From Prevotella sp. (lineage in GTDB: Bacteria > Bacteroidota > Bacteroidia > Bacteroidales > Bacteroidaceae): 64,000 bases of DNA. Under the pieces are notes generated by a model. The model ran no database searches. It was not told the DNA's origin and saw only the letters and a list, made by a program, of their open reading frames with translations. Numbering within the stretch: position 1 is the stretch's first letter; each line of letters begins with the position of its first letter. Shown here one piece after another: positions 1 to 64,000 of the stretch. The stretch lies in assembly GCA_022788105.1 (NCBI GenBank), contig JALEVZ010000053.1, positions 36,858-100,857 on the forward strand. The letters run 5' to 3'. Both the position numbers and the translations under genes were made by a program.

Positions 1-2
1 AA

Positions 3-92
3 GCTGTAGACAGCGGACAAGCCACAGACTGGAAAGCCGCGATGGAAGAGTGGGAGCAATGGGAGCAGCAAGAAATAACAAAAAAATCTTAA
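3..92 (+). CDS. 3' end of a CDS running in from the left edge (…AVDSGQATDWKAAMEEWEQWEQQEITKKS*)
   Basis: Open frame from nt 3 to TAA at 90-92, coding-like composition; product unknown. Confidence 0.5.
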   Translation, partial: AVDSGQATDWKAAMEEWEQWEQQEITKKS

Positions 93-130
93 AATAGCAG
101 CAAACGTTGCTGCGTTTAGTTTTTTTTCAT

Positions 131-138
131 TACCTTTG
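131..138 (+). promoter_or_regulatory. Bacteroidota sigma-A -7 element (TACCTTTG) for the tRNA
   Basis: Matches TAnnTTTG, about 28 nt upstream of the tRNA. Confidence 0.75.
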
Positions 139-165
139 CACCCGCAAATAAGCAAAGTTCTATTT

Positions 166-247
166 TGGGGTGTTCTCCAGCGGCAACGAGAGCAGACTGT
201 AAATCTGCCGTCATTCGACTTCGTAGGTTCGAGTCCTACCACCCCAA
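166..247 (+). tRNA. tRNA-Tyr (GTA), long variable arm, U1-A72 first pair, CCA not encoded
   Basis: Acceptor TGGGGTG/CACCCCA; anticodon arm GCAGA-CTGTAAA-TCTGC (GTA at 199-201); T arm GTAGG-TTCGAGT-CCTAC. Confidence 0.92.
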
Positions 248-266
248 CAACAAAACAGAACAAAGT

Positions 267-301
267 TTTGGGCGCATCATTCAATAGATGATGCGCCCAA
301 A
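267..301 (+). terminator. Hairpin terminator after the tRNA
   Basis: TTTGGGCGCATCAT / ATGATGCGCCCAAA perfect inverted repeat. Confidence 0.75.
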
Positions 302-336
302 TTGTTTATATACGATTCATACAGACACTACCATCT

Positions 337-408
337 GCAAGCTAGCTATGAATTGTAGCCACGCCAGCTAAGAATCGTAGGCAAGCTGACCCTGAATTGT
401 AGCCACGC
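337..408. repeat. 22-bp-period degenerate tandem array (A-B-A-partial B)
   Basis: gcaagctagctatgaattgtag / ccacgccagctaagaatcgtag / gcaagctgaccctgaattgtag / ccacgc. Confidence 0.8.
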
Positions 409-486
409 GCGTTTTTACCTTCCGAAGCTTTGGGTTGTCAGATTTAATGCTTATCTTTGCCAACATACCAACTAAAAACAAGTAAT

Positions 487-1176
487 ATGGAAACATGTTC
501 AAAGAAGTCGAGAGTGCGCGAAGAGTTTGAGAAGGCACTCGCAAAAGCAGAATCTACTGAATTCAAAGCTACGAAAGAGATGCTTGACCTCTACTCCGAC
601 GTGGTGTGCGGATGCACGCTTGTGGCAGAGGAGAACACCAAACAGATGGGCGGACCGACATGGCAAAACGCAGAACTGTGCCGCACCATGCTGAAATATG
701 CAAAGGTTTTGGAGCAATATACAGAGGTAGGCAATATCACAGACACGCTATACAAGGTGTCAGAACGCATGGCTGACGCACTGTACTATCACCCACGATT
801 GAAAGCCGAAGTGCTGAGGCTCACCATACGCATACTTCACGACATAGAGGCGGAGACGGGGCACGACCTCAGTTCGACCGACCACTTCATGAGTGAACTG
901 TCTGCTCTTGAGCGCAACATACACTTCGCAGACAATGGAATGTTTGACAACATAGACCAACAAGGGACGCTGAAAGTCGACCCTGTGGAGTGGACCGAAG
1001 CTTTTGAAAACGTAATAGACGAGGCAGAACGCAAGGCTTTAGACAAGCTGGCAGACGTTCCACGCGGCATGGGGTTCTGTCACGCCTACTGGGCGGAACT
1101 GGGCGACGCACTCTATGAGCTTGGAGTGAGCTGGAAATCTCCGGCACAGATGAATCCACGCTGCCTCTTCGACTAA
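487..1176 (+). CDS. Hypothetical protein with a C-terminal GMGFCHxYW…WKSPxxMNP motif
   Basis: ORF 457..1176; start moved to ATG 487 because TATCTTTG (-7 box) lies at 452-459. Confidence 0.75.
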   Translation: METCSKKSRVREEFEKALAKAESTEFKATKEMLDLYSDVVCGCTLVAEENTKQMGGPTWQNAELCRTMLKYAKVLEQYTEVGNITDTLYKVSERMADALYYHPRLKAEVLRLTIRILHDIEAETGHDLSSTDHFMSELSALERNIHFADNGMFDNIDQQGTLKVDPVEWTEAFENVIDEAERKALDKLADVPRGMGFCHAYWAELGDALYELGVSWKSPAQMNPRCLFD

Positions 1177-1180
1177 TGCA

Positions 1181-1290
1181 AACAGGCGCTAAGCATTAAT
1201 CAAACAGATGCCAGGCGCTAACAAATCAGGCGCTAAGCATTAATCAAACAGCCGCCAGGCATTAACAAAACAGCCGCTAAGCAAATATAA
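1181..1290. repeat. 22-bp tandem array, 5 units, alternating variants
   Basis: aacaggcgctaagcattaatca / aacagatgccaggcgctaacaa / atcaggcgctaagcattaatca / aacagccgccaggcattaacaa / aacagccgctaagcaaatataa. Confidence 0.88.
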
Positions 1291-1328
1291 AAAACGGGCC
1301 ATGTGCATATCACAGCACATGACCCGTT
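1289..1328 (-). terminator. Intrinsic terminator of the etf-acd operon
   Basis: AACGGGcCATGTGC…GCACATGaCCCGTT stem with a left A-tract (U-tract on the minus strand). Confidence 0.7.
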
Positions 1329-1370
1329 AATTGTTTATATAGCTATGGGGCATCCACCCCTATCAGCTGT

Positions 1371-3077
1371 TTACTCCGCGCGGAAGTTCGGAAGGTCTTC
1401 CTTGATGAAGTTCATGATGTAAGCATGCTCACCAAAGACGTTGGCCTGAGCCATGCGCACATACACATTGGCACTCTTGGCGAAGAGTTCGGCAGAGCGT
1501 GTGGCGTCTTCGAGGATGAGAAGCGACATGATAATCTCGCAAGTCATGTTGTAAAGACGGCGTGCGAGGAAGTCGTGCATCTCCTGGTCCTGTGCCTCCT
1601 TGACATATTCGCGAGCCTGCTCGTAGAGCTTCACCATCTCCACTACGCGCGTCTTCAGCGGCTGCAGCTCCTCTGCCACTTCCTTCTCCAGCATCTCTTT
1701 GATGATGGTGAGGTATGTACCGTTAGAGATGTAGCGTATGGCGGCAACCACCTGGAGCTGTGTTGTACCCTCGTAGATAGAGAAGATGCGTGCGTCGCGG
1801 TACAGACGCTGGCACTTGTACTCCATGATGAAGCCCGAACCGCCATGCACCTGTATGGCGTCATAGGCGTTCTGGTTAGCATATTCAGAGTTCATACCCT
1901 TTGCCAACGGTGTGAATGCGTCGGCAAGACGAGAATACTTCTTCAGCTCCTGACGCTCCTCGGCGGTGAGCTTACGCTCGCGCTGGATGTCTTCAAGAGC
2001 CTTGTAGATGTCTACGTAGCGTGCTGTCTGATAGAGGATAGAGCGTCCTGCGTCGAGCTTTGCCTTGATGCGAGCAATCATGTCGTACACAGCGGGGAAC
2101 TTTACTATCTCGGTATCGAACTGCTTGCGCTCCTTAGCATACTTCAAAGCCTCGTCATAAGCAGCCTGGCTCACACCTACCGACTGTGCGGCGATGCCGA
2201 GACGAGCACCGTTCATGAGTGCCATCACGTACTTGATAAGTCCAAGACGTGTGCTGCCGCAAAGCTCTGCCTTTGCGTTCTTGTACACAAGCTCACATGT
2301 TGGTGAGCCGTGGATGCCGAGCTTGTGCTCGATGTGGCGCACCGTCACACCGCCGTCGCGCTTGTCATAGATAAACATTGACAGTCCGCGACCGTCGCGT
2401 GTGCCCTCCTCAGAGCGTGCAAGCACGAGGTGGATGTCTGAGTCGCCGTTGGTGATGAAACGCTTTACGCCGTTCAGACGCCATGTGCCGTCCTCGTCCT
2501 GTGTAGCCTTGAGCATCACGCGCTGCAAGTCTGAGCCTGCGTCGGGCTCGGTGAGGTCCATAGACATGGTCTCTCCGGCGCAAACACGGGGGATGTATTT
2601 CTGGCGCTGCTCCTCCGATCCGAACTCATAGAGAGTCTCGATGCAGTCCTGCAGCGACCAGATGTTCTGGAAGCCAGCGTCTGCACACGACACAATCTCC
2701 GAAGCCATAGAATACGGAGTGATAGGCATGTTCAAGCCGTTGTAACGGCGCGGCATAGAGATGCCCCACAGCCCGGCCTTGCGTGTGGCGTCGAGGTTCT
2801 CGTAAGTCTTAGCAGCATAGTGCATGCGTCCGTCCACGAGGTGCGGACCTTCGAGGTCTACGTCCTCAGAGTTTGGCTCGATAATGTTTGCGGCTATGTC
2901 GCCGGTGATGTCGAGCACACGCTTATAGTTCTCGATAGCGTCCTCGAAATCGACGGGCGCATCCTCATATTTGTCTTTATCTGCGTAGTTGCGCTCCTTG
3001 AGCTCAACGACCCGCTTCATTTCCGGATGATTCAAATAGAAGTCATACTCCGGATGGTCTGTATAATAGTTAGCCAT
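1371..3077 (-). CDS. Acyl-CoA dehydrogenase (long Bacteroidales type, ETF partner)
   Basis: MDLTEPDAGSD, GVKRFITNG, IQVHGGSG and YEGTTQLQ motifs; downstream of etfBA. Confidence 0.93.
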   Translation of the reverse strand: MANYYTDHPEYDFYLNHPEMKRVVELKERNYADKDKYEDAPVDFEDAIENYKRVLDITGDIAANIIEPNSEDVDLEGPHLVDGRMHYAAKTYENLDATRKAGLWGISMPRRYNGLNMPITPYSMASEIVSCADAGFQNIWSLQDCIETLYEFGSEEQRQKYIPRVCAGETMSMDLTEPDAGSDLQRVMLKATQDEDGTWRLNGVKRFITNGDSDIHLVLARSEEGTRDGRGLSMFIYDKRDGGVTVRHIEHKLGIHGSPTCELVYKNAKAELCGSTRLGLIKYVMALMNGARLGIAAQSVGVSQAAYDEALKYAKERKQFDTEIVKFPAVYDMIARIKAKLDAGRSILYQTARYVDIYKALEDIQRERKLTAEERQELKKYSRLADAFTPLAKGMNSEYANQNAYDAIQVHGGSGFIMEYKCQRLYRDARIFSIYEGTTQLQVVAAIRYISNGTYLTIIKEMLEKEVAEELQPLKTRVVEMVKLYEQAREYVKEAQDQEMHDFLARRLYNMTCEIIMSLLILEDATRSAELFAKSANVYVRMAQANVFGEHAYIMNFIKEDLPNFRAE

Positions 3078-3083
3078 AAATTA

Positions 3084-3674
3084 AAAGCCCCACCCCCGCC
3101 GCTTTCGCGGCTTACCCCTCCCCGTTGGAGAGGGGAGTAATCACCTTGTTGGCAAGAGTGGATTGTTTTTATTATTAATATTTGCTATTTATAAATAAGC
3201 TCCTCTATATGTGCGACGACATCGTTTATGTGATTTATGACCTGCTCATTGGTGAAACGTACAACGGAAAAGTCTACACTATTCAGGTATTCTGTTCTTA
3301 ATTCATCAAGCGCTTTTTGCTCGTCTGTAGAGTGATATTCTCCATCGACCTCAACAACAAGCATTTTTTCCAAACAGACAAAATCTACAATGTAATCGCC
3401 AATGATATGTTGTCTTCTGAAACGAAGAGGGCGCGGGTAGCATCTGAGACGTTCCCACAACATCTTTTCCGCTTCTGTCATATTAGCTCGGTTCTTTCTT
3501 GCATTTTCCTTTAACAATAGATAAATGTCTGGCGAAGATGTTCTGAATTCAGGATTATCTACACTCATACCAATATCGCTTTATTAATAGAATCAAGACC
3601 TAAGCTAAAAGCATATCACTCCCCTCTCCAACGGGGAGGGGAAAGCCGCCGTTGGCGGCTGGGAGAGGGGCTTT
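3084..3674. mobile_element. Candidate cassette: DUF559 endonuclease between ~60-bp inverted repeats, inserted between etfA and acyl-CoA dehydrogenase
   Basis: 3084-3141 and 3615-3674 are near reverse complements; interior is AT-rich relative to flanking genes. Confidence 0.65.
3185..3568 (-). CDS. DUF559 / Vsr-like PD-(D/E)XK endonuclease
   Basis: MTEAEKMLW…FRRQHIIGDYIVDF…EVDGEYH…VRFTN signature. Confidence 0.9.
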   Translation of the reverse strand: MSVDNPEFRTSSPDIYLLLKENARKNRANMTEAEKMLWERLRCYPRPLRFRRQHIIGDYIVDFVCLEKMLVVEVDGEYHSTDEQKALDELRTEYLNSVDFSVVRFTNEQVINHINDVVAHIEELIYK

Positions 3675-4695
3675 ACTTATTATTCGCCTTATAGTATTTT
3701 ATCAGCTTCGGGAGCACCTCTTCAACCGTGCCAGTTATCACGTAGTCGGCAATCTTGTTGATGGGAGCGTCGGGATCGTTGTTCACGGAGATGATGATGC
3801 CCGAGTCTTGCATGCCGGCGATGTGCTGAATCTGTCCAGAGATGCCGCAGGCGATGTACACCTTCGGGTGAACAGTCACACCTGTCTGACCGATCTGACG
3901 GTCGTGGTCGCACCATCCAGCATCAACGGCAGCGCGGCTTGCGCCTACCTCACCGTGCAGTTCCTTTGCAAGCTGGAACAGCATGTCGAAGTTTTCCTTA
4001 GATCCTACGCCGTAGCCTCCAGCCACAACGATGGGCGCACCCTTGAGGTTGTGCTTGGCAGCCTCAACATGTCGGTCGAGCACCTTCACCACGAAGTCGG
4101 CTGTCGGTACATACTTTGCAACGTCGGGATAAACCACTTCGCCCTTTGCCTCGCCCTCGTAGAGAGCCTTCTGCATCACGCCGCTACGCACGGTAGCCAT
4201 CTGCGGACGGTGGTCTGGGTTTACGATGGTTGCCACGATGTTGCCACCGAAGGCGGGACGAATCTGGTAGAGCAGATTGTCGTAGTGCTTACCGCTCTTC
4301 TTGTCGTCGTAGTCGCCAATCTCAAGCTCCGTACAGTCGGCGGTCAGACCGCTGGTAAGAGACGACGAAACGCGCGGTCCGAGGTCGCGACCTATCACCG
4401 TTGCGCCCATGAGCGCTATCTGCGGCTGCTCCTCCTTGAAGAGGTTTACCAATATGTCGGTATGTGGAGCCGATGTGTAAGGGAACAGTCCTTCGGCATC
4501 GAAGACGAAAAGTTTGTCAACACCGTAGGGCAAAATCTGGTCTTCCACCTTGCCTTTGATGCCTGTACCTGCCACGATGGCGTTGAGTTCAACGCCGAGC
4601 TGGTTGGCGAGCTTGCGGCCTTTGGTGAGAAGTTCCTGCGACACTTCCTGTACTTGAGTGCCTTCTATCTCGCAATATACAAATACGTTGTTCAT
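3673..4695 (-). CDS. etfA: Electron transfer flavoprotein alpha subunit
   Basis: GLTADCT, RPAFGG, QIGQTG and GISGQIQH motifs. Confidence 0.95.
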   Translation of the reverse strand: MNNVFVYCEIEGTQVQEVSQELLTKGRKLANQLGVELNAIVAGTGIKGKVEDQILPYGVDKLFVFDAEGLFPYTSAPHTDILVNLFKEEQPQIALMGATVIGRDLGPRVSSSLTSGLTADCTELEIGDYDDKKSGKHYDNLLYQIRPAFGGNIVATIVNPDHRPQMATVRSGVMQKALYEGEAKGEVVYPDVAKYVPTADFVVKVLDRHVEAAKHNLKGAPIVVAGGYGVGSKENFDMLFQLAKELHGEVGASRAAVDAGWCDHDRQIGQTGVTVHPKVYIACGISGQIQHIAGMQDSGIIISVNNDPDAPINKIADYVITGTVEEVLPKLIKYYKANNK

Positions 4696-5565
4696 TTATC
4701 CAATAATCTTTTCGTCCAACAATTCCTTTATCAGACCCTCGATGTCAGCGTCGCTGCCAGTCAGGGAGTTGCTCTCTTTTGCCTGGAACACGATGTTCTT
4801 CACGGCTTTCACCTTTGTCGGCGAGCCGCTAAGACCGCACTGCTGCGGGTCGCCGTCGACATCGGCAACGGTCCACTGGTTCAGCGTGAGGTAAGGACGC
4901 TCCTCATAGAGGTAGTTGTACTTGTCCTCGGGCTTGCGCTCCATAGGGGCAGAAGCACGCTTGTACTTCATCACAAGCTTGGCATTGGCAGGACGACAGG
5001 GCGCAGCGCTACCTGTCACGGTCACTACCAGAGGCATGGGCGCCTCAACCGTCTCCACACCACCGTCGATATGGCGGCGTATGGTGAGCTTGCCGTCTTC
5101 ACACTTTGTTATCTCCTCGGCGTATGTCACCTGCGAGAGGCCGAGCTTCTGTGCCACCTGCGGGCCTACCTGCGCTGTGTCACCATCGATAGCCTGACGG
5201 CCACCGATAACCACGTCCACGTCGCCAATCTTCTTGATGGCAGTGGCGAGGGCGTAAGAGGTGGCGAGAGTGTCGGCACCGGCAAACAGACGGTCGGTGA
5301 GCAGCCAACCAGTGTCAGCTCCGCGGTAGAGTCCCTGGCGTATAACCTCAGCCGCACGAGGAGGACCCATGGTTAATATTCCTACAGTAGAGCCCGGATT
5401 CTGCTCCTTGAGGCGCAGCGCCTGCTCCAATGCGTTCAAATCTTCAGGATTGAAGATAGCCGGAAGGGCGGCGCGATTGACGGTACCTTCGGCTGTCATG
5501 GCGTCCTTGCCGACATTTCGTGTGTCGGGTACTTGCTTGGCAAGTACAACAATTTTCAAACTCAT
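4696..5565 (-). CDS. etfB: Electron transfer flavoprotein beta subunit
   Basis: KQVPDT, GADTLATS, GRQAIDGDTAQVG; true start MSLKIVV at 5565. Confidence 0.95.
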   Translation of the reverse strand: MSLKIVVLAKQVPDTRNVGKDAMTAEGTVNRAALPAIFNPEDLNALEQALRLKEQNPGSTVGILTMGPPRAAEVIRQGLYRGADTGWLLTDRLFAGADTLATSYALATAIKKIGDVDVVIGGRQAIDGDTAQVGPQVAQKLGLSQVTYAEEITKCEDGKLTIRRHIDGGVETVEAPMPLVVTVTGSAAPCRPANAKLVMKYKRASAPMERKPEDKYNYLYEERPYLTLNQWTVADVDGDPQQCGLSGSPTKVKAVKNIVFQAKESNSLTGSDADIEGLIKELLDEKIIG

Positions 5566-5596
5566 ATAATATAAATTATTGTGAAATTTCAACTTG

Positions 5597-5604
5597 CAAA
5601 AATA
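5597..5604 (-). promoter_or_regulatory. -7 promoter element of the etf operon (TATTTTTG)
   Basis: TAnnTTTG on the minus strand, 32 nt upstream of the etfB ATG. Confidence 0.6.
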
Positions 5605-5763
5605 ATAACTTTTTGAAATACAGCCAAATTTGTCGTTTACAAAATGCACATTCCGCACCCTTATGTGCACACAATATGCATTTTGTGCAAGGTTAGTAGT
5701 CTGCTCCAGACAAATCAACTGTAAACCGCAAATGTCACGATGAAAGCACTTTCGCCGTTTAGC

Positions 5764-5928
5764 TGACACTTTGCTACTATTTCGGGGCAAAATCTGACGC
5801 TAATTCTTAACGTCTGTTAAAAGCTCCATGCCGTTCCCACTACGGCCCTTTGACGTCGTCACTACGGCCCTTTGACAAGCCCATTAGGCCCCTTTGACAA
5901 GCCCAAAGAGCCACTATCATTTTGTCAA
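5764..5928 (+). repeat. 165-bp dispersed element, copy 1
   Basis: TGACAC head, TTAAC-gtct-GTTAA, four 22-bp units, TATCATTTTGTCAA tail. Confidence 0.9.
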
Positions 5929-6007
5929 CTCTGCCCAACGGCAAAACCTGCGCTACACGGCGGCTCTTTTAGCAACACCACACGGCGCGCACAACCAGCC
6001 CCCACCC

Positions 6008-7225
6008 TTACTGCTCGGGGTACTGCTGGTATATCTTTATGCCGAAGATGGGCGTGACAGCATAGACGTTGTCCATGATGTCGGCGAGCTGATGTTCATA
6101 CTCAACCCACGACTTCTCCTTCAGGAAGAAGTAGAACTCCAACGGCAGACCAGTGCTCGTAGCCTCCAACTGTCTCACCATGAAGGTCATGTCGGGGTTC
6201 ACCTCCTTGAGCGACGCTATGTAGCGCTCCATATATCTACGGAACAACGTCATGTTTATCTGCCTGCCTGTCAACTCCTTAGCGCTGAAATAGCCGCCAT
6301 CAACGAGCCGTTGCTTCATGGCGTCGTCAACTACACAGATGCTGTGAAAGTCGAACAGCACCATGCGTTTTACACGTCTTCCGCCGCTCTGCTGCATGCC
6401 TTTCCAGTTCTGAAACGAGTCCTGCACCAGCGTGGTGGGCGACACCGTGACTATGGTGTTGTCAAAATTGCGCACCTTCACCGTGGTGAGCGACATCTCC
6501 TCCACCACACCGTTGACGCCAGCCTTGTCAAACGTTATCCAGTCGCCTATGTGTAGCATGTTGTTGCTGGTAAGACGCACGCCGGCAACGAGTCCGGTGA
6601 TGGTGTCTCTGAACACCAGCATCATGACTGCCGAGGTGGCGCCGAGACCGGCAAGCAGGCTCAGCGGACTGCGGTTGATGACTATTCCGACAGCCACCAC
6701 TGTGCCAACGAACACCACGACGATGCGCAATACGCCGCAGAAGGAATGGAAATATTGTTGTGTGGACGTGCGCTGTCCGTCGCCCATATCAAGTTTTTTA
6801 GATGCGTTTACGAAAGCAAGCAGTAGGCGCACGGTCATGACGGTGATGTAAACCGCCGTGGCCCGCGACAGCAAGTCTTCGACTATAGGCTTCTGATAAA
6901 ACACCAGCGGCAGCAGAAGCCACACCACCACGGCAGGCACGATGTGACATGCAGCAACAAGCACATCGCGGTTGAACACTATGTCGTCCCATTTCGCCGA
7001 CGTGTGGGCAGTGAATTTCATCACCGCTGGCAGCACCAGGCGACGACACACGACATCTGCCAGCCACGCCAGCAGTATGGCAACCACCGCCATGAGCACG
7101 TGACGCATCACATATACGGCGTCGCCCTGCATGCCTGTGAGCGAGATGAGCTGCTCCACCACGTCGCGCACGGCGTCCATCGCCACCACTCTGTCGTGTG
7201 CAGCAGAAACTATCTGTTCGTTCAT
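6008..7225 (-). CDS. MscS-family mechanosensitive channel (MscM/YbdG-like)
   Basis: TM segments, then GDWI…GVVEEMSLTTVKVRNFDNT…SFQNWKGM…GGRRVKR. Confidence 0.9.
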   Translation of the reverse strand: MNEQIVSAAHDRVVAMDAVRDVVEQLISLTGMQGDAVYVMRHVLMAVVAILLAWLADVVCRRLVLPAVMKFTAHTSAKWDDIVFNRDVLVAACHIVPAVVVWLLLPLVFYQKPIVEDLLSRATAVYITVMTVRLLLAFVNASKKLDMGDGQRTSTQQYFHSFCGVLRIVVVFVGTVVAVGIVINRSPLSLLAGLGATSAVMMLVFRDTITGLVAGVRLTSNNMLHIGDWITFDKAGVNGVVEEMSLTTVKVRNFDNTIVTVSPTTLVQDSFQNWKGMQQSGGRRVKRMVLFDFHSICVVDDAMKQRLVDGGYFSAKELTGRQINMTLFRRYMERYIASLKEVNPDMTFMVRQLEATSTGLPLEFYFFLKEKSWVEYEHQLADIMDNVYAVTPIFGIKIYQQYPEQ

Positions 7226-7262
7226 ATCTCTTGGTTTTTAGTCTGTTACAATAGGTTTGGCG

Positions 7263-8513
7263 TTACGGACGGCACAGCTCCGTACACACTTTGTCTTGGA
7301 ACGCACGGCCGTTGCGCGTGTGGCGCAGACCGTTGTTGATAATAGAAAACGCCAGCGCATGGCCGTTTGCCGCCGTGCAGTAGCCTGCAAGCGAACTAAC
7401 ACCCGTCACCGTGCCAGTCTTGGCACATACGTTGCCGTTTGTAAACGACCCGTGCATGCGGTCGCGCAGTGTGCCATCGGTGGCAGCGATAGGCATCGAC
7501 GGCTTCAGGTGTAGCAATATGTTGCCGTTGCTGTAGGCGTAGCGCAGCATGGCAACCTCCAGTTCTGCCGACACATAATTATATAGTGACAAGCCCGATC
7601 CGTCGGCAAAGCTGTAGTCGTCGGGGTCGAGACCTATCTTGCGCACAAGCCGTTTTATCACCCCACGGGCCTGCTTGGCACTGGCATGACGCACGCCTGT
7701 GCTCGCCGCTATCTGGTAGAACATGGCCTCTGCGTACAGGTTGTCGCTGTCTTTCAACATGTTCATCAACACCTGGTCCATGGTGTGGAAACGATGGCAG
7801 ATGCAGAACGCATTGGCAGGCTTGACCGCCTCGCCCAGCGACGACTCCACCACGATGCCCGCATCGACGAGTTTCTCTACAAAACGCTGCACAAATATGT
7901 CGCGACGGCTGACGAGTAGCGGTGACAAGACGGGATTGTCGTCGTCCCAACACCAGCCTTCGCCGTAGTCGTTGTCGTCTTTCATGCTCTTGTCGGCATA
8001 TATGTTTCCGCGTATTGTGTCAACACCCATCTTGCGTATAGACTCTACAAAGGCGCGCATGTCGTCGGAGTTGAAGCGTGGGTCGAAGCCACCCACGCAG
8101 TAGATGTCACCCGTCAGCGTGTTGTTTTCCACCTTGCCAGTGTAGCACAGGTCTGTGTTGAACTGATGGGCACCACCGAGGCAGTCGATGGCTGTAACGG
8201 CTGTGATGACCTTCATGGTAGAAGCGGGGCGCAACAGCTGCCGTTCGCGATGGGCATAAAGCACGGAGTCGGCTGTGAGGTCGTAGACCATCATGCCTAC
8301 CTGCGATGTCTTGAACATGTCACTGCTCACCAAACGGTCGAGGTTCGTCCTCAGCGACTGCTCCCACGACTGCCCCACCACCTCGCTACGCGTGGTGTCT
8401 ATCGCCATGCTGTCGGCGTAGACCTGTGTCTCGTCACACTCTCTTACCTCTTGTGCAGGCAGTGTCGTGATAGCGACAAACATCATTGCCGCCAATATAA
8501 TAAGTCTTCTCAT
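7263..8513 (-). CDS. dacB: D-Ala-D-Ala carboxypeptidase/endopeptidase (peptidase S13)
   Basis: Signal peptide; PASTMK, SDN, DGSGLS and KTG motifs. Confidence 0.9.
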   Translation of the reverse strand: MRRLIILAAMMFVAITTLPAQEVRECDETQVYADSMAIDTTRSEVVGQSWEQSLRTNLDRLVSSDMFKTSQVGMMVYDLTADSVLYAHRERQLLRPASTMKVITAVTAIDCLGGAHQFNTDLCYTGKVENNTLTGDIYCVGGFDPRFNSDDMRAFVESIRKMGVDTIRGNIYADKSMKDDNDYGEGWCWDDDNPVLSPLLVSRRDIFVQRFVEKLVDAGIVVESSLGEAVKPANAFCICHRFHTMDQVLMNMLKDSDNLYAEAMFYQIAASTGVRHASAKQARGVIKRLVRKIGLDPDDYSFADGSGLSLYNYVSAELEVAMLRYAYSNGNILLHLKPSMPIAATDGTLRDRMHGSFTNGNVCAKTGTVTGVSSLAGYCTAANGHALAFSIINNGLRHTRNGRAFQDKVCTELCRP

Positions 8514-8588
8514 TGTCTTTGTATTCTCATTTCAGCTTTCAGAATCGGGCGCTCGATTGTCTGATTCGGGGGACATGGCTGTTAAAAA

Positions 8589-9011
8589 TCAGTCTTTCCG
8601 ATTCTCCGCTTCAGCCTGTCGCCGCTTCAATTCGGCAATAAAGGCCTCTGGATTGTCGGGACATAAGGCCATCATGCGACCAACGCCATACTCTATGCGC
8701 ACATGACTGTCGCGCAAGAAACCACCGCTCACCGCCTCCACGGCAGTGATGTCACAGAGCCTCAGCTGCATAACGCTCGCCAATCTGCCACGGTCTATGA
8801 GCAGCAACTCGTGTCCGCTGCCGTCGGTGCGCAGCACATAGGTGGTGTGAACCATGCGTTCAATGCCCGTCATGGCTACGGCGGCTACTGCCACTCCGAC
8901 AATTACCGCCCACCCGGTGCGGTGCAAAAGACAAGTCAATGCCACCACGCCGAGCATCACAACCGCCGCTATGCCGAGTACAGACACGCGTCGGTGAAAC
9001 GTTCTATCCAT
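8589..9011 (-). CDS. Hypothetical membrane protein (two TM segments)
   Basis: 140-aa ORF, hydrophobic N-terminal half, co-oriented with dacB. Confidence 0.7.
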   Translation of the reverse strand: MDRTFHRRVSVLGIAAVVMLGVVALTCLLHRTGWAVIVGVAVAAVAMTGIERMVHTTYVLRTDGSGHELLLIDRGRLASVMQLRLCDITAVEAVSGGFLRDSHVRIEYGVGRMMALCPDNPEAFIAELKRRQAEAENRKD

Positions 9012-9142
9012 AAAAGCGTCTAATTATTAACTGCTTGCAAAATTACCAATAATAATCCAAACGAACAAAATTATTGTTTTTATTTAACCCCCATCAGCAG
9101 CACCTCTCCTTACGACCAAACAATTGAATTTAATAAAAGCAA

Positions 9143-9175
9143 GGGCCGTCTCTGTCGTGGTGACAGGGGCGACCC
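9143..9175. terminator. GC-rich hairpin, possible terminator
   Basis: GGGcCGTCTCTGTC gtggt GACAGGGGCGaCCC. Confidence 0.45.
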
Positions 9176-9218
9176 AATTTGTTTCAGCACTTTTGCAGCG
9201 CCATTATCATTCTTTTAA

Positions 9219-9431
9219 TATTCCAAAGTCATGCTTTCTTCATTCCAAAGTCATGCTTTCTTCATTCCAAAGTCATGCTTTCTTCATTCCAAAGTCATGC
9301 TTTCTTCAATCCAAAATCATGATTCCTTCATTCCAAAATCATGATTCCTTCATTTCAAAGTCATGCTTTCTTCATTCCAAAGTCATGCTTTCTTCATTCC
9401 AAAGTCATGCTTTCTTCATTCCAAAGTCATG
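9219..9431. repeat. 22-bp tandem array, about 10 units of CATTCCAAAGTCATGCTTTCTT
   Basis: Units start at 9219, 9241, 9263…9417; two internal variants read AAAATCATGATTCC. Confidence 0.95.
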
Positions 9432-9446
9432 TCTTTTTCTTCAAAA

Positions 9447-11190
9447 TCAAATCATAAGACTCTTCAATATTCCTACACCCTTCTTCAAGGCGTTGCTTTT
9501 CTTTTTGCCTTTGTCGGCTTTATTGCGCACATTCTTCACCTTTTGTTTGGTGTTAGAGAAGCTTGGACCGCGCCAGCGCACGGGGTGCAGATATCTTGAT
9601 TCGAAATAGAGGTGCTGGCCAGTAAACTTGTCTTTCACCTCGGTAGAGCCGTTGTTGCCCTTCATGCGATATACCCACACACGGTCGTAGAAGCCAAGTG
9701 TAGAGTCGATGGGGCCAACGTTATTGGGCAAGGTAGATAGGGCGTCGTGGCGCGTGTAGTTGGTGATGAATTCTGCTTTGTCGTCGTCCGACACCGTCTG
9801 CGCCCATCCCGTGTGCTGCGTCATAGTAGCGCGCTCGGCAGTTGCCAGCGCCAGCTCAATAGAACAGGGGGCGTTGGGGGCGAGAGTGGTCTTGGTCACG
9901 GGGTCGATAAGCTCTAATGCCTCCATAAACGCCATCGGTTCCTTTGCCCATTCCTTGAGTTGAGGGCTGTCGCTATAGGCTGCGAGGTTAGAGTTGTAGT
10001 CGGTATAGGTGTACTTCGAGTTCTGCTCAATGTAGCGCATGGCACGATAGATGAGCGTTCCCATCTCCTGACGCGTCATGGCGGCAGTCATGTCGGGATT
10101 GCCATCGGCAATGTCGGCAAAGAGATTAAGCTTCTCTTCATCGGCCTCTTTGCCCGTCATCTCCTTTATCAGCTTCATTGCTATCGATGCAACCTGCTGG
10201 CGTGTGGCGGTAACGGTGTAGTCGTTGCCCAACAGCTGCTCGTCAATGAGGTTGTCAACAAGGGCGCGATTCACCTCATCTTCTGTCCAAAGGCTCTTTT
10301 TCACGGTGCTACGGGCGGCAGCGTAAACATGCCGGGCTGAGGCGTTGTTGTCAACTTGGCATTGTCTTCGCGCATGTTCAGCTGAGCCTCCATGTGTTTA
10401 CGGAATAAAGCCAGTGACCCGTCAACACCAGCCATGCGGCGGTGCTTCTCGGTAAGATGGCGCTGCTCATAGTTGTAAGACATGCCGCACCAGATGCAGC
10501 TCTGCCAGTAGATATGCTCGCCAGCGGCATTGGTGCCCACATAAGCCTGGTCTGTAGCAAGGTTGGCTTCAAAGAAATGAACGCCCGGCGTGTACGACTC
10601 GCCTCTTCCTGTTTCATGAACTGGAAGGTGTGTTTGGGGTTACACTCACACTGTCCGCATATGCTGCACGAATAATACACCTTCGGGTTTTGCGTACAAG
10701 TGTAATACTGCACTTGTCGGTCGGCAGTGCATATCTTAGCCACAAAGTTGTGCTTGCGGCATGGATTCTTAGTAGCCTTCAGTCCAGCCTTCTGTGCTTC
10801 TGCCACATTGCCAGTATAGGTTCTTACGGTGTAGGGCGGGAACTTGGCATGACGCGCCATCAACGCTCTTACAGCTTCGCCCTGCTTGGCTGGCACACAC
10901 AGCGTGGCATCGCCCGCAAGGGACATGGTGCTATGATAATAATAATAGCTGTCGGGCCATATGGGGTTCTTCATGCCATCGTTCAGCACGCGCATAAACG
11001 TCACAGCATCTACTTTGTCGCTGAGCCACACCTCCTTCAAGAAATAGTAGCCACTGCCATAATTGCTCAGCCGGTCGGCAAAGTCTTTATAAATATCCTC
11101 GTTGCTGGTATCGACCATAACCTTTCTAAGGAACACACGGTTGGGACCTTCAAACTGTGACAGCGGGTTGTCGGTGTCCGAAATGGTCAT
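9447..11190 (-). pseudogene. Frameshifted gene with Cys/His-rich repeats and C-terminal SLH-like domains
   Basis: Three co-linear frames joined by shifts near 10600 and 10315; YYSCSICG and YWQSCIWCG repeats; SLW…EV…A, TRQ and D…WAK SLH-like motifs. Confidence 0.7.
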
Positions 11191-11197
11191 TTGTACA

Positions 11198-11433
11198 GAA
11201 GAAGAAAAAACGGGAAGTGGAAGAAGAAAAAACGGGGAAAAGATGATAAAAAGGCAGGAAGCAAAAGACGAAAAGGCAGGAGACAAAAGACGAAAAGGCA
11301 GGAAACAAAAGACGAAAAGGCAGGAACCAAAAGACGAAAAGGCAGGAACCAAAAGATAAAAAAACAGGAAGCAAAAGGCGAAAAGGCAGGAAACAAAAGA
11401 CGAAAAGACAGGAAGCAAAAGACGAAAAGGCAG
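11198..11433. repeat. 22-bp tandem array, 10-11 units of AAAAGACGAAAAGGCAGGAA(A/G/C)C
   Basis: Visible period of 22, degenerating toward 11198. Confidence 0.95.
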
Positions 11434-11500
11434 AGTCTACCTGCCATTACAGCCCTTTGACAACACCAAAGAGTTGTAATGGCAAAGCCACTCTGCCTTT
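11426..11500 (-). terminator. Long hairpin terminator after the GNAT/C-N hydrolase gene
   Basis: AAAGGCAGAGT…TGCCATTACA…TGTAATGGCA…ACTCTGCCTTT. Confidence 0.65.
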
Positions 11501-11519
11501 ATCAGATGCTAAAACAACA

Positions 11520-13055
11520 TTATCCCTTCTTCATGCGCAGCTCGTAGAGGTCGCTACGGCGGTCGCGTAGGTTGCGCACACTGCCGTAGGTGTGAAGTTC
11601 ATTGAGCAGTGTGAGGTCGCAGTCGGCAACGAGAATCTGCTCCGTGCCGGGTGTCGCCATGGCGCGTTTGCCATCTGTCGGGAACGCGAAGTCGCATGGT
11701 GTGAACACCGCCGACTGCGCATACTGTATGTCCATGTTATGTACACGCGGCAAGTTGCCCACGCTTCCAGCAATAGCAACATAGCACTCGTTCTCCACGG
11801 CACGTGCTTGTGCACACACCTTGACACGTGCATAAGCGTTCTGTGTGTCAGTGTTGAACGGCACAAAGAGAATCTGCATGCCGTCTTCCGCCATGAGTCG
11901 CGACAGCTCCGGGAACTCCACGTCGTAGCATATCAGCACACCTATGCGTCCACAGTCCGTGTCAAAGGTCTGCACGCGGTTGCCCTTGCTCAGTCCCCAG
12001 CTCTTCTGCTCGTCGGGTGTGACATGTATTTTCTCGTACATGTCCACCGAACCGTCGCGTCGGCACAAGAAACCGACGTTGTAAAGTCCACCATCTTCCT
12101 TCACATACGGCATCGAACCCGTTATGATGTTGATGTTATAGCTGATAGCAAGTTCGACAAATCTGTCGCGAATCTTCTCCGTATATTGCGCCAATCCGCG
12201 TATAGACTGCGCCTCACCCATATCGTTGAACTTAGACATAAGCGGCGCATTGAAATATTCCGGGAACAACACGAAGTCGCTCTTATAGTCGCTCACCGAG
12301 TCGACGAAGAACTCCACCTGTTCAAACAAGTCGTCAATGTCTTTGTAAGGACGCATCTGCCACTGCACAAGTCCTACGCGCACCGTCGGCCTTTTCTCCA
12401 CATACGAGTCTGTCGGCGGCTGATAGTAGATGTTATCCCACTGCAACAGCGTGGCGCAATGCTTCGATTCCTCGTCGTTGGGGAGATAGTTGCGTATGAC
12501 ACGACGCACGTGGAAGTCGTTAGATAGCTGGAACGTGAGCACTGGGTCGTATATCTCGCGCGACCTCACCTTCTCTATATACTCCTTCGGACGCATGGTG
12601 TCGGCGTACTTATAGTAGTTTGGTATTCGTCCACCGAACATGATGGCCTTGAGATTGAGCTTCTCACACAACTCCTTACGATACTCGTACATGCGTCGTC
12701 CGAGTCGCAGGCCGCGGTAGTCGGGGTGGATGAACACCTCTATACCATATAATATATTGCCGTTAGGCTTATGCGTGTTAAAAGTTTCGTTACCCGTCAC
12801 CTTAGCATAGGTATGGTCGCCCTTCACCGAGTTATAGTCTACGATGATGCTAAGAGCACATCCCACAATCTTGTCGTCTACCACTATCACCACCTGTCCT
12901 TCCGGGAAGATGGTTATAAGCTTCTTAATCTGGGCGTGAGTCCAGAACACATCATGGTCGGCATAGATTCGCTTAAACGATCCTGCCAGCTGATCGTAGT
13001 CCTCCATCCGGAGGTTGCGCAGCTCCACCTTGTTTATTTTTAAATTAGATTCCAT
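11520..13055 (-). CDS. Bifunctional GNAT N-acetyltransferase / carbon-nitrogen hydrolase
   Basis: HPDYRGLRLG (GNAT); FPE, EKIH and ICYDVEFPE nitrilase-type triad. Confidence 0.92.
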   Translation of the reverse strand: MESNLKINKVELRNLRMEDYDQLAGSFKRIYADHDVFWTHAQIKKLITIFPEGQVVIVVDDKIVGCALSIIVDYNSVKGDHTYAKVTGNETFNTHKPNGNILYGIEVFIHPDYRGLRLGRRMYEYRKELCEKLNLKAIMFGGRIPNYYKYADTMRPKEYIEKVRSREIYDPVLTFQLSNDFHVRRVIRNYLPNDEESKHCATLLQWDNIYYQPPTDSYVEKRPTVRVGLVQWQMRPYKDIDDLFEQVEFFVDSVSDYKSDFVLFPEYFNAPLMSKFNDMGEAQSIRGLAQYTEKIRDRFVELAISYNINIITGSMPYVKEDGGLYNVGFLCRRDGSVDMYEKIHVTPDEQKSWGLSKGNRVQTFDTDCGRIGVLICYDVEFPELSRLMAEDGMQILFVPFNTDTQNAYARVKVCAQARAVENECYVAIAGSVGNLPRVHNMDIQYAQSAVFTPCDFAFPTDGKRAMATPGTEQILVADCDLTLLNELHTYGSVRNLRDRRSDLYELRMKKG

Positions 13056-13189
13056 AAAACAAAAAACATTTGTTGTCCTTATTCAAAATGCAAAGCTAAC
13101 AAAAATAATCTTTACACCAATAGATTATGCGCAATTTATACGCCACACCGACAATTTACTGATATATAATGTGTTTTGCAAACAAATAA

Positions 13190-13224
13190 AAAAACGGCGA
13201 CGAAGGAACCACCCTTCGCCGCCG
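13190..13224 (-). terminator. Terminator after the kinase-TonB gene
   Basis: CGGCGACGAAGG…CCTTCGCCGCCG preceded by an A-tract. Confidence 0.65.
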
Positions 13225-13247
13225 AATTAGGCACGCGCCCCACTACC

Positions 13248-14993
13248 CTACTGAAGCTTAAAGGTCACAGGCAGCAAGTATCGTGAGCGCACAGCATCTC
13301 CATTTCTCTTGCCAGGAATCCATTTCGGCATGCCACGCACCAGACGCAAAGCCTCCTTGTCGAGCATCGGGTCTACGGAACGGGCAAGAGTGATGTTTGA
13401 CAAACTACCGTCCTTCTCCACAGTAAAGATCACAATCACACGACCCTGAACTTCGTTTTCACGCGCCGCGGCAGGATAGTGAAGATTGTTACTCAAATAT
13501 TCATAAAGCGCAGGGGTACCACCCGGGAATTCAGGTTGCTGTTCAAAAATATCATGCACCTTATTGTTGCTTGCCGACGGCTTACTTTCAGGCTGCGTGG
13601 CATGTGTCGCAGAACTTGCAGTAGATGTTGCTGCGGTTGCCGACGGCTTCGTGGGCTGTGCCGACGGTACAGGCTTGACAGGCTGCTGCGCTGCCGACTG
13701 CTGCGCCGTCTCCTCCTTTTGAGGTGCAGAGACAGGCTTGTTGTCCTGCTCCTGATTCTGCTCCACGACGTCAGGCTCATCAGCAGACGTAGCTACACTG
13801 TCTGCCACCCCTGTGCTCTCGGGCTGCACGGCGGCAGCGGTGTCACCCTTAGAGCTAAACAAGAACATGCCTACGACAAGTCCCACTACCAACGCTACAA
13901 TGACACAGAGCACCTTGTTGCGCATCAACCAGCTCTCCTCTTCTTCGCCGTCGTCCTGCACGTCGCCGCCATCGCCGCCGGTTCCGTTCCCTGGCACGTC
14001 CACGTCGTCAAACCGAGTGCCCTCCTCGCTACGCGCCGACGCACCGCCTGTCTTGCTCGCGCCATGCACAGGAGTCCGCTTCGTCAAGCAGTCGACAAAC
14101 TCATCCACCGTCTGCCAGCGGTCCTTCTTCATCGGAGACATGGCTTTGGCTATACACTCAACGGTCTGTTCGGGTATGCCAAGCTGTAGCAGGCTGTCTG
14201 CCGGAAATCCGTCGTTCAGTATTTCGGAGGCGTCGGGCGGCCGTTGGCCCGTCAACATCTTGTACATCGTGCCGCCGAGAGCATAGACATCCATCATCGT
14301 AGGGAAGTCTTTGCCGTCGCGGAAGCTCGCCTGTTCCAACGGGGCGTAGCCCGGTGTGCCAGCGCCCACCTTTGTGCTCGACTCAGGCTCGCCGCCCTGC
14401 GTGTACTGCTTCGACAGTCCGAAGTCGATGAGCACGGGCGTGCCGTCACCCCTCATCATCACGTTTCCGGGTTTCACGTCGAGGTGTAGCATCTGCTTAG
14501 AGTGCATAAACGCTAAGGCGGCACCTATCTGTTTCACCGTGGCGATGGCTTTGGCAAGAGACAGGCGACCCTGCGGCGACTTCGCGATAAGGTCGTCGAG
14601 GCTCATGCCGTCGACATATTCCATAGCGTAGTAGGTCGTGCCGTTGGCACAAAACGCCTCGAGTACCTTCACGATGTTGGGGTGATGTAGCTGACTGAGG
14701 TTGCGCGCCTCACGCTCGAACTTGCCGCGATAGTACTGAAACAGTCCGCCACTGTCGGTCGTGCCGCTTGTCACGGTGCTGTTCTCGCGGCCGTTCACCT
14801 CTTTCATAAAAAACTCCTTCACAGCCACATACATGTTGCTGTCGAGGTGTCCGAGCGCGCCTTTCATCTCCACCTTTGCCTTATAGGTGATGCCGAAGGT
14901 GCCCTGTCCGAGCACTTTCATTATCTTGTAGTCGTAAGCCTCGCCGTGCAGAATGGTGTCTGGGGCGAGGGCTTGTGTCCTGTTATTGTCCAT
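13248..14993 (-). CDS. Ser/Thr protein kinase - TM - TonB C-terminal domain fusion
   Basis: GQGTFG, VAVKE, HLDVKPGN, DFG, GTPGYAP; TM; YPAAA…QGRVIVIFTVEKDG…PVTFKL (TonB_C). Confidence 0.9.
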   Translation of the reverse strand: MDNNRTQALAPDTILHGEAYDYKIMKVLGQGTFGITYKAKVEMKGALGHLDSNMYVAVKEFFMKEVNGRENSTVTSGTTDSGGLFQYYRGKFEREARNLSQLHHPNIVKVLEAFCANGTTYYAMEYVDGMSLDDLIAKSPQGRLSLAKAIATVKQIGAALAFMHSKQMLHLDVKPGNVMMRGDGTPVLIDFGLSKQYTQGGEPESSTKVGAGTPGYAPLEQASFRDGKDFPTMMDVYALGGTMYKMLTGQRPPDASEILNDGFPADSLLQLGIPEQTVECIAKAMSPMKKDRWQTVDEFVDCLTKRTPVHGASKTGGASARSEEGTRFDDVDVPGNGTGGDGGDVQDDGEEEESWLMRNKVLCVIVALVVGLVVGMFLFSSKGDTAAAVQPESTGVADSVATSADEPDVVEQNQEQDNKPVSAPQKEETAQQSAAQQPVKPVPSAQPTKPSATAATSTASSATHATQPESKPSASNNKVHDIFEQQPEFPGGTPALYEYLSNNLHYPAAARENEVQGRVIVIFTVEKDGSLSNITLARSVDPMLDKEALRLVRGMPKWIPGKRNGDAVRSRYLLPVTFKLQ

Positions 14994-15321
14994 AACGATG
15001 TGTTATATTTGGTTAATAATGTTGTTTGTTGTCTAATTGGTAATACCTGGCTTTACGGTTAAGTCACAATTGTTTACGCCTCAAAATTACAAATAATTAT
15101 TTTATTCTGCAAATCCTTATTTACAGTTCTTTCACACAAATGTCGCCGATTTGTGATTAAACATCTCCACGCGGTGCTTAAACGGTATAAAATCGTGCTT
15201 AAAATTTTATCAAGACAACACTGGCAGACATCGAAAACGCGCCCACGACACCCCTCTGCCGCGACGAAAACGATGCATCGCAGAAAGCGCTACACACCCC
15301 TCCGTTTCCGACTACTGCCGT

Positions 15322-15486
15322 TTGACAAAATGATAGTGCCCTTTTGGGCGTGTCAAAGGGGCCTAATGAGCTTGTCACTACGGCCCTTTGAGCGTGTCAT
15401 TTGGGCCTAATGGGAAATCCGCGAGGCTTTTAACAGACGTTAAGAATTGGCGTCAGATTTTACCTCCATATTGTAGCAAAATGTCA
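15322..15486 (-). repeat. 165-bp dispersed element, copy 2 (inverted)
   Basis: TTGACAAAATGATAG…TTAAC-agac-GTTAAGAATTGGCG…ATGTCA. Confidence 0.9.
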
Positions 15487-15729
15487 GCAAAACCCACATG
15501 AGAGCTATCATTGTGTCATTCGCGGTTTTCAACAATATCGGGCGGTGGTGTCACGTCGCCATCGCCACTTGCAGACGAGGCCGTCGCCCCGTGTAAAAAC
15601 GGCATAAAAAGACAGCGCCCTACAAGGGCAACGGCAGCACAGCGCAAGTCGCTGAACACAAATACCGTTGTCCCTGTAGGGCGCATTGTTTTATCTTTTG
15701 TTTTACTCCGCCCGTCGGCGGTCAAACGT

Positions 15730-16629
15730 TTACACCAGATGTGCAATGAGAGTCTCACGGTCTCCGGCGAGCATGTCGATGACCGGAAGCTCTATCATGG
15801 TGTAGCAGCCAGGCTGCTGACGCATGGAGGCGCGTGCCACATTTACCAACACCTGTGCTGTGAGGGCAGGGTTGTTGATGCTCATATTGAACTCCAGACG
15901 CTGGTTCTGGGTTTTGCCACTGACGCCTTTGCGCACGAGGTTGACGCCATGTCCCATGTCGCGCACCTCGTCGACAGAGGGCACAGCAAACACATGGGTC
16001 TCGTCGTTGGCGAAATAGGGGTCTGCCTTGATGGCGGCAGCCACGTCTTCGAGCTTTGCTCCGTCTTCCAACTCTACGTAAACCATGCGGCGGTGCAAGC
16101 CCTCGCCCTTAGGTATGGTCATAGAGAGTGCGTTCTTCACGCCGTCTTTTGAACGTGCGCACACGCTGTGGCCCATCGACATGCCTGGTCCGAAGTTGGT
16201 GTAGGTCAGTCCCTTAGGAGTCAGGCTCTGCATGAGCGAGCGCACGATGCTGTCTGAACCGGGGTCCCATCCTGCCGAAATCACTGCCACGGCGCCGTGT
16301 TCCTTACATATTGGCTGCAGGGTGCGGCGGTAGTCCACGATGGAGGTGTGTATGTCGAAGCTGTCGACGGTGTTGATGCCGAGGGGCAGTATCTGCTTGG
16401 CATATTCCTCACACGACCGCGAGGGTGTGGCAAGTATGGCTACATCGACGTCGTTCAGGTCGCGTATGTCCTTCACCACGTCATACTGTGCCAGCTCTGC
16501 CGGCTTGTTGTCTGCACCGTGGCGGCGCACCACGCCTGCCACCTCAAAATCGTCGGCTGCCTCAAGTGCCTCTATGGCGTAGCGACCGATATTGCCGTAG
16601 CCTACTACGGCGGCTCTTATTTTTTTCAT
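15730..16629 (-). CDS. ddh: meso-diaminopimelate D-dehydrogenase
   Basis: GYGNIG, VDSFDIH, GWDPG, TYTNFGPGMSMGHS. Confidence 0.93.
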   Translation of the reverse strand: MKKIRAAVVGYGNIGRYAIEALEAADDFEVAGVVRRHGADNKPAELAQYDVVKDIRDLNDVDVAILATPSRSCEEYAKQILPLGINTVDSFDIHTSIVDYRRTLQPICKEHGAVAVISAGWDPGSDSIVRSLMQSLTPKGLTYTNFGPGMSMGHSVCARSKDGVKNALSMTIPKGEGLHRRMVYVELEDGAKLEDVAAAIKADPYFANDETHVFAVPSVDEVRDMGHGVNLVRKGVSGKTQNQRLEFNMSINNPALTAQVLVNVARASMRQQPGCYTMIELPVIDMLAGDRETLIAHLV

Positions 16630-16917
16630 AGTCGTTGTGTTGTTGTTGTCGTTTTCTTTTATTGTCGTTGCAAAACTATTGCGGGTGCAAATTTACATCA
16701 TTCTCGCGAGATTACGACCGCAACCGCATTTTTTATATTTTTTAAACTAATGAAAGTAACAATCTGTCAGTTTTATCGCCACAAACAGTAAAAGTCATGA
16801 CATGAAAGTTCGGTTTTTACGATTATTATGTGTAATTTTGTAAGTAGAAAGGGTTTGGAGTTTCTACACGACCCCATACTCCACAAGACTATCAACGACA
16901 CATAACACCACCACTCT

Positions 16918-18441
16918 ATGGAACTGATTATTGGCATAACAGCGCTGATGGCAGGCATCGTCGCTGGCACATTGATTGGCATGATGGGCCAAAAGGGCAG
17001 ACAACAGGCGCTGCAAACGCAGAACGACATGCTGCAACAGCAGCTCGCCGACGCTAAGAACGAGGCGCAGCGACAGCTCAACGATGCTAAGACTGAGAGC
17101 CAGCGACAGCTCGCCGAAGCTAAGGAGGAGGGTAAAAACCTGCTCACCGACGCGAAAAACGAGGCACAGCGACAGCTCGACAAGGCGAAAGAGGAAGCAC
17201 AGCGACAGCTCAACGACGCGAAAGAGGAGGCGCAGCGGCAGCTCGACAAGGCGCTGAAGGACAAGGACGAAGCATGGAAAAAGGTGCTCGACAGCCAGGA
17301 GAGCAGATTCAACGAGACGCTCAACCGCATGACGGAGCAGATGAAAAACGCTACCAACGACATGCTGAAAGAGCGACAGAAGGAGTTTGCCGACTCCAGC
17401 AACGAACAGCTTGGACTCATTGTCACACCGCTGCGCGAGACCATAGACAAGATGAAGCTCACCATGAGCGACACCACGCTGAAGCAGACGGAGATGAGCA
17501 GCGCGCTGAAGCAGAACATAGAGATGGCGATGCGACAGTCTATGGCGGCGAAACAGAGTGCCGACGAGCTGGCGAGGGCACTGAAGCACGGCAGCAAAGT
17601 GCAGGGCGACTGGGGCGAGACGGTGCTCGACGAGCTGCTCACGGCGCAGGGGCTGCAACGTGGCATACACTACGACACGCAGGCTGTCATACGCGACGGG
17701 CACGGCAACGCCATACATACCGACGAGGGCGGCACACTGCGTCCCGACGTCATACTGCACCTTGACCAGCGCCGCGAGGTGATAATAGACTCTAAGGTGT
17801 CGCTGACGGCATTCATGGACTATGCCAACGCCGACAACGAGACAGACCGCCAACGCTATCTGAAGGCTCATATCGACAGTCTACAGAAGCACGTGAAGGA
17901 GCTGTCGGAGAAGGACTACTCGTCGTATGTGCTGCCGCCGAAGGTGCGCATGGACTACGTCATAATGTTCGTGCCACACACTGGAGCGCTATGGACGGCT
18001 CTCAACGCGCAGCCAGACATGTGGCGCAAGGCTATGGAGAAGGGTGTGTTCATTGCCGATGAGCAGACGCTCTTCGCCGCATTGCGCATCATCAACATGA
18101 CGTGGACACAGATTAGACAGGCAGAAAACCACGAGGAGGTGTACCGACTCGCCAACGAAATGATTGACCGCGTGGGGCAGTTTGTGAAGAAGTTCAACGC
18201 CATAGGCAAGGCGCTGAAGTCTGCTGGCACCGCCTTTGAAGACGCAGAGCGTAAGCTTCAGCCCAGCGGGCAAAGCATTCTGCTTACTTGCGCCAAGCTA
18301 CAGAAGCTCGGTGCGAAGCAGAGTGAGAAGAATCCGCTGCCGCAAATCATCGACCTCGACGACATTCCTGCCCTCGAAGAAGGCACGACAGATAGCGACG
18401 ACAATGCCACAACAAATAGCGACGACAATGCCACGACATGA
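16918..18441 (+). CDS. rmuC: DNA recombination protein RmuC with an expanded 11-aa-repeat coiled coil
   Basis: N-terminal TM; QGDWGE, RPDV, IIDSKVSL, DYVIMFVP. Confidence 0.92.
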   Translation: MELIIGITALMAGIVAGTLIGMMGQKGRQQALQTQNDMLQQQLADAKNEAQRQLNDAKTESQRQLAEAKEEGKNLLTDAKNEAQRQLDKAKEEAQRQLNDAKEEAQRQLDKALKDKDEAWKKVLDSQESRFNETLNRMTEQMKNATNDMLKERQKEFADSSNEQLGLIVTPLRETIDKMKLTMSDTTLKQTEMSSALKQNIEMAMRQSMAAKQSADELARALKHGSKVQGDWGETVLDELLTAQGLQRGIHYDTQAVIRDGHGNAIHTDEGGTLRPDVILHLDQRREVIIDSKVSLTAFMDYANADNETDRQRYLKAHIDSLQKHVKELSEKDYSSYVLPPKVRMDYVIMFVPHTGALWTALNAQPDMWRKAMEKGVFIADEQTLFAALRIINMTWTQIRQAENHEEVYRLANEMIDRVGQFVKKFNAIGKALKSAGTAFEDAERKLQPSGQSILLTCAKLQKLGAKQSEKNPLPQIIDLDDIPALEEGTTDSDDNATTNSDDNATT

Positions 18442-18492
18442 CTATCGATGAAAACATAGCATAAAATTAGGTGACGAATATACTAAAATGAG

Positions 18493-18526
18493 ATTGGACA
18501 CGTTATTATATTATGGCGTGTCCAAT
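18493..18526. terminator. Inverted repeat between rmuC and ruvA
   Basis: ATTGGACACG…CGTGTCCAAT. Confidence 0.55.
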
Positions 18527-18579
18527 ACTTTGTTTACAGGGGTATGGACATATTGCCGAATGCATAACAATAAAACACA

Positions 18580-19197
18580 ATGATTGACTACATAAAGGGC
18601 GAACTCGCAGAAATCACACCAGCCATGGCCGTTGTAGAAGCGGCAGGCGTGGGCTATGCGCTCAACATTTCGCTAAACACATACACTGCCATTCAAGGCA
18701 ATAAGGAAGTGAAACTCTATGTGCATGAGTCGCTCATCACTGGCGGACGCGACGACTCGTACACTTTCTTCGGATTTGCATCGAAACAGGAACGCGAACT
18801 CTACCGACTGCTCATCAGCGTGTCGGGAGTGGGTGCCAACACGGCTCGCATGATATTGTCGTCGGCAGCGCCAGCAGAGCTGTCCAACGCCATCGCGTCG
18901 GGCAATGAGCGTCTGCTCAAAGGCGTCAAGGGCATCGGCCTGAAGACTGCACAGCGCATCATTGTAGACCTTAAAGACAAGGTGCTCGCACTCGGCATAG
19001 CACAAGAGGTGACGGTCGGCGACGGCAGCAGCACCGTTGTGGTGAACAACGAGGTGACCGACGAAGCGGTTTCGGCACTCACCATGCTCGGCTTCTCTCC
19101 TGCCCCATCGGCAAAGGTGGTGAAAGCCATTCTTACTGAAAGCCCCGACATGCCAGTGGAGATGGTGGTGAAGGAAGCTCTGAAAAGAATAAAATAG
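18580..19197 (+). CDS. ruvA: Holliday junction branch migration protein RuvA
   Basis: [33 protein letters not shown]. Confidence 0.97.
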
Positions 19198-19238
19198 ACG
19201 CCACCACATTAGTTTATTCGCCATTGCGGAATCTGAAG

Positions 19239-22200
19239 ATGAAGATAAGGAAAAACATTCTCACAGCCATGACGTTGTTGTTCGCTGCTATTGCGGCGAG
19301 CTACACCATCGCTATGCCTTATCGTCAGGACGACCGCACACGCCGACAGCAAGGTCAACAGCAGCAAAAGACCGACAAAAACGGCAACGACAGCATTCTC
19401 GCTCAGCCCGCAATAGAAGACGAAGACGTCATACCCGACTCGCTTCTGCATCCGCGTTGGAAGATTCAACGCACCCTACCCGTGACCATCAGCGACCTGG
19501 ACCAGCAACCGACAGACCTGCAACGCCCCGACAACTTGAAGCAGGAAGTGGAATACAACGACACCATCGACCGCTACATCATAGGTTCTAAGATTGGCGA
19601 CACATACATCAACGCTCCCGTAATGATGACTCCCGAAGAGTATCGCAAGTGGAGTGAGCGCAAGGCTATGCAGCGCTATTTCCGCGACAAGAACGATGAG
19701 GTGTACCAGGCAAAGGGTAAAGAGAAGTTCGACTTCACCGATATGCACTTCGACCTCGGACCGGCGGAGAAGATTTTCGGACCTGGCGGCGTGCGCATAA
19801 AGACGCAAGGAACGGCAGAACTGAAGTTCGGCGCCACCATGAAGAACATAGACAACCCGTCATTGCCTATCCGTAACCGTAAGACTACAAACATAGACTT
19901 CGACGAAAAGATAAACCTGAACGTCAATGGAAAGGTGGGCGACAAGGTGAACATGAACCTTAACTACAACACCGACGCCACTTTCGACTTCGATTCACAA
20001 AACCTCAAACTGAAATATGACGGTAAAGAGGACGAGATAATAAAGCTTGTAGAGGCTGGCAACATCTCGTTCCCAAGCAATTCGTCGCTCGTCAAAGGCG
20101 CATCGTCGCTCTTCGGACTGCGCACCGACCTGCAATTCGGAAAACTGAAGATGCAACTCGTGGCGTCACAGAAGAAGTCTGCAACCAAGAGTGTGTCGGC
20201 AAAGGGTGGCGCACAGTTCACTCCGTTTGAGATAGACGCGGCAAACTATGAGGAAAACAGACACTTCTTCCTCTCGCAGTTCTTCCGGGAGAAGTACGAT
20301 GCGGGCATGAAGACGCTGCCAAACCTCACTACTGGCATCAAGATTAACCGCGTGGAGGTCTGGATTACGAACAAGACGGCAACGACAAGCAACACTCGTT
20401 CCATCATCGCTCTGACCGACTTGGGCGAAAACGCGATAATAAGCAACCGACAGTGGGCACCTACTGGACTGCAGGTGCCGTCCAATGGATCGAACACTGA
20501 GTACTCTGCCATGACGTCACAGTATGCCGATGCACGCGACATTGACCAGGCATCGACAGTGCTCGACGGCATCGGCTCGTTTGCTGGAGGGTCTGATTAC
20601 GAGAAGTTGTCAAGCGCACGACTTCTCAATTCGTCTGAGTACTCGGTCAATACTGCCCTCGGTTACATATCGTTGAAGACCGCGTTGCAGACCGACCAGG
20701 TGCTGGCGGTAGCCTATGAGTACACTTATGGCGGCCAGACTTACCAGGTAGGAGAGTTTGCAAGCGACATAACGGACGTGTCAAAAGCCCTCTTTGTGAA
20801 GTCGTTGAAGAACACAAGCAACAACCCTTCGCAAGGAAACTGGCGCTTGATGATGAAGAATGTCTACTACCTTGCATCGCAGGTAGAGAAGGAGAAGTTC
20901 CGCTTGGACGTAAAATTCCAAAGCGACACCGCTGGCGTTTACCTCACTTACATACCCGAACCGCAAACTAAGGACCAGCCAATCATAAAGGCTCTCGGAG
21001 CCGACCGACTCGACAATAACAACAAACCGCACTCCAACGGCTACTTTGACTACGTCGAAGGCTACACCGTGAGCAACGGACGAGTGTTCTTCCCCAACGC
21101 CGAGCCGTTTGGAAAAGCCATGTACGACTATCTCGTAGGACGCGGTGTGGCTGCTGACAAGGCGCTGAAGTACGCCTACACAGAGCTATATGACTCTACT
21201 AAAACCGTAGCCAAGCAGATTGCAGAGAAGGACAAATACATACTCACAGGACAGTTTAAGGGTTCTTCTGCCAACGTCATCTCGCTCGGAGCATATAATG
21301 TTCCGCAAGGCTCGGTGGTGGTAACAGCAGGCGGAGTGGTGCTCACCGAGAACTCAGACTATTCTGTCGACTACAACGCTGGTGAGGTTACGATTCTCAA
21401 TCAGAGCATAATCGACGCTGGAACAGCCGTCAACGTGTCGTTGGAGAGCAACAGCGACTACGGTCAACAGCGCAAAACGATGTTCGGAATGAACTGGGAG
21501 TACGACTTTACAAAGAACTTCCAGCTCTCCGGTACTATACAACATCTGTCAGAACAGGCGCTCACCACGAAGGTAAACATGGGTAGCGAGCCGCTCAACA
21601 ACACGTTGTGGGGCATAAACATGAACTGGAAGAAGGAGAGTCAGTGGCTCACTAACATGCTGGACAAGATACCATTCCTGCATCTTACACAGCCTTCTAA
21701 CATCTCGTTTACAGGCGAATTTGCGCAGCTTATAGCAGGACAGAGCCACGGAACACAGGACAACGCCTCCTACATCGACGACTTCGAGAACACCAAAAAC
21801 ACCATCGACGTGAGCACACCGACGTCTTGGATAATATCGAGCGTGCCCACAATGTTCCCTGAAAGCAAAGACAAGGCCACGCTATCAAGCGGTTATAACC
21901 GTGCAAGACTGGCGTGGTACACCATCGATCCGCTCTTCACGCGCCGCTCATCGTCGCTCACTCCCTCACACATCAAGAGCGATCTTGAGCAGCTGTCCAA
22001 CCACTACGTGCGTGAAGTACCAGTCCGCGAGCTATTCCCGAAGCGCAACCAGAACAGCTACAGCGGCGCCACATCGATGCTAAGCGTGCTTAACCTCGCA
22101 TTCTACCCATCCGAACGCGGTCCGTACAACTTCAATCCCGACCTCGCATACGACGGCACTCTCAACACCCCGGAGAAGCGATGGGGCGGCATGATGCGCA

Positions 22201-25200
22201 AACTCGACACCAATGACTTTGAGTCTGCCAACATCGAATACGTCGAATTCTGGATGCTCGACCCCTTCATCTACTCGCGACGCGACGGCAATGCCGCTGA
22301 CTTCGGCGGCGACTTGTACCTCAACCTCGGCGAAGTGAGCGAAGACATACTACGCGACGGCAAGAAGTTCTACGAGAGTGGAATGCCCGTCGACGGCTCA
22401 CAGAGTTTCACAACCACACAGTGGGGCAAGATTCCGACACAGGCGACAGTGACCTATTCGTTTGCGTCGGCAAAGGGAGCGCGTGCCCTTCAGGACGTCG
22501 GATTCAACGGATTGAACGACCAAGAGGAGCAGAACTTCGAGTCATATCAGACATTTCTCAAAGCCATTGAAGGCAAAATAAGCCGCGCCGCCTACGATTC
22601 CATTTGGTCAGACCCCGCAGGTGACAACTACCACTACTTCCGTGGAGCAGACCTCGACCGCATAGAGGCGCCTATACTACAGCGTTACAAGTACATAAAC
22701 AACCCTCAAGGCAACTCCCCCGACAACGACAGCCGCACCGAAGGCTATGACACGTCGTACAAATCGACGCCCGATGTGGAGGACATCAACCAAGACTACA
22801 CACTCAACGAGTATGAGAAGTACTACCAGTACCGTGTCTCCATACGTCCCGAAGACCTCGTGGTGGGACAGAACTACATAGTGGACAAGCGCGAGGCATC
22901 GCCCAAGTTGCGTAACGGTCAGACCGACCACGTGACCTGGTACCAGTTCCGTATTCCCTTGAGCGACTTCGAACAACGCTTCGGCGGCATCAGCGACTTC
23001 ACGTCAATACGCTTCATGCGCATGTTCCTAACAGGCTTCAGAAAGCCCATCGTGCTGCGTTTCGGCAACCTCGACCTTGTACGCGGCGAATGGCGCATGT
23101 ACGATCAGAGCCTCGACGCCACCGCTCCGCAGCAAGGCAAGATGTCGATGGGCGCGGTAAACATAGAGGAAAACAACGACAAGTCGCCCGTCAACTACGT
23201 GCTGCCGCCTGGCATCAGCCGCGCACAAGACCCCTCTCAGCCCCAGCTTGTAGAGAGTAACGAGCAGGCACTGGCCCTGAACGTCGAGAATCTGGGCCAC
23301 GGCGAGTCCAAAGCCGTGTACAAAAACACCACCCTCGACCTGCGCCAGTACCGCCGTATGCAAATGTTCGTACACGCCAACTCGCTCGATCCCAACACCA
23401 CCAACCTGCAGAACAACCAGCTGGCAGTGTTCGTGCGCCTCGGTTCCGACTACAAGAGCAACTACTACGAATACGAAATACCACTCTCACTCACCCAGTG
23501 GTACTCAAAATACAACATGAATTCCCCAGCCGACCGCCGCTCCGTGTGGCCCGAGGCCAACATGCTCGATATACCGCTCAGCCTCTTCACCAGCGTGAAG
23601 AAAGCCCGCAACAAAGCCAAAGCCAACGGCAGCGCATCGTACAGCCGTCCATACGTGGCGTATGATGAGGACAAACCCAACAACAAAATCACCGTGATGG
23701 GTAACCCCACCTTAGGCGAAGTGAAGACCATGGTAATCGGTGTGCGCAACCTCTCCAGCGACCCAAAGAGCGGTGAGGTGTGGGTCAACGAACTCAGACT
23801 GAAGGAATACAACAACTCCGGTGGCTGGGCGGCATCGGGAAACCTCAACATGCAGCTCTCCGACTTCGGCTCGGTGAACGTCACCGGCAAGTATGTGAGC
23901 GACGGATTCGGCGGTCTTGAAGACGGCGTGGCAGCCCGTTCCACCGACGACTACAAGACCTACAGCGTGACAACAAACTTCGAACTGGGCAAGTTCTTCC
24001 CCGACAAGGCCAAAGTGACTATACCTCTTTATTATAGTATAACAAAAGAGGAGACCTCGCCACGCTACAATCCGCTCGACACCGACATGCGCCTCAAAGA
24101 CGCACTCGACGCGGCGGCAGACAGCCACGAGCGCGACTCCATAGAGAGCATGGCCGTGACCAAGACCACCAACACCAACTTCTCGCTGTCAGGAGTGCGC
24201 GTAGGCATCGCCACGAAGCGTCACCCCATGCCCTACGACCCCGCAAACTTCTCGTTCAGCTACAGCCACAGCCACCGTTTCAGCTCCGGCGAGACCACCG
24301 TCTACGAGAAAGAAGACAACTGGCGCGGCTCCATGAACTACTCGTGGGTGCCTGTGTACAAGCCCTTTGAGCCGTTCAAGAAGATGAAGAACAAGAGCAA
24401 GTGGCTCGACTTGCCACGCCGCTTCGGACTCAACTGGCTGCCGCAGAACCTCGGATTCAACACCGAAATCACACGCAGCTACTACGAACTACAGGAGCGC
24501 GACATGCAAGACCTCGGCGGATCGCAGCTGCCGCTGACCTTCAGCCAGCAGTTCTTGTGGAACCGCGAGTTCTCCCTGCGCTGGGACCTGACAAAGAATC
24601 TGCACATGAACTTCCAGAGTGCGACCCACGCAGAGATAGAAGAACCATACACACCCGTCAACAAAGACCTCTACGCCGACAGCTACAAGGCGTGGAAAGA
24701 CTCTGTGTGGACAAGCCTAAAGCACTTCGGCACGCCCCTCGACTACAACCAGACGTTCACAGCATCGTACCAGTTGCCGCTGAACCTGCTGCCCATCTTC
24801 GACTGGGTGAACGCCGACGCACAGTACTCCGCCACCTACAACTGGATGCGCGGCTCCGATCTGGAAGACGGAACATCGCTCGGCAACACCATAAGCAACA
24901 ACCGCCAGGTGCGCCTCAACGGCAACTTCAACTTTGAGAAGCTCTACAACCACATACCCTTCCTGAAGAAAGCGAACGACCGCTTCAACAAAAGCCAAAG
25001 CTCCGCGCGCCGCAACAAGACAAAGAACAAGGCCGACGCAAAGGACAAAAACAAGAAAGGCAACTCGCCGACAAGCCGTGCCGACCTCAGAAAGTCTGCC
25101 GACCTGGAGCGCAAGAAAGGACAGCTGCCGAAGAACAAGAAGGGATTTGAGAAAGAGATAACGCTGCTCCCAGACACCACCATAACCGTGAAGCACGGCA

Positions 25201-26864
25201 AAAACAGCAAACGCCTCATCGTGACGGCAAAGACCGCCGACGGCAAACCCTACAAGCTGAACTTCCGCAAGACCGACAACAACACGCTGAGCATACGCAA
25301 CAAGGTGGACTCGGCACTGAAACTGAAAATCACCGTCACACCCATGGAGCCGCTTGACAACAAGAAGTGGTATCGCACCATGCAGGCCGTGGCACGTGGA
25401 CTCATGCTCGTGCGCAGCGCAAGCTTCTCGTACACAAACCAGTACTCCATGTCGTTGCCAGGATTCATGCCCTCCGTGGGCGACGCCTTCGGACAGAAGC
25501 GCAACACTGGAGCACTGGCGCCAGGACTCGACTTCGCATTCGGACTGACCGGCGACTCATACGTAGACCGCGCCCGCGAGCACGGATGGCTGCTCGTCAA
25601 CGACTCCGTGGCGACACCTGCCACCACCAACAAGACCGAAGACCTGCAGTTGCGCGTCACCCTCGAGCCGGTGCGCAACCTGAAGATAGACCTCAACGCC
25701 GCACGCACACAGACCACAGCGCGCAGCGTGCAGTACATGTACGAGGGGTCGCCCACCACACAGAGTGGCACCTTCTCTATGACAACCCTCTCGCTGCGCA
25801 GCGCATTCGAGGGCATGGGCAGCGCCGAGCACGGCTACCACTCAGCCTCGTTTGAGCGCTTCTGCAACAGCCTTGAGTCGTTCCGCCAGCGCGTAGAACA
25901 CCGCTACACGGGCACCGCCTATCCGCAAGGCACCGTGCTTGCCGGCAAGCCCTTTGACCCGGCAAACGGCGGAGTGAACAAGTACAGCGCCGACGTGATG
26001 GTGCCTGCCTTCCTCGCAGCCTACACCTCGTCAGGCGGCGGCAAGCTCGACATATTCCCGTCGCTCTCGCGCCTGCTACCCAACTGGACCGTGCGCTACA
26101 GCGGACTCGCCAAGCTGCCGTGGGTGCGCGACGTGTTCAAGAGCGTGAACATAAACCACTCGTACAAGAGCATCTACGCCGTGGGCGCCTACCAGTCATA
26201 CTCTACGTTCGTCGAACTTATGGGTCCAGGCTTGGGCTTCATCTCCGACGCCACCACAGGCATGCCCACCCCGTCGTCAATGTACAACGTTTCGACAGTG
26301 AGCATCAACGAGTCGTTCTCGCCGCTGCTCGGAGTAGACATGACGTTCAACAACAACCTGACCTGCAAACTGGAGTACAAGACCATACGCACCCTCAACC
26401 TCAGCATGACGAGCGTGCAGATAAACGAGTCGTCATCACACGACTGGGTGGTAGGCATGGGCTACACTGTGAGCAACTTCAACCTGTTCGGGGCGCGCAA
26501 CCACCGTAAGATAAAGTCGTCGGCGAAGAAGGGCGGCGCCGACAACCAAGACCAGAAGAAGGCCACAGCCACACAGTCGCGCAACCGAAGCAACGGCTAT
26601 AACAGCGACCTCAAGCTGCGCCTCGACCTCAGCTACCGCAAGCAGGCGTCAATAAGTCGCGACATAGCCACCATGACCTCGTCGGCAAGCAACGGCAACA
26701 CAGCCTTCAAACTGTCGTTCAGCGCCGACTATTCGCTGTCGCGTCTGCTCACTATGAGCTTCTACTACGACCGTCAGACCAACACGCCGCTGCTCACATC
26801 AAGCAGCTACCCCACCACGACACGCGACTTCGGACTGAGTCTGAAGTTCTCGCTGACGCGATGA
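19239..26864 (+). CDS. sprA: Type IX secretion translocon SprA/Sov
   Basis: ~2540-aa outer-membrane protein with YEENRHFFL, WGGMMR and WVNELRL motifs; downstream of ruvA. Confidence 0.93.
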   Translation: MKIRKNILTAMTLLFAAIAASYTIAMPYRQDDRTRRQQGQQQQKTDKNGNDSILAQPAIEDEDVIPDSLLHPRWKIQRTLPVTISDLDQQPTDLQRPDNLKQEVEYNDTIDRYIIGSKIGDTYINAPVMMTPEEYRKWSERKAMQRYFRDKNDEVYQAKGKEKFDFTDMHFDLGPAEKIFGPGGVRIKTQGTAELKFGATMKNIDNPSLPIRNRKTTNIDFDEKINLNVNGKVGDKVNMNLNYNTDATFDFDSQNLKLKYDGKEDEIIKLVEAGNISFPSNSSLVKGASSLFGLRTDLQFGKLKMQLVASQKKSATKSVSAKGGAQFTPFEIDAANYEENRHFFLSQFFREKYDAGMKTLPNLTTGIKINRVEVWITNKTATTSNTRSIIALTDLGENAIISNRQWAPTGLQVPSNGSNTEYSAMTSQYADARDIDQASTVLDGIGSFAGGSDYEKLSSARLLNSSEYSVNTALGYISLKTALQTDQVLAVAYEYTYGGQTYQVGEFASDITDVSKALFVKSLKNTSNNPSQGNWRLMMKNVYYLASQVEKEKFRLDVKFQSDTAGVYLTYIPEPQTKDQPIIKALGADRLDNNNKPHSNGYFDYVEGYTVSNGRVFFPNAEPFGKAMYDYLVGRGVAADKALKYAYTELYDSTKTVAKQIAEKDKYILTGQFKGSSANVISLGAYNVPQGSVVVTAGGVVLTENSDYSVDYNAGEVTILNQSIIDAGTAVNVSLESNSDYGQQRKTMFGMNWEYDFTKNFQLSGTIQHLSEQALTTKVNMGSEPLNNTLWGINMNWKKESQWLTNMLDKIPFLHLTQPSNISFTGEFAQLIAGQSHGTQDNASYIDDFENTKNTIDVSTPTSWIISSVPTMFPESKDKATLSSGYNRARLAWYTIDPLFTRRSSSLTPSHIKSDLEQLSNHYVREVPVRELFPKRNQNSYSGATSMLSVLNLAFYPSERGPYNFNPDLAYDGTLNTPEKRWGGMMRKLDTNDFESANIEYVEFWMLDPFIYSRRDGNAADFGGDLYLNLGEVSEDILRDGKKFYESGMPVDGSQSFTTTQWGKIPTQATVTYSFASAKGARALQDVGFNGLNDQEEQNFESYQTFLKAIEGKISRAAYDSIWSDPAGDNYHYFRGADLDRIEAPILQRYKYINNPQGNSPDNDSRTEGYDTSYKSTPDVEDINQDYTLNEYEKYYQYRVSIRPEDLVVGQNYIVDKREASPKLRNGQTDHVTWYQFRIPLSDFEQRFGGISDFTSIRFMRMFLTGFRKPIVLRFGNLDLVRGEWRMYDQSLDATAPQQGKMSMGAVNIEENNDKSPVNYVLPPGISRAQDPSQPQLVESNEQALALNVENLGHGESKAVYKNTTLDLRQYRRMQMFVHANSLDPNTTNLQNNQLAVFVRLGSDYKSNYYEYEIPLSLTQWYSKYNMNSPADRRSVWPEANMLDIPLSLFTSVKKARNKAKANGSASYSRPYVAYDEDKPNNKITVMGNPTLGEVKTMVIGVRNLSSDPKSGEVWVNELRLKEYNNSGGWAASGNLNMQLSDFGSVNVTGKYVSDGFGGLEDGVAARSTDDYKTYSVTTNFELGKFFPDKAKVTIPLYYSITKEETSPRYNPLDTDMRLKDALDAAADSHERDSIESMAVTKTTNTNFSLSGVRVGIATKRHPMPYDPANFSFSYSHSHRFSSGETTVYEKEDNWRGSMNYSWVPVYKPFEPFKKMKNKSKWLDLPRRFGLNWLPQNLGFNTEITRSYYELQERDMQDLGGSQLPLTFSQQFLWNREFSLRWDLTKNLHMNFQSATHAEIEEPYTPVNKDLYADSYKAWKDSVWTSLKHFGTPLDYNQTFTASYQLPLNLLPIFDWVNADAQYSATYNWMRGSDLEDGTSLGNTISNNRQVRLNGNFNFEKLYNHIPFLKKANDRFNKSQSSARRNKTKNKADAKDKNKKGNSPTSRADLRKSADLERKKGQLPKNKKGFEKEITLLPDTTITVKHGKNSKRLIVTAKTADGKPYKLNFRKTDNNTLSIRNKVDSALKLKITVTPMEPLDNKKWYRTMQAVARGLMLVRSASFSYTNQYSMSLPGFMPSVGDAFGQKRNTGALAPGLDFAFGLTGDSYVDRAREHGWLLVNDSVATPATTNKTEDLQLRVTLEPVRNLKIDLNAARTQTTARSVQYMYEGSPTTQSGTFSMTTLSLRSAFEGMGSAEHGYHSASFERFCNSLESFRQRVEHRYTGTAYPQGTVLAGKPFDPANGGVNKYSADVMVPAFLAAYTSSGGGKLDIFPSLSRLLPNWTVRYSGLAKLPWVRDVFKSVNINHSYKSIYAVGAYQSYSTFVELMGPGLGFISDATTGMPTPSSMYNVSTVSINESFSPLLGVDMTFNNNLTCKLEYKTIRTLNLSMTSVQINESSSHDWVVGMGYTVSNFNLFGARNHRKIKSSAKKGGADNQDQKKATATQSRNRSNGYNSDLKLRLDLSYRKQASISRDIATMTSSASNGNTAFKLSFSADYSLSRLLTMSFYYDRQTNTPLLTSSSYPTTTRDFGLSLKFSLTR

Positions 26865-26930
26865 CGCCACAAGGCTGCACTATAGCGGAAAAGGCCCGCG
26901 GACAAAAAGACAGCGCAACGCGGCTTTTTG

Positions 26931-27095
26931 TGACACATTGCTACGATTTCGCAGCCGCAGCTTACGCCAATTCTTAACAAGCGTTAAAAGACAGTTGACA
27001 TTCCCATTAGGCCCCTTTGACGTCCTCATTAGGCCCCTTTGACGTCGCCAAAGGGCCGTAGTGACAACGCCAAAAAGGCACTATCATTTTGTCAA
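26931..27095 (+). repeat. 165-bp dispersed element, copy 3
   Basis: Same head, palindrome (TTAAC-aagc-GTTAA), four units and tail. Confidence 0.9.
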
Positions 27096-27120
27096 TCGGG
27101 CCTAATCATAAAACAACTAA

Positions 27121-27172
27121 AAAAGACAGAAACCGACACACGGCACTACAGCCCTGTCGGTTTCTGTCTTTT
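27121..27172. terminator. Bidirectional terminator between sprA and ndk
   Basis: AAAAGACAGAAACCGACA…TGTCGGTTTCTGTCTTTT. Confidence 0.8.
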
Positions 27173-27280
27173 CTTTATATCGTGTCTGTCGACAAACGTC
27201 GCCGACAACATGGGGTCAGTTCAAATCTGCCGTCAGACGTTCAGCCTTGACAGCACGTTGCGCCATGACGGGAGAGCGGG

Positions 27281-27748
27281 TTAATACTCGTCATTGGCAT
27301 ATAAGCTGCTGAAGATGCTCTGCCTCCACTCCACAATCTCGTCGTCGCGGAAGAAGCGCTTCAGCTCCACGGCAGCCGTCTCGGGCGAGTCGGAGGCGTG
27401 GACAATGTTCTCCTGGAAACTCATGCAGTAGCTTCCACGTATCGTGCCGGGAGCGGCGTTGCGACCATTGGTAGGGCCTGCCAGAGCGCGCACGGCGGCA
27501 ATGGCGTCTACTCCTTTAAGACACATCGCAATGACAGGGGCTGTCATCATGGCGTCTTTCACACGCTGGAAGAACGGTTTCTCACTCAAATGTGCGTAAT
27601 GCTCGCTTAACAGCTCGTCACTAAGCTGCATCATCTTCATGCCGCATATCTGCAGGCCCTTCTTCTCAAACACACTCACGATTTCGCCGACAAGCCCACG
27701 CTGAAGCGTACAGGGCTTAAGCAGCACCAATGTCTTTTCTAAAGCCAT
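27281..27748 (-). CDS. ndk: Nucleoside diphosphate kinase
   Basis: EKTLVLLKP, PGTIRG, NIVHASDS. Confidence 0.96.
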   Translation of the reverse strand: MALEKTLVLLKPCTLQRGLVGEIVSVFEKKGLQICGMKMMQLSDELLSEHYAHLSEKPFFQRVKDAMMTAPVIAMCLKGVDAIAAVRALAGPTNGRNAAPGTIRGSYCMSFQENIVHASDSPETAAVELKRFFRDDEIVEWRQSIFSSLYANDEY

Positions 27749-28033
27749 AGTCTTAAACTGTTTTTATTATTAGGTGGAACAATATGTTTTTATTCAATAT
27801 CAAAAGTTTGGGTCGGCTTTCAAATTGCCGAGCGCAACCTATTTATGGCAAAGATATAGATAAAACGCCACATAAGGCAAGCAGAAACAAATAAAGAATG
27901 TTAACACGCGCACCACACCACGACGCGACCGCCCACACCACGCACGAAAACAGGAACCCGAACCTCGCACATAATTGCTACGCAACAAGGTGAAAAACAA
28001 AGAGATTTGTTTTGCAGTGTCTGCCGTTTTGCC

Positions 28034-28041
28034 TATCTTTG
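28034..28041 (+). promoter_or_regulatory. -7 promoter element of the gmd operon (TATCTTTG)
   Basis: TAnnTTTG with TTTG upstream. Confidence 0.65.
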
Positions 28042-28098
28042 CATAAGATAGGCTGCACAGCCTCACACACATTTGAAAAACAAGACAATCCCACATAA

Positions 28099-29196
28099 AT
28101 GGAAAAGCAAAAGACAGCACTCATCACCGGCATCACCGGACAAGACGGTTCATATCTGGCAGAACTGCTGCTGGAGAAAGGCTACGACGTGCATGGCACC
28201 ATACGCCGCTCGTCAGTAGACTACCGCGAGCGAATAGCACACCTCGAAGGCAAGTCCAACTTCCACCTTCACTACGCCGACCTCAGCGACTCAATGAGCA
28301 TAATACAGGTCATGAACAAGGTGCGCCCTACCGAAGTCTACAACCTCGCGGCACAAAGCCACGTGCAGGTGAGCTTCGACTCTCCTGAGTACACAGCCAA
28401 TGTCGACGCTACAGGAGTGCTGCGCATACTCGAAGCCATACGCCAGTGCGGACTCACCGACACCTGCCGCATGTACCAAGCGTCTACATCGGAGCTGTAC
28501 GGCAAGGTGGAAGAGGTGCCGCAGAACGAGAACACACCGTTCCACCCCTACTCCCCCTACGCCGTGGCAAAGCTCTACGGCTTCTGGATTGTGAAGGAAT
28601 ATCGCGAGGCATACAACATGTTCTGCTGCTCGGGCATACTCTTCAACCACGAGAGCGAGCGACGCGGCGAGACGTTTGTGACCCGCAAGATAACGCTTGC
28701 AGCGGCGCGCATAAAGCAGGGCAGACAGGAGAAACTATACCTCGGCAACCTCGACTCGCTGCGAGACTGGGGCTACGCCAAAGACTATGTGGAGTGTATG
28801 TGGCTCATTCTGCAACATGAGACACCCGAAGACTTCGTCATCGCCACTGGAGTGCAGCACACCGTGCGCGAGTTCTGCTACCACGCGTTCAAGCATGTGG
28901 GCATAGAGCTGGAGTTTCAGGGCAAGGGTGTCAACGAGAAAGGCATAGACAAGGCCACGGGCAAGGTGCTCGTGGAGGTGTCGCCCGACTTCTTCCGACC
29001 CACCGACGTGGTGAACCTGTGGGGCGACCCCACCAAAGCGCGCGCCAAACTGGGATGGAATCCGTCGAAGACGTCGTTTGAAAAACTGGTGCAAATCATG
29101 GTAGACAGCGACATGGCAAAGGTTGCCGCCGAAGACGCAGGGCAGAAGGTGCGCTGCAATCTCGCCGAATATCTTGAGAAAGGCATAGTGAAATAA
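28099..29196 (+). CDS. gmd: GDP-mannose 4,6-dehydratase
   Basis: [35 protein letters not shown]. Confidence 0.97.
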
Positions 29197-29219
29197 GACG
29201 ACGAACGGCACGTACAGAT

Positions 29220-29329
29220 TCGTCAATAAGAACAAGACTGCTCGTCAATAAAGACAAGACTGCTCGTCAATAAAGACAAGACAGTTCGTCAATAAAGACA
29301 AGACAGTTCGTCAATAAATACAAGACAAC
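29220..29329. repeat. 22-bp tandem array, 5 units of TCGTCAATAAAGACAAGAC(TGC/AGT)
   Basis: Units at 29220, 29242, 29264, 29286, 29308. Confidence 0.95.
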
Positions 29330-29428
29330 CCATCATATACCCCCTTATGCCGCATGACGGCGCCACACAGCCCTGCTGACAGGGATGACACGACACAGCC
29401 ATGACAGCAAAGAGGCGGGACAACTATT

Positions 29429-30637
29429 ATGTTAGACAAAGACAGCAAGATTTATATCGCCGGACACCGCGGGCTCGTAGGCTCGGCCATCTGGAACAAC
29501 CTGCTGCAACGCGGCTACACCAATCTCGTGGGACGCACGCACGCAGAGCTTGACCTTACAGACCAATACGCCGTGGAACGGTTCTTCGACGAAGAGCGTC
29601 CCGACGCCGTGGTGCTCGCAGCAGCATTTGTCGGCGGCATCATGGCAAACTCATTGTACCGCGCCGACTTCATAATGCAGAACATGAAGATGCAGTGCAA
29701 CGTCATCAGCAACGCCTACAGCCACGGCGTGAAAAAGCTGCTCTTCCTCGGATCGACATGCATCTACCCTAAAGACGCACCGCAGCCGATGAAAGAAGAC
29801 GCGCTGCTCACCTCACCACTCGAATACACCAACGAAGAGTATGCTATCGCAAAGATAGCCGGACTGAAGATGTGCGAGAGCTATAACCTACAGTATGGCA
29901 CCAACTATATTGCCGTCATGCCCACCAATCTCTATGGACCGAACGACAATTTCCACCTCGAAAACTCACACGTCATGCCCGCCATGATGCGCAAGGTGTA
30001 TCTTGCGAAACTCATACACGAGGGCGACTGGGACAGCATCTGCCGCGATATGGACAAGCGACCGGTCAACCCGACCGACCGACTGCGTGCCATCATCGGC
30101 GAGGGTAACGTCGACGGAAGCAATCAGCGCGACCGCATATTGAAGACACTGGAGTTTTACGGCATCGGCGACAACCGCGTGACGCTGTGGGGAACGGGCA
30201 GTCCGCTGCGCGAATTCCTATGGAGCGAAGACATGGCAGACGCCAGTGTGCATGTACTACTCAACGTCGACTTCAGCGACATAATAGGCATTGACAAGTA
30301 CAGCTCGGTGTTCTACGGCGCCAAAACCGACGGCGCGGTGGACCGAAACAACTCTGAAGGTCGTGGCGGAGCAATACCGTCGTTAGGCGAAATACGCAAC
30401 TGCCACATCAATGTAGGCACTGGCAAGGAGCTGACCATACGCCGTCTGTCCGAACTGGTGGCAGAGGCGGTGGGCTTTGAAGGCACGATAGAGTTTGACT
30501 CTACTAAGCCCGATGGCACTCCCCGCAAGCTGATTGACGTCACAAAGCTCCACTCCTTAGGCTGGACACATAAGGTTGAGATAGAGGAAGGAGTGCGCCG
30601 ACTGTACGAATGGTACCGCCAGAGCCTCGAAAACTAA
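29429..30637 (+). CDS. fcl: GDP-L-fucose synthase
   Basis: [37 protein letters not shown]. Confidence 0.96.
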
Positions 30638-30662
30638 AGCAAAAACAAAACAAAAGAAATAC

Positions 30663-31229
30663 ATGGAAGTAATAAAGACAGACATAGAAGGAGTCGTAAT
30701 CATAGAGCCGCGCCTGTTTAAAGACGCACGTGGCTACTTCTTCGAGAGTTTCTCACAACGCGAGTTCGACGAGAAGGTCGGCCATATAGAGTTTTGTCAA
30801 GACAACGAGAGCATGTCGTCATACGGCGTAATGCGTGGCTTGCACTTCCAACGCCCACCATATACACAGAGCAAACTGGTGCGTTGCGTCAAAGGAGCGG
30901 TGCTCGACGTGGCTGTAGACATACGCAAGGGGTCGCCGACCTACGGCCGTCACGTCGCCGTGGAGCTGACCGAAGACAACCACCGACAGTTCTTCATACC
31001 CAAAGGGTTTGCCCACGGCTTCGCCGTACTGAGCGAAACAGCCGTGTTCCAGTACAAATGCGACAACTTCTACCACCCCGAAGCCGACGGCGGCATATCC
31101 ATACTTGACGACAGTCTGGGCATAGACTGGCGCATACCGACCGACAAAGCCATTCTCTCGGAGAAGGACACGAAGCACCAGATGCTCAAAGACTTTGACA
31201 GTCCGTTTGACATCGACGTCAAAATCTGA
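30663..31229 (+). CDS. rfbC: dTDP-4-dehydrorhamnose 3,5-epimerase
   Basis: DARGYFFE, RGLHFQ, GFAHGF, ILSEKD. Confidence 0.96.
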   Translation: MEVIKTDIEGVVIIEPRLFKDARGYFFESFSQREFDEKVGHIEFCQDNESMSSYGVMRGLHFQRPPYTQSKLVRCVKGAVLDVAVDIRKGSPTYGRHVAVELTEDNHRQFFIPKGFAHGFAVLSETAVFQYKCDNFYHPEADGGISILDDSLGIDWRIPTDKAILSEKDTKHQMLKDFDSPFDIDVKI

Positions 31230-31278
31230 CCCTATCCCCACCCCGAAACACTGACATCGACGTCAGGATTTAACCCTA
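31208..31278. repeat. 44-bp-period duplication of the rfbC 3' end
   Basis: tgacatcgacgtcaaaatctgaccctat at 31208 vs tgacatcgacgtcaggatttaaccctat at 31252. Confidence 0.75.
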
Positions 31279-31300
31279 TTTTTACAGCAAACACATAGCA

Positions 31301-32173
31301 ATGAACATATTAGTAACAGGTGCCAACGGGCAACTCGGACACGAGATGCAGCGCGTGGCAACAGAGAGCAAACATTCGTTCGTGTTTACAGACGTGGCAG
31401 AAGGCTACGACAAACTCGACATCACAAGCCTGGAGGCGATACGCCAGATGGTGAAAGAGAAGGCAATAGACGTCATCGTGAACTGCGCCGCCTACACCAA
31501 CGTGGACAAAGCAGAGAGCGACTACGACGTCGCCAACCTGCTCAACAACACTGCTGCAGGCCATCTCGCGACAGCAATGAAAGAGGTGGGCGGCACACTA
31601 ATACACGTCTCCACCGACTACGTGTTCCAGGGCGACCGCAACACGCCCTGTCGCGAAGACTGGCCGACCTGTCCTCTCGGCGTGTATGGCAAGACAAAGC
31701 TCGCTGGCGAGCAAAGCATCGCAGCCACAGGCTGTCGCCACATCATCATACGCACGGCGTGGCTATACTCGCAATGGGGCAAAAACTTTGTCAAGACCAT
31801 GCAGAGTCTCACCGCCTCACACGACACATTGAAGGTGGTGTTCGACCAGGTGGGCACGCCGACCTTTGCCGGCGACCTCGCCGACGTCATCGCCCACATC
31901 ATCAACAGCGACCAGCTCGACAAGACAGGCATATACCACTTCTCCGACGAAGGTGTGTGCTCGTGGTTTGACTTCGCCAAGCTGATATGCGAACTCAGCG
32001 GCAACAGCTGCGACATACAGCCCTGCTACAGCGAAGAGTTCCCCAGCCCCGTGAAGCGTCCACACTTCTCCGTGCTCGACAAGAGCAAGTTGAAAGCCAC
32101 GTTCGGCATAAAGGTGCCCTACTGGACCGACTCGCTGAAGGTGTGCATCAAGCAGCTGGCAGCCAATCGCTAA
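31301..32173 (+). CDS. rfbD: dTDP-4-dehydrorhamnose reductase
   Basis: TGANGQLG, AAYTNVD, STDYVF, YGKTK. Confidence 0.96.
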   Translation: MNILVTGANGQLGHEMQRVATESKHSFVFTDVAEGYDKLDITSLEAIRQMVKEKAIDVIVNCAAYTNVDKAESDYDVANLLNNTAAGHLATAMKEVGGTLIHVSTDYVFQGDRNTPCREDWPTCPLGVYGKTKLAGEQSIAATGCRHIIIRTAWLYSQWGKNFVKTMQSLTASHDTLKVVFDQVGTPTFAGDLADVIAHIINSDQLDKTGIYHFSDEGVCSWFDFAKLICELSGNSCDIQPCYSEEFPSPVKRPHFSVLDKSKLKATFGIKVPYWTDSLKVCIKQLAANR

Positions 32174-32206
32174 CACATTTTCCCCTCATACCTAACATTT
32201 ACCATT

Positions 32207-33337
32207 ATGCGCAACATCATCATCACAGGCGGCGCAGGATTCATAGGCTCGCATGTAGTGCGACTCTTTGTCAACAAATATCCTGACTACCGCATCATCA
32301 ATCTCGACAAACTCACCTACGCTGGCAACCTCGCCAACCTCGACGACATAAAAGACCGGCCCAACTACACATTCGTGAAGGGCGACATCTGCGACTTCGA
32401 ACTCGTGCAGCACCTTATGTCAGAGCACCATGTCGACGGCATCATACACCTGGCAGCAGAGAGCCACGTAGACCGCTCCATAAAGGACCCGTTCACCTTT
32501 GCGCAAACAAACGTGATGGGTACACTCTCTCTTCTGCAGGCAGCGAAGGTGTATTGGGAGAGTCTGCCAGAGAAATACGAGGGCAAACGGTTCTATCATA
32601 TCTCAACCGATGAGGTGTACGGTGCACTCGAACTCACCAACCCCGAAGGCATAGAAAGCCCCTTCACCACTAAGGCAAGCTCCGAACACCACCACGCCTA
32701 CGGCACAGAGTTTTTCACAGAAGAGACAAAATACAACCCACACTCACCCTACTCCGCAGCCAAAGCCAGCAGCGACCACTTCGTGCGCGCATTCCACGAC
32801 ACCTACGGCATGCCCACCATCGTGACCAACTGCTCCAACAACTACGGCCCATACCAGTTCCCGGAGAAGCTCATACCGCTGTTTATAAACAACATACGCC
32901 ACCGCAAGCCACTGCCAGTCTATGGCGAAGGCCTCAACGTGCGCGACTGGTTGTATGTGGAAGACCACGCCCGCGCCATAGACCTCATATTCCATGAGGG
33001 CAAGGTGGCAGACACTTACAACATCGGAGGGTTCAACGAGTGGAAGAACATAGACATCATACACGTGCTCATCAAGACCGTAGACCGTCTGCTCGGCCGC
33101 AAAGAGGGCGAAGACCTCGGCCTCATCACACACGTCACCGACCGTATGGGCCACGACATGCGCTACGCCATAGACTCACGCAAGCTGCAGAGCGAACTCG
33201 GCTGGGAGCCGTCGCTACAGTTTGAAGAGGGCATAGAGAAGACCGTGCGCTGGTATCTCGACCACCAAGAGTGGATGGATAACGTCACCTCCGGCGACTA
33301 CCAGAAATACTACGACAACATGTATGGCAACCGATAA
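32207..33337 (+). CDS. rfbB: dTDP-glucose 4,6-dehydratase
   Basis: TGGAGFIGS, AAESHVDRS, STDEVYG, NNYGPYQFPEKLIP. Confidence 0.96.
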   Translation: MRNIIITGGAGFIGSHVVRLFVNKYPDYRIINLDKLTYAGNLANLDDIKDRPNYTFVKGDICDFELVQHLMSEHHVDGIIHLAAESHVDRSIKDPFTFAQTNVMGTLSLLQAAKVYWESLPEKYEGKRFYHISTDEVYGALELTNPEGIESPFTTKASSEHHHAYGTEFFTEETKYNPHSPYSAAKASSDHFVRAFHDTYGMPTIVTNCSNNYGPYQFPEKLIPLFINNIRHRKPLPVYGEGLNVRDWLYVEDHARAIDLIFHEGKVADTYNIGGFNEWKNIDIIHVLIKTVDRLLGRKEGEDLGLITHVTDRMGHDMRYAIDSRKLQSELGWEPSLQFEEGIEKTVRWYLDHQEWMDNVTSGDYQKYYDNMYGNR

Positions 33338-33369
33338 GCACCAACATCAGACATAAAATCGTAACAGCC

Positions 33370-33420
33370 AAAGAGCCAACAGCACCCGTCCCAAAGGTGT
33401 CGTTGGCTCTTTCTGTTTTT
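33370..33420 (+). terminator. Terminator after rfbB
   Basis: AAAGAGCCAAC…GTTGGCTCTTT followed by a T-rich tract. Confidence 0.75.
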
Positions 33421-33487
33421 ATCGTTGACCCATTCTGTTTTTTGTCATCGGATCCTTCTATCTTATCGTTGGCTCTTTCTGTTTTTA
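33400..33487. repeat. 22-bp tandem array, 4 units; unit 1 is the terminator 3' arm
   Basis: tcgttggctctttctgttttta identical at 33400 and 33466, with two variants between. Confidence 0.88.
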
Positions 33488-33546
33488 TTATAACAATGTG
33501 GAGAGAAAAGCGAAAATACACAAAGAAAGCAACACGGCGCTTTTAG

Positions 33547-33711
33547 TGACACATTGCCACATTTCCGCCGCTTAAACTTACGTCATTTCTTAACATTAGT
33601 TAAAAGCCGCGTGCCATCCCCACTACGCCCCTTTGAGCGCGTCATTAGGCCGTAGTGAGCGCGCCACTACGCCCCTTTGACAAGCCCAAAAGGGCACTAT
33701 CATTTTGTCAA
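33547..33711 (+). repeat. 165-bp dispersed element, copy 4
   Basis: TGACACATTG…TTAAC-atta-GTTAA…TATCATTTTGTCAA. Confidence 0.9.
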
Positions 33712-33779
33712 CAGAGCCTAATCAGAAATCAAGGGCATTTATTACAGTCTGCCAAAGCCCATTCATAGTACAAACAACA

Positions 33780-33849
33780 AGCGTCCCCAAAAGCGGCAGA
33801 CGTGGTCTATACAATCGTATTTCACACGCCGACCTCTTTTGAGGACGCT
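33780..33849. terminator. Long imperfect hairpin downstream of manA
   Basis: AGCGTCCcCAAAAG…CTTTTGaGGACGCT. Confidence 0.45.
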
Positions 33850-33878
33850 CAGTTTAGCTTCTCACAAAATATGCAGAT

Positions 33879-33944
33879 AGAGGTCTGCAAGACCTATAGG
33901 TAAGGCCTGCAATGTCTATAGGTAAGGCCTGCAAGCCCCACACC
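33879..33944. repeat. 22-bp tandem array, 3 units
   Basis: agaggtctgcaagacctatagg / taaggcctgcaatgtctatagg / taaggcctgcaagcc. Confidence 0.8.
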
Positions 33945-33986
33945 GCCGACATTCACAAGCGTGTTGTCAGCAGCAAGAGACGTCGT

Positions 33987-34949
33987 TTACACGTAAGTCT
34001 CAAGGAACTTGATGCTGCCCTCAACCTTCAAAGTGTCGGTTGTGGCAGGTACGAGCACGCTTTCACCAGCCTGCAGAGTGAAGGTGTTGCCTTCGTTGTC
34101 GGTGATAGTGGCGTTGCCCTTCAGGCCGATGAGTATGACGAAGCTGTCAAGCTCAGAGTAGTCGAGAGTCATCGGCTCGTCGAGGTCGTAGACAGCAGTG
34201 CAGAAATAGGGGCACTGCACGAGCGACACGCCCTGATTTTTCACAGGAGTGTAGTCGGTGCGGTAGTTGCTTTCCACGTTGTAGTTGATGCACTCAGCAG
34301 CCTCTTTGGTGTGAAGCTGGCGGTAGTTGCCGTCCTTGTCCTTACGCTTGAAGTCGTAGATGCGATATGTAACGTCGCTGGTCTGCTGAATTTCAGCGAG
34401 GAAACAGCCTGTGCCGATGGCGTGGATACGTCCTGCGGGCAGGAAGAAGCAGTCGCCTTCCTTCACGTCGTAACGGTCGATGGCGTCGACAATAGTGTCG
34501 TTCTCCACCATCTGAGCATACTCCTCGGGGGTAATCTTCTTCTTCAGACCACAGAGCAGCGTGGCGTCTTTGTCCGAATCCATGAGATACCACATCTCTG
34601 TCTTGCCGCGCTCCTTGCCCTGGAGCTTTGCAATCTCGTCGGTGGGATGCACCTGAATGGACAGATCCTGACGAGCATCGATAAACTTGATGAGCAACGG
34701 GAACTCGTCGCCGAAACGCTTGTAGTTGTCCTCGCCAACGAGTTTGCCCTTCATCTCGGCTACAACCTCGTTGAGTTTCTTGCCTGCAAACTCGCCGTCT
34801 GCAACGACAGTCTCATTGTCTTTCACGCCCGAAATTTCCCAGCTTTCGCCTACATTCTCCTGCTTTACATCGAGATTCTTAAACGGAATAATCTTTTCGC
34901 CGCCCCACAGTGTGGACTTCAGCAGCGCATTAAACTTTAATGGCTTCAT
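33987..34949 (-). CDS. manA: Mannose-6-phosphate isomerase, class I
   Basis: LWGG, GESWE, FPLLIK, LSIQVHP, KTEMW, EIQQTSD. Confidence 0.93.
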   Translation of the reverse strand: MKPLKFNALLKSTLWGGEKIIPFKNLDVKQENVGESWEISGVKDNETVVADGEFAGKKLNEVVAEMKGKLVGEDNYKRFGDEFPLLIKFIDARQDLSIQVHPTDEIAKLQGKERGKTEMWYLMDSDKDATLLCGLKKKITPEEYAQMVENDTIVDAIDRYDVKEGDCFFLPAGRIHAIGTGCFLAEIQQTSDVTYRIYDFKRKDKDGNYRQLHTKEAAECINYNVESNYRTDYTPVKNQGVSLVQCPYFCTAVYDLDEPMTLDYSELDSFVILIGLKGNATITDNEGNTFTLQAGESVLVPATTDTLKVEGSIKFLETYV

Positions 34950-35011
34950 CTTATTAGTGATTATTATTAGTAATTAATTTATTAATTGATAGAATTCATT
35001 CTCATAAGCAT

Positions 35012-35070
35012 GCCCGCCACCGCACATCAGCAGCAGCGAGTCTGATGTCAAGACAGCCCGCCACCGCACA
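35012..35070. repeat. 15-bp direct repeat at 44-bp spacing
   Basis: gcccgccaccgcaca at 35012 and 35056. Confidence 0.7.
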
Positions 35071-35126
35071 CAATAATTTCGTAAATTCATTCACTTTCAG
35101 GCTTCAATAGCAATGGCGTCTGCCCG

Positions 35127-35181
35127 TTTTACCTTTTTACTTTTTTACCTTTTTACCTTTAAACGTTCTTTTTTACCTTTA
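35127..35181. repeat. 8-bp microsatellite-like (TTTTACCT)n
   Basis: ttttacctttttacttttttacctttttaccttt. Confidence 0.75.
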
Positions 35182-35191
35182 ACGCCCTTGC

Positions 35192-36643
35192 CTACGACTC
35201 TTTCCAAAACTCTGGAGTGAATATCACAAGCACAGTGAATATCTCCAAACGTCCTATGAGCATGAGCACCGTACAAATCCATTTCGCGTAGTCGGGCAGT
35301 ATGCTCCACGACATGGTGGGGCCTATCTCAAGACCCAGTGTCGGTCCCACGTTGCCGAGACAACTCAGCGTAATGGTGATGGAGTTGGTGGAGTCGATGC
35401 CTGCCGCAATCATCGTGAAGGAGCAGACAAGGCTCAGTATGAGGTAAACGGTAAGGAAAGAGAGCAGCGTGAGCCGCTTATCGTTGGGTACATTCATGCC
35501 GTCGATGCGCAAGGGCAGCACAGCATTAGGGTGCAAAATTTTCTTAAACTCGTTTTTGAGAGTCTTCAACAACATCACGCCACGAATACATTTCAGACCT
35601 CCACTCGTCGAACCCGAGCATGCACCGAAGAACATACAGATGGCGAGCGCCACCCATGTGACGTGCGGCCACTTGCCAGCGTCGTCGTTGATGAGACCCG
35701 TTGTCGTGATGAACGACACCACATGAAACACCGCACTACGCACGGCGTGCTCCAGTCCGTAGCCGTTTTTCCACATCAGTTCTACGGTTATGAACGCTGA
35801 AATGGCACTCACAAGGAAGAAATAGAACTTAAACTCCGCGCTGCCGAATAGCATTTTTATGCTGCCCCGCGACACAGAGGCGTATAAAAGGGTGAAGTTG
35901 ATGCCCGAAATGAAGCAGAAAAACATGATGACATATTGCACTTCAGGCGTGAAAAGCACCAACGAGCTTTTCGTAGCAAAGCCTCCCGTGGCTGCCGTCA
36001 CCATGGCGTAGTTCACGCTGTCGAACAAATCCATGCCCACAGCACACAACGCACCGAAGCACAACACGGTGATTACGATATACACAACCCATATCCACTT
36101 CGCGTTAGTAGACAGTCGTGGGTGCAGCTTCGTCTTTATAGGACCCGTCGCCTCGGCAGCAAACACCTTCACCGAGCCACCCACGAGCGACGGAAGCAGT
36201 GCTATAGTGAAGAACACTATACCCAATCCGCCAATCCACTGCGTCAGCGAGCGCCAGAACAGCAGGCCGTGAGGGTAGTTGTCTATGTTGTCGATTATAG
36301 ATGCACCGGTAGTGGTGAATCCCGACATGGTCTCGAAAAAGGCGTCCGTCACGTCGGTTATGTAGCCGCTAATGATGAATGGCAGCATGCCGAACAGACT
36401 GAATATGACCCACGTCAGCGTCACCACAAGATAAGCATCGCGCCTGGAGAGCGTGTTGTCGCAGTCGTGTGCAAACAGCCTGAGCACCAGTCCAGCCAGT
36501 CCCGTCACCCCCACCGACACAGCAAACGCCGTAGTGTCGCTCTCGCCGTAGCCTATCGCCACGCCGAGACACACCATCAGCAGAGCCATTTCAATGAACA
36601 GCAGCGAGCCAACAATCTTATATATGATTTTAAGATTTATCAT
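35192..36643 (-). CDS. trkH: Trk potassium uptake membrane subunit
   Basis: SGFTTTGA, ATGGF, GSTSGGLK, GNVGP, GRLE. Confidence 0.95.
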   Translation of the reverse strand: MINLKIIYKIVGSLLFIEMALLMVCLGVAIGYGESDTTAFAVSVGVTGLAGLVLRLFAHDCDNTLSRRDAYLVVTLTWVIFSLFGMLPFIISGYITDVTDAFFETMSGFTTTGASIIDNIDNYPHGLLFWRSLTQWIGGLGIVFFTIALLPSLVGGSVKVFAAEATGPIKTKLHPRLSTNAKWIWVVYIVITVLCFGALCAVGMDLFDSVNYAMVTAATGGFATKSSLVLFTPEVQYVIMFFCFISGINFTLLYASVSRGSIKMLFGSAEFKFYFFLVSAISAFITVELMWKNGYGLEHAVRSAVFHVVSFITTTGLINDDAGKWPHVTWVALAICMFFGACSGSTSGGLKCIRGVMLLKTLKNEFKKILHPNAVLPLRIDGMNVPNDKRLTLLSFLTVYLILSLVCSFTMIAAGIDSTNSITITLSCLGNVGPTLGLEIGPTMSWSILPDYAKWICTVLMLIGRLEIFTVLVIFTPEFWKES

Positions 36644-37983
36644 ATGAACATCTTTTCAATCTTCTTCATGTTCACATCATGGCAGAACACCATGACCGAG
36701 TCGCCCGCCTGAATCATCGTGTTACCCGACACGAGCATGCCGACACCGTCGCGTACCAGTCCGCCAATGGTCATTCCGTTTGGCAATCCAAGCTCGCGCA
36801 CCGGCTTTTTAGTTATTTTGGCACCCTCTTGCGGTATGAATTCCGCCACGTCGGCATTGGCACTCATGAGAAATCTCACGTTCATGACGTTGGCATCGAG
36901 CATCATCTGGTAGATGTGACTTGCCGCAATGACCTTCTTGTTTATAATGGTTCCGATGTCAAGGCTCTCTGCCATGGGTACATAATCGATGTTTTCTACC
37001 ATAGCAACGGTCTTTCTCACGCCGAGACGCTTGGCTGTCAGACATGCCAAGATGTTGGTTTCGGCGTTGCCAGTGAGTGCCACGAAAGCCTGAGTGCTCT
37101 TTATTCCTTCGTCGATGAGCAACGGAATGTCGCGTCCATCGCCGTTGATGACGAGCACACGGGAGTTGTCTATGATGTCGTTAAGATGGTTGCAGCGCGC
37201 CTCATCAGTGTCTATTATTTTCACGTCCATGTACTCGGGCATGGTCTTTACCGCCCTGACGGCAGTGGCACCACCGCCCATTATCATCACGTTCTTGACG
37301 TCGACATAGTGTTCTTTGCCCACAATCTTGCGGATATATGGTATGAATTGCTTCGTGGTCATGAAGTAAGCGAGGTCGTAAAGCTGCAAAGAGTCGTTAC
37401 CACCAGGTATGATTGTTTCGCCGCCACGCTTGATTGCCACCACGTGGTAGGGGTCGTCGGGTCCGCAAAGGTCTTTCAAGGGCTGGTTAAGAATCTCGCA
37501 TCCCTCGCGCAACTTTATGCCGAGCATCACGAGAGCGCCTCCATGCACGTCCCAACGCTGTCTTACCCACGACATCTTCAGGCCGTTGTTGATGTCCTGT
37601 CCTGCCAGCATCTCAGGGTAAATGAGTGAACTTATGCCCAACTTGGCAAAGAACTCCTGCTGCTCCGGCTCTATATACTCGTGGTTATCTATCTTTGCAA
37701 CGGTCTTCTTGGCACCCATTGCCTTAGCCAAGACACACGCCGTCATGTTGAGATTCTCGTCCGGAGTGACTGCAATGAACAGGTCGGCACTTGCCACGCC
37801 AGCCTCTCTCAGCGCCCTGACACTTGTCGGCGACGCTTTCATAGCAAGCAAATCGAGCTCTCCACCGATGCTGTTGATTCGCTCTTCATCCGAATCTATG
37901 AGCGTGATGTCTTCGTGGTCACGCGACAACAGCTTCGCAAGGTGTGTGCCAATGGCGTAGGCACCGGCTATAATTATCTTCAT
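36640..37983 (-). CDS. trkA: Trk potassium uptake regulatory subunit
   Basis: Two RCK modules; stop overlaps the trkH start. Confidence 0.95.
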   Translation of the reverse strand: MKIIIAGAYAIGTHLAKLLSRDHEDITLIDSDEERINSIGGELDLLAMKASPTSVRALREAGVASADLFIAVTPDENLNMTACVLAKAMGAKKTVAKIDNHEYIEPEQQEFFAKLGISSLIYPEMLAGQDINNGLKMSWVRQRWDVHGGALVMLGIKLREGCEILNQPLKDLCGPDDPYHVVAIKRGGETIIPGGNDSLQLYDLAYFMTTKQFIPYIRKIVGKEHYVDVKNVMIMGGGATAVRAVKTMPEYMDVKIIDTDEARCNHLNDIIDNSRVLVINGDGRDIPLLIDEGIKSTQAFVALTGNAETNILACLTAKRLGVRKTVAMVENIDYVPMAESLDIGTIINKKVIAASHIYQMMLDANVMNVRFLMSANADVAEFIPQEGAKITKKPVRELGLPNGMTIGGLVRDGVGMLVSGNTMIQAGDSVMVFCHDVNMKKIEKMFI

Positions 37984-38003
37984 TTTTTGTTTTGTTTTCG
38001 TTT

Positions 38004-38138
38004 ATATCGTAGTGGCGATTGGACCAATCCTTACTTCAATGACGCCTATATCGCGGCAGAAATGGGCCTAACCTTACATCAAAGGAGGCAATATCGTAGT
38101 GGCGATTGGACCAAACCTTACTTCAATGACGCCTATAT
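38004..38138. repeat. 44/43-bp-period array between dxs and trkA
   Basis: atatcgtagtggcgattggaccaa(t/a)ccttacttcaatgacgcctatat at 38004 and 38091, with a degenerate unit between. Confidence 0.88.
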
Positions 38139-38149
38139 TGCACCATCAA

Positions 38150-40057
38150 TCACTTCCAATCCGACGTTATGGCAACACGTATGCTGGCATCGTCAAGCCC
38201 CACTATCTCGCGCAACTGGCTCACAGAGCCGTGTTCAACAAAGTGGTCGGGCAGTCCGAGGCGCTTCATCTGCGGGCAGAAGCCGTTGTCGTTCATCCAC
38301 TCAAGCACCGCCGAGCCGAAGCCACCAGCCCTTATTCCGTCTTCGATAGTCACCACACGGCTAAATCGTGTAGCCACTTCGCTGAGCAGAACACTGTCGA
38401 GAGGCTTTATGAATCGCATGTCATAATGTGCCACACTGACGCCACATCCCTCTGCCTCGAGGCCGTCGAGAATCTTTACTACGTCAGCACCGATGGGTCC
38501 AACGGTAAGCACCGCCACATCGTTGCCGTCGCGCAGACGTCGTCCGCGTCCCACTTCAATCTCCTCAAACGGGCACCGCCAGTCCACCACACTCCCCCTT
38601 CCACGCGGATAACGTATGACAAACGTGCCTTTGCCAGGCAACTGCGCCGTGTACATCAGCTTGCGCAGTTCACACTCATCCATAGGCGAGGCGATGGTAA
38701 TGTTAGGTACTGGCCTCAGCGAAGCAATGTCAAAAGCCCCATGATGGGTCGGTCCGTCTTCGCCAACCAGACCCGCGCGGTCAAGACAAAGCACCATTGG
38801 CAAGTCGAGTAGAGCCGCGTCGTGTATTATATTGTCGTAAGCGCGCTGTGCAAACGCACTATATATGTTGCAGAACGGCTGCAGTCCGTCCTTCGCCATG
38901 CCGCAAGAGAAGGTCACAGCATGGCCCTCTGCTATGCCCACATCAAACACCCGGTCAGGCAAAGCCTTCATCATGATGTTCATGGAGCAGCCTGTCGGCA
39001 TTGCCGGTGTCACTCCCACGATGCGCGGATTGGCCTTTGCCAGCTCCAACAGCGTCTCTCCGAACACATCTTGAAACTTCGGTGGCATCATCGACGTGTC
39101 CGTCTTTATGCGTTCTCCGGTCTCTGGGTCAAACTTTCCGGGTGCATGCCACACAGTCGCCTCTTCCTCGGCAGGCTTGTAACCCTTGCCCTTGACGGTG
39201 TGAAGATGTAGCAACTTGGGGCCGCGCATGTTCTTAAGCTGACGCAATATGCGCACCAGCTCCTTCACATTGTTGCCGTCAAACGGTCCGAAGTAGCGTA
39301 TATTCATGCCTTCAAACACGTTCTGCTGATGGCTAAGAGCCGACTTCAGCGCGTTGTTAAGGCGTATAAGACCCTTTCGTCGGTCGTCGTTGAGATAGCC
39401 TTTAGAGTGCAGCCACTGCGACGCCTTAAACCTTATGCGGTTGTAAGTCTCATTGGTGTCGAGTTTAAGCAGATATTTCTCCATGCCGCCCACGGCGCGG
39501 TCGATGCTCATATCGTTGTCGTTGAGGATAATGAGCAAGTCGTTTGGCGACGACGACACGTTGTTTATTCCCTCGAAAGCCAGTCCGCCGCTCATCGCAC
39601 CGTCGCCTATGACAGCCACCACATGGCGGTCGTCATGTCCCGTTTTCTTTGCAGCCACAGCCATGCCGAGTGCTGCCGAGATGGAGTTAGAGGCGTGTCC
39701 GCACGCAAACGTGTCGTACTCGCTCTCTTCCGGACTCGGAAACGGCTTTATGCCGTGCAACTTTCGGTTGGTGCAGAAGCTGTCACGGCGCCCTGTCAGC
39801 ATCTTATGGCCATACGCCTGATGACCCACATCCCACACGATGCGGTCGTAGGGAGTGCTGAACACATAGTGCAACGCCACGGTAAGCTCCACCACTCCCA
39901 GCGACGAAGCGAGGTGTCCGGGGTTCATGGAGAGTTCCTCCACGATGTCTTCACGCAGCTCACAGCACAGCTCTGGCAGCTGGTCCACGCTCAATTGGCG
40001 CAGATCGACGGGATAATTTATCTTTTCTAAAAGCTCTAAGTTTCTGTTGTCCATCAA
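38150..40057 (-). CDS. dxs: 1-deoxy-D-xylulose-5-phosphate synthase
   Basis: [39 protein letters not shown]. Confidence 0.97.
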
Positions 40058-40192
40058 TATTGACCATTATAGTCCTACACTGTGCGGCGCAGTGCCACCG
40101 CAATTACATGTATGATTATTTTACAAAGGTAGCACATTTTTCCGAGCAAGCGAAACAATTGGATATTATTTCTTTATCTGCGATAAAATCCT

Positions 40193-40200
40193 TAACTTTG
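40193..40200 (+). promoter_or_regulatory. -7 promoter element of pepC (TAACTTTG)
   Basis: TAnnTTTG consensus. Confidence 0.6.
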
Positions 40201-40277
40201 CAAGCGCGCTTGAAAAGTTGCTATTGTCAACCCGAGAGCGGCATCCACAGCACAACATACAAAACAACATAACAACT

Positions 40278-41687
40278 ATGAACAACTACAAGACACTGGC
40301 GCTCGCCCTCTGCCTCAGCATGACAGGCGCCGCCATGGCGCAGAACGGCGCCGGAGGCATCTCACCGGAGATGCTCAGCAAGATTGAGAAAGCACAGGGA
40401 CCGGCATCTATGAACAAGGCTTTGTTCAACGCCATCGCCTCCAACAAGATTGACGATCTGGCAAAGAACTTCGCCAATGCAGGTGACGTAGACACCCACT
40501 TCAGCGTGGAGACACCGAAGCAGAACATACACGACCAGAAGAGTTCGGGCCGCTGCTGGATGTTCTCAGGACTGAACGTGCTGCGTTCAAACTTCGCCAA
40601 GACACACGGCGACAGTCTCTGCGTGGAGTACTCACACGACTACTTGTTCTTCTACGACCAGCTTGAGAAGTCAAACCTCATGCTCCAGGGCGTCATCGAC
40701 ACTGCTAAGAAGCCCATCGACGACGAGCGTGTGCAGTTTTTCTTCAAGAGTCCTCTCAACGACGGCGGCACCTTCTGCGGCGTCAGCGACCTTGCATACA
40801 AGTACGGACTCGTGCCCAAAAGCGCACAGCCAGAGACCTACTCAGCCGAAAACACCACCCGCATCTCACGCCTCATCTCCTCCAAGCTGCGCGAGTTTGG
40901 ACTTGAGCTGCGCAAGATGGTGACCAACGGCAAGAAAGCCGCAGCCATACAGGAGCGCAAGACCGAGATGCTTGCCGAGGTCTACCACATGCTTTCGCTC
41001 ACGCTCGGAGAGCCTGTGAAGGAGTTTACATACGCCTTCCGCGACAAAAACGGCAACACTGTGGGCGAAGCCAAGAAGTACACCCCGCAGCAGTTCTACG
41101 ACGCCACCGTAGGCCACAAGCTCAACGGCACATTCATCATGGTGATGAACGACCCGCGCCGCCCCTACCACAAGACCTATGAGGTAGAGTATGACCGCCA
41201 CACCTACGACGGAACCAACTGGAAGTACCTCAACCTGCCGATGGAAGACATAGCCAAACTCGCCATCGCCTCGCTCAAAGACGGCCGCAAGATGTACAGC
41301 TCCTACGACGTAGGCAAGCAGCTTGACCGTCAGCGCGGATACCTCGCACTCGACAATTTCGACTACGAGTCACTTTTCTCAACATCCTTCGGCATGAACA
41401 AAGCAGACCGTATAGCGACATTTGACAGCGGGTCGACCCACGCTATGACACTCACCGCCGTAGACCTCGACAAAGACGGCAACCCCGTGAAGTGGAAAGT
41501 AGAAAACAGCTGGGGCTCTGCCACTGGCTTTGGTGGCTGCTACATCATGACCAACGACTGGTTCAACGAGTACATGTTCCGCCTCGTGGTGAGCAACGAG
41601 TATGTGCCCGAAACCCTCTTGAAGGAGTATGAGCAGAAGCCACTCATGGTAATGCCCGAAGACCCGCTCTTCGGTGTAGACGAATAA
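40278..41687 (+). CDS. pepC: Aminopeptidase C / bleomycin hydrolase family (C1B), exported
   Basis: Signal peptide; QKSSGRCW, THAM, KVENSWG. Confidence 0.9.
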   Translation: MNNYKTLALALCLSMTGAAMAQNGAGGISPEMLSKIEKAQGPASMNKALFNAIASNKIDDLAKNFANAGDVDTHFSVETPKQNIHDQKSSGRCWMFSGLNVLRSNFAKTHGDSLCVEYSHDYLFFYDQLEKSNLMLQGVIDTAKKPIDDERVQFFFKSPLNDGGTFCGVSDLAYKYGLVPKSAQPETYSAENTTRISRLISSKLREFGLELRKMVTNGKKAAAIQERKTEMLAEVYHMLSLTLGEPVKEFTYAFRDKNGNTVGEAKKYTPQQFYDATVGHKLNGTFIMVMNDPRRPYHKTYEVEYDRHTYDGTNWKYLNLPMEDIAKLAIASLKDGRKMYSSYDVGKQLDRQRGYLALDNFDYESLFSTSFGMNKADRIATFDSGSTHAMTLTAVDLDKDGNPVKWKVENSWGSATGFGGCYIMTNDWFNEYMFRLVVSNEYVPETLLKEYEQKPLMVMPEDPLFGVDE

Positions 41688-41707
41688 CAGCACGGCACAC
41701 AGCAGCA

Positions 41708-41752
41708 AGCCGGTGTCCCGAACCGACAACAAGAGGTTCGGAGCACCGGCTT
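41708..41752 (+). terminator. Hairpin after pepC
   Basis: AAGCCGGTG..CCGAACC…GGTTCGG..CACCGGCTT. Confidence 0.55.
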
Positions 41753-41774
41753 TACAGATTGCAACAAAAGAGAA

Positions 41775-42608
41775 ATGAAACAGAACAACAACCTACAATA
41801 CAAGATTATAGCCCTCGACCTTGACGGTACGCTCACCAACGACGCCAAAGAGGTGACGCCGAAGACCCGTGAGGCGCTGCTCAACGCACAGCAGGAAGGA
41901 GTGGTCATAGTGCTCGCGTCGGGACGACCGACCTACGGCATAAAGCCCGTAGCCGACTGTTTGGAACTCAACCAGCGCGGAGGCTACATGCTGTCATACA
42001 ACGGCGGACAAATCATAGACTGCAAAAGCGGCGAAGTGATATACTCCAAGTACCTGCCCGACGACGTCATACCAGTGCTCTACAGCTACGCACGCAGCCA
42101 CGGCCACGCCCTGCTGGGATATGTCGGCGACGAGATAGTGACCGAAATGCCGTGGGACGAGTACGTGAAAGATGAGTCGCGCATCAACCGCATGGCAGTA
42201 AGACACGTCGACAACCTGCTCACAAGCCTTGAGCGCCACCCCACTAAGCTGCTGATGACGGGCGACCCGGCGAAGATGATAGCGGCCGAAGAAGAGCTGT
42301 CGCGCCTCGTAGGAGGCAGAATGGACGTGTTCCGCTCAGCGCCGTTCTTCATCGAACTGGTGCCGCAGGGCATCGACAAGGCGCAGTCGTTGCTGCGATT
42401 GCTCTCACGCCTCAACCTCACTCAGCAAGACCTCATGGCGTTTGGCGATGGCTATAACGACCTCTCCATGCTGAAACTGGCAGGACTGGGCGTGGCGATG
42501 GCTAACGCGGCACCCGAAGTGCGCGCCGATGCCGACTGGGTGACGCTGTCAAACGAAGACGACGGAGTGGCACATGCCCTCGACCGCTGGCTCCACTCAG
42601 AGCCTTAA
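41775..42608 (+). CDS. Cof-type HAD-IIB hydrolase
   Basis: DLDGTL, ASGRP, GDGYNDLSM. Confidence 0.93.
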   Translation: MKQNNNLQYKIIALDLDGTLTNDAKEVTPKTREALLNAQQEGVVIVLASGRPTYGIKPVADCLELNQRGGYMLSYNGGQIIDCKSGEVIYSKYLPDDVIPVLYSYARSHGHALLGYVGDEIVTEMPWDEYVKDESRINRMAVRHVDNLLTSLERHPTKLLMTGDPAKMIAAEEELSRLVGGRMDVFRSAPFFIELVPQGIDKAQSLLRLLSRLNLTQQDLMAFGDGYNDLSMLKLAGLGVAMANAAPEVRADADWVTLSNEDDGVAHALDRWLHSEP

Positions 42609-42684
42609 CATCCACACCCCGACAGACGCGTAAACACCCCGTCTGCTGGCTTCGATATAATAGTCGTTTGGGCATAAGGCCCAT

Positions 42685-42849
42685 TTGACAAAATGATAGC
42701 ACCCATTTGAGATTGCCAAAGGGCCGTAGTGACAAGCCCAAAGGAGCCCTTTGGCGTCCTCAAAGGGGCCCTTTGAGGATGCCGCGGGACTTTTAACAGA
42801 CGTTAAGAATTGCGTTTACAAAATCACGTTATTTCCTTACATTGTGTCA
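42685..42849 (-). repeat. 165-bp dispersed element, copy 5 (inverted)
   Basis: TTGACAAAATGATAG…TTAAC-agac-GTTAAGAATT…GTGTCA. Confidence 0.88.
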
Positions 42850-42965
42850 CATTTTACCCGCTTTTGCTGACACATAGGTTTTGTCACTTTTTCCCAAAAC
42901 CCACTTCTCACCACCTTCTGCACCCATCCATCACAGCATCAATACTTTGCGCCACCGCTACGACG

Positions 42966-43119
42966 CTTCCCAGCCGCCGCCATAGCACCTCTCCGCTGCA
43001 GCCGTAACATCTCTCCATTACCACCACACTCCCTCTCCATTGCCGTCACACTCCCTCTCCGCTGCCGCCGTAACACCTCTCCATTGCCGCCACAGCTCCT
43101 CCCCGCTGCCGTCACAACA
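42966..43119. repeat. 22-bp tandem array, 7 degenerate units (CCTCTCC(G/A)(C/T)TGCCGCC…)
   Basis: Units at 42966, 42988, 43010, 43032, 43054, 43076, 43098. Confidence 0.88.
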
Positions 43120-43257
43120 CCCTTTTGCAGCGTTATTTTCAAAAAAATGGCATCGCTTTTTTACGTTTATGCACTCGTCAGCGACATTTAATCACGTTTT
43201 CTGACAAACACGCACAACACTGCCCCACACAGTGTTGCACATTCCAAATATTATTCG

Positions 43258-43265
43258 TAATTTTG
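43258..43265 (+). promoter_or_regulatory. -7 promoter element upstream of the kinase cluster (TAATTTTG)
   Basis: TAnnTTTG, about 290 nt upstream of ATG 43556. Confidence 0.55.
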
Positions 43266-43555
43266 CCATATACATACCCCACACCTGCAACACGAGCCTA
43301 CAGCCGCAGACACAGGGGCGGAGAATAAAACTTAAAGAAGCCGTAAGAGTGGTGAAAACCACGCCACTATGGACCACAGGACGCCAAAACAGCCTAACAG
43401 TGAGGGTGAGATTCCACACGCCCTTCAGCTTCAGATAAACGCAATGTTATAATGCACTTACCACCTACCCAAGCCCGTCATCACGCCGCCACGACACTGT
43501 CCGCATAGCGCTGACGCCAGGTTTGGGCTAAAACAGAATATATAACAAACAGCAT

Positions 43556-45358
43556 ATGAACAACAACATGACAACAAGTCTCCCCGTAGGCACCATACTC
43601 CACGGCGAGGCATACGACTACAAAATAACGAGAATACTCGGACAAGGGTCGTTCGGCATCACCTACCAGGCAAAGGTAGAGATGAAAGGAGCTCTCGGCA
43701 CACTCGACAGCAATATGTATGTGGCGATAAAGGAGTTCTTTATGAAGGAGGTGAACGGCCGCGAAGGGTCTACTGTGACCAGCAGCAGCGACTCGAAGGG
43801 TGGACTCGTAGACTACTATCGCAAAAAGTTTGAACGCGAAGCACAAAACCTTAGCACGCTGAAACACGACAACATAGTGCGCGTACTGGAGTCGTTCCAC
43901 GGCAATGGAACGGTCTACTACGCCATGGAGTTTATCGATGGACAAAGCCTTGACAACACCATCATCAACTCACCGAAGGGCCATCTCGACGAGACGACGG
44001 CGCTGTCGTACACACGACAGATAGGCGCCGCACTATCATTCATGCACAATCGCGGCATACTTCACCTCGATGTGAAGCCTGCCAACGTGATGGTGAGACG
44101 CGACGGAAGGGCTTTCCTCATCGACTTCGGACTGGCAAAGCTCTACACTTCGGACGGAGAGCCGGAGTCAAGCACTAAGGTTGGAGCAGGCACACCGGGT
44201 TATGCACCGCTCGAACAGGCAAGCTACCGCGAGGGAAAGGGATTCCCCTTGGTGATGGACGTGTACGCTCTCGGCGCCACTTTGTTCAAGATGTTAACTG
44301 GAAACCGCCCACCAGAAGCGTCGGAGATACTCAACGACGGCTTCCCCACAGGCGAACTTATGCAGGCTGGCACCTCCACCAGCTTCATTGCATGTGTCAA
44401 AAAGGCGATGGCACCGCTGAAGTCGGACCGCTACCAGAACGTAAACGAATTTCTTACAGCCCTATCCGCAGCTGCTGCGGGCTGCGACATCAACGAAGAA
44501 GCGACCTCTATCAACACCGACTCCTCCACTGTGACCGACGAACCAGAAATTGTTGACGTGGAGCGCGACAACGCACGAAACGCACAAAAGGCAGCAGCGG
44601 AGCGACAAAGACAGATGGAGGCGGAACGCCAAAGACGTCAGGAGGCAGAGAGAGCAAGACGTCTGGAAGAGGCAAGAAAACGCCAAGAGGCTGAAAATCG
44701 ACGTCAGGAGGAGGCAAGAATGCGCCAAGAGGCAGAGAGACAAAAGCGTCAAGAAGAAGAGAAACGTCTCCAAGCCGAGCGCCAAAGACAACCCAGGCGC
44801 GAGGCAGACATAGACACCGACCCCATAGACAAGCCATCGTCTAACAACCTTATGCGCAAGGTCATCATCTCAGTGTTTGTGTTTATAGGCATAGCAATAT
44901 GCTATCCCAGCATCAAAAGCTGCGGTGGGGTCGGCAACAACGGCTCGTCAAGTTCGACATCTGCATCTGTTGAAGATGTAAAGAACCCGATAGGCACCAT
45001 CAACTACGCCGACTCTGCCGACAATAAGTTCATATGGACGGGCGAAGTACTCAACGATGTGCCCTACGGCATGGGACGTGCAGTCTATCTTAGTGGCGAC
45101 AAAGACAACAGAAAGTCATACGACGGCCGCATGGTGGACGGACAGCGCCACACTAAAGAAGGAGAGACGGCAAAGCTGATTTACAACAACGGCAACGAGT
45201 ACACAGGCACGTTCGTCTACGACAACCTCGGTACGGGCACGTTCATAGACAAGAATAACGGTCTGCGCTACGAAGGATCGTTTCTTGATAATTCACCATA
45301 CAAGGGCACGTGGTACTATCTAAGCGACGGCAGTGTGTACCAGGTAGTGAAGCCATAA
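43556..45358 (+). CDS. Ser/Thr protein kinase - charged helix - TM - MORN-like C-terminal region
   Basis: GQGSFG, HLDVKPAN, DFG; E/R/Q-rich linker; TM; YDG/YTG/YEG repeats. Confidence 0.88.
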   Translation: MNNNMTTSLPVGTILHGEAYDYKITRILGQGSFGITYQAKVEMKGALGTLDSNMYVAIKEFFMKEVNGREGSTVTSSSDSKGGLVDYYRKKFEREAQNLSTLKHDNIVRVLESFHGNGTVYYAMEFIDGQSLDNTIINSPKGHLDETTALSYTRQIGAALSFMHNRGILHLDVKPANVMVRRDGRAFLIDFGLAKLYTSDGEPESSTKVGAGTPGYAPLEQASYREGKGFPLVMDVYALGATLFKMLTGNRPPEASEILNDGFPTGELMQAGTSTSFIACVKKAMAPLKSDRYQNVNEFLTALSAAAAGCDINEEATSINTDSSTVTDEPEIVDVERDNARNAQKAAAERQRQMEAERQRRQEAERARRLEEARKRQEAENRRQEEARMRQEAERQKRQEEEKRLQAERQRQPRREADIDTDPIDKPSSNNLMRKVIISVFVFIGIAICYPSIKSCGGVGNNGSSSSTSASVEDVKNPIGTINYADSADNKFIWTGEVLNDVPYGMGRAVYLSGDKDNRKSYDGRMVDGQRHTKEGETAKLIYNNGNEYTGTFVYDNLGTGTFIDKNNGLRYEGSFLDNSPYKGTWYYLSDGSVYQVVKP

Positions 45359-45384
45359 AGGTAATAAGAACACGACAACACGAC

Positions 45385-47250
45385 ATGAACGAACTTAAAA
45401 TAGGCGCCACCCTACAAAACGGCAAGTACCGCATAGAGCACGTACTGGGTCAGGGTGGCTTCGGTATAACCTATCTCGCCACGCAAACAACACTCGGTTG
45501 CAAGGTGGCTATAAAGGAGTTTTTCTTTCAAGACTGCTGCGAGCGCCACGCTGACGACTCACGTGTGAGCGTGATAACGGCAAGCAAGCAGGAGCTGGTG
45601 GACAAGTTCCGCCGCAAATTCCTAAAGGAAGCGCGGCTCTTGCTTGCCATCAACCACCACAACATAGTGCGTGTGATGGACGCATTCGAAGAGAACGACA
45701 CCGCCTACTATGCTATGGAATACATCGAGGGCATCTCGCTCTCACAACTCATAAGCCAGAAAGGACGCCTCACGGCAGCCGAAACGCTCACCATAACCGA
45801 CTCCGTGGGCCAGGCTCTCGTCTATCTGCACGCACGAAACATAAACCATCTCGACATCAAGCCTGCCAACATAATGATTGAGAACGGCACGGAGCGCGTG
45901 CTACTCATCGACTTTGGCGTGTCGAAACAGTACGATCCAGAGACAGGACAGAGCACCACGACCACGCCGGTAGGTGTCAGCCACGGCTACGCGCCACTCG
46001 AACAGTACAACAACGGCGGCGTACAGACATTCTCTCCACAAAGCGACGTCTACGCCCTCGGTGCCACAATGCTGAAGATGTTGACCGGAATAACGCCCCG
46101 AAACGCCGTAGAGCTGTCGCAACAAGGCGGTCCCACCATCGCGGCGGACGTCCCCGTAAACTTCGCGGCAGCCATACGCGCCGCCATGCAGCCCGTAAAG
46201 GCAAACCGTCCGCAGTCTGTACAGCAGCTGTTGACCATCCTCCACGACGGTCCAACAGATGAAGAGGCGACGGTGGTAGGTGCAATTGGCAATGCAAACG
46301 GCACCTCGGGAGCAGCAAACGGAGCCTCCAACGCGACCAATAATGACGCAGCGGGAGCAGCAAACGGAGCCTCCGGCAACGGCAGCAACGCCTCAAGGTC
46401 TGCCAACGGCAAAGCCAAGCAGATGTTTATTGGCCTCGCACTGGCACTCGTCTTTGTCGGTTCAATCTTCTATCTCGGCACCGACCGCAACAAGACAGAC
46501 ACAACAGACAACATCATGGCTGCCGACAGCGACACCGTAGCGATAGACTCCGTAGCGGTAGAAGAAGACACCAACGTCTACACCGAGAGCTTCAGCCAAA
46601 GCATAAAAGGCAAGATGGACAAAACAAGTCTTAGCATTGAATATCCCACATCGGGTCCAGAGCTGCTCGTGCAGAACATACGCGAGTGGATAAACGAGTC
46701 GTTAGGCGGAAAATATAACGGCGATTTGAGCGACGGAAAAGCCCTCTTCAACTTATACTTCGGCTCCTTGAGACGCGAGATGACAGAAAATTCGGAATAC
46801 GAAAACTACAACCAGGTGACCATAAAGAAGCTGTATGAAAACGACAAGATAGCCACGTTCGTCTGCGAATCCTACTTCTACGGCGAGGGAGCAGCCCACG
46901 GCATGTCGAGCACCATGGGCGTAACGTTCCGCAAATCAGACGGACGCAAGTTCACGGTCAGCCTGCTCGATGGCTCCTACAAGTACCAAAGCGAGATAAA
47001 AACGGGCTTAAAGAAATACTTTGAGCTATCTTCCGACGAAGAGCTCATGGGCCGTTTGATGCTTAACAAAGACGCCGGCAGCGAGATACCGTTCCCCAAA
47101 AATGACCCGTGGATAACGGCAGCAGGCGTCGTGTTCTGCTATTCGGAATACGAGATAGCATGCTACGCCGACGGCATGCCTACCTTCACTATACCCGAAA
47201 GCGTAATAAAGAAGAAGAGTGCCGCCACCACACAGACATTCCTTGAATAG
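45385..47250 (+). CDS. Ser/Thr protein kinase - TM - DUF3298/RsiV(PdaC)-like domain
   Basis: GQGGFG, HLDIKPAN, DFG; TM; YGEGAAHG and YSEYEIACYADGMP motifs. Confidence 0.88.
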   Translation: MNELKIGATLQNGKYRIEHVLGQGGFGITYLATQTTLGCKVAIKEFFFQDCCERHADDSRVSVITASKQELVDKFRRKFLKEARLLLAINHHNIVRVMDAFEENDTAYYAMEYIEGISLSQLISQKGRLTAAETLTITDSVGQALVYLHARNINHLDIKPANIMIENGTERVLLIDFGVSKQYDPETGQSTTTTPVGVSHGYAPLEQYNNGGVQTFSPQSDVYALGATMLKMLTGITPRNAVELSQQGGPTIAADVPVNFAAAIRAAMQPVKANRPQSVQQLLTILHDGPTDEEATVVGAIGNANGTSGAANGASNATNNDAAGAANGASGNGSNASRSANGKAKQMFIGLALALVFVGSIFYLGTDRNKTDTTDNIMAADSDTVAIDSVAVEEDTNVYTESFSQSIKGKMDKTSLSIEYPTSGPELLVQNIREWINESLGGKYNGDLSDGKALFNLYFGSLRREMTENSEYENYNQVTIKKLYENDKIATFVCESYFYGEGAAHGMSSTMGVTFRKSDGRKFTVSLLDGSYKYQSEIKTGLKKYFELSSDEELMGRLMLNKDAGSEIPFPKNDPWITAAGVVFCYSEYEIACYADGMPTFTIPESVIKKKSAATTQTFLE

Positions 47251-47334
47251 AACACAAACAAGCACCATATAGCACACAAGCAAGCACCATATAGCACACA
47301 AGCAAGCATCGAATAGCACACAAACAAAGACCAC
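47247..47334. repeat. 22-bp tandem array, 4 units; the first contains the kinase stop codon
   Basis: atagaacacaaacaagcaccat / atagcacacaagcaagcaccat / atagcacacaagcaagcatcga / atagcacacaaacaaagaccac. Confidence 0.9.
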
Positions 47335-47342
47335 TCCACAAT

Positions 47343-49604
47343 ATGAACGAACTAAAGACAGGCTTTGCCCTGCAAAACGGCAAATACCGCATTGAACGCG
47401 TGCTGGGTCAGGGCGGCTTCGGCATAACCTATCTTGCCGTGCAGGTAAACCTCAACCGCAAGGTAGCCATAAAAGAGTTTTTCATGAAGGAGCTGTGCAA
47501 CCGCGACGCTACCACATCTCACGTGTCGGTGCCGTCGACAGGCAGCGCCACCACGGTGGAACGGTTCCGCAGCAAGTTCGTGAAGGAAGCGCAAACCATA
47601 GCCGGACTCGACAATCCGCACATCATTCGCATACACGACATATTCAATGAGAACGGCACCGCCTACTATGTCATGGACTATCTTGGCAACGGTTCGCTCT
47701 CCGACCGTGTAAAAAGCGGCGGACCAATGGACGCGCAGACAGCCACAACCTACATCCAGCAGATTGGCGAGGCACTCACTTACCTGCACGCCCGCAGCAT
47801 CAACCACCTCGACATCAAGCCGTCTAACATACTCATCAACGCCAGCGGAGAAGCCATAGTCATAGACTTCGGACTGTCAAAGCGCTACGACGAGAGCGGC
47901 ACGCAGACCAGTTCGACGCCCGTTGGCATCAGTCACGGCTACGCACCGCTTGAGCAGTACCAGCCGGGAGGCGTCAGCACGTTTTCACCAACTGCCGACA
48001 TCTACGCCCTCGGCGCCACACTCTTCTATCTGCTCACCGCCACAGCGCCGCCCAACGCTACCACATTGCTCTACGACGGCTTCCCCACCGCCACACTGAC
48101 GAGCCACAACGTGGCGCCGACGATAGCCATCATAGTAGAGAAAGCCATGCAACCGCTACCGAAAGACCGCTACGCGAGCGTGGCAGAAATGACCAGTGCG
48201 CTCGACAAGGCTCTCTCTACAAAAACCGACGAAGCCACCGTGACAGCCAACACCAACCCCAGTGAGGCAACCATAATAGGCGCAACGCCAACCGTGGCAC
48301 GCCCCAAACCAACTACTACAAGCTCAAAGACAACCGCTTCAAGCCCCAAGACGCCAGCCACAACGACCCCAAAACCAACCGCTTCAAGCCACAACGCGCC
48401 AGCCACAAAGCCCCACATACAGTGGCACTGGAAGCGCGCGGCGTTGGTGATGCTGCTTGAATACGTGGCAGTGATAGTCCACACAAGCATCTTCAGCCAA
48501 TACTCCTGGTTCAAAGGGCTATATTACACCTTCGTGGGATATGAATCTCCCGACATGAGAGACATCGCATTCTACGTCCAAGACCTGCTCATCACAGCGC
48601 TATTGATTGCCGCCCTCTGCGCCGCAATATACCGTTGGCGCCATCTGTCGCTACACTTCATAGCACGTTGGGCAGCAGTTGTCTTCATACCGGCGTTTTA
48701 TCCATTCAGCATGGTGATTGATACGTATTACCTTTACGGCTACTACATCAATTCGTACACAGCCTTTTTTGCACTCTCTCTGCTGTCAGCCTTCGCCTTC
48801 GCGCTGCCCATGAAGCTGGAAGAGGGGTCTATAAGCAAGACCCTAAAGCGCCACAAGGTGCAGACACTATGGATTGTGCTTATACTCTTCAGCATGGCAT
48901 GCGGCACAGCAGTGCGTTTGCAATGGTATTATAGCGAGCGCAAACGCTTTGTAAAACCTGTCGATTTAGGATTGTCGGTCAAGTGGTCGCCAGTAGGAAC
49001 AAACAGCACCACAGGCTCACTACAACTTGAAGGCTGGCCGTCCTACACCTTCTCCAACAACGACTGCAGCCCTAACAAAGACGCAGACGACCCTACTGAT
49101 TACGGCGAATACATCTTCAAAGAGATAAACATACCCACCAAAGATTGCGACCTGAAGCGAATCCCGATAAATGGGAATAACGATCACCCCAACACCTTAT
49201 TAAAATATTACGGTGACGGATGGCGCATGCCGACGTATGCAGAGATGAAAGAACTCGTCGAAAAGTGTACATGGGACTGGGTCAAGATACCCGAAGGCTA
49301 CTACGGAGAGACCTACGGCTACAGGGTGACAGGTCCAAGCGGACGCTCCATACTGCTCCCGGCGAGAGGATATCTACGACTCGACAAGCGCAATGGCACA
49401 TACTACGCAAGCAAGCGACGTGAAGGCCACGACGCCTACTACATGACTGGCACCGTCAACCACGCCAAACCCGACGGGCTCTACGTCCACTACTTAGCGA
49501 TAGAGAGCAACGACTCGCTCGGCACACACACCGCCAAAATGCGTAGCATGTCTATAGAAGACGCGCAACACATCGCTATGTGCATTCGCGCCGTACACGA
49601 CTGA
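47343..49604 (+). CDS. Ser/Thr protein kinase - multi-TM - VDLGLSVKW/WRMPT (DUF1566-like) domain
   Basis: GQGGFG, HLDIKPSN, DFG; about 5 TMs; VDLGLSVKW, GWRMPT…EL, GPSGRSILLPA. Confidence 0.87.
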   Translation: MNELKTGFALQNGKYRIERVLGQGGFGITYLAVQVNLNRKVAIKEFFMKELCNRDATTSHVSVPSTGSATTVERFRSKFVKEAQTIAGLDNPHIIRIHDIFNENGTAYYVMDYLGNGSLSDRVKSGGPMDAQTATTYIQQIGEALTYLHARSINHLDIKPSNILINASGEAIVIDFGLSKRYDESGTQTSSTPVGISHGYAPLEQYQPGGVSTFSPTADIYALGATLFYLLTATAPPNATTLLYDGFPTATLTSHNVAPTIAIIVEKAMQPLPKDRYASVAEMTSALDKALSTKTDEATVTANTNPSEATIIGATPTVARPKPTTTSSKTTASSPKTPATTTPKPTASSHNAPATKPHIQWHWKRAALVMLLEYVAVIVHTSIFSQYSWFKGLYYTFVGYESPDMRDIAFYVQDLLITALLIAALCAAIYRWRHLSLHFIARWAAVVFIPAFYPFSMVIDTYYLYGYYINSYTAFFALSLLSAFAFALPMKLEEGSISKTLKRHKVQTLWIVLILFSMACGTAVRLQWYYSERKRFVKPVDLGLSVKWSPVGTNSTTGSLQLEGWPSYTFSNNDCSPNKDADDPTDYGEYIFKEINIPTKDCDLKRIPINGNNDHPNTLLKYYGDGWRMPTYAEMKELVEKCTWDWVKIPEGYYGETYGYRVTGPSGRSILLPARGYLRLDKRNGTYYASKRREGHDAYYMTGTVNHAKPDGLYVHYLAIESNDSLGTHTAKMRSMSIEDAQHIAMCIRAVHD

Positions 49605-49646
49605 AAAATGCGATTTGTCACAATGTAAGCGACATCGCTGTTTCGC

Positions 49647-49811
49647 TGACACATTGCTACGTTTTAGTGCGTTCTGCTTACGCCAATTCTTAACGAGTGT
49701 TAAAGCAGCAGCGAACTTCCCACTACGCCCCTTTGGGCTTGCCACTACGGCCCTTTGACATCGTCATTAGGCCGTAGTGACAACGCCAAAGGGGTGCTTT
49801 CATTTTGTCAA
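49647..49811 (+). repeat. 165-bp dispersed element, copy 6
   Basis: TGACACATTGCTAC…TTAAC-gagt-GTTAA…TCATTTTGTCAA. Confidence 0.9.
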
Positions 49812-49977
49812 TCGGCAATAGTGGCAAAATCATCAGCCACAGACCACTTTTCACAAACGCCACACCCATCTGCCAATTAGCACCCCTTTGGACATCCGTC
49901 GTATTGTTTTTTTTAGTAAGTTTGCAATCAGATAAAGACGCGACACACCATGACGTGTCGTAAAGAAAGGTCTACAG

Positions 49978-51732
49978 ATGAAAAGACAACACTACACATA
50001 CATCCTCGCGGCACTCGTCGCAGGACTCATCGCCGTGATGGCAATGTCACGAAAAGAGGCTGTCGAGCCGTTCGACGCAGCAGCCATGCAACGTGTCATG
50101 GGAGGCATGGCAGGGTGCTTCGACGCTTGGTTAGCGGCGCGACAGCGCGATTCGCTCGCCAACAAGCTCGACTCCATATCCGGACACCTCACCTTCGCCG
50201 ACGGAACAGCAGCAAAAGGCGTCGTCGTGAGCGACGGCACAAGCTGCACACGCACCGACTCGACAGGCCGCTACGCCCTGCTGCGCGACAAGAAGGCGCG
50301 ATTTGTCTTCTATACCGTGCCCTCCGACTGCGAGGTTCCGGTCCACTCCGACAGCGACCGCACCGCCTTCTTCTACCAACCTGTCACACGGCGCCGCGCC
50401 ACCTACGACTTCAGACTCACCCGTCTGCCTGGCGGCATAGAGCGAAACTACCGCATGATTGTAATCGGCGACCCACAGGTGACCAACGCCATGAACCCCT
50501 TCTACACCGGTCCTAACGACAATCTGGTCGAGAAGTCTGACGTAGCACGATTCAACGACGAGACCATGACTGACATACGCCGCACCATCGACGCCCTGCC
50601 CGACGCCACTCCCGTCTACGGACTGAGTATGGGCGACAACGTGCAGTACTATGGTGGCTACAACTCCGAGCTGCAACAGCAGATACGCGCAGCCCTCGGC
50701 AGCTCGCGCATGCGCCTGTTCTCGGTCATTGGAAACCACGACCAGGACGGCAGCGCGCTCTATCGTAGCAAGTGGGAGCAGTGTTGGGGACCTACTGACT
50801 ACTCGTTCAACCGCGGCAACGAACACTATGTGTGTCTCAACAACGTGCAGTTCACACGCCATAAGTCCTATTACTCGCCGGGCGAACTTACCGATCGACA
50901 GATGAAGTGGCTGCGCCAAGACCTCGCTCTCACCCCACGACACATGCGAGTGGTGCTGTGCTACCACATTCCGCTAACCTTTGGCACCATCCCCGGAGCC
51001 AAAGCGTCGCCACTGGGCATAGTGTCGGAAGAGAGACACTACTACTCTTCACGCTTGCCGGAGCTGCTCAAGCTGCTCAACCAATATGAAGGGGGCTACG
51101 AACTGTTCTGCGGACACACCCACTTCGCCATGCACCACGAGATTGAAGTCAACGGCGAGCGCGTCGTGGAGCGCTGCCATGCCGCGGCGTGTGGCAACAT
51201 TTGGCAGTCAAATATCAACATCTGCGGCACGCCAAACGGATATTATGTCTACACCTTCGACGACAAACGCCTCGCCGACTGCTACTACAAAGGCACGTTT
51301 TGGCCCGTCACACGACAGATGACGCTGTTCCGCGCAGCTACCGACTTCAATGGCGAGAGATACGCCAACGACTGGAATCTGCCACACGACACGGGGCTGA
51401 TAGTAGCCAATGTGTTCAATGCCGACTCACGATGGGACATCACCGTGGTGGAGAACGGACTCGAACACCCGATGCACCGCATAAGCAGCTGCGGACAAGA
51501 CGCCTTCGCCACCGGCTACCATCATAAGTACTGCCAGGCCATGCCTTACAGGTTTGTGAGCAAACAGAACGGCTATCTCGTCATGAACCACCTGTTCTAC
51601 TACGAGCCGCACAGCCGCGACAGTCGACTGACAGTGCGTGCTCGCGACCCCTACGGTCACATCTACGAGTGCAACACGGCCGAAGTGGTGACGGTTCCGT
51701 TCTACAATTTCGCACACTACTACCGCCGCTGA
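49978..51732 (+). CDS. Exported calcineurin-like metallophosphoesterase (MetallophosN/C type)
   Basis: N-terminal hydrophobic segment; GVVVSDG, GDPQ, GDNV, GNHD, GHTH, GTPNGY. Confidence 0.87.
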   Translation: MKRQHYTYILAALVAGLIAVMAMSRKEAVEPFDAAAMQRVMGGMAGCFDAWLAARQRDSLANKLDSISGHLTFADGTAAKGVVVSDGTSCTRTDSTGRYALLRDKKARFVFYTVPSDCEVPVHSDSDRTAFFYQPVTRRRATYDFRLTRLPGGIERNYRMIVIGDPQVTNAMNPFYTGPNDNLVEKSDVARFNDETMTDIRRTIDALPDATPVYGLSMGDNVQYYGGYNSELQQQIRAALGSSRMRLFSVIGNHDQDGSALYRSKWEQCWGPTDYSFNRGNEHYVCLNNVQFTRHKSYYSPGELTDRQMKWLRQDLALTPRHMRVVLCYHIPLTFGTIPGAKASPLGIVSEERHYYSSRLPELLKLLNQYEGGYELFCGHTHFAMHHEIEVNGERVVERCHAAACGNIWQSNINICGTPNGYYVYTFDDKRLADCYYKGTFWPVTRQMTLFRAATDFNGERYANDWNLPHDTGLIVANVFNADSRWDITVVENGLEHPMHRISSCGQDAFATGYHHKYCQAMPYRFVSKQNGYLVMNHLFYYEPHSRDSRLTVRARDPYGHIYECNTAEVVTVPFYNFAHYYRR

Positions 51733-51750
51733 CGGTGCCATCATCCGTAT

Positions 51751-51780
51751 TTGTCACATCATTGTAACACCATTGCAACA
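51751..51780 (+). promoter_or_regulatory. Pho-box-like triple 11-bp direct repeat
   Basis: TTGTCACatca TTGTAACacca TTGCAAC upstream of the -7 box TAACTTTG (51801-51808). Confidence 0.65.
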
Positions 51781-51811
51781 GTTGTGAATACCAAACGCCA
51801 TAACTTTGCGC

Positions 51812-51855
51812 ACGATAACATAACACGTCAAGAACGATAACATAACACGTCAAGA
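51812..51855. repeat. Exact 22-bp tandem duplication in the response regulator 5' UTR
   Basis: acgataacataacacgtcaaga x2. Confidence 0.95.
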
Positions 51856-51857
51856 AT

Positions 51858-52544
51858 ATGGAACAGAAACATAAAATACTTGTTGTGGACGACGAGCAGG
51901 ACCTGCTTGAGATTCTGAAGTTCAACCTCGAGACCGAAGGATATGAGGTTGCCACTGCCACATCGGCAGAAGAGGCGCTACACCTCAACCTGGGCGACTT
52001 CAATCTGTTGCTGCTCGACGTCATGATGGGTGGCATGTCGGGATTTGCAATGGCACGAAAGCTGAAGGACAACCCGTCTACTGCCGCCATACCTATCATC
52101 TTCCTGACAGCACGCGACACCGAAAACGACACACTGACAGGATTCAGTCTCGGCGCCGACGACTACATATCAAAGCCGTTCTCCATACGCGAGGTGCTGG
52201 TACGAGTACGTGCCGTGCTGCGCCGCACTGCCGACCCGTCGACACAACAGAGCAACACGCTGCGCTATCAGGGCATCGAGATGAACCTCGATAAGAAGAC
52301 TGTGAGCATCGAAGGGGAAGACATTCCGTTCACAAAGACCGAGTTTGAACTGCTACATCTGCTACTTGACGAGCGCGGCAGGGTGTTCTCGCGCCAAGAA
52401 CTCATCGACCGCGTGTGGCCAAAAGACGTGCTCGTGCTCGATCGCACGGTTGATGTCAACATCACCAGGCTGCGCAAGAAAATCGGACCCTATGCCAAGT
52501 GCATCGTGACACGCCTCGGTTTCGGTTACTACTTTGACGCATAA
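51858..52544 (+). CDS. OmpR/PhoP-family response regulator
   Basis: VVDDE, LLDVMM, GADDYISKPF, RTVDVNITRLRKK. Confidence 0.95.
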   Translation: MEQKHKILVVDDEQDLLEILKFNLETEGYEVATATSAEEALHLNLGDFNLLLLDVMMGGMSGFAMARKLKDNPSTAAIPIIFLTARDTENDTLTGFSLGADDYISKPFSIREVLVRVRAVLRRTADPSTQQSNTLRYQGIEMNLDKKTVSIEGEDIPFTKTEFELLHLLLDERGRVFSRQELIDRVWPKDVLVLDRTVDVNITRLRKKIGPYAKCIVTRLGFGYYFDA

Positions 52545-52560
52545 GCAAGAGAAGGAGCTT

Positions 52561-52626
52561 CTTTGGAGGCGAGATTTGGTATCTTTGGAGGCGAGATTTG
52601 GCATCTTTGGAAGCGAGATTTGGCAT
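52561..52626. repeat. 22-bp tandem array, 3 units of CTTTGGAGGCGAGATTTGGCAT
   Basis: Units at 52561, 52583, 52605. Confidence 0.95.
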
Positions 52627-52689
52627 CCAATAAAGCGCCATTAGCCCCATTACGAAGCACAAATAGTCTTATAACAAAAATCAAAAACT

Positions 52690-54126
52690 ATGACCTTATT
52701 CCCTAACATAAGCGTAGGTCGCCGCATATACCTTAGTGTTTTGTCGGTGTTTGTGGTGTTTGCAGCAGCCTTTATCGTGTTCCAGCAGAACCGAGAGAAG
52801 CAATATAAGATCGACAGTCTTAACATTAGACTTCAAGACTACAACACACGCATGGAGGAATCTATGCAAAACATGAAGACCATTGACGAGCATACACTCG
52901 ACGACTACGTCCGCGAGCACGCCATGCCAGAGCTTCGCGTCACGCTGATAGACCGTCATGGTCGTGTGTTCTACGACAGTAGGCTGAAAGACTACAGCAA
53001 CTTGCCCAACCACTTGTCACGCCCTGAGGTCAAGGCGGCGGTGACAACAGGACAAGGTTCGACCGTGGAGCGCAACAGTACGACCCTTAACGACTACTTC
53101 TTCTACTCCGCCACACGCTTCAATCCGAGCGGACTCATCATACGAAGTGCCCTCCCTTACGACAACAACCTTGCCGAATCGCTCCGCGCCGACCAACACT
53201 ACATCTGGTTTGCGCTATCCGCGTTGGCGCTGTTGACGCTCATTCTCTACCGCTTCACAAGCCGATTAGGACGCAATATCACCAAGTTGAGGCTCTTTGC
53301 ATACCGTGCCGACCGCGGCGACTCGCTCGACACCGAAGACCTTGTGGCATTTCCGAACGACGAGTTAGGCGAGATTGCCGAGAAGATAGTGAAGATATAC
53401 AAGCGTCTGCAGAACACACGTCACGAGCAAGACATACTGAAACGCCAGCTCACACAGAACATTGCACACGAGCTGAAGACCCCCGTGGCGAGCATACAGG
53501 GCTACCTCGAGACCATACTCGACAACCCACGCATCGACGAAGCGACCCGCCAGCAGTTCCTGCAACGCAGCTATGCACAGGCACAACGGCTCACATCGCT
53601 GCTTCAGGACATCTCCACGCTCAACCGAATGGACGACGCTCCGAACGAGATGGAGCTTGGAAGGGTAGACATAGCGGCAATGGTGGAAGGCATAGAGAAA
53701 GACACTGCCATGCAGCTTGAGGCCCGTCACATGGCTTTTGTCAACCAGTTGCCCGAACATCTGACGGTCAACGGCAACCAGAGTCTGCTCTACAGCGTGT
53801 TCCGCAACCTCACCGACAACGCCATTGCCTATGCTGGCGAGGGCACCACCATAAACCTCACGGCAGAGGAAGTGGGCGACGAGTGGCACTTCTCGTTTAG
53901 CGATAACGGCGTGGGCGTTGCCGCCGAACACCTCCCCCGCATCTTCGAGCGCTTCTATCGCGTAGACAAAGGGCGCAGCCGCAAGATGGGTGGAACAGGT
54001 CTTGGGCTTGCCATTGTCAAGAATGCGGTGCTTATGCACGGCGGCAAGATAAGCGTTCACAACCGTCCGACAGGCGGACTGGAGTTTAACTTCTACATCC
54101 GTAAGGACGGCAAACGAAGCAATTAA
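52690..54126 (+). CDS. PhoR-like sensor histidine kinase
   Basis: Two TMs; HELKTP, N-box, DNGVG, FERFYRVD, GTGLGLAIVK. Confidence 0.94.
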   Translation: MTLFPNISVGRRIYLSVLSVFVVFAAAFIVFQQNREKQYKIDSLNIRLQDYNTRMEESMQNMKTIDEHTLDDYVREHAMPELRVTLIDRHGRVFYDSRLKDYSNLPNHLSRPEVKAAVTTGQGSTVERNSTTLNDYFFYSATRFNPSGLIIRSALPYDNNLAESLRADQHYIWFALSALALLTLILYRFTSRLGRNITKLRLFAYRADRGDSLDTEDLVAFPNDELGEIAEKIVKIYKRLQNTRHEQDILKRQLTQNIAHELKTPVASIQGYLETILDNPRIDEATRQQFLQRSYAQAQRLTSLLQDISTLNRMDDAPNEMELGRVDIAAMVEGIEKDTAMQLEARHMAFVNQLPEHLTVNGNQSLLYSVFRNLTDNAIAYAGEGTTINLTAEEVGDEWHFSFSDNGVGVAAEHLPRIFERFYRVDKGRSRKMGGTGLGLAIVKNAVLMHGGKISVHNRPTGGLEFNFYIRKDGKRSN

Positions 54127-54129
54127 CAC

Positions 54130-54180
54130 AAAAAAGGGGCAAGTCCAGCAACCATTCTGTTGCGAGGACTTGCCCCTATT
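54130..54180. terminator. Terminator between the sensor kinase and Hsp20
   Basis: AGGGGCAAGTCC…GGACTTGCCCCT with a flanking A-tract. Confidence 0.75.
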
Positions 54181-54289
54181 GTATAAGCCTGGCCTATGTA
54201 TTCAAGCCGTAACAGGCACAGAGTAAACAATTATTGCCATCCGCCTGAGCACATGCGGTCAGACCATTAGTCTTGTTTCGAGTTGAGTG

Positions 54290-54736
54290 TTATTTCACTT
54301 CAACGCTCTTGAGAGTCTTCTCCTCAGCCTTAAGTTCCTTCGGAATGTCGATGGTGAGCACACCGTCAGCAACCTTTGCGCTTATCTTGTTGCGGTCGGC
54401 ATCATCAGGCAGCACGTAGGTCTGCTCATAATTGCTGTATGAGAACTCACGACGCAGATAGCGAGCGTGCTTGTCTTTCTCTTTGTGCTCTTCCTTATGC
54501 TCCATCTTGTTCTCTATAGCGAGATTGAGATTGCCCTCATTGTCGATGTTAATGCGTACCCACTCTTTCTTAAGGCCAGGCACAGCCACCTCCATGATGT
54601 AGTCCGTTGCGCTCTCCTTTACGTTCACTGCAGGTGCTGTAGCGTTCATACGCGGCATGACTGAAGTGTCAAAGAAATCGTCATCAAACCAATTTGTCAA
54701 CCAATTTGCATTGTTATTTCTACGAGCTAACAACAT
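54290..54736 (-). CDS. Hsp20/alpha-crystallin small heat shock protein
   Basis: PAVNVKE, RREFSYS, DGVLTIDIPK. Confidence 0.95.
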   Translation of the reverse strand: MLLARRNNNANWLTNWFDDDFFDTSVMPRMNATAPAVNVKESATDYIMEVAVPGLKKEWVRINIDNEGNLNLAIENKMEHKEEHKEKDKHARYLRREFSYSNYEQTYVLPDDADRNKISAKVADGVLTIDIPKELKAEEKTLKSVEVK

Positions 54737-54913
54737 AATAAAATTACCTCCTAATTATACTTTTCTCGTCCTCTGTTCGGCTTTCGCGTCCCTCGGGATT
54801 TCTGTTTTGTTAATAAATACTGACTTTTATCGAGCCTCACGCTGTCCGTGTTCGGGTCGAGCCTTGCGGTTCTGCCCTCGCCCTTCGTGCTTCGGCTTTC
54901 ACTATGCATATAC

Positions 54914-54997
54914 ACAACAATCGTGCCCGTGCCACTTCCACAGCCCGACAGAACACGTTGATTGCCAAAGGTGTCAGCAAAGAGTGCCAATATTTCA
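54914..54997 (-). promoter_or_regulatory. Putative sigma-54-type promoter plus upstream TGCCA-N4-T(G/T)TCA-like boxes for Hsp20
   Basis: Minus strand GGGCACGATTGTTGT (54914-54928); tgccaaaggtgtca and tgccaatatttca at 54963-54997. Confidence 0.5.
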
Positions 54998-55174
54998 CGA
55001 AAAGCCAAAAAAATTAAACTTTGCTGCCAATCTGTACACTATTTTTTGTAATTTCGCAGACGGTTTACCCGCAACAGCAAGAGGTAGCCACCACAACAAT
55101 AAGGCGTCACCGCCACCCACAGCCACGGCACCACCGCCCCAGCAAACACAACATATAAATAATAAAAAGAAGTA

Positions 55175-56080
55175 ATGAAGAAGACATTTACACTGCTGTT
55201 TCTCGCCATCACACTGGCCAACAGCGTCAGCGCACAGCTGCTTTACAAGATTTCAGGTAACGGCCTTGAGAAGTCCTCATATATCATTGGTACACACCAT
55301 CTTGCCAACGTCGGCTTCCTACAGAAGTTAGACGGCGTGAAGACCGCACTAACAGAGACCGACCAGGTGTATGGAGAGGTGGTGTTCGATGACATGACCA
55401 ACGCCGACACGCTACAGGCATTGAAAGCCAAGACGCAGCTGCCGGAAGGACAAACCATAAAGACTCTGCTCACACCACAGGAGTACAAAGAGCTTGACGG
55501 CTGCATGAAGAACCTCATGGGAACCGGACTTTCCAACCCCGCCGTCATGCAGAGCATGGGCCACATGACGCCACAGACGCTGCTGACACAGCTCGAACTC
55601 ATATTGTTCATGTCGCGTCACATGGGCGAATTTGACCCCACGGCGACCTTCGACCAGTACTTCCAGACACAGGCAAAGCACAACAGCGAACCCATCGGCG
55701 GCCTCGAGACCGTGGCATTCCAAGCCCACACGCTCTACGACGTGCCCATGAAGCGACAGATAGAGCTGCTCATGTGCTTCGTACGCAACACCGAGCGCGA
55801 CGCGGCACTAATGGACCGCCTCACCGAAGCGTTCTACGCACAAGACCTCAGCAAGATGGAGGAGGCAGCAAACGAGAAATACGGCAACTCCTGCGACGCC
55901 ACTCCCGAAGAGCAAGCAGCACTAATCAGCCGCCGCAACGCCGCGTGGATGGAGAAGATGCCGTCCATCATGACCGCGCGTCCCACCTTTTTCGCTGTCG
56001 GCGCGCTCCATCTCGTGGGCGACGAGGGACTGCTCCAGCTGCTTAGAAAGGCAGGATATGAAGTTGAAGGAATAAAGTAG
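55175..56080 (+). CDS. TraB/GumN family protein
   Basis: Signal peptide; SYIIGTHH, GLET, RRN…W, FFAVGALHL. Confidence 0.9.
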   Translation: MKKTFTLLFLAITLANSVSAQLLYKISGNGLEKSSYIIGTHHLANVGFLQKLDGVKTALTETDQVYGEVVFDDMTNADTLQALKAKTQLPEGQTIKTLLTPQEYKELDGCMKNLMGTGLSNPAVMQSMGHMTPQTLLTQLELILFMSRHMGEFDPTATFDQYFQTQAKHNSEPIGGLETVAFQAHTLYDVPMKRQIELLMCFVRNTERDAALMDRLTEAFYAQDLSKMEEAANEKYGNSCDATPEEQAALISRRNAAWMEKMPSIMTARPTFFAVGALHLVGDEGLLQLLRKAGYEVEGIK

Positions 56081-56140
56081 AACGCGCCAATAGGCTGCAC
56101 CATAAAGCAGCCTGCCGCGTAAAGCAAGCGCAAACACGAA

Positions 56141-56191
56141 ACAAAGAAAAACGGTCTTTTGCATAAAGAAAGCAAAAGACCGTTTTTCTTT
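56141..56191. terminator. Terminator after the TraB/GumN gene
   Basis: AAAGAAAAACGGTCTTTTGC…GCAAAAGACCGTTTTTCTTT. Confidence 0.8.
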
Positions 56192-56354
56192 ACATTATGA
56201 TAGAAAACAAAGCGCTTTTGTAACGCCAATTCTTAACGTCTGTTAAAAGCCCACAGAGATTGCCAAAGGGGCCAAATGGGCTTGTCACTACGGCCTAATG
56301 AGCTTGTCACTACGGCCCTTTGACAACGCCAAAAGGGTGCTATCATTTTGTCAA
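56190..56354 (+). repeat. 165-bp dispersed element, copy 7 (head degenerate)
   Basis: CGCCAATTCTTAAC-gtct-GTTAAAAG, four units and tail at the conserved spacing. Confidence 0.85.
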
Positions 56355-56417
56355 ACGGCACTAACGGGAAAATGATCACCGCCCGACCGTTTTTCAAAAC
56401 CTATAGATTCTGTCGGG

Positions 56418-56505
56418 CGGCAGCATGCCATCAGCTCTACAGCGATATATCATCGTGCCCGCGGCAGCATGTCATCAACTTTGCAGTACCATGCCATCAG
56501 ACCTT
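56418..56505. repeat. 22-bp degenerate tandem array, 4 units
   Basis: cggcagcatgccatcagctcta / cagcgatatatcatcgtgcccg / cggcagcatgtcatcaactttg / cagtaccatgccatcagacctt. Confidence 0.72.
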
Positions 56506-56517
56506 CATCGTCCCTCT

Positions 56518-57333
56518 CTACTTCTCGAAACGACACTTGCAATAGACGCAACCGTTGTCCTGTTTGAGCAGGCTGTACGGCTTCATGCCGAGGAAGTGGC
56601 GGCACTGCGGGTTCGGACACACATACTTGTGTTGGAACTCTTCGGTCAACTTGTCGAGTTCGTCGATGCTCTTGTCGCTGTAAGCCATGTAGAATGCATA
56701 GATTGTAACGGCAAGACCCACGAAGAAAAGCACGGTTGTAGCGTCTGTCACCATGGGGCTGACGCCCGATATGCGCGACACGGCGCCGCTGCTGATGGTG
56801 AATATCGGCGCCACGCCTCTGAGCAGATTGAGGTTGCGCTGGCGATATTTTATCTCCATTTGCTTGTCGTGGAACTCGTCATATACAGCTTTCAGATGGT
56901 CTATGCTGAACGTCGGCACATTCTCTGATGCACCACCACCGCTCTTGACAGCGCTGCCACCGCCTATCACCTGGTTGGCAATGAGCGTGAGAGTCTTCAG
57001 CACTTCCGCCACAGACACTTGGTACTTGTACTGTCCCATCTCTATGATGCTGCCCTCGTCGATGTGCTTCTTCATAATCTGTGTGCCGTCGACAAACGTC
57101 ACATTCTCTGCTTTGGCGTTCTCGAGAGTCATGTCTCCCTTCATGTCTATCTGCAAACGGCAGTGCGCCTTGTCCTCGCCGGGTATGCAACGGCTCACAC
57201 CTCCCGACACGCTGCCGGGCTGTCCTATCGGTGCGAAGTAGTTTTTGCCGTTGTGTTTCATCGACACCAGCAGTCTGCCGTTTACTGGTTCGCGTCCTAT
57301 GAGTATGGTCTTTCCAAAAAGTCTGTTGTCCAT
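56518..57333 (-). CDS. FHA-domain membrane protein with a C-terminal Cys4 zinc ribbon
   Basis: IGR…VSR…H…NVTFVDG FHA pattern; two hydrophobic segments; CPNPQC…CVYC. Confidence 0.8.
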   Translation of the reverse strand: MDNRLFGKTILIGREPVNGRLLVSMKHNGKNYFAPIGQPGSVSGGVSRCIPGEDKAHCRLQIDMKGDMTLENAKAENVTFVDGTQIMKKHIDEGSIIEMGQYKYQVSVAEVLKTLTLIANQVIGGGSAVKSGGGASENVPTFSIDHLKAVYDEFHDKQMEIKYRQRNLNLLRGVAPIFTISSGAVSRISGVSPMVTDATTVLFFVGLAVTIYAFYMAYSDKSIDELDKLTEEFQHKYVCPNPQCRHFLGMKPYSLLKQDNGCVYCKCRFEK

Positions 57334-57414
57334 TTTATTTGTTTTATCTTATGTTTTTACTGTTGTCTCGCGAGCAATCGGCGCGCCATGAGTCACGCGG
57401 CGCAGCCTCATCTT

Positions 57415-57810
57415 TTATTCTCCTTTCTCTTTCTCCACCACAGCCGATGAGCACAACGTGCTGACATACATCTCCTTGAGCTTCTTCAACGCCTCTTTGG
57501 AGATGCTCACGGGATAGGCAAACAGCTCCCCGTCGCTCAACACGAGCTTCTGTTTGAGCACGCTGATGTGGTAGACGTAGTCGAGATTGACGATGTGTCG
57601 CTTGCCGACACGTGCAAACACAGTGCCTGCTTCGTGCAGATTGTCGTTGATAAGCTTCTGCATTTGCGCGAGGTTCATGCACACCGCACCCTTTAGTTTG
57701 TTGCTCAAATAGAAGTTCGTATAGTTGCCTTCTGCTTCGAAATAGACTATGTGGGCGATGTCAATCTTATATAACTCGTCGCGGCTATTGATATAAAGAT
57801 ATTTTCTCAT
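57415..57810 (-). CDS. Stand-alone LytTR DNA-binding protein
   Basis: IVYFEAEGNY, FARVGKRHIVN; no receiver domain. Confidence 0.88.
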   Translation of the reverse strand: MRKYLYINSRDELYKIDIAHIVYFEAEGNYTNFYLSNKLKGAVCMNLAQMQKLINDNLHEAGTVFARVGKRHIVNLDYVYHISVLKQKLVLSDGELFAYPVSISKEALKKLKEMYVSTLCSSAVVEKEKGE

Positions 57811-57869
57811 AATCGGTATAATTAGTTGTTGGCTATGCTATTGTTGTGCCGGATAGGCACGGACTGACG

Positions 57870-59054
57870 CTATGCGCGGCGCAGGTAAAGATAGTCTGCA
57901 GTCTGTTCCTCACCCGTGTCGGTGTCGCACACGACGACAGTGGCATGCAGACGTTCGTCCACATCTATCGTTACGGTCACGTGGTGCGGCTGATGGGTGA
58001 AGCGACGACGCAGGTCAAGCGGTCGCATGTCGCCGTCGTAGCCGACAAACAGCTCGTCACTCTCTTCAAGCACAAGGTCTGCCGAGCGCTTGCAGGGTAT
58101 GGGTTGGAAGGCTGGCATCAGCACATCGGTGATGCGTATGTCGCTCTCTGGGTGCGCCTTGCACAAGCCGAAGGGCACGGGCGTGGCGTCGAGCAGCACG
58201 TCGCAGACATAGAACTCAAACGGCGACTCACCCATACAGAACAGCACACGCATTGCTCCCGCTATGAATTGGAAGAACGCCGAACTGTTGTCAAGCTCCG
58301 CTACACGGCAGCTGTCGGCAGTGGTAGGCTCGTCACACTCGTCAAGCACGCCCGACTCCAGCACCTCCATCATGCCGTCGTTGCACTCATAGTGGCAGAA
58401 CATGCCATTATATATGAGCATGGAGTCGCCCTCCGACGGTGCGCCAAAGGCTGTCAAGTGCTGCTGACGGGTTATGCGATAGTTGCGAAACGCGAACGGA
58501 TAGCGACTTAACAGGTCTGCCACCTTGCCGAGTTGTGACGCTCGACAGTAGGTTATGATGTTGCGCGCATCGCTCAATGTTTGCCAGTTGTCAATGATAT
58601 AGTTGCCTATCGGATGGGTGGAAAAGTCGACGAGCGCCAGCGCACTGGGCATGTACGACGGCACAACAGCACGCATAAGGTCGTCGGCAAGGTTTTCTAT
58701 CCAGTAGCTGTTCACTGGTTTGTAGATGCGTCCGTCGTGGTATATGAGCACCGAGTTGTCGTTGGTGAGCGATATGATGGACACCCCGAAGTTGTTTATG
58801 TCGGTGGTTGTGCGACGCACGTCAGCCTTACCGTCAGTTCCCGACTGCCAACGGTGCTTCACATTGAAGAACGACGACTCAAGCTTCACGCGGTCGCTGT
58901 TGAGCGTATCGGTGAACTCGCCAATCTCTGTGGTCTCGCTATGAATGTTGCGCTCATTGTAGCCATAGGGGCTGCGCGGTGAGTCGCTGCCTTCTGTCCG
59001 TTGTACAGACTCTTTCTGTTCGTCCATTACTGTGTGTTGCTGATATGCGGTCAA
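57870..59054 (-). CDS. Hypothetical protein with a degenerate Hsp70 substrate-binding-like C-terminus
   Basis: DVLLDATPVPFG…PIPCKRS…VTIDVD…DTDTGEEQ resembles the DnaK beta-SBD; no ATPase motifs seen. Confidence 0.6.
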   Translation of the reverse strand: MTAYQQHTVMDEQKESVQRTEGSDSPRSPYGYNERNIHSETTEIGEFTDTLNSDRVKLESSFFNVKHRWQSGTDGKADVRRTTTDINNFGVSIISLTNDNSVLIYHDGRIYKPVNSYWIENLADDLMRAVVPSYMPSALALVDFSTHPIGNYIIDNWQTLSDARNIITYCRASQLGKVADLLSRYPFAFRNYRITRQQHLTAFGAPSEGDSMLIYNGMFCHYECNDGMMEVLESGVLDECDEPTTADSCRVAELDNSSAFFQFIAGAMRVLFCMGESPFEFYVCDVLLDATPVPFGLCKAHPESDIRITDVLMPAFQPIPCKRSADLVLEESDELFVGYDGDMRPLDLRRRFTHQPHHVTVTIDVDERLHATVVVCDTDTGEEQTADYLYLRRA

Positions 59055-59082
59055 TAGATGGTTAATATACCATTTAATGCTG

Positions 59083-59090
59083 CAAAGTTA
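59083..59090 (-). promoter_or_regulatory. -7 promoter element of the Hsp70-like/LytTR/FHA operon (TAACTTTG)
   Basis: TAnnTTTG on the minus strand. Confidence 0.6.
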
Positions 59091-59205
59091 CAATTTCTTG
59101 CGCACATTCTGCCACCTGTCTGCCGTTTTTTTAAGTAAAAACGCGATGAAAGAGAAATAGGCAGAAAGCGACAAGACACAAAGAAAGCAGAAACCACGGT
59201 TTTAG

Positions 59206-59370
59206 TGACACATTGTCACGATTCCGTCGTTTCTGCTTACGCCAATTCTTAACACATGTTAAAGCCGCGGTGGTTTTCCCACTACGGCCCTTTGACATCG
59301 CCATTAGGCCGTAGTGACATCGTCAAAGGGCCGTAGTGAGAAGCCCGAAAAGGCCCTATCATTTTGTCAA
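59206..59370 (+). repeat. 165-bp dispersed element, copy 8
   Basis: TGACACATTG…TTAAC-acat-GTTAA…TATCATTTTGTCAA. Confidence 0.9.
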
Positions 59371-59396
59371 TCGTGCCCTTTGACAAAACCACACGC

Positions 59397-60344
59397 CTAC
59401 AGTGGGTACTCGTCGAAGGCATAGAGCACCGTCGAGAGGTATCGCTCGCCAGTGTCGGGGAGTATCGCCACGATGGTCTTACCCTCGTTTTCAGGACGCT
59501 TTGCCAGCTCGGCAGCGGCGAAAGCGGCAGCTCCAGACGAGATGCCTACGAGCAGTCCTTCCTCGCGTGCCAACTCACGGCCGGTGCGAATAGCGTCGTC
59601 GTTGTCGATGTCGAGCACCTCGTCAATGACCGATGCGTCGTAGGTCTTAGGCACAAAGCCTGCGCCTATGCCCTGTATCTTGTGCGGTCCGCTCTGTCCG
59701 CCGTTGAGCACGGGAGAGGTGGCGGGCTCTACTGCCACGACCTTGACGTCGGGGTTGTACTCCTTCAGGCGCTTGCCAATGCCCGATATGGTGCCGCCGG
59801 TGCCCACACCAGCCACGATGATGTCTATCTTGCCATCGGTCTGCTCCCATATCTCCTTACCCGTAGTCTCGTAATGGCGGCGCGGGTTGGCGTCGTTTTC
59901 AAACTGCTGCAATATCACTGCGCCAGGTATGGTGTCGCGAAGTTCCTCTGCCGCCTTTATGGCGCCAGTCATTCCGTCTTTGCCCGGCGTGAGTTTCACC
60001 GTCGCGCCGTATGCTTTGACGAGGTTGCGGCGCTCCACACTCATGGTCTCGGGCATGGTGAGTATGAGCTTGTAGCCCTTCACCGCCGACACGAGAGCCA
60101 GTCCCACGCCTGTGTTTCCGCTCGTAGGTTCTATTATAGTGGCGCCAGGCTTCAGCAGTCCCTTCTGCTCTGCGTCTTCAATCATGGCCAGTGCGATGCG
60201 GTCTTTCACGCTACCGCCAGGGTTAAAATACTCCACCTTCGCTATGATGGGGGTCTTCAGACCTTTGAGTTTGGAATATTTGCCCAGCTCAAGAAGCGGA
60301 GTATTGCCGACAAGGTCGGTAAGTTGTTTTGCAATCTTTGTCAT
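59397..60344 (-). CDS. cysK: Cysteine synthase A
   Basis: [36 protein letters not shown]. Confidence 0.96.
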
Positions 60345-60372
60345 ATTCGGTTTCCTTTCCTTGCTTTATTCC

Positions 60373-60450
60373 TTCTTCTAAATAATGATTTTTATTCTTC
60401 TATATAACGATTTTTTTCTTCTATATAACTAATTTCTTCTTCTATATGAT
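60373..60450. repeat. 21-22-bp tandem array, 4 units (TTCTTCTATATAA…)
   Basis: Core at 60373, 60395, 60416, 60437. Confidence 0.75.
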
Positions 60451-60490
60451 GACTATGTCGTTTCAAAGCACATCTTTTTTGATTCCACAT

Positions 60491-60520
60491 CCTGCCCCCT
60501 TCGCTGTCGCAGAGGGGCAG
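60491..60520 (-). terminator. Hairpin between metY and cysK
   Basis: CTGCCCCcT…AGGGGCAG. Confidence 0.45.
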
Positions 60521-60534
60521 AATGGGCTGTGCTA

Positions 60535-61824
60535 TCATATCTGGTCGAACGCCTGCTGCAGGTCGTCGATGATGTCGTCGATATGCTCCACGCCGATGCT
60601 GAGGCGTATTGTCGACGGCGTGATGTGCTGCTGTGCCAGCTCCTCGGGCGACATCTGCGAGTGAGTGGTGGTGGCAGGGTGAATGACGAGGCTCTTCACG
60701 TCAGCCACATTGGCAAGAAGCGAGAAGATATGGAGCGAGTCTATGAACTTCCATGCTGCCTCTTCGCCGCCTTTTATCTCAAAGGTGAAGATGCTACCGC
60801 CGCCGTTAGGATAGTATTTCTGGTAGAGAGCATGGTCGGGATGGGTAGGCAACGACGGGTGGTTCACCTTCTCTACCTTCGGGTTGTGGGCGAGATAGTC
60901 CACCACCTTCAGCGCGTTGGCGACGTGACGCTCTACGCGCAGCGAGAGAGTTTCAAGGCCCTGGAGTAGAATCCAGGCGTTGAAGGGCGAGATAGCAGCA
61001 CCGGTATCGCGCAGCACCACGGCACGAATGCGTGTCACGAAGGCTGCCTTACCTGCTACATCGGCAAACACGGCACCGTGATAAGAGGGGTCGGGCTTTG
61101 CCAGTGTGGGGTATTTGTCGGCGTTTGCTTTCCAATCAAAGGTTCCACCGTCTACAATCACACCGCCAAGACTTGAACCATGGCCTCCGATAAACTTCGT
61201 TGCAGAGTGTACCACGATGTCGGCGCCGTGCTCGATAGGACGAATAAGGAACGGCGTGCCGAAGGTGTTGTCTACAATAAAGGGTATGTTGTGCTTGTGA
61301 GCAACGGCTGCTACAGCCTCCAGGTCGGTGACATCGGAGTTTGGATTGCCGAATGTTTCGGCGTAAACCACCTTTGTATTGGGCTGGATAGCAGCCTCGA
61401 GAGCAGCCAAATCGTTGACGTTGACAATGGTGTTGGTGACACCTTGCGTGGTGAGGGTGTGGGTTATGAGGTTGAACGAGCCTCCATACAGATTGTCAGC
61501 AGCCACGATGTGGTCGCCCTCCTGCACTATGTTCTGCAGTGCATAAGTCACAGCGGCAGCGCCAGAAGCCACGGCAAGGGCTGCCACACCACCCTCCAGG
61601 GCTGCGATGCGCTCCTCAAACACGCCCTGTGTGGGGTTGGTCAGACGGCCGTAGATGTTGCCTGCGTCGCGCAAGGCAAAGCGGTCAGCAGCATGCTGGG
61701 AGTTGCGGAACACGTAAGAGGTGGTCTGATATATAGGCACTGCACGCGCGTCAGTGGTCGGATCGGGGTTTTCTTGTCCTACATGAAGCTGGAGTGTCTC
61801 GAAATGAAGTTTCTTGTTACTCAT
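60535..61824 (-). CDS. metY: O-acetylhomoserine aminocarboxypropyltransferase/sulfhydrylase
   Basis: [36 protein letters not shown]; start [10 protein letters not shown]. Confidence 0.92.
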
Positions 61825-61953
61825 AAATTGTTTTCCTTTCTTTTTGCTTTTTGCCCCTGCTGCCCGCGTCATGTGGCTGTTTTGACAAGTTCTGTCTGCC
61901 GTAGCGGCGGCAGCGGAAGGCGTTGTTAATACGATATTTTCATTCTACTGTTG

Positions 61954-61961
61954 CAAAGGTA
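61954..61961 (-). promoter_or_regulatory. -7 promoter element of metY (TACCTTTG)
   Basis: TAnnTTTG on the minus strand. Confidence 0.6.
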
Positions 61962-62090
61962 CGGCTTTTTCGGCATATAGAAAATAGCATAAACGGGGCA
62001 TTCCGCATACCATATTCGTGGTATTTAGGCATAAACCGTGTTATATTGACACCTAAACGGGCATTTATATACACCTTTTATTATTTTTAA

Positions 62091-62210
62091 AGGAGAAATG
62101 ATGGGAGAAATGAAGAAGAGGGATGGTAGATAGAAAGGGAGGGAATAGGAGGAAGAAAGAAGAGGGATGAAAGTAAGTAAGAGGAGAGATGACAGAAAGG
62201 AAGAGATGGT
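62091..62210. repeat. Purine-rich degenerate repeat with 44-bp recurrence
   Basis: agaagagggatg at 62114 and 62158. Confidence 0.55.
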
Positions 62211-62355
62211 ATAGCAGCGCCATTACATTATAAAATAGGTGCGCATAGTTTTGCGTTGTCCTCATTTTGCAGTACCTTTGCACGAGATAAGCGGCACGCG
62301 GCAATCTGAAAGCAAGCTTTCACTGCGCCCGTTTGCACTATCTTCAAAACATGTT

Positions 62356-63936
62356 ATGAAAAAAATCACCATACTATTATTATCATTATGCCTCTGCACA
62401 GCAGCACATGCGCAGATGAGCCGCAAGGCAATGGAGCAGACGGCAAACGAGGCTGTAAGCCAGATTGCGCTTACTGGCCACACCCCCAAAGCAGAACTCA
62501 TAGAGAAACTGGCATCTAACGCCGACATGAGCATCGACATGTTGAGCCGCATGGGCGACCCCAACGACGCGCGACAGTCAAGGGCTTGCGTCCGACTTAT
62601 AGACGACATCACCGCCTATAGCCTCACCGACAAGGGCAGACGATATGTCAATCTTGTACGCAACGGACTGAAAAAGGCCATCGACCGCAGCGATAGCTCA
62701 GAGTCGCGACTCCACTATCTCGACCAACTCAAGACCGTGGCAAAGCCTGCCGACGCCTCACACATAGTCATGTACCTGACCGATCAAGACATGGCACCAG
62801 AGGCATTTCGACTGCTTGTGGCAATGCCCGACATCGACAATGAGCTGGCAGACATCGCCAAAAGCACCGCGAAGCCCGACGAGAACATAGAAAAGATAAT
62901 GAAGGCACGCAAGGGTCAGGCCGTCGCAGCACCTAAGGAGAAGGCGCGTCCCAAGCCATCGGCACTGCCATTCTGGACCGTTAGCCTTGACAAAGAGGTG
63001 GAACGCATAGCCTCAACAGCCGACCGTAGCGCCGATGACATCATACTCAAACAGCCAGCAGCACAAGCCATGCCCGCCCTGCTTGCCATAGCAGCGCAGA
63101 AGGAGGGTGGCGAGCGCGACGCCATAATAGCGCGTTACGTGACCATGGCAGAGGGATGCGGCGCCACCGACGGCGAGCGCTACCTGCTGCTACGCCGTGC
63201 CGACGAGCTGAACCCATGCCAAGCGTTGCGCCAAAAGATAGTGGTGGACCTCGGCAACACGCACACCATACAGGCTCTTGCCTACATACGACAGTACTAT
63301 GACAAGCGAGATTTGGCCGACGCGGTGGCAGTGTCGACACGCAACATCATAGCCCAGACGCCGCAAGCCAACGGCGGACGATACGTCTACAACATGTTGC
63401 AGGCCGCCAAACAGTCGTTCATACGCCACTATGACGAGCAGGGTGTGGACATGGCTATTGACGATGTGCTGGCAGCAATAGACGACTGCGGCACGTCAGG
63501 AGGCTACAATCTCGCGTTCGCCCCGCCCACCAAGATGGGCAAACGCGGCTACTGGAACATGAGCGACGAGCTGAAAGACTTTGACCTCACCTTCGACTGG
63601 CTGGCAGACGGCATATTCACCGTCAGCCTGCACTCTATGCCTGTGCTGTCGCTCGACCACAAATTGGGCGCCCGTCTTGCTAGCGACGACAAGTGGCACC
63701 CATTCGCTGGTGACGACAAGAGCTATCCCAGAGGCGAAGAAACGGACTGGTGTACGGTGAACATCAGCGTGACAGACAACATGCTGACGCTCTCTGTCAA
63801 CGGCCGCGACCTCTTCGTCAACACCCCACTCGTGAGCGAACAGCAGGGCCAACCTGCCAACACATCGGGCACAATACGCTTCCTCGCCGACGACAACGGT
63901 GCTACCGTAAGACAGGTTTGCATACGTCGCAGATAG
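62356..63936 (+). CDS. Exported hypothetical protein; helical-repeat N-terminus and DUF1080-like beta-rich C-terminus
   Basis: Signal peptide MKKITILLL…AHA; KDFDLTFDW…VNG…GTIRF. Confidence 0.7.
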   Translation: MKKITILLLSLCLCTAAHAQMSRKAMEQTANEAVSQIALTGHTPKAELIEKLASNADMSIDMLSRMGDPNDARQSRACVRLIDDITAYSLTDKGRRYVNLVRNGLKKAIDRSDSSESRLHYLDQLKTVAKPADASHIVMYLTDQDMAPEAFRLLVAMPDIDNELADIAKSTAKPDENIEKIMKARKGQAVAAPKEKARPKPSALPFWTVSLDKEVERIASTADRSADDIILKQPAAQAMPALLAIAAQKEGGERDAIIARYVTMAEGCGATDGERYLLLRRADELNPCQALRQKIVVDLGNTHTIQALAYIRQYYDKRDLADAVAVSTRNIIAQTPQANGGRYVYNMLQAAKQSFIRHYDEQGVDMAIDDVLAAIDDCGTSGGYNLAFAPPTKMGKRGYWNMSDELKDFDLTFDWLADGIFTVSLHSMPVLSLDHKLGARLASDDKWHPFAGDDKSYPRGEETDWCTVNISVTDNMLTLSVNGRDLFVNTPLVSEQQGQPANTSGTIRFLADDNGATVRQVCIRRR

Positions 63937-64000
63937 CACAAAGACGGTGTGACTGCGCCAAAAAGCAATGGTTGGAAACAAGACAAATAGAGCTGATTTT

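Follow-up and report, generated by a model that had tools for sequence, protein, structure and literature searches.

This locus raises the question why so many tandem repeats between the genes of one Prevotella genome share a unit length of 22 bp. The window, i.e. the whole analysed stretch of 64,000 nucleotides, originates from a pig-gut Prevotella that is represented by a metagenome-assembled genome of 130 contigs and 90% completeness. An earlier note on this DNA, made from the letters only, listed 17 loci with this period and supposed that a dedicated process creates or selects 22-bp duplications.

Arrays of the window and their turnover among strains

Tandem Repeats Finder (TRF) was applied to the window and to the whole genome (2.5 Mb). 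All 17 loci of the earlier list hold and repeat at 22 or 44 bp, with 60373 having a period of 21 according to TRF; apart from one repeat inside a gene, the features have no strand assignment. A period of 22 (or 44/66) was reported by TRF at 344..408 (3.0 copies of a unique unit), 1174..1283 (5 copies with a 44-bp higher order), 9220..9436 (9.8 copies), 11199..11433 (purine-rich, about 10 copies), 29220..29327 (4.9 copies), 33400..33488 (degenerate, 4.0 copies), 33881..33935 (2.5 copies), 42988..43121 (C-rich, 22/44/66 bp, with TRF entries at 42988 and 43011), 47247..47327 (3.7 copies), 51812..51856, 52560..52637 and 62100..62204 (purine-rich, 4.8 copies), while the 3.1 copies downstream of dxs (38004..38138) have a period of 44. 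The array at 47247 begins at the upstream stop codon and occupies the whole gap between two kinase genes, 51812..51856 is an exact two-copy duplication directly upstream of the ATG of a response-regulator gene, and the array at 52560 separates response-regulator and histidine-kinase genes. Three listed loci missed by TRF contain direct repeats at a spacing of 22 or 44 bp, namely a 28-nt repeat at 31208..31279 and an exact 15-nt repeat at 35012..35070, both with 44-bp spacing, and a 26-nt repeat at 56417..56508 (listed as 56418), which occurs three times with spacings of 44 and 22 bp. The minority period of 21 is represented by 3.5 copies at 60373..60447, and TRF detected an in-frame 21/45-bp repeat at 48303..48415 (+ strand) within the gene for a 753-aa Ser/Thr kinase. 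Six additional 22-bp loci absent from the earlier list all belong to one family, here called family A. They comprise unit pairs at 15360..15412, 56270..56317 and 59293..59339 and 2.9 copies at 26995..27057, all four found by TRF and unit clustering, an element at 42700..42790 with palindromes built on CAAAGGGCC / GGCCCTTTG, and an element at 49716..49800 that folds as a long hairpin (z = -8.3 for the fold 49712-49800).

Strains were compared using about 30 conspecific metagenome assemblies, which are 98-99% identical to the source genome; for the tally of length steps, the window was aligned three times, each time with about 10 strains (about 55 kb compared). Among the steps larger than 1 bp, 39 of 62 deviate by no more than 1 bp from a multiple of 22. 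Most length changes at orthologous loci are thus in steps of 22, a comparison that had been asked for in the earlier note. The array 9220..9436 showed eight length alleles in 10 strains, all multiples of 22 apart, and the length differences between strains amount to 0 to 110 bp, in 22-bp steps, at 42988, to 22 or 44 bp at 29220, to 0 or 22 bp at 47247 and to 0 to 199 bp at 62100; the array at 11199 varies in steps of 21-22 bp. A 66-bp difference was found in the alignment block 33339-33668, which contains the array 33400..33488, and is not localised to this array. The duplication at 51812 exists in 1, 2, 3 or 4 copies depending on the strain, and a Logan contig from another pig-gut run carries one additional 22-bp unit at 51811. 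The array 52560..52637 consists of 1 to 7 units among strains, with about 20 unit variants, and the diversity of units inside an array is far above the flank divergence of 1.2%. Single arrays hence span ranges of 1-4 or 1-7 copies or take eight different values, and collapse to one copy was seen in some strains. The single 44-bp unit at 56101..56144 is present as two diverged copies in 7 of 10 other strains and is therefore a collapsed array. With their head-to-tail units of about 10-100 bp without spacers and their whole-unit strain differences, the arrays are bacterial minisatellites (VNTRs); ordinary slippage explains the changes in copy number, but it does not explain the unit length.

An origin of the arrays during assembly or binning would be conceivable for a metagenome-assembled genome of this kind. 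However, the same arrays recur with whole-unit differences in about 30 assemblies from different assemblers and samples, and arrays are also present in Logan contigs and in complete genomes of related genera. This explanation has virtually no probability and was rejected. CRISPR was rejected as well, because the units abut and have no spacers.

Genome-wide period and relatedness of the units

The 22-bp period of this genome was confirmed with two measures, and the distribution of periods, which the earlier note had proposed to compare with shuffled DNA, is far from flat. TRF returned 879 rows for the real genome and 5 in total for a third-order Markov copy of it, which served as shuffled control. 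The smallest period is 22 in 322 of the 641 array clusters, compared to 48 clusters with 21, 18 with 23 and 15 with 44, and intergenic arrays with periods of 21, 22 and 23 occur in a ratio of 17:279:16. An alignment-free tally of 12-mers recurring at a given lag gave 3456 recurrences at lag 22, compared to 193 and 226 at the adjacent lags 21 and 23, respectively, and harmonics appeared at 44, 66 and 88. The arrays fill about 9% of the non-coding DNA. When those with a TRF score of at least 30 were masked, the self-identity of the non-coding DNA was still in excess at lags 22, 44, 66 and 88, and this residual periodicity is a fossil signal. VNTRs that serve in MLVA typing, such as mycobacterial MIRU, are likewise head-to-tail, mostly intergenic and changed by whole units through slippage, but in typical genomes their units have heterogeneous lengths or are bound to a single sequence family. 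Here, in contrast, one length dominates across unrelated sequences and over a substantial part of the non-coding DNA. The extrachromosomal Borg elements reportedly also carry many unrelated, fast-evolving tandem repeats between and within genes, in which they resemble the present arrays; to our knowledge, no single unit length has been reported for them.

The 298 period-22 arrays were clustered at a unit identity of at least 17/22, which placed 88 of them (about 30%) in family A and left 193 singletons, i.e. about two thirds are unique. Hence, the earlier statement that the units lack a consensus is true for the loci on which it was based, but not for the whole genome. The GC content of the units spans 5% to 77%, and the non-family units displayed no common motif, no dyad symmetry beyond that of shuffles and no 11-bp sub-period. 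Flanks are unique in 366 of 432 cases among the non-family arrays, whereas 128 of 164 are shared in family A, a dispersed, hairpin-forming family with 22-bp units that is clustered in intergenic DNA in both orientations. The unique flanks show that the non-family arrays arose in situ.

Family A resembles BrickBuilt of P. gingivalis in being dispersed and hairpin-forming with shared flanks. BrickBuilt is a minisatellite/MITE of one sequence family with 19 copies and a period of 23 (Klein et al. 2015, PMC4596501), and has conserved leader/tail segments and IS5-like terminal inverted repeats (PMC4596501). The same paper mentions 41-, 23- and 22-nt tandem direct repeats for P. gingivalis W83 and does not describe a sequence-independent length rule (PMC4596501); our full-text literature search found no description of the phenomenon beyond BrickBuilt. 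Both cases concern spacer-less intergenic repeats of 22-23 nt in Bacteroidales with whole-unit strain differences. However, about two thirds of the approximately 300 arrays found here have unrelated units and unique flanks and share the unit length alone, which moreover shifts among genera (21, 22, 23), and a BrickBuilt-type MITE was rejected for the non-family arrays on the basis of their flanks and singleton units.

It might also be assumed that all arrays descend from a dispersed element with 22-bp units, such as family A or a relative of BrickBuilt, and that similarity was erased by rapid mutation and concerted evolution while the register was kept, making the period that of the founder element of the lineage. 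The large share of family A with its common flanks would fit such a descent, as would the unit diversity inside an array far beyond the flank divergence, and minority periods of 21 and 23 could stem from 1-bp indels that were later homogenised. However, flanks would be expected to persist longer than the hypermutable arrays between them, and those of the non-family arrays are unique. Moreover, collapse to a single copy occurs within the species, therefore few arrays should last until all similarity is lost. Common descent also leaves the 21-bp excess within genes and the equal period of genomes with unrelated dispersed families, both described below, unexplained, and we consider it quite unlikely. 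REP/BIME elements, short palindromic intergenic units that occur in clusters and are associated with RAYT transposases, are similar to family A regarding the short palindromic unit, clustering, both orientations and intergenic location, with hairpins being restricted to family A among the present arrays. No family A core was found within 2.4 kb of the single Y1_Tnp gene of the genome (C96:422-763), and REP biology leaves the unrelated arrays unexplained.

Placement relative to genes and variation among genera

On gene maps based on a crude longest-ORF call, 26 arrays extend over the 3' end of an ORF, taking in at most its final 44 bp with the stop codon, vs 6 that overlap a 5' end, and convergent gaps are about 1.9-fold enriched in arrays relative to divergent gaps. 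Within ORFs of at least 200 aa, in-frame periods become rarer from 12 over 15 to 18 and are more numerous again at 21, with 22 arrays at period 21 compared to 12 at 18 and 10 at 24. The same bump was found in 80 Prevotellaceae loci (10 arrays vs 4 at 18 and 0 at 24) and in 20 genera (11 vs 5 and 3, respectively); it is only about twofold, was observed in genomes of Bacteroidota and could alternatively reflect a general liking for seven-residue protein repeats. In genera following the 22-bp rule, the arrays have 22 bp between genes and 21 bp within genes.

The placement bears on the possibility that the arrays are selected for function or helical phase, either as a docking platform every two turns or as whole-turn insertions between promoter elements. 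A length of 22 bp is close to two in vivo helical turns, iterons are classically spaced 22 bp, and palindromes exist in family A as well as in some repeat families of other genera. However, there is no one-turn peak: lag 11 gave 15 recurrences vs 3456 at lag 22, and lag 33 gave 128 (73 at 32 and 1 at 34), about 27-fold below lag 22. The unrelated units have neither dyad nor motif, copy number and unit sequence are unconstrained down to a single copy in some strains, and the arrays prefer gene 3' sides and convergent gaps, where promoters are absent. Selection for promoter helical phase was rejected on account of the missing one-turn peak, the 3'-side placement and the free copy number, and a function of the period in the wider sense appears improbable. 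Iterons of plasmid origins, for example those of R6K and pPS10, are few near-identical 22-bp sites located beside a rep gene, whose product binds them. The present arrays share with them the direct repeats spaced 22 bp but, unlike iterons, exist at more than 300 chromosomal loci among ordinary housekeeping genes with unrelated sequences and free copy number, and iterons were rejected as an explanation.

The period is lineage-specific. Using 80 kb per genus, a mode of 22 was obtained for g1, g14, g15, g16, g18, g19, g26 and g27 and a mode of 21 for g20, where five unrelated units have this length, and for g31, while g22 contains both 21 and 23. Other families of the order show a broad hump with its mode at 21, and the same period is shared by genomes with unrelated dispersed families. 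Hence, the length of 22, initially regarded as fixed, applies to Prevotella and several sister genera, whereas 21 or 23 is found in other genera. Nor is the length rule absolute, since one or more arrays of 19 bp exist in the closest species sampled. The shift between 21, 22 and 23 among genera provides a natural experiment for phylogenetic profiling.

Possible origin of the unit length

Isolated exact two-copy duplications might represent the birth of arrays. In the 2.5 Mb, three of them were found at 21 bp, four at 22 and two at 23, vs two in total for the remaining lengths between 17 and 30 bp. A junction homology of 0-2 bp is present in three of the four with 22 bp. These nine cases are too few to prove that the length is set at birth. 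Of the 72 exact 22-bp repeats, the other 68 are parts of larger imperfect arrays, and no derived de novo birth was seen in the approximately 55 kb compared among about 10 strains each. With so few clean births and none of them derived, the ruler could act on expansion or persistence and not on birth. Duplications would then be born at many lengths and only units of about 22 bp would expand or persist, for example if slipped loops of this size escape repair or are stabilised in the lineage, so that the peak is made at expansion. The scarcity of isolated births compared to repeats inside arrays and the very rapid change of copy number are in line with this possibility, but the few isolated duplications already cluster at 21-23 bp and the 21-bp bump also exists among two-copy in-frame repeats in genes. 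Furthermore, we know of no repair system that discriminates loop sizes at a resolution of 1 nt. We therefore regard a ruler acting on propagation as unlikely, if less so than common descent. Transposon excision footprints were rejected, since no 22-bp peak was seen among exact direct repeats separated by 100-6000 bp, a test of limited reach because metagenome-assembled genomes often lack IS copies.

Collectively, the pattern points to a putative process that measures DNA length and is blind to sequence, and we infer that the rule is mutational rather than functional. The arrays are somewhat more probably than otherwise neutral minisatellites that arose in situ under a lineage-specific mutational length preference, with selection merely filtering their survival. 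The step that creates duplications, or preferentially propagates them, would copy a segment of about 22 bp in Prevotella and a number of its sister genera. In further genera and in other families of the order the copied length would be 21 bp, and in some it would be 23 bp. This step would act genome-wide, and whole units would subsequently be gained or lost at the present sites by replication slippage or unequal exchange. As 22 cannot be divided by 3, the arrays would survive between genes, chiefly right after stop codons, and within genes only as the in-frame 21-bp variant, whereas aged arrays would fade into ordinary-looking intergenic DNA. As the preferred mechanism, a protein may define the duplicated segment by a distance of about two helical turns, for instance through staggered nicks followed by fill-in or through a fixed template-switch distance of the replisome. 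More tentatively, and with considerable doubt, the Bacteroidales might possess a dedicated activity of this kind, a dimeric nicking or template-switching function of replication or repair spanning about two helical turns. It would duplicate 21, 22 or 23 bp in any sequence according to the protein version of the lineage, and would contribute heavily to new intergenic DNA and to protein insertions of seven residues. The dedicated process supposed in the beginning is thus supported as far as a sequence-independent length rule at the level of genome, species and lineage is concerned, which looks mutational, while the unrelated arrays are unlikely to be recognised by a DNA-binding protein that reads two turns of the helix.

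If the rule is mutational, a major order of gut bacteria would have a mutational signature that has hitherto not been described. This signature would shape about a tenth of the intergenic DNA in this genome, feed seven-codon insertions into proteins and offer a handle on the component of replication or repair by which two helical turns are measured. The very fast polymorphism at strain level makes the arrays ready material for strain tracking in metagenomes. They are also of importance for the assembly and binning of Prevotella genomes, because arrays break short-read contigs and several copy-number alleles can coexist in one sample.

Extent of the period and sequences of the units

Tandem Repeats Finder (TRF) identified 21 loci in the window with a period of 22 bp (or 44/66 bp) and one additional array with period 21. 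The 17 repeat loci that the earlier note had listed were all found to be real, as judged from TRF and, for the three loci below its threshold (56418, 31208 and 35012), from direct repeats at 22- or 44-bp spacing. In the whole genome (2.49 Mb in 130 contigs, 51.7% GC, 90% complete), TRF returned 641 array clusters, among which period 22 accounts for 322, period 21 for 48, period 23 for 18 and period 44 for 15, while a third-order Markov copy of the genome yielded only 5 TRF rows. An alignment-free count of 12-mer recurrence by lag gave a peak of 3456 at d = 22, with 193 at lag 21 and 226 at lag 23; harmonics appeared at 44, 66 and 88, lag 11 reached 15 and lag 33 only 128. A genome-wide excess of 22- and 44-bp periods is seen both with TRF and in the lag count. 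Of the genome, 1.4% lies in 22-bp arrays; their share of the DNA outside a crude ORF map is about 9%, and 291 of the 322 period-22 arrays are intergenic on that map.

When 298 consensus units were compared at an identity of at least 17/22, with rotation and reverse complement allowed, one family of 88 units and 193 singletons were obtained. The core of this family, named family A, is CAAAGGGCC plus its complement; both orientations are present, flanks are common to several copies in 128 of 164 cases, and the family A locus at 49712-49800 folds into a long hairpin (z = -8.3). As a dispersed element, family A is of the REP or MITE type. A link to a RAYT was considered for it and rejected, because no family A units adjoin the only Y1 transposase gene present. 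The flanks of the other, non-family arrays are unique in 366 of 432 cases, which means that no mobile element brought these arrays to their sites. The GC content of non-family units spans 5% to 77%, and circular autocorrelation and a best-dyad score applied to 211 of them revealed no hidden structure, 11-bp sub-period or dyad symmetry above shuffles. The non-family arrays look like duplicated ordinary intergenic sequence.

Variation of array length among strains

By its Dxs protein, which matches a Prevotella MAG best (82% amino-acid identity), the genome is assigned to the Prevotellaceae, and the runs holding window DNA are mainly pig-gut metagenomes; RNA contigs match only parts of the window. 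Approximately 30 conspecific contigs, which are 97-99% identical, were found via identical proteins, two further window proteins yielding no useful strain matches, and strain length steps were read from three multiple alignments together covering window positions 8580-62544. Steps between distinct allele lengths amounted to 1 bp in 22 cases, 22 bp in another 22 and 21 or 23 bp in 5, and the longer ones to 43-46 bp (n = 8), 64-66 bp (n = 3) and 88 bp (n = 1). The expectation that copy number changes between strains in steps of 22 was mostly borne out by the allele lengths: among the 62 steps that exceed 1 bp, 39 are of 21-23, 43-46, 64-66 or 88 bp. For example, the array at 9220 exists in eight alleles with lengths of 20, 42, 64, 86, 108, 130, 152 and 174. 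Strains carry 1 to 4 copies of the unit at 51812, and a Logan contig derived from a different study has one more unit at 51811. At 56101 a 44-bp unit that most strains have twice is present once in the window, and at 52560 the number of units ranges from 1 to 7, with about 20 unit variants. From the strain alleles and the extra unit in the Logan contig it follows that the arrays are genuine and hypervariable and can be lost by collapse to one copy. The unit variants at 52560-52637 vary at a small, recurring set of positions, chiefly by A/G exchanges that are combined in many ways, a pattern that suggests recurrent mutation or conversion shuffling at a rate that would be far above the flank divergence of 1.2%.

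Several other differences between strains were observed. An 88-bp stretch present in 9 of 10 other strains is missing from the window at 28054, the tenth strain being unreadable at this site; this deletion lies between copies of a word of about 22 nt, which have spacings of 66 and 22 bp and enclose unrelated sequence. In most strains the minus-strand region 9447-11190 forms one uninterrupted ORF of 581 aa, which in the window is split by 1-bp deletions at 10316 and 10598; in two strains 787 bp are inserted at 11188 and the gene call is 785 aa long. This gene has hypervariable 22-bp arrays on both sides, and its longest ORF runs into the array at 11199. Three consecutive Ser/Thr protein-kinase genes occupy 43556-49604, the third of which has an internal 810-bp deletion in one strain; a fourth kinase gene at 13248-14993 is a kinase-TonB_C fusion.

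The period in related lineages

Among 80 Prevotellaceae loci (1.47 Mb), 70 arrays with period 22 were found. Small samples of 80 kb per genus gave the modes for 20 genera from the GTDB family of this genome: the sampled genera g14, g15, g16, g18, g19, g26 and g27 have mode 22, mode 21 was found in g20 (five arrays with unrelated units) and in g31 (nine arrays in four sequence families), and periods 21 and 23 are both present in g22. Twelve genomes from other families of the order displayed a broad hump from 15 to 25 with mode 21. No Prevotella replicon was returned by a plasmid search; the Bacteroides and Phocaeicola records that it gave instead served as named samples. Both periods occur in them at lower density: Phocaeicola massiliensis has three arrays with period 22 and two with period 21, and both lengths are also seen in Bacteroides finegoldii. 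The BrickBuilt repeats of P. gingivalis have a published length of 23 nt, and repeats of 22, 23 and 41 nt have been noted in its strain W83 (PMC4596501). Collectively, the 22-bp observation is confirmed and is stronger than first stated, being valid at genome, species and order level.

In the nearest sampled species the genes show about 70% nucleotide identity, and array births cannot be polarised from it, because the orthologous gaps are not alignable and hold other arrays. A 19-bp array with 9.7 copies occurs in this species at 1164-1347 of locus L082 (G001:C74), therefore the genus does not follow the 22-bp rule without exception. The arrays represent a variant of bacterial minisatellites in which the unit length depends on the lineage and not on the sequence. 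The earlier note had inferred a dedicated process that creates or selects 22-bp duplications; this reading is partly supported, in that the sequence-independent length rule stands, supported by the unrelated units and the lineage data, while the machinery that would act as ruler is putative. A full-text literature search found no description of the length rule.

Origin and placement of the arrays

Four results, namely a 21-bp bump inside genes, a fossil signal, the unique flanks and the lengths of exact duplications, favour a mutational over a selected origin. In ORFs of at least 200 aa, in-frame periods decrease in number from 12 to 15 to 18 and rise again at 21 (22 cases, with 12 at 18 and 10 at 24). 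This bump recurs in two other data sets, all counts being within Bacteroidota, and in the 22-bp genera arrays are 22 bp between genes and 21 bp inside genes. After masking of arrays with a TRF score of at least 30, the residual non-coding DNA keeps an excess of self-identity at lags 22, 44, 66 and 88, which represents fossil arrays. Isolated exact two-copy duplications are of 21 bp (n = 3), 22 bp (n = 4) or 23 bp (n = 2), with n = 2 for all other lengths from 17 to 30 bp; junction homology in the four 22-bp cases is 0, 1, 2 and 8 bp.

Selection for helical phase was rejected, since there is no peak at lag 11, lag 33 shows a small local excess about 27-fold under lag 22, and the arrays prefer the 3' sides of genes. 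Similarly, the absence of a dyad from the units, their lack of relatedness and their free variation speak against a binding function. Transposon footprints were dismissed because exact spaced direct repeats have no 22-bp peak and no target-site-duplication signature was seen. End joining was also set aside after a Ku search of the 90%-complete genome found nothing, a result that does not prove absence. Within the mutational origin, the ruler may act at the birth step, i.e. the original duplication, or at the propagation step, in which arrays expand and persist. Clean births are rare, and no derived one was seen among the strains compared.

The non-family arrays lie at a median of 37 nt from the upstream stop codon versus 84 nt from the next start, and are commoner in convergent than in divergent gaps. 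Moreover, 26 arrays reach into the end of an ORF, taking in its stop codon and at most its last 44 bp, while only 6 overlap a 5' end. This placement matches what a neutral filter predicts, which favours 3' ends because a duplication spanning the stop codon leaves the protein intact.

Other repeats were noted besides. At 35127-35160, TTTTACCT is repeated about 4.2 times as a fixed dispersed element with 42 copies (41 other genome loci), and a second set of 8-bp arrays, with units AAGTAGAC / AACTTGTC, reaches up to 21 copies; unlike the 22-bp arrays, both are sequence families. Period-33 arrays of 3.5-3.9 copies each occur at seven intergenic loci of this genome, with mostly unlike units of which several contain ACACTTTT-like words, and may be a separate dispersed element. 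Finally, TRF detected a 33/66/99-bp in-frame repeat at 17041-17253 inside the RmuC-family gene at 16918-18441.

Follow-up and report, generated by a model that had tools for sequence, protein, structure and literature searches.

What is a short, intergenic repeat of fixed internal geometry doing eight times over in a single stretch of a Prevotella chromosome? The stretch analysed here (the window, 64,000 nucleotides in length) comes from a 2.49-Mb pig-gut Prevotella MAG, 90% complete and in 130 contigs, and its repeat could in principle be a multi-site platform for protein, a miniature transposon mobilised in trans, or a module that acts in RNA.

Copies in the window and in the genome

All eight copies described in the initial annotation were confirmed in position and strand, and they align without gaps over the 165 bp then given as the element; when 241-nt segments around them were aligned, one single-base gap appeared, in the left flank and outside the 165 bp. 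Against an nhmmer profile built from these eight copies each of them scored E = 1e-48 to 1e-54, and the genome-wide scan that had been proposed returned 136 full copies with a nearly invariant register, together with 28 partial or array-only loci. This MAG has the highest copy number among the genomes examined. The copies in the window (conserved spans) and one fragment are as follows.

5739..5947, plus strand: copy 1; head at 5764, TTAAC-N4-GTTAA at 5807-5820, four units, tail ending at 5928; 5′ end of an ETF gene (minus) on one side, 3′ end of an MscS-like gene (minus) on the other
11440..11512, minus strand: unit-array fragment covering profile positions 54-126 only, related to the 22-bp units of the element, at the end of an unrelated 22-bp array
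15303..15511, minus strand: copy 2; head side toward the 3′ end of a DAPDH-like gene (15730-16629, minus)
26906..27114, plus strand: copy 3, the exemplar; head 26931-26944, palindrome 26974-26987, array 27001-27085, tail 27086-27095; in a convergent gap, beginning 38 nt past the stop of a 2546-aa ORF
33522..33730, plus strand: copy 4; an unrelated 22-bp array ahead of it (33400-33488)
42666..42874, minus strand: copy 5; tail side about 60-77 nt from the stop of the ORF at 41775-42608 (plus); another unrelated 22-bp array nearby (42954-43129)
49622..49830, plus strand: copy 6; immediately 3′ of the ORF at 47343-49604 (plus)
56165..56373, plus strand: copy 7; degenerate head
59181..59389, plus strand: copy 8; a PALP-domain gene (59397-60344, minus) has its 3′ end 27 nt from the tail

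The intergenic position of the copies beside a gene 3′ end was borne out for copies 1, 2 and 8 by Pfam scans of ambiguous flanking ORFs, and for the other five it is taken from a mechanical ORF list.

Architecture and unit grammar

The layout is the one first proposed: a head TGACAC(A/T)TTG, a block CGCCAATTC-TTAAC-N4-GTTAA, four 22-bp units and a tail TATCATTTTGTCAA. Freely varying internal spacing was not seen. Of the 104 scorable copies, 99 have palindrome and tail exactly 112 nt apart and 3 have them 134 nt apart, one unit more, while head and palindrome lie 43 nt apart in 75 of 83 copies; in copy 7, whose head has degenerated to TTACAT, the palindrome-to-tail register is undamaged, as had been claimed. 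The figure of 165 bp holds as a fixed spacing but not as the full length, since conservation extends from about -68 to +140, counted from TTAAC, giving an element of about 200-210 bp. A pair of copies on one contig (C80), 90% identical to each other, has sharp borders about 192 bp apart. The N4 centre of the palindrome, given earlier as free, is so only in part, its final base being mostly T.

Each 22-bp unit is made of two different 7-nt words, inverted relative to each other. Exact units pair the three words as A|B (161), C|B (52) and C|A (36), and same-word units are nearly missing (5 of 254, against about 94 expected), so that through this heterotypic pairing perfect palindromes are avoided. 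The 11-bp half-units alternate in orientation along the array, whole units are found in either orientation, and an A4/T4 tract at -18 to -15 flips strand between copies. Complementarity between adjacent units is depleted rather than enriched.

Selection on the motif columns

One gapless register of 215 columns is common to 102 copies. Their mean pairwise identity is 63%, and at 50 free columns it is 35%, against 25% for random sequence; the unconstrained columns are close to saturated, yet the register is kept. In 44 orthologous pairs from conspecific strains, change per site-pair was 1.7% at 89 conserved columns, 5.3% at mid columns and 7.4% at free columns, with 2.3% in the mostly coding flanks, which makes the motif columns 4.4 times less changed than the free ones. 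The palindrome arms and the tail show almost no change, a single one in one column over the 44 pairs. Purifying selection on the motif columns is thus still acting between strains. Words are also seen to be swapped in blocks between strains and this, together with the 90%-identical C80 pair, shows gene conversion at work, which could inflate apparent conservation.

Position and spacing on the chromosome

Copies occupy 11% of convergent gaps, against 4% of tandem and 5% of divergent ones. Between tandem genes, the upstream stop is the closer one to the copy in 47 of 68 cases, and 36 copies are co-oriented and 31 anti-oriented with the flanking genes; orientation relative to genes is random.

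The even spacing of the copies is a new result of the present analysis. In this fragmented MAG (28 of the 130 contigs carry at least two copies, and gaps were called roughly from ORFs), the 65 within-contig spacings have a median of 10.8 kb, and only 1.5% of them are below 3 kb and 6% below 5 kb, against 23-24% and 37-40% in simulations. Simulations with four candidate-site models give a coefficient of variation (CV) of 0.79-0.84, whereas the observed one is 0.40 (p<0.001), and the spacing is also more regular than under a hard exclusion of 2-5 kb (CV 0.70-0.51; p<=0.0175). The array-only loci occupy contigs without full copies, and the evenness stays when they are included (CV 0.44).

An RNA module or a DNA site

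The closeness to 3′ ends and the enrichment in convergent gaps would suit an RNA-level 3′-UTR module, comparable to REP or BOX, that is co-transcribed, in whichever orientation, with the gene upstream and serves as a terminator, as a barrier to 3′-5′ exonucleases or as an array for an RNA-binding protein. Some copies have a strong head hairpin between A and T runs, the last unit and tail in several species look, as read from the sequences, like a hairpin followed by a U-rich run, and the array, if single-stranded, would fold strongly (-34 kcal/mol versus -22 for shuffles). We nevertheless regard this reading as quite unlikely. The same-word units that would form hairpins are the ones nearly missing, neighbouring units are depleted in complementarity, and the head hairpin is degenerate in most copies. 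The covariation check that had been suggested gave no long-range Watson-Crick signal among 102 near-independent copies, with none of the 45 highest-ranking covarying pairs of columns listed spanning more than 10 nt, and RNAalifold on 23 cross-species copies recovered no consensus fold beyond the palindrome, whose 5 bp do not vary, and gave a covariation term of 0. No described Rfam family was matched, either at gathering score in the window or at E<=1 in seven copy-bearing loci. Moreover, an RNA module leaves unexplained both the exact spacing from the palindrome and the evenness at about 10 kb. In C80 the head hairpin has a 16-bp stem, with the head motif inside the loop.

Mobility and distribution among Prevotella

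The initial annotation had also considered a MITE mobilised in trans, that is, a non-autonomous element amplified in this lineage by a transposase encoded elsewhere, for which the 22-bp units would be the binding sites. The expansion is indeed species-specific, with 97 palindrome matches here and 0-1 in each of 150 sampled congeners, and the other Prevotella that carry the element have 1-5 copies each. The positions of copies show no clear conservation between distant species, and in one gap common to different species the copy stands in the opposite orientation. Arrays of 22-bp transposase sites are found at the ends of Tn7 and Mu, and if the units conferred target immunity, as in Mu, Tn7 and Tn3, copies would be left over-dispersed, in line with the repulsion of close copies. 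Terminal symmetry of the TGACA...TGTCA kind is present as a weak inverted repeat (9 of 14 positions, head against reverse-complemented tail).

Several observations speak against such a transposon, and we consider it unlikely. Conservation is highest in the centre of the element and falls off toward both ends, direct repeats of 5-12 bp between the flanks are no commoner than in shuffled flank pairs, so that the search for target duplications yielded none of at least 5 bp above the control, and no empty site was found among 46 fully spanned sites, all being occupied in both strains compared (the site of copy 6 is occupied in other pig-gut strains too); several one-sided or split cases fall outside these 46. 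Genome-wide searches for four families (Y1_Tnp, rve, DDE_Tnp_1 and Phage_integrase) gave no match on the contig of the window, so that for these the statement that no transposase lies in the window stands, and no transposase gene linked to the element was found. The rve family (PF00665) has no member in this 90%-complete MAG, the single DDE_Tnp_1 gene (contig C14) is not adjacent to copies, and the single Y1_Tnp gene (C96:323-781) has no element nearby, its orthologues occurring in 13 of 60 congeners, where all the sampled congeners are without the element. Purifying selection in situ and an indel-free geometry at saturated divergence are unexpected for decaying copies, the units flip whereas transposase sites are directional, and the spacing is more even than hard exclusion yields. 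A transposon end of the Tn7/Mu type was rejected on the two grounds that units occur in both orientations and that PF00665 was not found in the MAG. The claim of mobility in trans is therefore weakened by the ends, the target duplications, the transposase search and the occupancy; what survives of it is spread as a discrete module, which is shown by the species-specific expansion and by one recent, copy-sized event of about 192 bp with sharp borders.

A comparison across species gives the same geometry. The 16 copies in 12 other Prevotella MAGs all have an identical 98-nt gap, in a search whose pattern allowed 98-120, and the 4 x 22-bp frame, the palindrome and the tail are kept, while the unit sequence is species-specific around an AAAG-N5-CTTT theme. 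Co-evolution of the sites with a binding protein would be expected to give such a constant frame with species-specific units. The lineage-specific expansion indicates that the function is not genus-wide in its exact present form.

We also weighed a DNA site without architectural role, acting either in iteron-like titration or handcuffing of a replication initiator or as accessory sites for a recombinase or invertase. The layout of an iteron origin, with repeats beside an inverted repeat, resembles the four 22-bp repeats seen here, and one 90%-identical inverted pair bounds a 10.6-kb segment beside a XerD-like gene. That gene, however, looks housekeeping (it is above the cut-off of the NCBIfam tyrosine-recombinase subfamily and narrowly misses the XerD equivalog, with 318 versus 329.6 bits), and no gene, rep-like, recombinase or other, recurs beside copies in other species. 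With 136 copies, flipping quasi-palindromic units unlike directional iterons, and no match in plasmid, phage and viral collections, this reading is very improbable; an iteron-type replication origin in particular, for which direct repeats next to a rep gene and only one or a few copies in each replicon would be expected, was rejected on the same points.

Comparison with known repeats

The BIME/REP elements of E. coli are mosaics in which the palindromic units Y and Z alternate in orientation, joined by defined linkers and flanked by motifs (the Gilson and Bachellier literature), and are known to dock gyrase, IHF and Pol I, the kind of role that we infer for the Prevotella element. The latter likewise is extragenic and biased toward operon 3′ ends and convergent gaps, has unlike, imperfectly palindromic unit types that alternate and always form heterotypic pairs, has half-unit junctions of two kinds and specific flanking motifs, and occurs in hundreds of copies. 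In contrast, its units are 22 bp (11-bp half-units) where BIME hairpins are 35-40 bp, it is fixed at four units in an indel-free register of about 200 bp, it has no sequence similarity to BIMEs, and no RAYT (Y1) gene is flanked by the repeats or co-distributed with them. To our knowledge, even spacing at about 10 kb has not been reported for BIMEs.

The BOX element of Streptococcus pneumoniae (boxA-boxB(n)-boxC, with a 45-bp boxB in variable number) is regarded as MITE-like, with an action ascribed to RNA structure, and its geometry is not fixed. It shares with the Prevotella element a modular head, internal tandem units and a tail, and about 100 or more intergenic copies per genome of about 2 Mb, but the units here are of 22 bp and the geometry and spacing are fixed and even, respectively; we know of no report of even spacing for BOX.

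The closest published element is BrickBuilt, a minisatellite-containing MITE of Porphyromonas gingivalis that has IS5-type 12-bp terminal inverted repeats (GAGACCTTTGCA / TGCAAAGGTCTC) and direct 23-nt repeats numbering 1 to 22.8, is present in 19 copies and shows promoter activity (Klein et al. 2015; PMC4596501). Both have a Bacteroidales host, are species-restricted and always intergenic, and consist of a leader, spacerless tandem repeats of about 22-23 nt and a tail; in the Prevotella element, which lies between ORFs, the head plus palindrome block stands as leader. The IS5-type terminal inverted repeats are absent from its -90 to +160 consensus (99-112 copies), and in place of variable direct 23-nt repeats there are quasi-palindromic, flipping units of 22-bp period, in both orientations and nearly always four in number (five in 3 copies), in 136 copies of locked register. 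Head, TTAAC-N4-GTTAA block and tail are added to this four-unit array at fixed distances.

A probable docking module and its possible role

The protein-platform or BIME-like option of the initial annotation gains from the fixed spacing, the selection, the orientation, the strand symmetry, the lack of RNA covariation and the evenness, from which we infer both protein binding and what the complex does. The element is most likely a docking platform for a putative DNA-binding protein, rather than an RNA gene or a transposon in decay. A more specific version, to which we give about even odds from the sequence evidence, is that it is a double-stranded DNA docking module of BIME-like build, maintained by selection and probably architectural. 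A sequence-specific protein, probably a dimer, would bind cooperatively to the four phased 22-bp quasi-palindromic units, that is, to eight 11-bp half-units of alternating orientation, with partner sites at exact distances in the head (TGACACnTTGCTAC), the AATTCTTAAC-N4-GTTAAA block and the tail (CTATCATTTTGTCAA). Spread through the lineage as a mobile or gene-converting unit probably came first, and retention of the module followed. The distribution of about 136 full and 28 array-only loci in gene-free gaps, mostly at 3′ ends and about one per 10 kb, suggests an architectural role, for which supercoil management, a barrier between topological domains, or a DNA-level boundary of transcription units are candidates.

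We tentatively propose that these elements may be anchors, set at even intervals of about 10 kb, for a chromosome-organising system of Prevotella, in which a dedicated protein with a footprint of about two helical turns would set the 22-bp ruler of the Prevotellaceae, its specificity co-evolving with the unit sequence species by species. If so, the anchors may serve, where transcription units end, as barriers between topological domains or as strong sites for topoisomerase.

Copies, layout and extent of the element

The eight copies reported in the initial annotation (copies 1 to 8, at window 5764(+), 15322(-), 26931(+), 33547(+), 42685(-), 49647(+), 56190(+) and 59206(+)) are real, and their 241-nt windows align with one single-base gap, which falls to the left of the 165-bp element. 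The invariant blocks are TGACA in the head, TTCTTAAC-N4-GTTAAA, and C.ATCATTTTGTCAA in the tail. When the profile search suggested earlier was built from these copies and run on the source genome, a pig-gut Prevotella MAG (2.49 Mb, 130 contigs, roughly 90% complete, with its origin taken from run metadata and the titles of related MAGs), we obtained 136 full copies. The claimed fixed geometry holds genome-wide, 99 of 104 copies having a palindrome-to-tail distance of 112 nt (134 nt, or one extra unit, in 3) and 75 of 83 a head-to-palindrome distance of 43 nt. The length of 165 bp proved too short: counted from TTAAC, conserved columns extend from about -68 to +140, which gives an element of ~200-210 bp.

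An intergenic position beside a gene 3′ end had been claimed for every copy; Pfam scans of ambiguous flanking ORFs bore this out for copies 1, 2 and 8, and for the other five it follows a mechanical ORF list. At window 3652-5790, an ETF domain lies on the minus strand (ORF 4696-5790) and Pfam finds nothing in the overlapping plus-strand 574-aa ORF (3652-5376), so that the gene beside copy 1 runs leftward. The profile search also placed a further copy at the window's edge:

Window 63997-64000 (where it begins), equal to G000:C113:100854-101045 in the source MAG, minus strand: ninth copy.

With four more copies upstream of the window, its contig (C113) carries 13 copies in 102 kb, at intervals of 3-11.6 kb. 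Copies 6, 7 and 8 are in place in two other pig-gut strains, whose DNA contigs break inside the copies.

Purifying selection on register and motifs

A gapless register of 215 columns is common to 102 copies, whose pairwise identity averages 63%. Identity falls to 35% (25% for random sequence) in the 50 columns of least information, a level near saturation, and there are no indels. Conspecific strains (95-99% identity) were recovered by a metagenome scan, and in 44 orthologous strain pairs the change per site-pair was 1.7% in conserved, 5.3% in intermediate and 7.4% in free columns, with 2.3% in the mostly coding flanks of the same pairs. Changes cluster within the N4 centre and the 12-nt spacer 3′ of the palindrome, whose arms, like the tail, are almost unchanged (one column, a single change, in the 44 pairs). 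The register and motifs are under purifying selection that is measurable between strains. Words have sometimes been swapped in situ as blocks between strains (examples are unit 2 of L061 and unit 3 of L080, two strain loci), indicating that short-tract conversion occurs; such conversion cannot explain invariant blocks within saturated spacers.

Even spacing along the chromosome

Copies occupy 11% of convergent, 4% of tandem and 5% of divergent gaps, and in 47 of 68 tandem contexts they are closer to the stop of the upstream gene. For the 65 within-contig spacings, which rest on a fragmented MAG and rough ORF-based gene calls, the median is 10.8 kb; only 1.5% are shorter than 3 kb and 6% shorter than 5 kb, as against 23-24% and 37-40% in simulations. 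Their coefficient of variation (CV) is 0.40, compared with 0.79-0.84 simulated (p<0.001 under each of four candidate-site models), and on the window's contig, with its 13 copies, it is 0.31 where 0.86 is expected. Models with hard exclusion of 2-5 kb gave CVs of 0.70-0.51, still above that observed (p<=0.0175). The pattern was kept when we added 28 partial or array-only loci, the latter being unit arrays that lack the rest of the element (CV 0.44, median 9.5 kb); these 28 occupy contigs without full copies. No clustering of copies among contigs was found. We can think of no effect by which assembly would selectively lose short spacings, the copies being only 63% identical. This even chromosomal spacing is a new result.

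Mobility

The initial annotation had left two options, a multi-site protein platform (chromosome organisation or a REP/BIME-like element), which in its BIME-like form is the best fit, and a MITE mobilised in trans. A MITE with target immunity, to which we give a low probability, would be a mobile sequence that keeps its copies apart. One pair of copies, the sole near-identical pair in the set (90% identity), bears on this reading:

L164:527-700, equal to G000:C80:21026-21199, plus strand: first copy of the pair.
L164:11333-11505, equal to G000:C80:31832-32004, minus strand: second copy of the pair.

Their similarity begins and ends abruptly, with sharp borders ~192 bp apart. The pair is inverted, flanks a 10.6-kb segment and adjoins a XerD-like recombinase gene (L164:11694-12683, minus strand), and it could be the product of gene conversion or of a recent copy event. 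Strains also differ by a full copy in L045 as against a tail-only fragment at G000:C6:2524-2585, and by a ~62-bp indel beside a copy (L070 versus G000:C80:31765-31826).

The proposed checks for target duplications and empty sites found no duplication of at least 5 bp, and 46 of 46 sites fully spanned in two strains were occupied in both. Conservation is lowest at the ends of the element, and viral contigs and plasmid and phage collections held no match to it. The MAG has no rve-family gene; its one DDE_Tnp_1, three tyrosine recombinase and one IS200-like Y1 genes are all unlinked to copies.

The single Y1 transposase gene (G000:C96:323-781; Pfam 74 bits, NCBIfam 52.8 bits against a cut-off of 55) was considered as a RAYT for the element, and no link was found. 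Of 60 congeners, 13 have an orthologue of it, ~68% identical in some, and the element is absent from every congener sampled. This gene stands 6 bp from the next one and has a CTGGGC-rich repeat downstream.

One metagenome contig (L059) joins sequence flanking a copy on C37 to sequence flanking a copy on C113, either through recombination between copies or as an assembly chimera.

Unit grammar and DNA versus RNA

Each 22-bp unit consists of a 15-nt core, in which two inverted 7-nt words surround a central G/C, and a 7-nt linker ACnnnGT to the next unit, so that the array amounts to eight 11-bp half-units of alternating orientation. The commonest words are A (CAAAGGG), B (CACTACG) and C (CATTAGG), and exact units pair these three as A|B in 161 cases, C|B in 52 and C|A in 36, with only 5 same-word units against ~94 under random pairing. 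Either unit orientation is found at every array position, adjacent units tend toward direct copies of one another, and the orientation of an A4/T4 tract at -18 to -15 likewise changes from copy to copy. As sources of this heterotypic rule we dropped restriction-site avoidance, which fails to cover all three same-word units, and hairpin avoidance alone, because complementarity across the linkers, where hairpins would be more stable, is only mildly depleted.

That the element works at the RNA level, as a 3′-UTR or terminator module, seems to us somewhat less probable again than a MITE. Some copies have a long hairpin 5′ of the head, strong in a few and with a degenerate left arm in most, and a gappy MAFFT alignment yielded no alifold structure for it. 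Covariation had been suggested as a way to separate a DNA site from an RNA: mutual information over 250 columns gave only short-range pairs (<=10 nt, within words) and no distant Watson-Crick covariation, and RNAalifold, given 23 copies that represent 12 species, returned the invariant 5-bp palindrome only, with a covariation term of 0. There was no Rfam match, even at E<=1. Between tandem genes, 36 copies point the same way as the genes and 31 the opposite way. Real arrays fold slightly more weakly than position-preserving chimeras (-33.7 versus -36.8 kcal/mol, p = 0.002), and pairing between units as RNA stems was rejected, class matches between units being at or below expectation. Logan RNA contigs are sparse, and none among those listed crosses a copy. 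The lack of covariation and of an Rfam match, the neutral orientation, the weaker folding and the strand-symmetric flips together favour a function of double-stranded DNA.

Other species and arrays of period 22

The 19-mer AATTCTTAAC-N4-GTTAA has 97 matches in the source MAG and 0-1 in each of 150 congeners, and the 17-nt palindrome pattern TTCTTAAC-N4-GTTAA has 1-5 in each of ten other carrier genomes: the family has expanded specifically in this lineage. At 16 loci in 12 other Prevotella MAGs (gut, rumen, horse) there is likewise a head, a palindrome, four units and a tail, and spacing does not vary freely there, the gap being exactly 98 nt at 16 of 16 loci under a pattern that allowed 98-120. 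The units in these species are species-specific variants of AAAG-N5-CTTT. One other Prevotella genome has ~40 array-only copies, and another (G169; L034-L039) has ~30 copies in which the palindrome block takes an asymmetric form, TTGTTAAC-N4-CTTAAAA. The common core is thus the 4 x 22-bp array, and the modules that flank it differ by species. Near both outer ends of the G169 copies are TGCATAAATAT-like motifs, which may be the true termini of a longer (~260-bp) element.

No neighbour gene recurs at the 16 cross-species loci. Two gaps carry a copy both here and in a distant species, with orientations that agree at L011/C99 and are opposite at L026/C12, and a gap occupied in L019 holds unrelated sequence in the source genome, at a divergence too great for insertion borders; gap sharing is not above chance.

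The MAG has 901 tandem-repeat loci, 360 of them with a period of 22, 44, 66 or 88 and 295 of exactly 22. About 99 of the 360 overlap element-profile matches; the other 261 are unrelated, with unit sequences that differ from array to array. In the window these are exemplified by:

1174-1283, 9220-9436, 11249-11433, 29220-29327, 47247-47327, 52560-52627 and 62100-62204: period-22 arrays unrelated to the element.

Element copies adjoin unrelated 22-bp arrays in 36 cases, about as expected from their common intergenic location. A 2-unit array, ACGATAACATAACACGTCAAGA (window 51812-51856), differs in copy number among pig-gut strains, with one unit fewer in run X3 and one more in runs X13 and X16.

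Interpretation and significance

REP/BIME, BOX, Correia and BrickBuilt repeats are usually regarded as selfish or loosely functional. BrickBuilt has IS5-type inverted repeats and a variable number of units, whereas our element lacks such repeats and its unit number is fixed, and for these reasons it is not a member; nor is it a REP family with a linked RAYT. Searching the literature turned up no account of an element of this kind in Prevotella. With moderate confidence, we read it as a BIME-like DNA docking module that is maintained by selection at transcription-unit ends about every 10 kb, and whose role is likely architectural. On its phased quasi-palindromic sites, together with the fixed partner sites, a defined nucleoprotein complex would form, one per ~10 kb at the ends of transcription units, and this complex may serve in supercoiling or domain organisation. 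Other DNA transactions are very improbable, and a small chance is left to readings beyond those considered here.

The element ties one sequence family to a genome-wide 22-bp period, and offers a defined bait for a putative new DNA-binding protein; boundaries in Hi-C or Topo-seq are predicted to coincide with copies. More than 100 copies combine an exact register at saturated divergence, purifying selection between strains and a near-regular spacing of ~10 kb, and together these make the purpose of intergenic repeats testable in an abundant gut genus.

Follow-up and report, generated by a model that had tools for sequence, protein, structure and literature searches.

A three-word code in intergenic elements of a Prevotella species is one dialect of a genus-wide mosaic scaffold

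Prevotella are dominant bacteria of the gut and rumen, and their non-coding DNA is almost unstudied. Here we describe a code of three six-base words, usable in either orientation, that is one species' dialect of a mosaic intergenic element found across the genus. The stretch of DNA that we analyzed, 64,000 nucleotides long and referred to below as the window (contig C113:36858-100857), belongs to a 2.49-Mb, 130-contig assembly with 51.7% G+C whose relatives are uncultured Prevotella. The organism lives in the pig gut; each of 14 sequencing runs from eight studies contains at least 73% of the sequence words sampled from a 10-kb stretch. The words in its elements are discrete, form a set closed under reverse complement, are seldom joined into palindromes, are constrained relative to the neighboring spacers, are stable between strains, and are exchanged for other words in other species, and the units that carry them turn over. 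The reading that we favor, which we think has about an even chance of being right, is that the half-sites, or arms, are selectively maintained modules for a reader acting in trans, a local dialect of the genus-wide element that changes by slow block exchange.

The window contains eight copies of the element (Table 1), which align without a single gap; a 17-mer matches the window 20 times at three or fewer mismatches, compared to 0.22 matches expected. The order of parts is a hairpin-like 5' region, a TTAAC-N4-GTTAA box, a free 16-nt spacer, three variable units of 22 bp, and a fourth unit fused to a conserved tail that ends in ATTTTGTCA. Each unit is a 15-mer, in which two arms overlap a 3-nt center (GGC or GCC), followed by a 7-nt linker; the original prediction had read this layout of half-site, center, half-site and linker, and it is present in the sequence at 5838-5925 as described. 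The arms are spaced 11 bp apart in alternating orientation, a 4-bp inverted skeleton (GTCA...TGAC) brackets each unit, and the array of units aligns significantly to its own reverse complement. In copy 1, units 1 and 2 (from 5838) both read CACTAC-GGC-CCTTTG, with the linkers ACGTCGT and then ACAAGCC; unit 3 reads CATTAG-GCC-CCTTTG and again has the linker ACAAGCC; and unit 4 is the conserved CAAAGAGCCACTATC with the linker ATTTTGT. The combinations that had been listed for copy 1, for copy 7 (CACTAC/CTAATG, linker GGCTTGT) and for copy 8 (59280-59345), together with the flipped linkers, are all correct.

A profile built from these eight copies finds 136 full-length copies genome-wide. Two conserved anchors, AATTCTTAAC and ATCATTTTGTCA, are separated by 114 nt in 124 of ~134 copies; the distance is 136 nt in five copies and 158 nt in three, corresponding to one or two additional units. 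The conserved stretch extends from ~66 nt upstream of the first anchor to ~145 nt past that anchor's first base, ~210 bp in total, and the elements, which are intergenic, make up ~1% of the genome. Between head and tail there is a weak internal 10-bp inverted match (8/10), past both sides of which conservation continues. We saw no evident target-site duplication among 45 element flanks, no autonomous partner among partial matches to the element, and no adjacent recombinase gene near the copies examined. Short-read contigs (Logan, four pig-gut runs) break at every element; the element disrupts short-read assemblies, and it also marks sites of strain-specific accessory segments.

Table 1. Coordinates of the element copies, related arrays and neighboring features (window positions unless a contig is named)
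Feature	Position	Strand	Details
Element copy 1	5736..5947	+	anchor AATTCTTAAC at 5802; units 1-4 at 5838-5925; tail end TTGTCA at 5927
Element copy 2	15303..15514	-	units 1-4 run from 15412 down to 15325
Element copy 3	26903..27114	+	units 1-4 at 27005-27092; begins ~40 nt past the stop of a 2546-aa ORF
Element copy 4	33519..33730	+	units 1-4 at 33621-33708
Element copy 5	42666..42877	-	units 1-4 run from 42775 down to 42688; two rare CAAAGG...CCTTTG units
Element copy 6	49619..49830	+	units 1-4 at 49721-49808; linker 1 flipped (GGCTTGC)
Element copy 7	56162..56373	+	units 1-4 at 56264-56351; linkers GGCTTGT and AGCTTGT flipped; degenerate head
Element copy 8	59178..59389	+	units 1-4 at 59280-59367; unit 1 is the exact reverse complement of unit 3
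Degenerate partial copy of the unit region	11440..11512	-	adjoins an unrelated 22-bp array at 11249-11433
Other 22-bp arrays, window examples	9220-9436, 11249-11433, 29220-29327, 47247-47327, 51812-51855, 52560-52627, 62100-62204		
Free-standing unit arrays	C94:26995-27228, C94:7258-7384, C119:3139-3295, C127:2980-3108, C114:21657-21773, C56:602-748		on genome contigs
Y1 transposase gene (PF01797; IS200-like or RAYT-like)	C96:323-781	-	152 aa, HVH motif; locus L250
FHA-domain protein gene	56518-57333	-	between copies 7 and 8
Solo LytTR protein gene	57415-57810	-	between copies 7 and 8; 131 aa, PF04397, E = 1.5e-10
In-frame 33/66/99-nt repeat	17041-17253		in a 507-aa ORF

To place the elements relative to genes, we used a crude, greedy set of open reading frames. 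Among 109 copies classified in this way, 37 lie between convergent genes, 32 are co-directional in sense, 22 are co-directional in antisense and 18 are divergent. Against a background of 133, 423 and 167, copies are overrepresented at gene 3' ends and underrepresented in divergent promoter regions. Placement is independent of the orientation of the element; 40 of the 109 are not sense-oriented behind a gene. A scan of copy 3 for canonical intrinsic terminators and sigma-70-type promoters, whose range does not extend to Bacteroidetes-type promoters, found neither. A candidate peptide on the reverse strand of the element was dropped, given that the 22-bp period shifts the frame and the words contain stop codons.

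Units of the element also occur outside it. We found ~16-20 free-standing homogeneous arrays of 3-9 units with neither element head nor tail and with up to eight canonical units. Those listed in Table 1 contain 3-8 canonical units, which within an array point either all in the forward or all in the mirrored direction; the adjoining sequence is similar to the spacer that precedes unit 1 in the element, and these arrays look like decayed copies in which the array has expanded. Arrays of variable length are seen only in free-standing or degenerate copies.

We tabulated the words in 369 units, namely units 1-3 of 123 copies. Three half-sites, CACTAC (124), CATTAG (106) and CAAAGG (83), fill 85% of the left positions, and five, CCTTTG (150), GTAGTG (119), CATTTG (35), CTAATG (17) and CAAATG (9), fill 89% of the right positions. 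Single-step intermediates between CACTAC and CATTAG are rare (CATTAC 8, CACTAG 1). The left 6-mers take 19 distinct forms (2.46 bits), compared to 96 forms (6.46 bits) for a 6-nt window of the spacer. Columns inside a word share 0.9-1.0 bit of mutual information, the strongest couplings in the element; by the same measure there is no long-range coupling between columns of the element. The proposal that whole words are exchanged, rather than drifting by point mutation, is borne out by these discrete states, by the near-maximal coupling within words, and by the fact that closely related copies differ by whole 15-mers; across the genomic copies the half-sites do not form a mutational continuum.

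Taking the reverse complement of the words leads back to the same set. The two most frequent 15-mers, with 70 and 56 occurrences, are exact reverse complements of each other; mirror forms therefore exist as had been proposed, and blocks of linker plus word are flipped as well. The center is tied to the arms, GG going with CACTAC and CC with GTAGTG, so the effective arms are ~8 nt long and have the central base in common. Linkers are of two types, one of which also occurs flipped. Position 3 is mostly ACAAGCC, and its reverse complement GGCTTGT is found at linker positions 1 and 2, where the neighboring words are mirrored. Genome-wide there are 344 canonical 15-mers, against 0.12 expected from base composition; full elements contain 301 of them and degenerate copies or free arrays the other 43, and none anywhere in the genome is truly isolated. 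The element copies are old: outside the word columns they diverge by 37% on average (9.5% for the closest pair, 16% for the next), and their words are still 85-89% canonical.

The combination of words is biased against palindromes. Exact palindromic units number only 7, compared to 79.7 +/- 7 expected (minimum 56 over 5000 permutations), which does not fit a simple homodimer reading palindromic sites, one form of the dimeric binder that had been suggested. CACTAC and GTAGTG never occur together in one unit, in part because this pair needs G and C at the same shared central base; a fivefold deficit of CAAAGG with CCTTTG is not explained by the shared base. Complementarity is depleted within units (z = -6 to -7) and from one unit to the next (z = -3.2 to -3.7), and linkers 1 and 3 show the same deficit toward each other (z = -3.6). 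More than 60 distinct three-unit arrangements occur.

How stable are the words over time? We compared orthologous copies between this genome and a conspecific strain from JGI metagenome Ga0129313, using contigs of 96-99% identity that span elements. In the eight copies available, a small sample, none of the 48 half-sites is swapped and the orientation is the same; the only changes in the 15-mers are single bases, at ~1.1% of positions, compared to 8.3% in the N4 loop and spacer (p = 5e-5). One degenerate copy differs by a 44-bp indel. A like contrast is seen between sister species from the rumen: across six orthologous pairs, again few copies, the 15-mers differ at 1 of 360 positions and the spacer at 17 of 96 (p = 1.4e-11), with linkers 3.2% and anchor arms 0.8% different. 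This is an unusual anatomy, in which words stay intact while the adjacent spacers randomize.

One metagenome contig, L204 (OLQW01007901.1), was left out of the strain statistics since it joins two different copies, C37:12000 and C113:23372, inside the unit array; it stems either from copies that recombined in another strain or from a chimeric assembly. At two further loci (L194:2314-6908 compared with C20:31224, and L159:1-1667 with C6:2524), only the element tail is present in this genome, whereas the conspecific strain has a full element, which indicates that rearrangement breakpoints lie inside arrays. The full elements are preceded by DNA that is missing here, 4.6 kb with a 1085-aa ORF in one case and a fimbrillin-like gene in the other. 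The 1085-aa ORF has no Pfam match, and the strain-variable segments beside the tail-only fragments contain no transposase.

Searching with a word-free pattern of the scaffold, in which an exact match spans 121 nt, we found at least 51 loci. At least 29 of them have the exact span, and these belong to 14 or more named metagenome-assembled genomes (MAGs) of Prevotella or Prevotellaceae from rumen, horse, human and pig. The layout is common to all scaffold loci and the vocabulary is particular to each species. Examples include AAAAGC/GCTTTT used with GAAGTG/CACTTC, AATCGT/ACGATT used with AAAAGT/ACTTTT, CAAAGAG/CTCTTTG, and TAAAGCG/CGCTTTA. In most dialects, arm ends rich in A or in T recur every 11 bp. 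Closure under reverse complement holds for each dialect; Ca. P. equi, for example, has AATCGT 16 times and AAAAGT 8 times as left arms, with 15 and 9 of the mirrored right arms. Two loci from a pair of more distant species have orthologous flanks and the same N4 loop but different words, and one of the two arrays is a 2 x 44-bp duplicate. Exact-scaffold copies number 1-9 per genome in six other genomes and 102 here, pointing to a large expansion in this species.

The dialect itself is local. A BLAST search with the element finds no match in 24 genomes of the same genus or in 16 of the same order, and the word 15-mer is at control level across 400 same-genus genomes, so that the family came into view only through the word-free pattern; in this genome, the commonest 15-mer has 242 matches at one or fewer mismatches. 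In a synteny comparison with other species, 9 of 45 flanks are found no more than 1.5 kb from an element of this genome, approximately the level expected by chance. A sequence search of a phage collection returned no match to the element, and our literature searches found no description of it.

The combination of constrained, phased motifs with free spacers, independence of orientation, and a single vocabulary per genome suggests a reader that acts in trans. We infer that this putative reader is a protein on duplex DNA with which the vocabulary co-evolves; arms phased at 11 bp along the duplex would be its simplest substrate, and a phased binding array with several accepted half-sites, as had been suggested, would be consistent with the fixed spacing as well as with the selective constraint. 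Most likely, the reader would bind DNA in a sequence-specific way, as one factor or as two factors or domains, and assemble on one face of the helix. Selection would keep a small, species-specific vocabulary, closed under reverse complement, from which the arms are drawn. Word replacement would be slow and blockwise, with no gradual drift, and would proceed either through the gain or loss of 22- or 44-bp units within the array or through rare inverted copying of a unit or a linker-plus-arm block; in this species self-complementary units and arrays would be removed. Turnover in place is supported by the 2 x 44-bp duplicate, by adjacent units that have the same 15-mer more often than chance, and by the 22/44-bp indels between strains. 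If such a reader exists, the dialects provide a comparative series for how a recognition code changes on a fixed scaffold.

Several observations count against a binder. Because the canonical 15-mers are never isolated, they offer no independent, regulon-type support for it. Three to four words that differ at 2-4 of four variable positions would be unusual for one DNA-binding domain. The avoidance of palindromes is particular to this species; in the other dialects such units are roughly as frequent as expected. Selfish repeats, too, usually land in this pattern of enrichment at gene 3' ends and depletion from divergent promoter regions.

More tentatively, the elements might be nucleoprotein assembly sites maintained by the host, with a vocabulary that co-evolves with a species-specific putative reader. 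In this fuller version, which we regard as possible though doubtful, the rule of two different words per unit would reflect a two-domain or heterodimeric reader, the dialects would be re-coded specificities, and the rise from fewer than 10 to ~136 copies would mark a new chromosomal role, for example insulation or organization at gene ends.

Could the same pattern arise with no function at all? The words might be alleles of a selfish MITE- or REP-like repeat, homogenized by slippage and short-tract gene conversion among the ~136 copies and ~20 free arrays, with dialects arising by drift. Conversion would be possible in either orientation, since the skeleton is a quasi-palindrome, and the significant alignment of the array with its own reverse complement fits this idea. 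So do the confinement of words to elements and arrays, the excess of adjacent units with an identical 15-mer (z = 5.4-5.6), the free arrays of 3-9 identical units, the gain or loss of 22 or 44 bp between strains, and the contig from another strain that fuses two different copies inside the array. We nevertheless consider function-free concerted evolution unlikely. The sister species have only ~9 copies per genome, and the near-identity of their 15-mers next to spacers that differ by 18% is conservation, not parallel conversion. Linker cores are diverse (26 of 64 possible triplets, 3.57 bits) although conversion tracts should cover them as well; no word was swapped in the orthologous half-sites of the two strains; and a deficit of self-complementary arrangements is not what drift predicts. 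If there is no reader, the element offers a clear example of concerted evolution acting on words of 6 bp, and in either case the dialects are species-specific markers.

The depletion of complementarity also weighs on a code in single-stranded structure, which we find more improbable again. Here the words would be stem halves, either of an RNA (a 3'-end stabilizer, terminator or sRNA) or of ssDNA hairpins that an HUH (Y1) transposase would recognize, like those of REP/RAYT systems, and closure under reverse complement would simply be base pairing. Indeed, the unit region folds better than dinucleotide shuffles on either strand (mean z ~ -3.9). This strength relative to shuffles follows from a vocabulary closed under reverse complement; since both strands fold well, single-strand structure is possibly part of the function. 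Linker 3 is able to pair with the conserved tail, and a metatranscriptome contig spans from the gene upstream into copy 6. The arrangement of words, however, is biased against pairing: real arrays fold at -33.2 kcal/mol, compared to -36.6 for arrays re-dealt from the same words, centers and linkers (p = 4e-5), and arrays re-dealt with their 15-mers kept whole are also more stable than the real ones (-35.9 kcal/mol, p = 0.002). Complementary word pairs within a copy are depleted rather than enriched, there is no long-range covariation, and none of the dialects examined has more palindromic units than expected. A single vocabulary per genome is not expected from independent compensatory change, and the 40 copies that are not sense-oriented behind a gene do not fit an RNA at 3' ends. 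Rfam returned no match at the gathering threshold, other E-values being at chance level. In this genome, the words are not a hairpin code, nor do they reflect RNA covariation.

A separate hairpin lies at the 5' side of the element. In other species (loci L073, L025, L024 and L126), it has 17-19 bp, is located 45-90 nt upstream of the TTAAC box, and shows compensatory differences between species, as a structural code would have it. In this genome it is weak (for example, window positions 5736-5775), and its arms are not significantly more complementary within copies than across copies (p = 0.14).

The transposase that a hairpin code would call for has one candidate, a Y1 transposase gene that is the only one of its kind in this high-copy genome. 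It sits at a contig end beside an RNase R-like gene; there are no words in the 322 bp to the contig end, and its other side abuts a gene. Three of 15 sampled same-genus genomes contain homologues, and a search of five other element-bearing MAGs found none. A REP/RAYT link is not supported, given that the only PF01797 gene has no flanking words and that its homologue was not found in the five other carrier genomes.

Active micro-inversion or phase variation, in which rapid flipping of half-sites or 15-bp units by a recombinase would make the code differ between cells or strains, would suit the nearly equal frequencies of the commonest 15-mer and its reverse complement, the flipped linker-plus-arm blocks and the inverted skeleton around each unit, but this rapid form of the micro-inversion in the original prediction is very improbable given that the eight orthologous copies keep the same words and orientation in a 96-99% identical strain, that 15-mers are preserved between sister species, that the copies examined have no adjacent recombinase gene, and that segments of 11-15 bp are, to our knowledge, shorter than known site-specific inversion synapses allow.

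Although BIME/REP, BrickBuilt and iterons are analogues of the element, it belongs to none of them. The nearest analogue is the BIME/REP mosaic of Proteobacteria, with its units Y, Z1 and Z2 and its associated RAYT genes, each flanked by the repeats in inverted orientation. Both have more than 100 extragenic copies enriched at 3' ends, and both use a few discrete unit variants, regular spacing, alternating orientation, typed linkers and a species-specific sequence; known BIMEs are reported to bind proteins (PMC2817692). REP units, in contrast, are imperfect hairpin palindromes of ~20-40 nt with a GT(A/G)G head, whereas ours are 15-mers made of two different 6-nt words, one of which contains GTAG with no adjoining hairpin. 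Here, unlike in REP/BIME, self-complementarity is avoided, a larger conserved scaffold holds a constant 3+1 units, and the single Y1 gene has no repeats beside it.

BrickBuilt, a MITE of Porphyromonas gingivalis, carries 1-22.8 copies of one drifting 23-nt unit between IS5-like terminal inverted repeats (PMC4596501). It too is an intergenic repeat of Bacteroidales with a spacer-free internal tandem unit of 22-23 nt, a non-repetitive leader and tail, and tens of copies confined to one species group. Our element differs in its fixed unit count, its combinatorial, invertible words and its ~136 copies. Identity with BrickBuilt was rejected; the terminal repeat is absent from the window and no sequence similarity was found.

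A third resemblance is to plasmid replication origins. The 22-bp iterons of R6K gamma or pPS10 are read by Rep monomers with two domains, and inverted half-sites are a separate binding form. The general features of iterons, a 22-bp period equal to two helical turns, about four tandem bipartite units and half-sites ~11 bp apart, are shared with our element, and the rule of two different words per unit would recall bipartite iterons. Iterons have one sequence in one orientation at a single locus beside a rep gene, however, whereas the ~136 loci here are chromosomal, mix words and orientations, and have unrelated flanking genes with no rep gene. The likeness may serve as a lead on how the array works, not as a sign of membership.

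The BOX elements of Streptococcus pneumoniae have the structure boxA-boxB(n)-boxC, in which the middle module is one 45-nt sequence in variable number. Like our element they are intergenic and modular, number more than 100, measure ~100-200 bp and repeat a middle module between conserved ends, but they have no vocabulary of mirror-image words and no 11/22-bp phasing. Invertons are recognized by the presence of both orientations within a population or between close strains, and here, between strains, 0 of 48 orthologous half-sites are swapped.

A period of 22 bp is common in this genome well beyond the element. Among 670 non-redundant tandem arrays, 295 have a period of 22, with 52 more at 44 and 10 at 66. 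Of the arrays with periods of 21, 22, 23, 44 or 66, 105 are inside the element and 312 are outside it; the latter have mutually unrelated units and are mostly intergenic. Such 22-bp arrays differ between strains by exactly 22 or 44 bp; at 51812, for example, 22 bp are missing in two other strains. This looks like a duplication process that acts on 22-bp segments independently of sequence, and the differences between strains demonstrate a mechanism by which units are gained and lost.

Two genes on the minus strand between copies 7 and 8 encode an FHA-domain protein and a solo LytTR protein. LytTR proteins bind direct repeats with a period of ~21-22 bp; we found no link between this gene and the mirrored words. 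Finally, the 33/66/99-nt repeat within a 507-aa ORF of the window is in frame and looks like a coding repeat of the coiled-coil type, unrelated to the 22-bp arrays.
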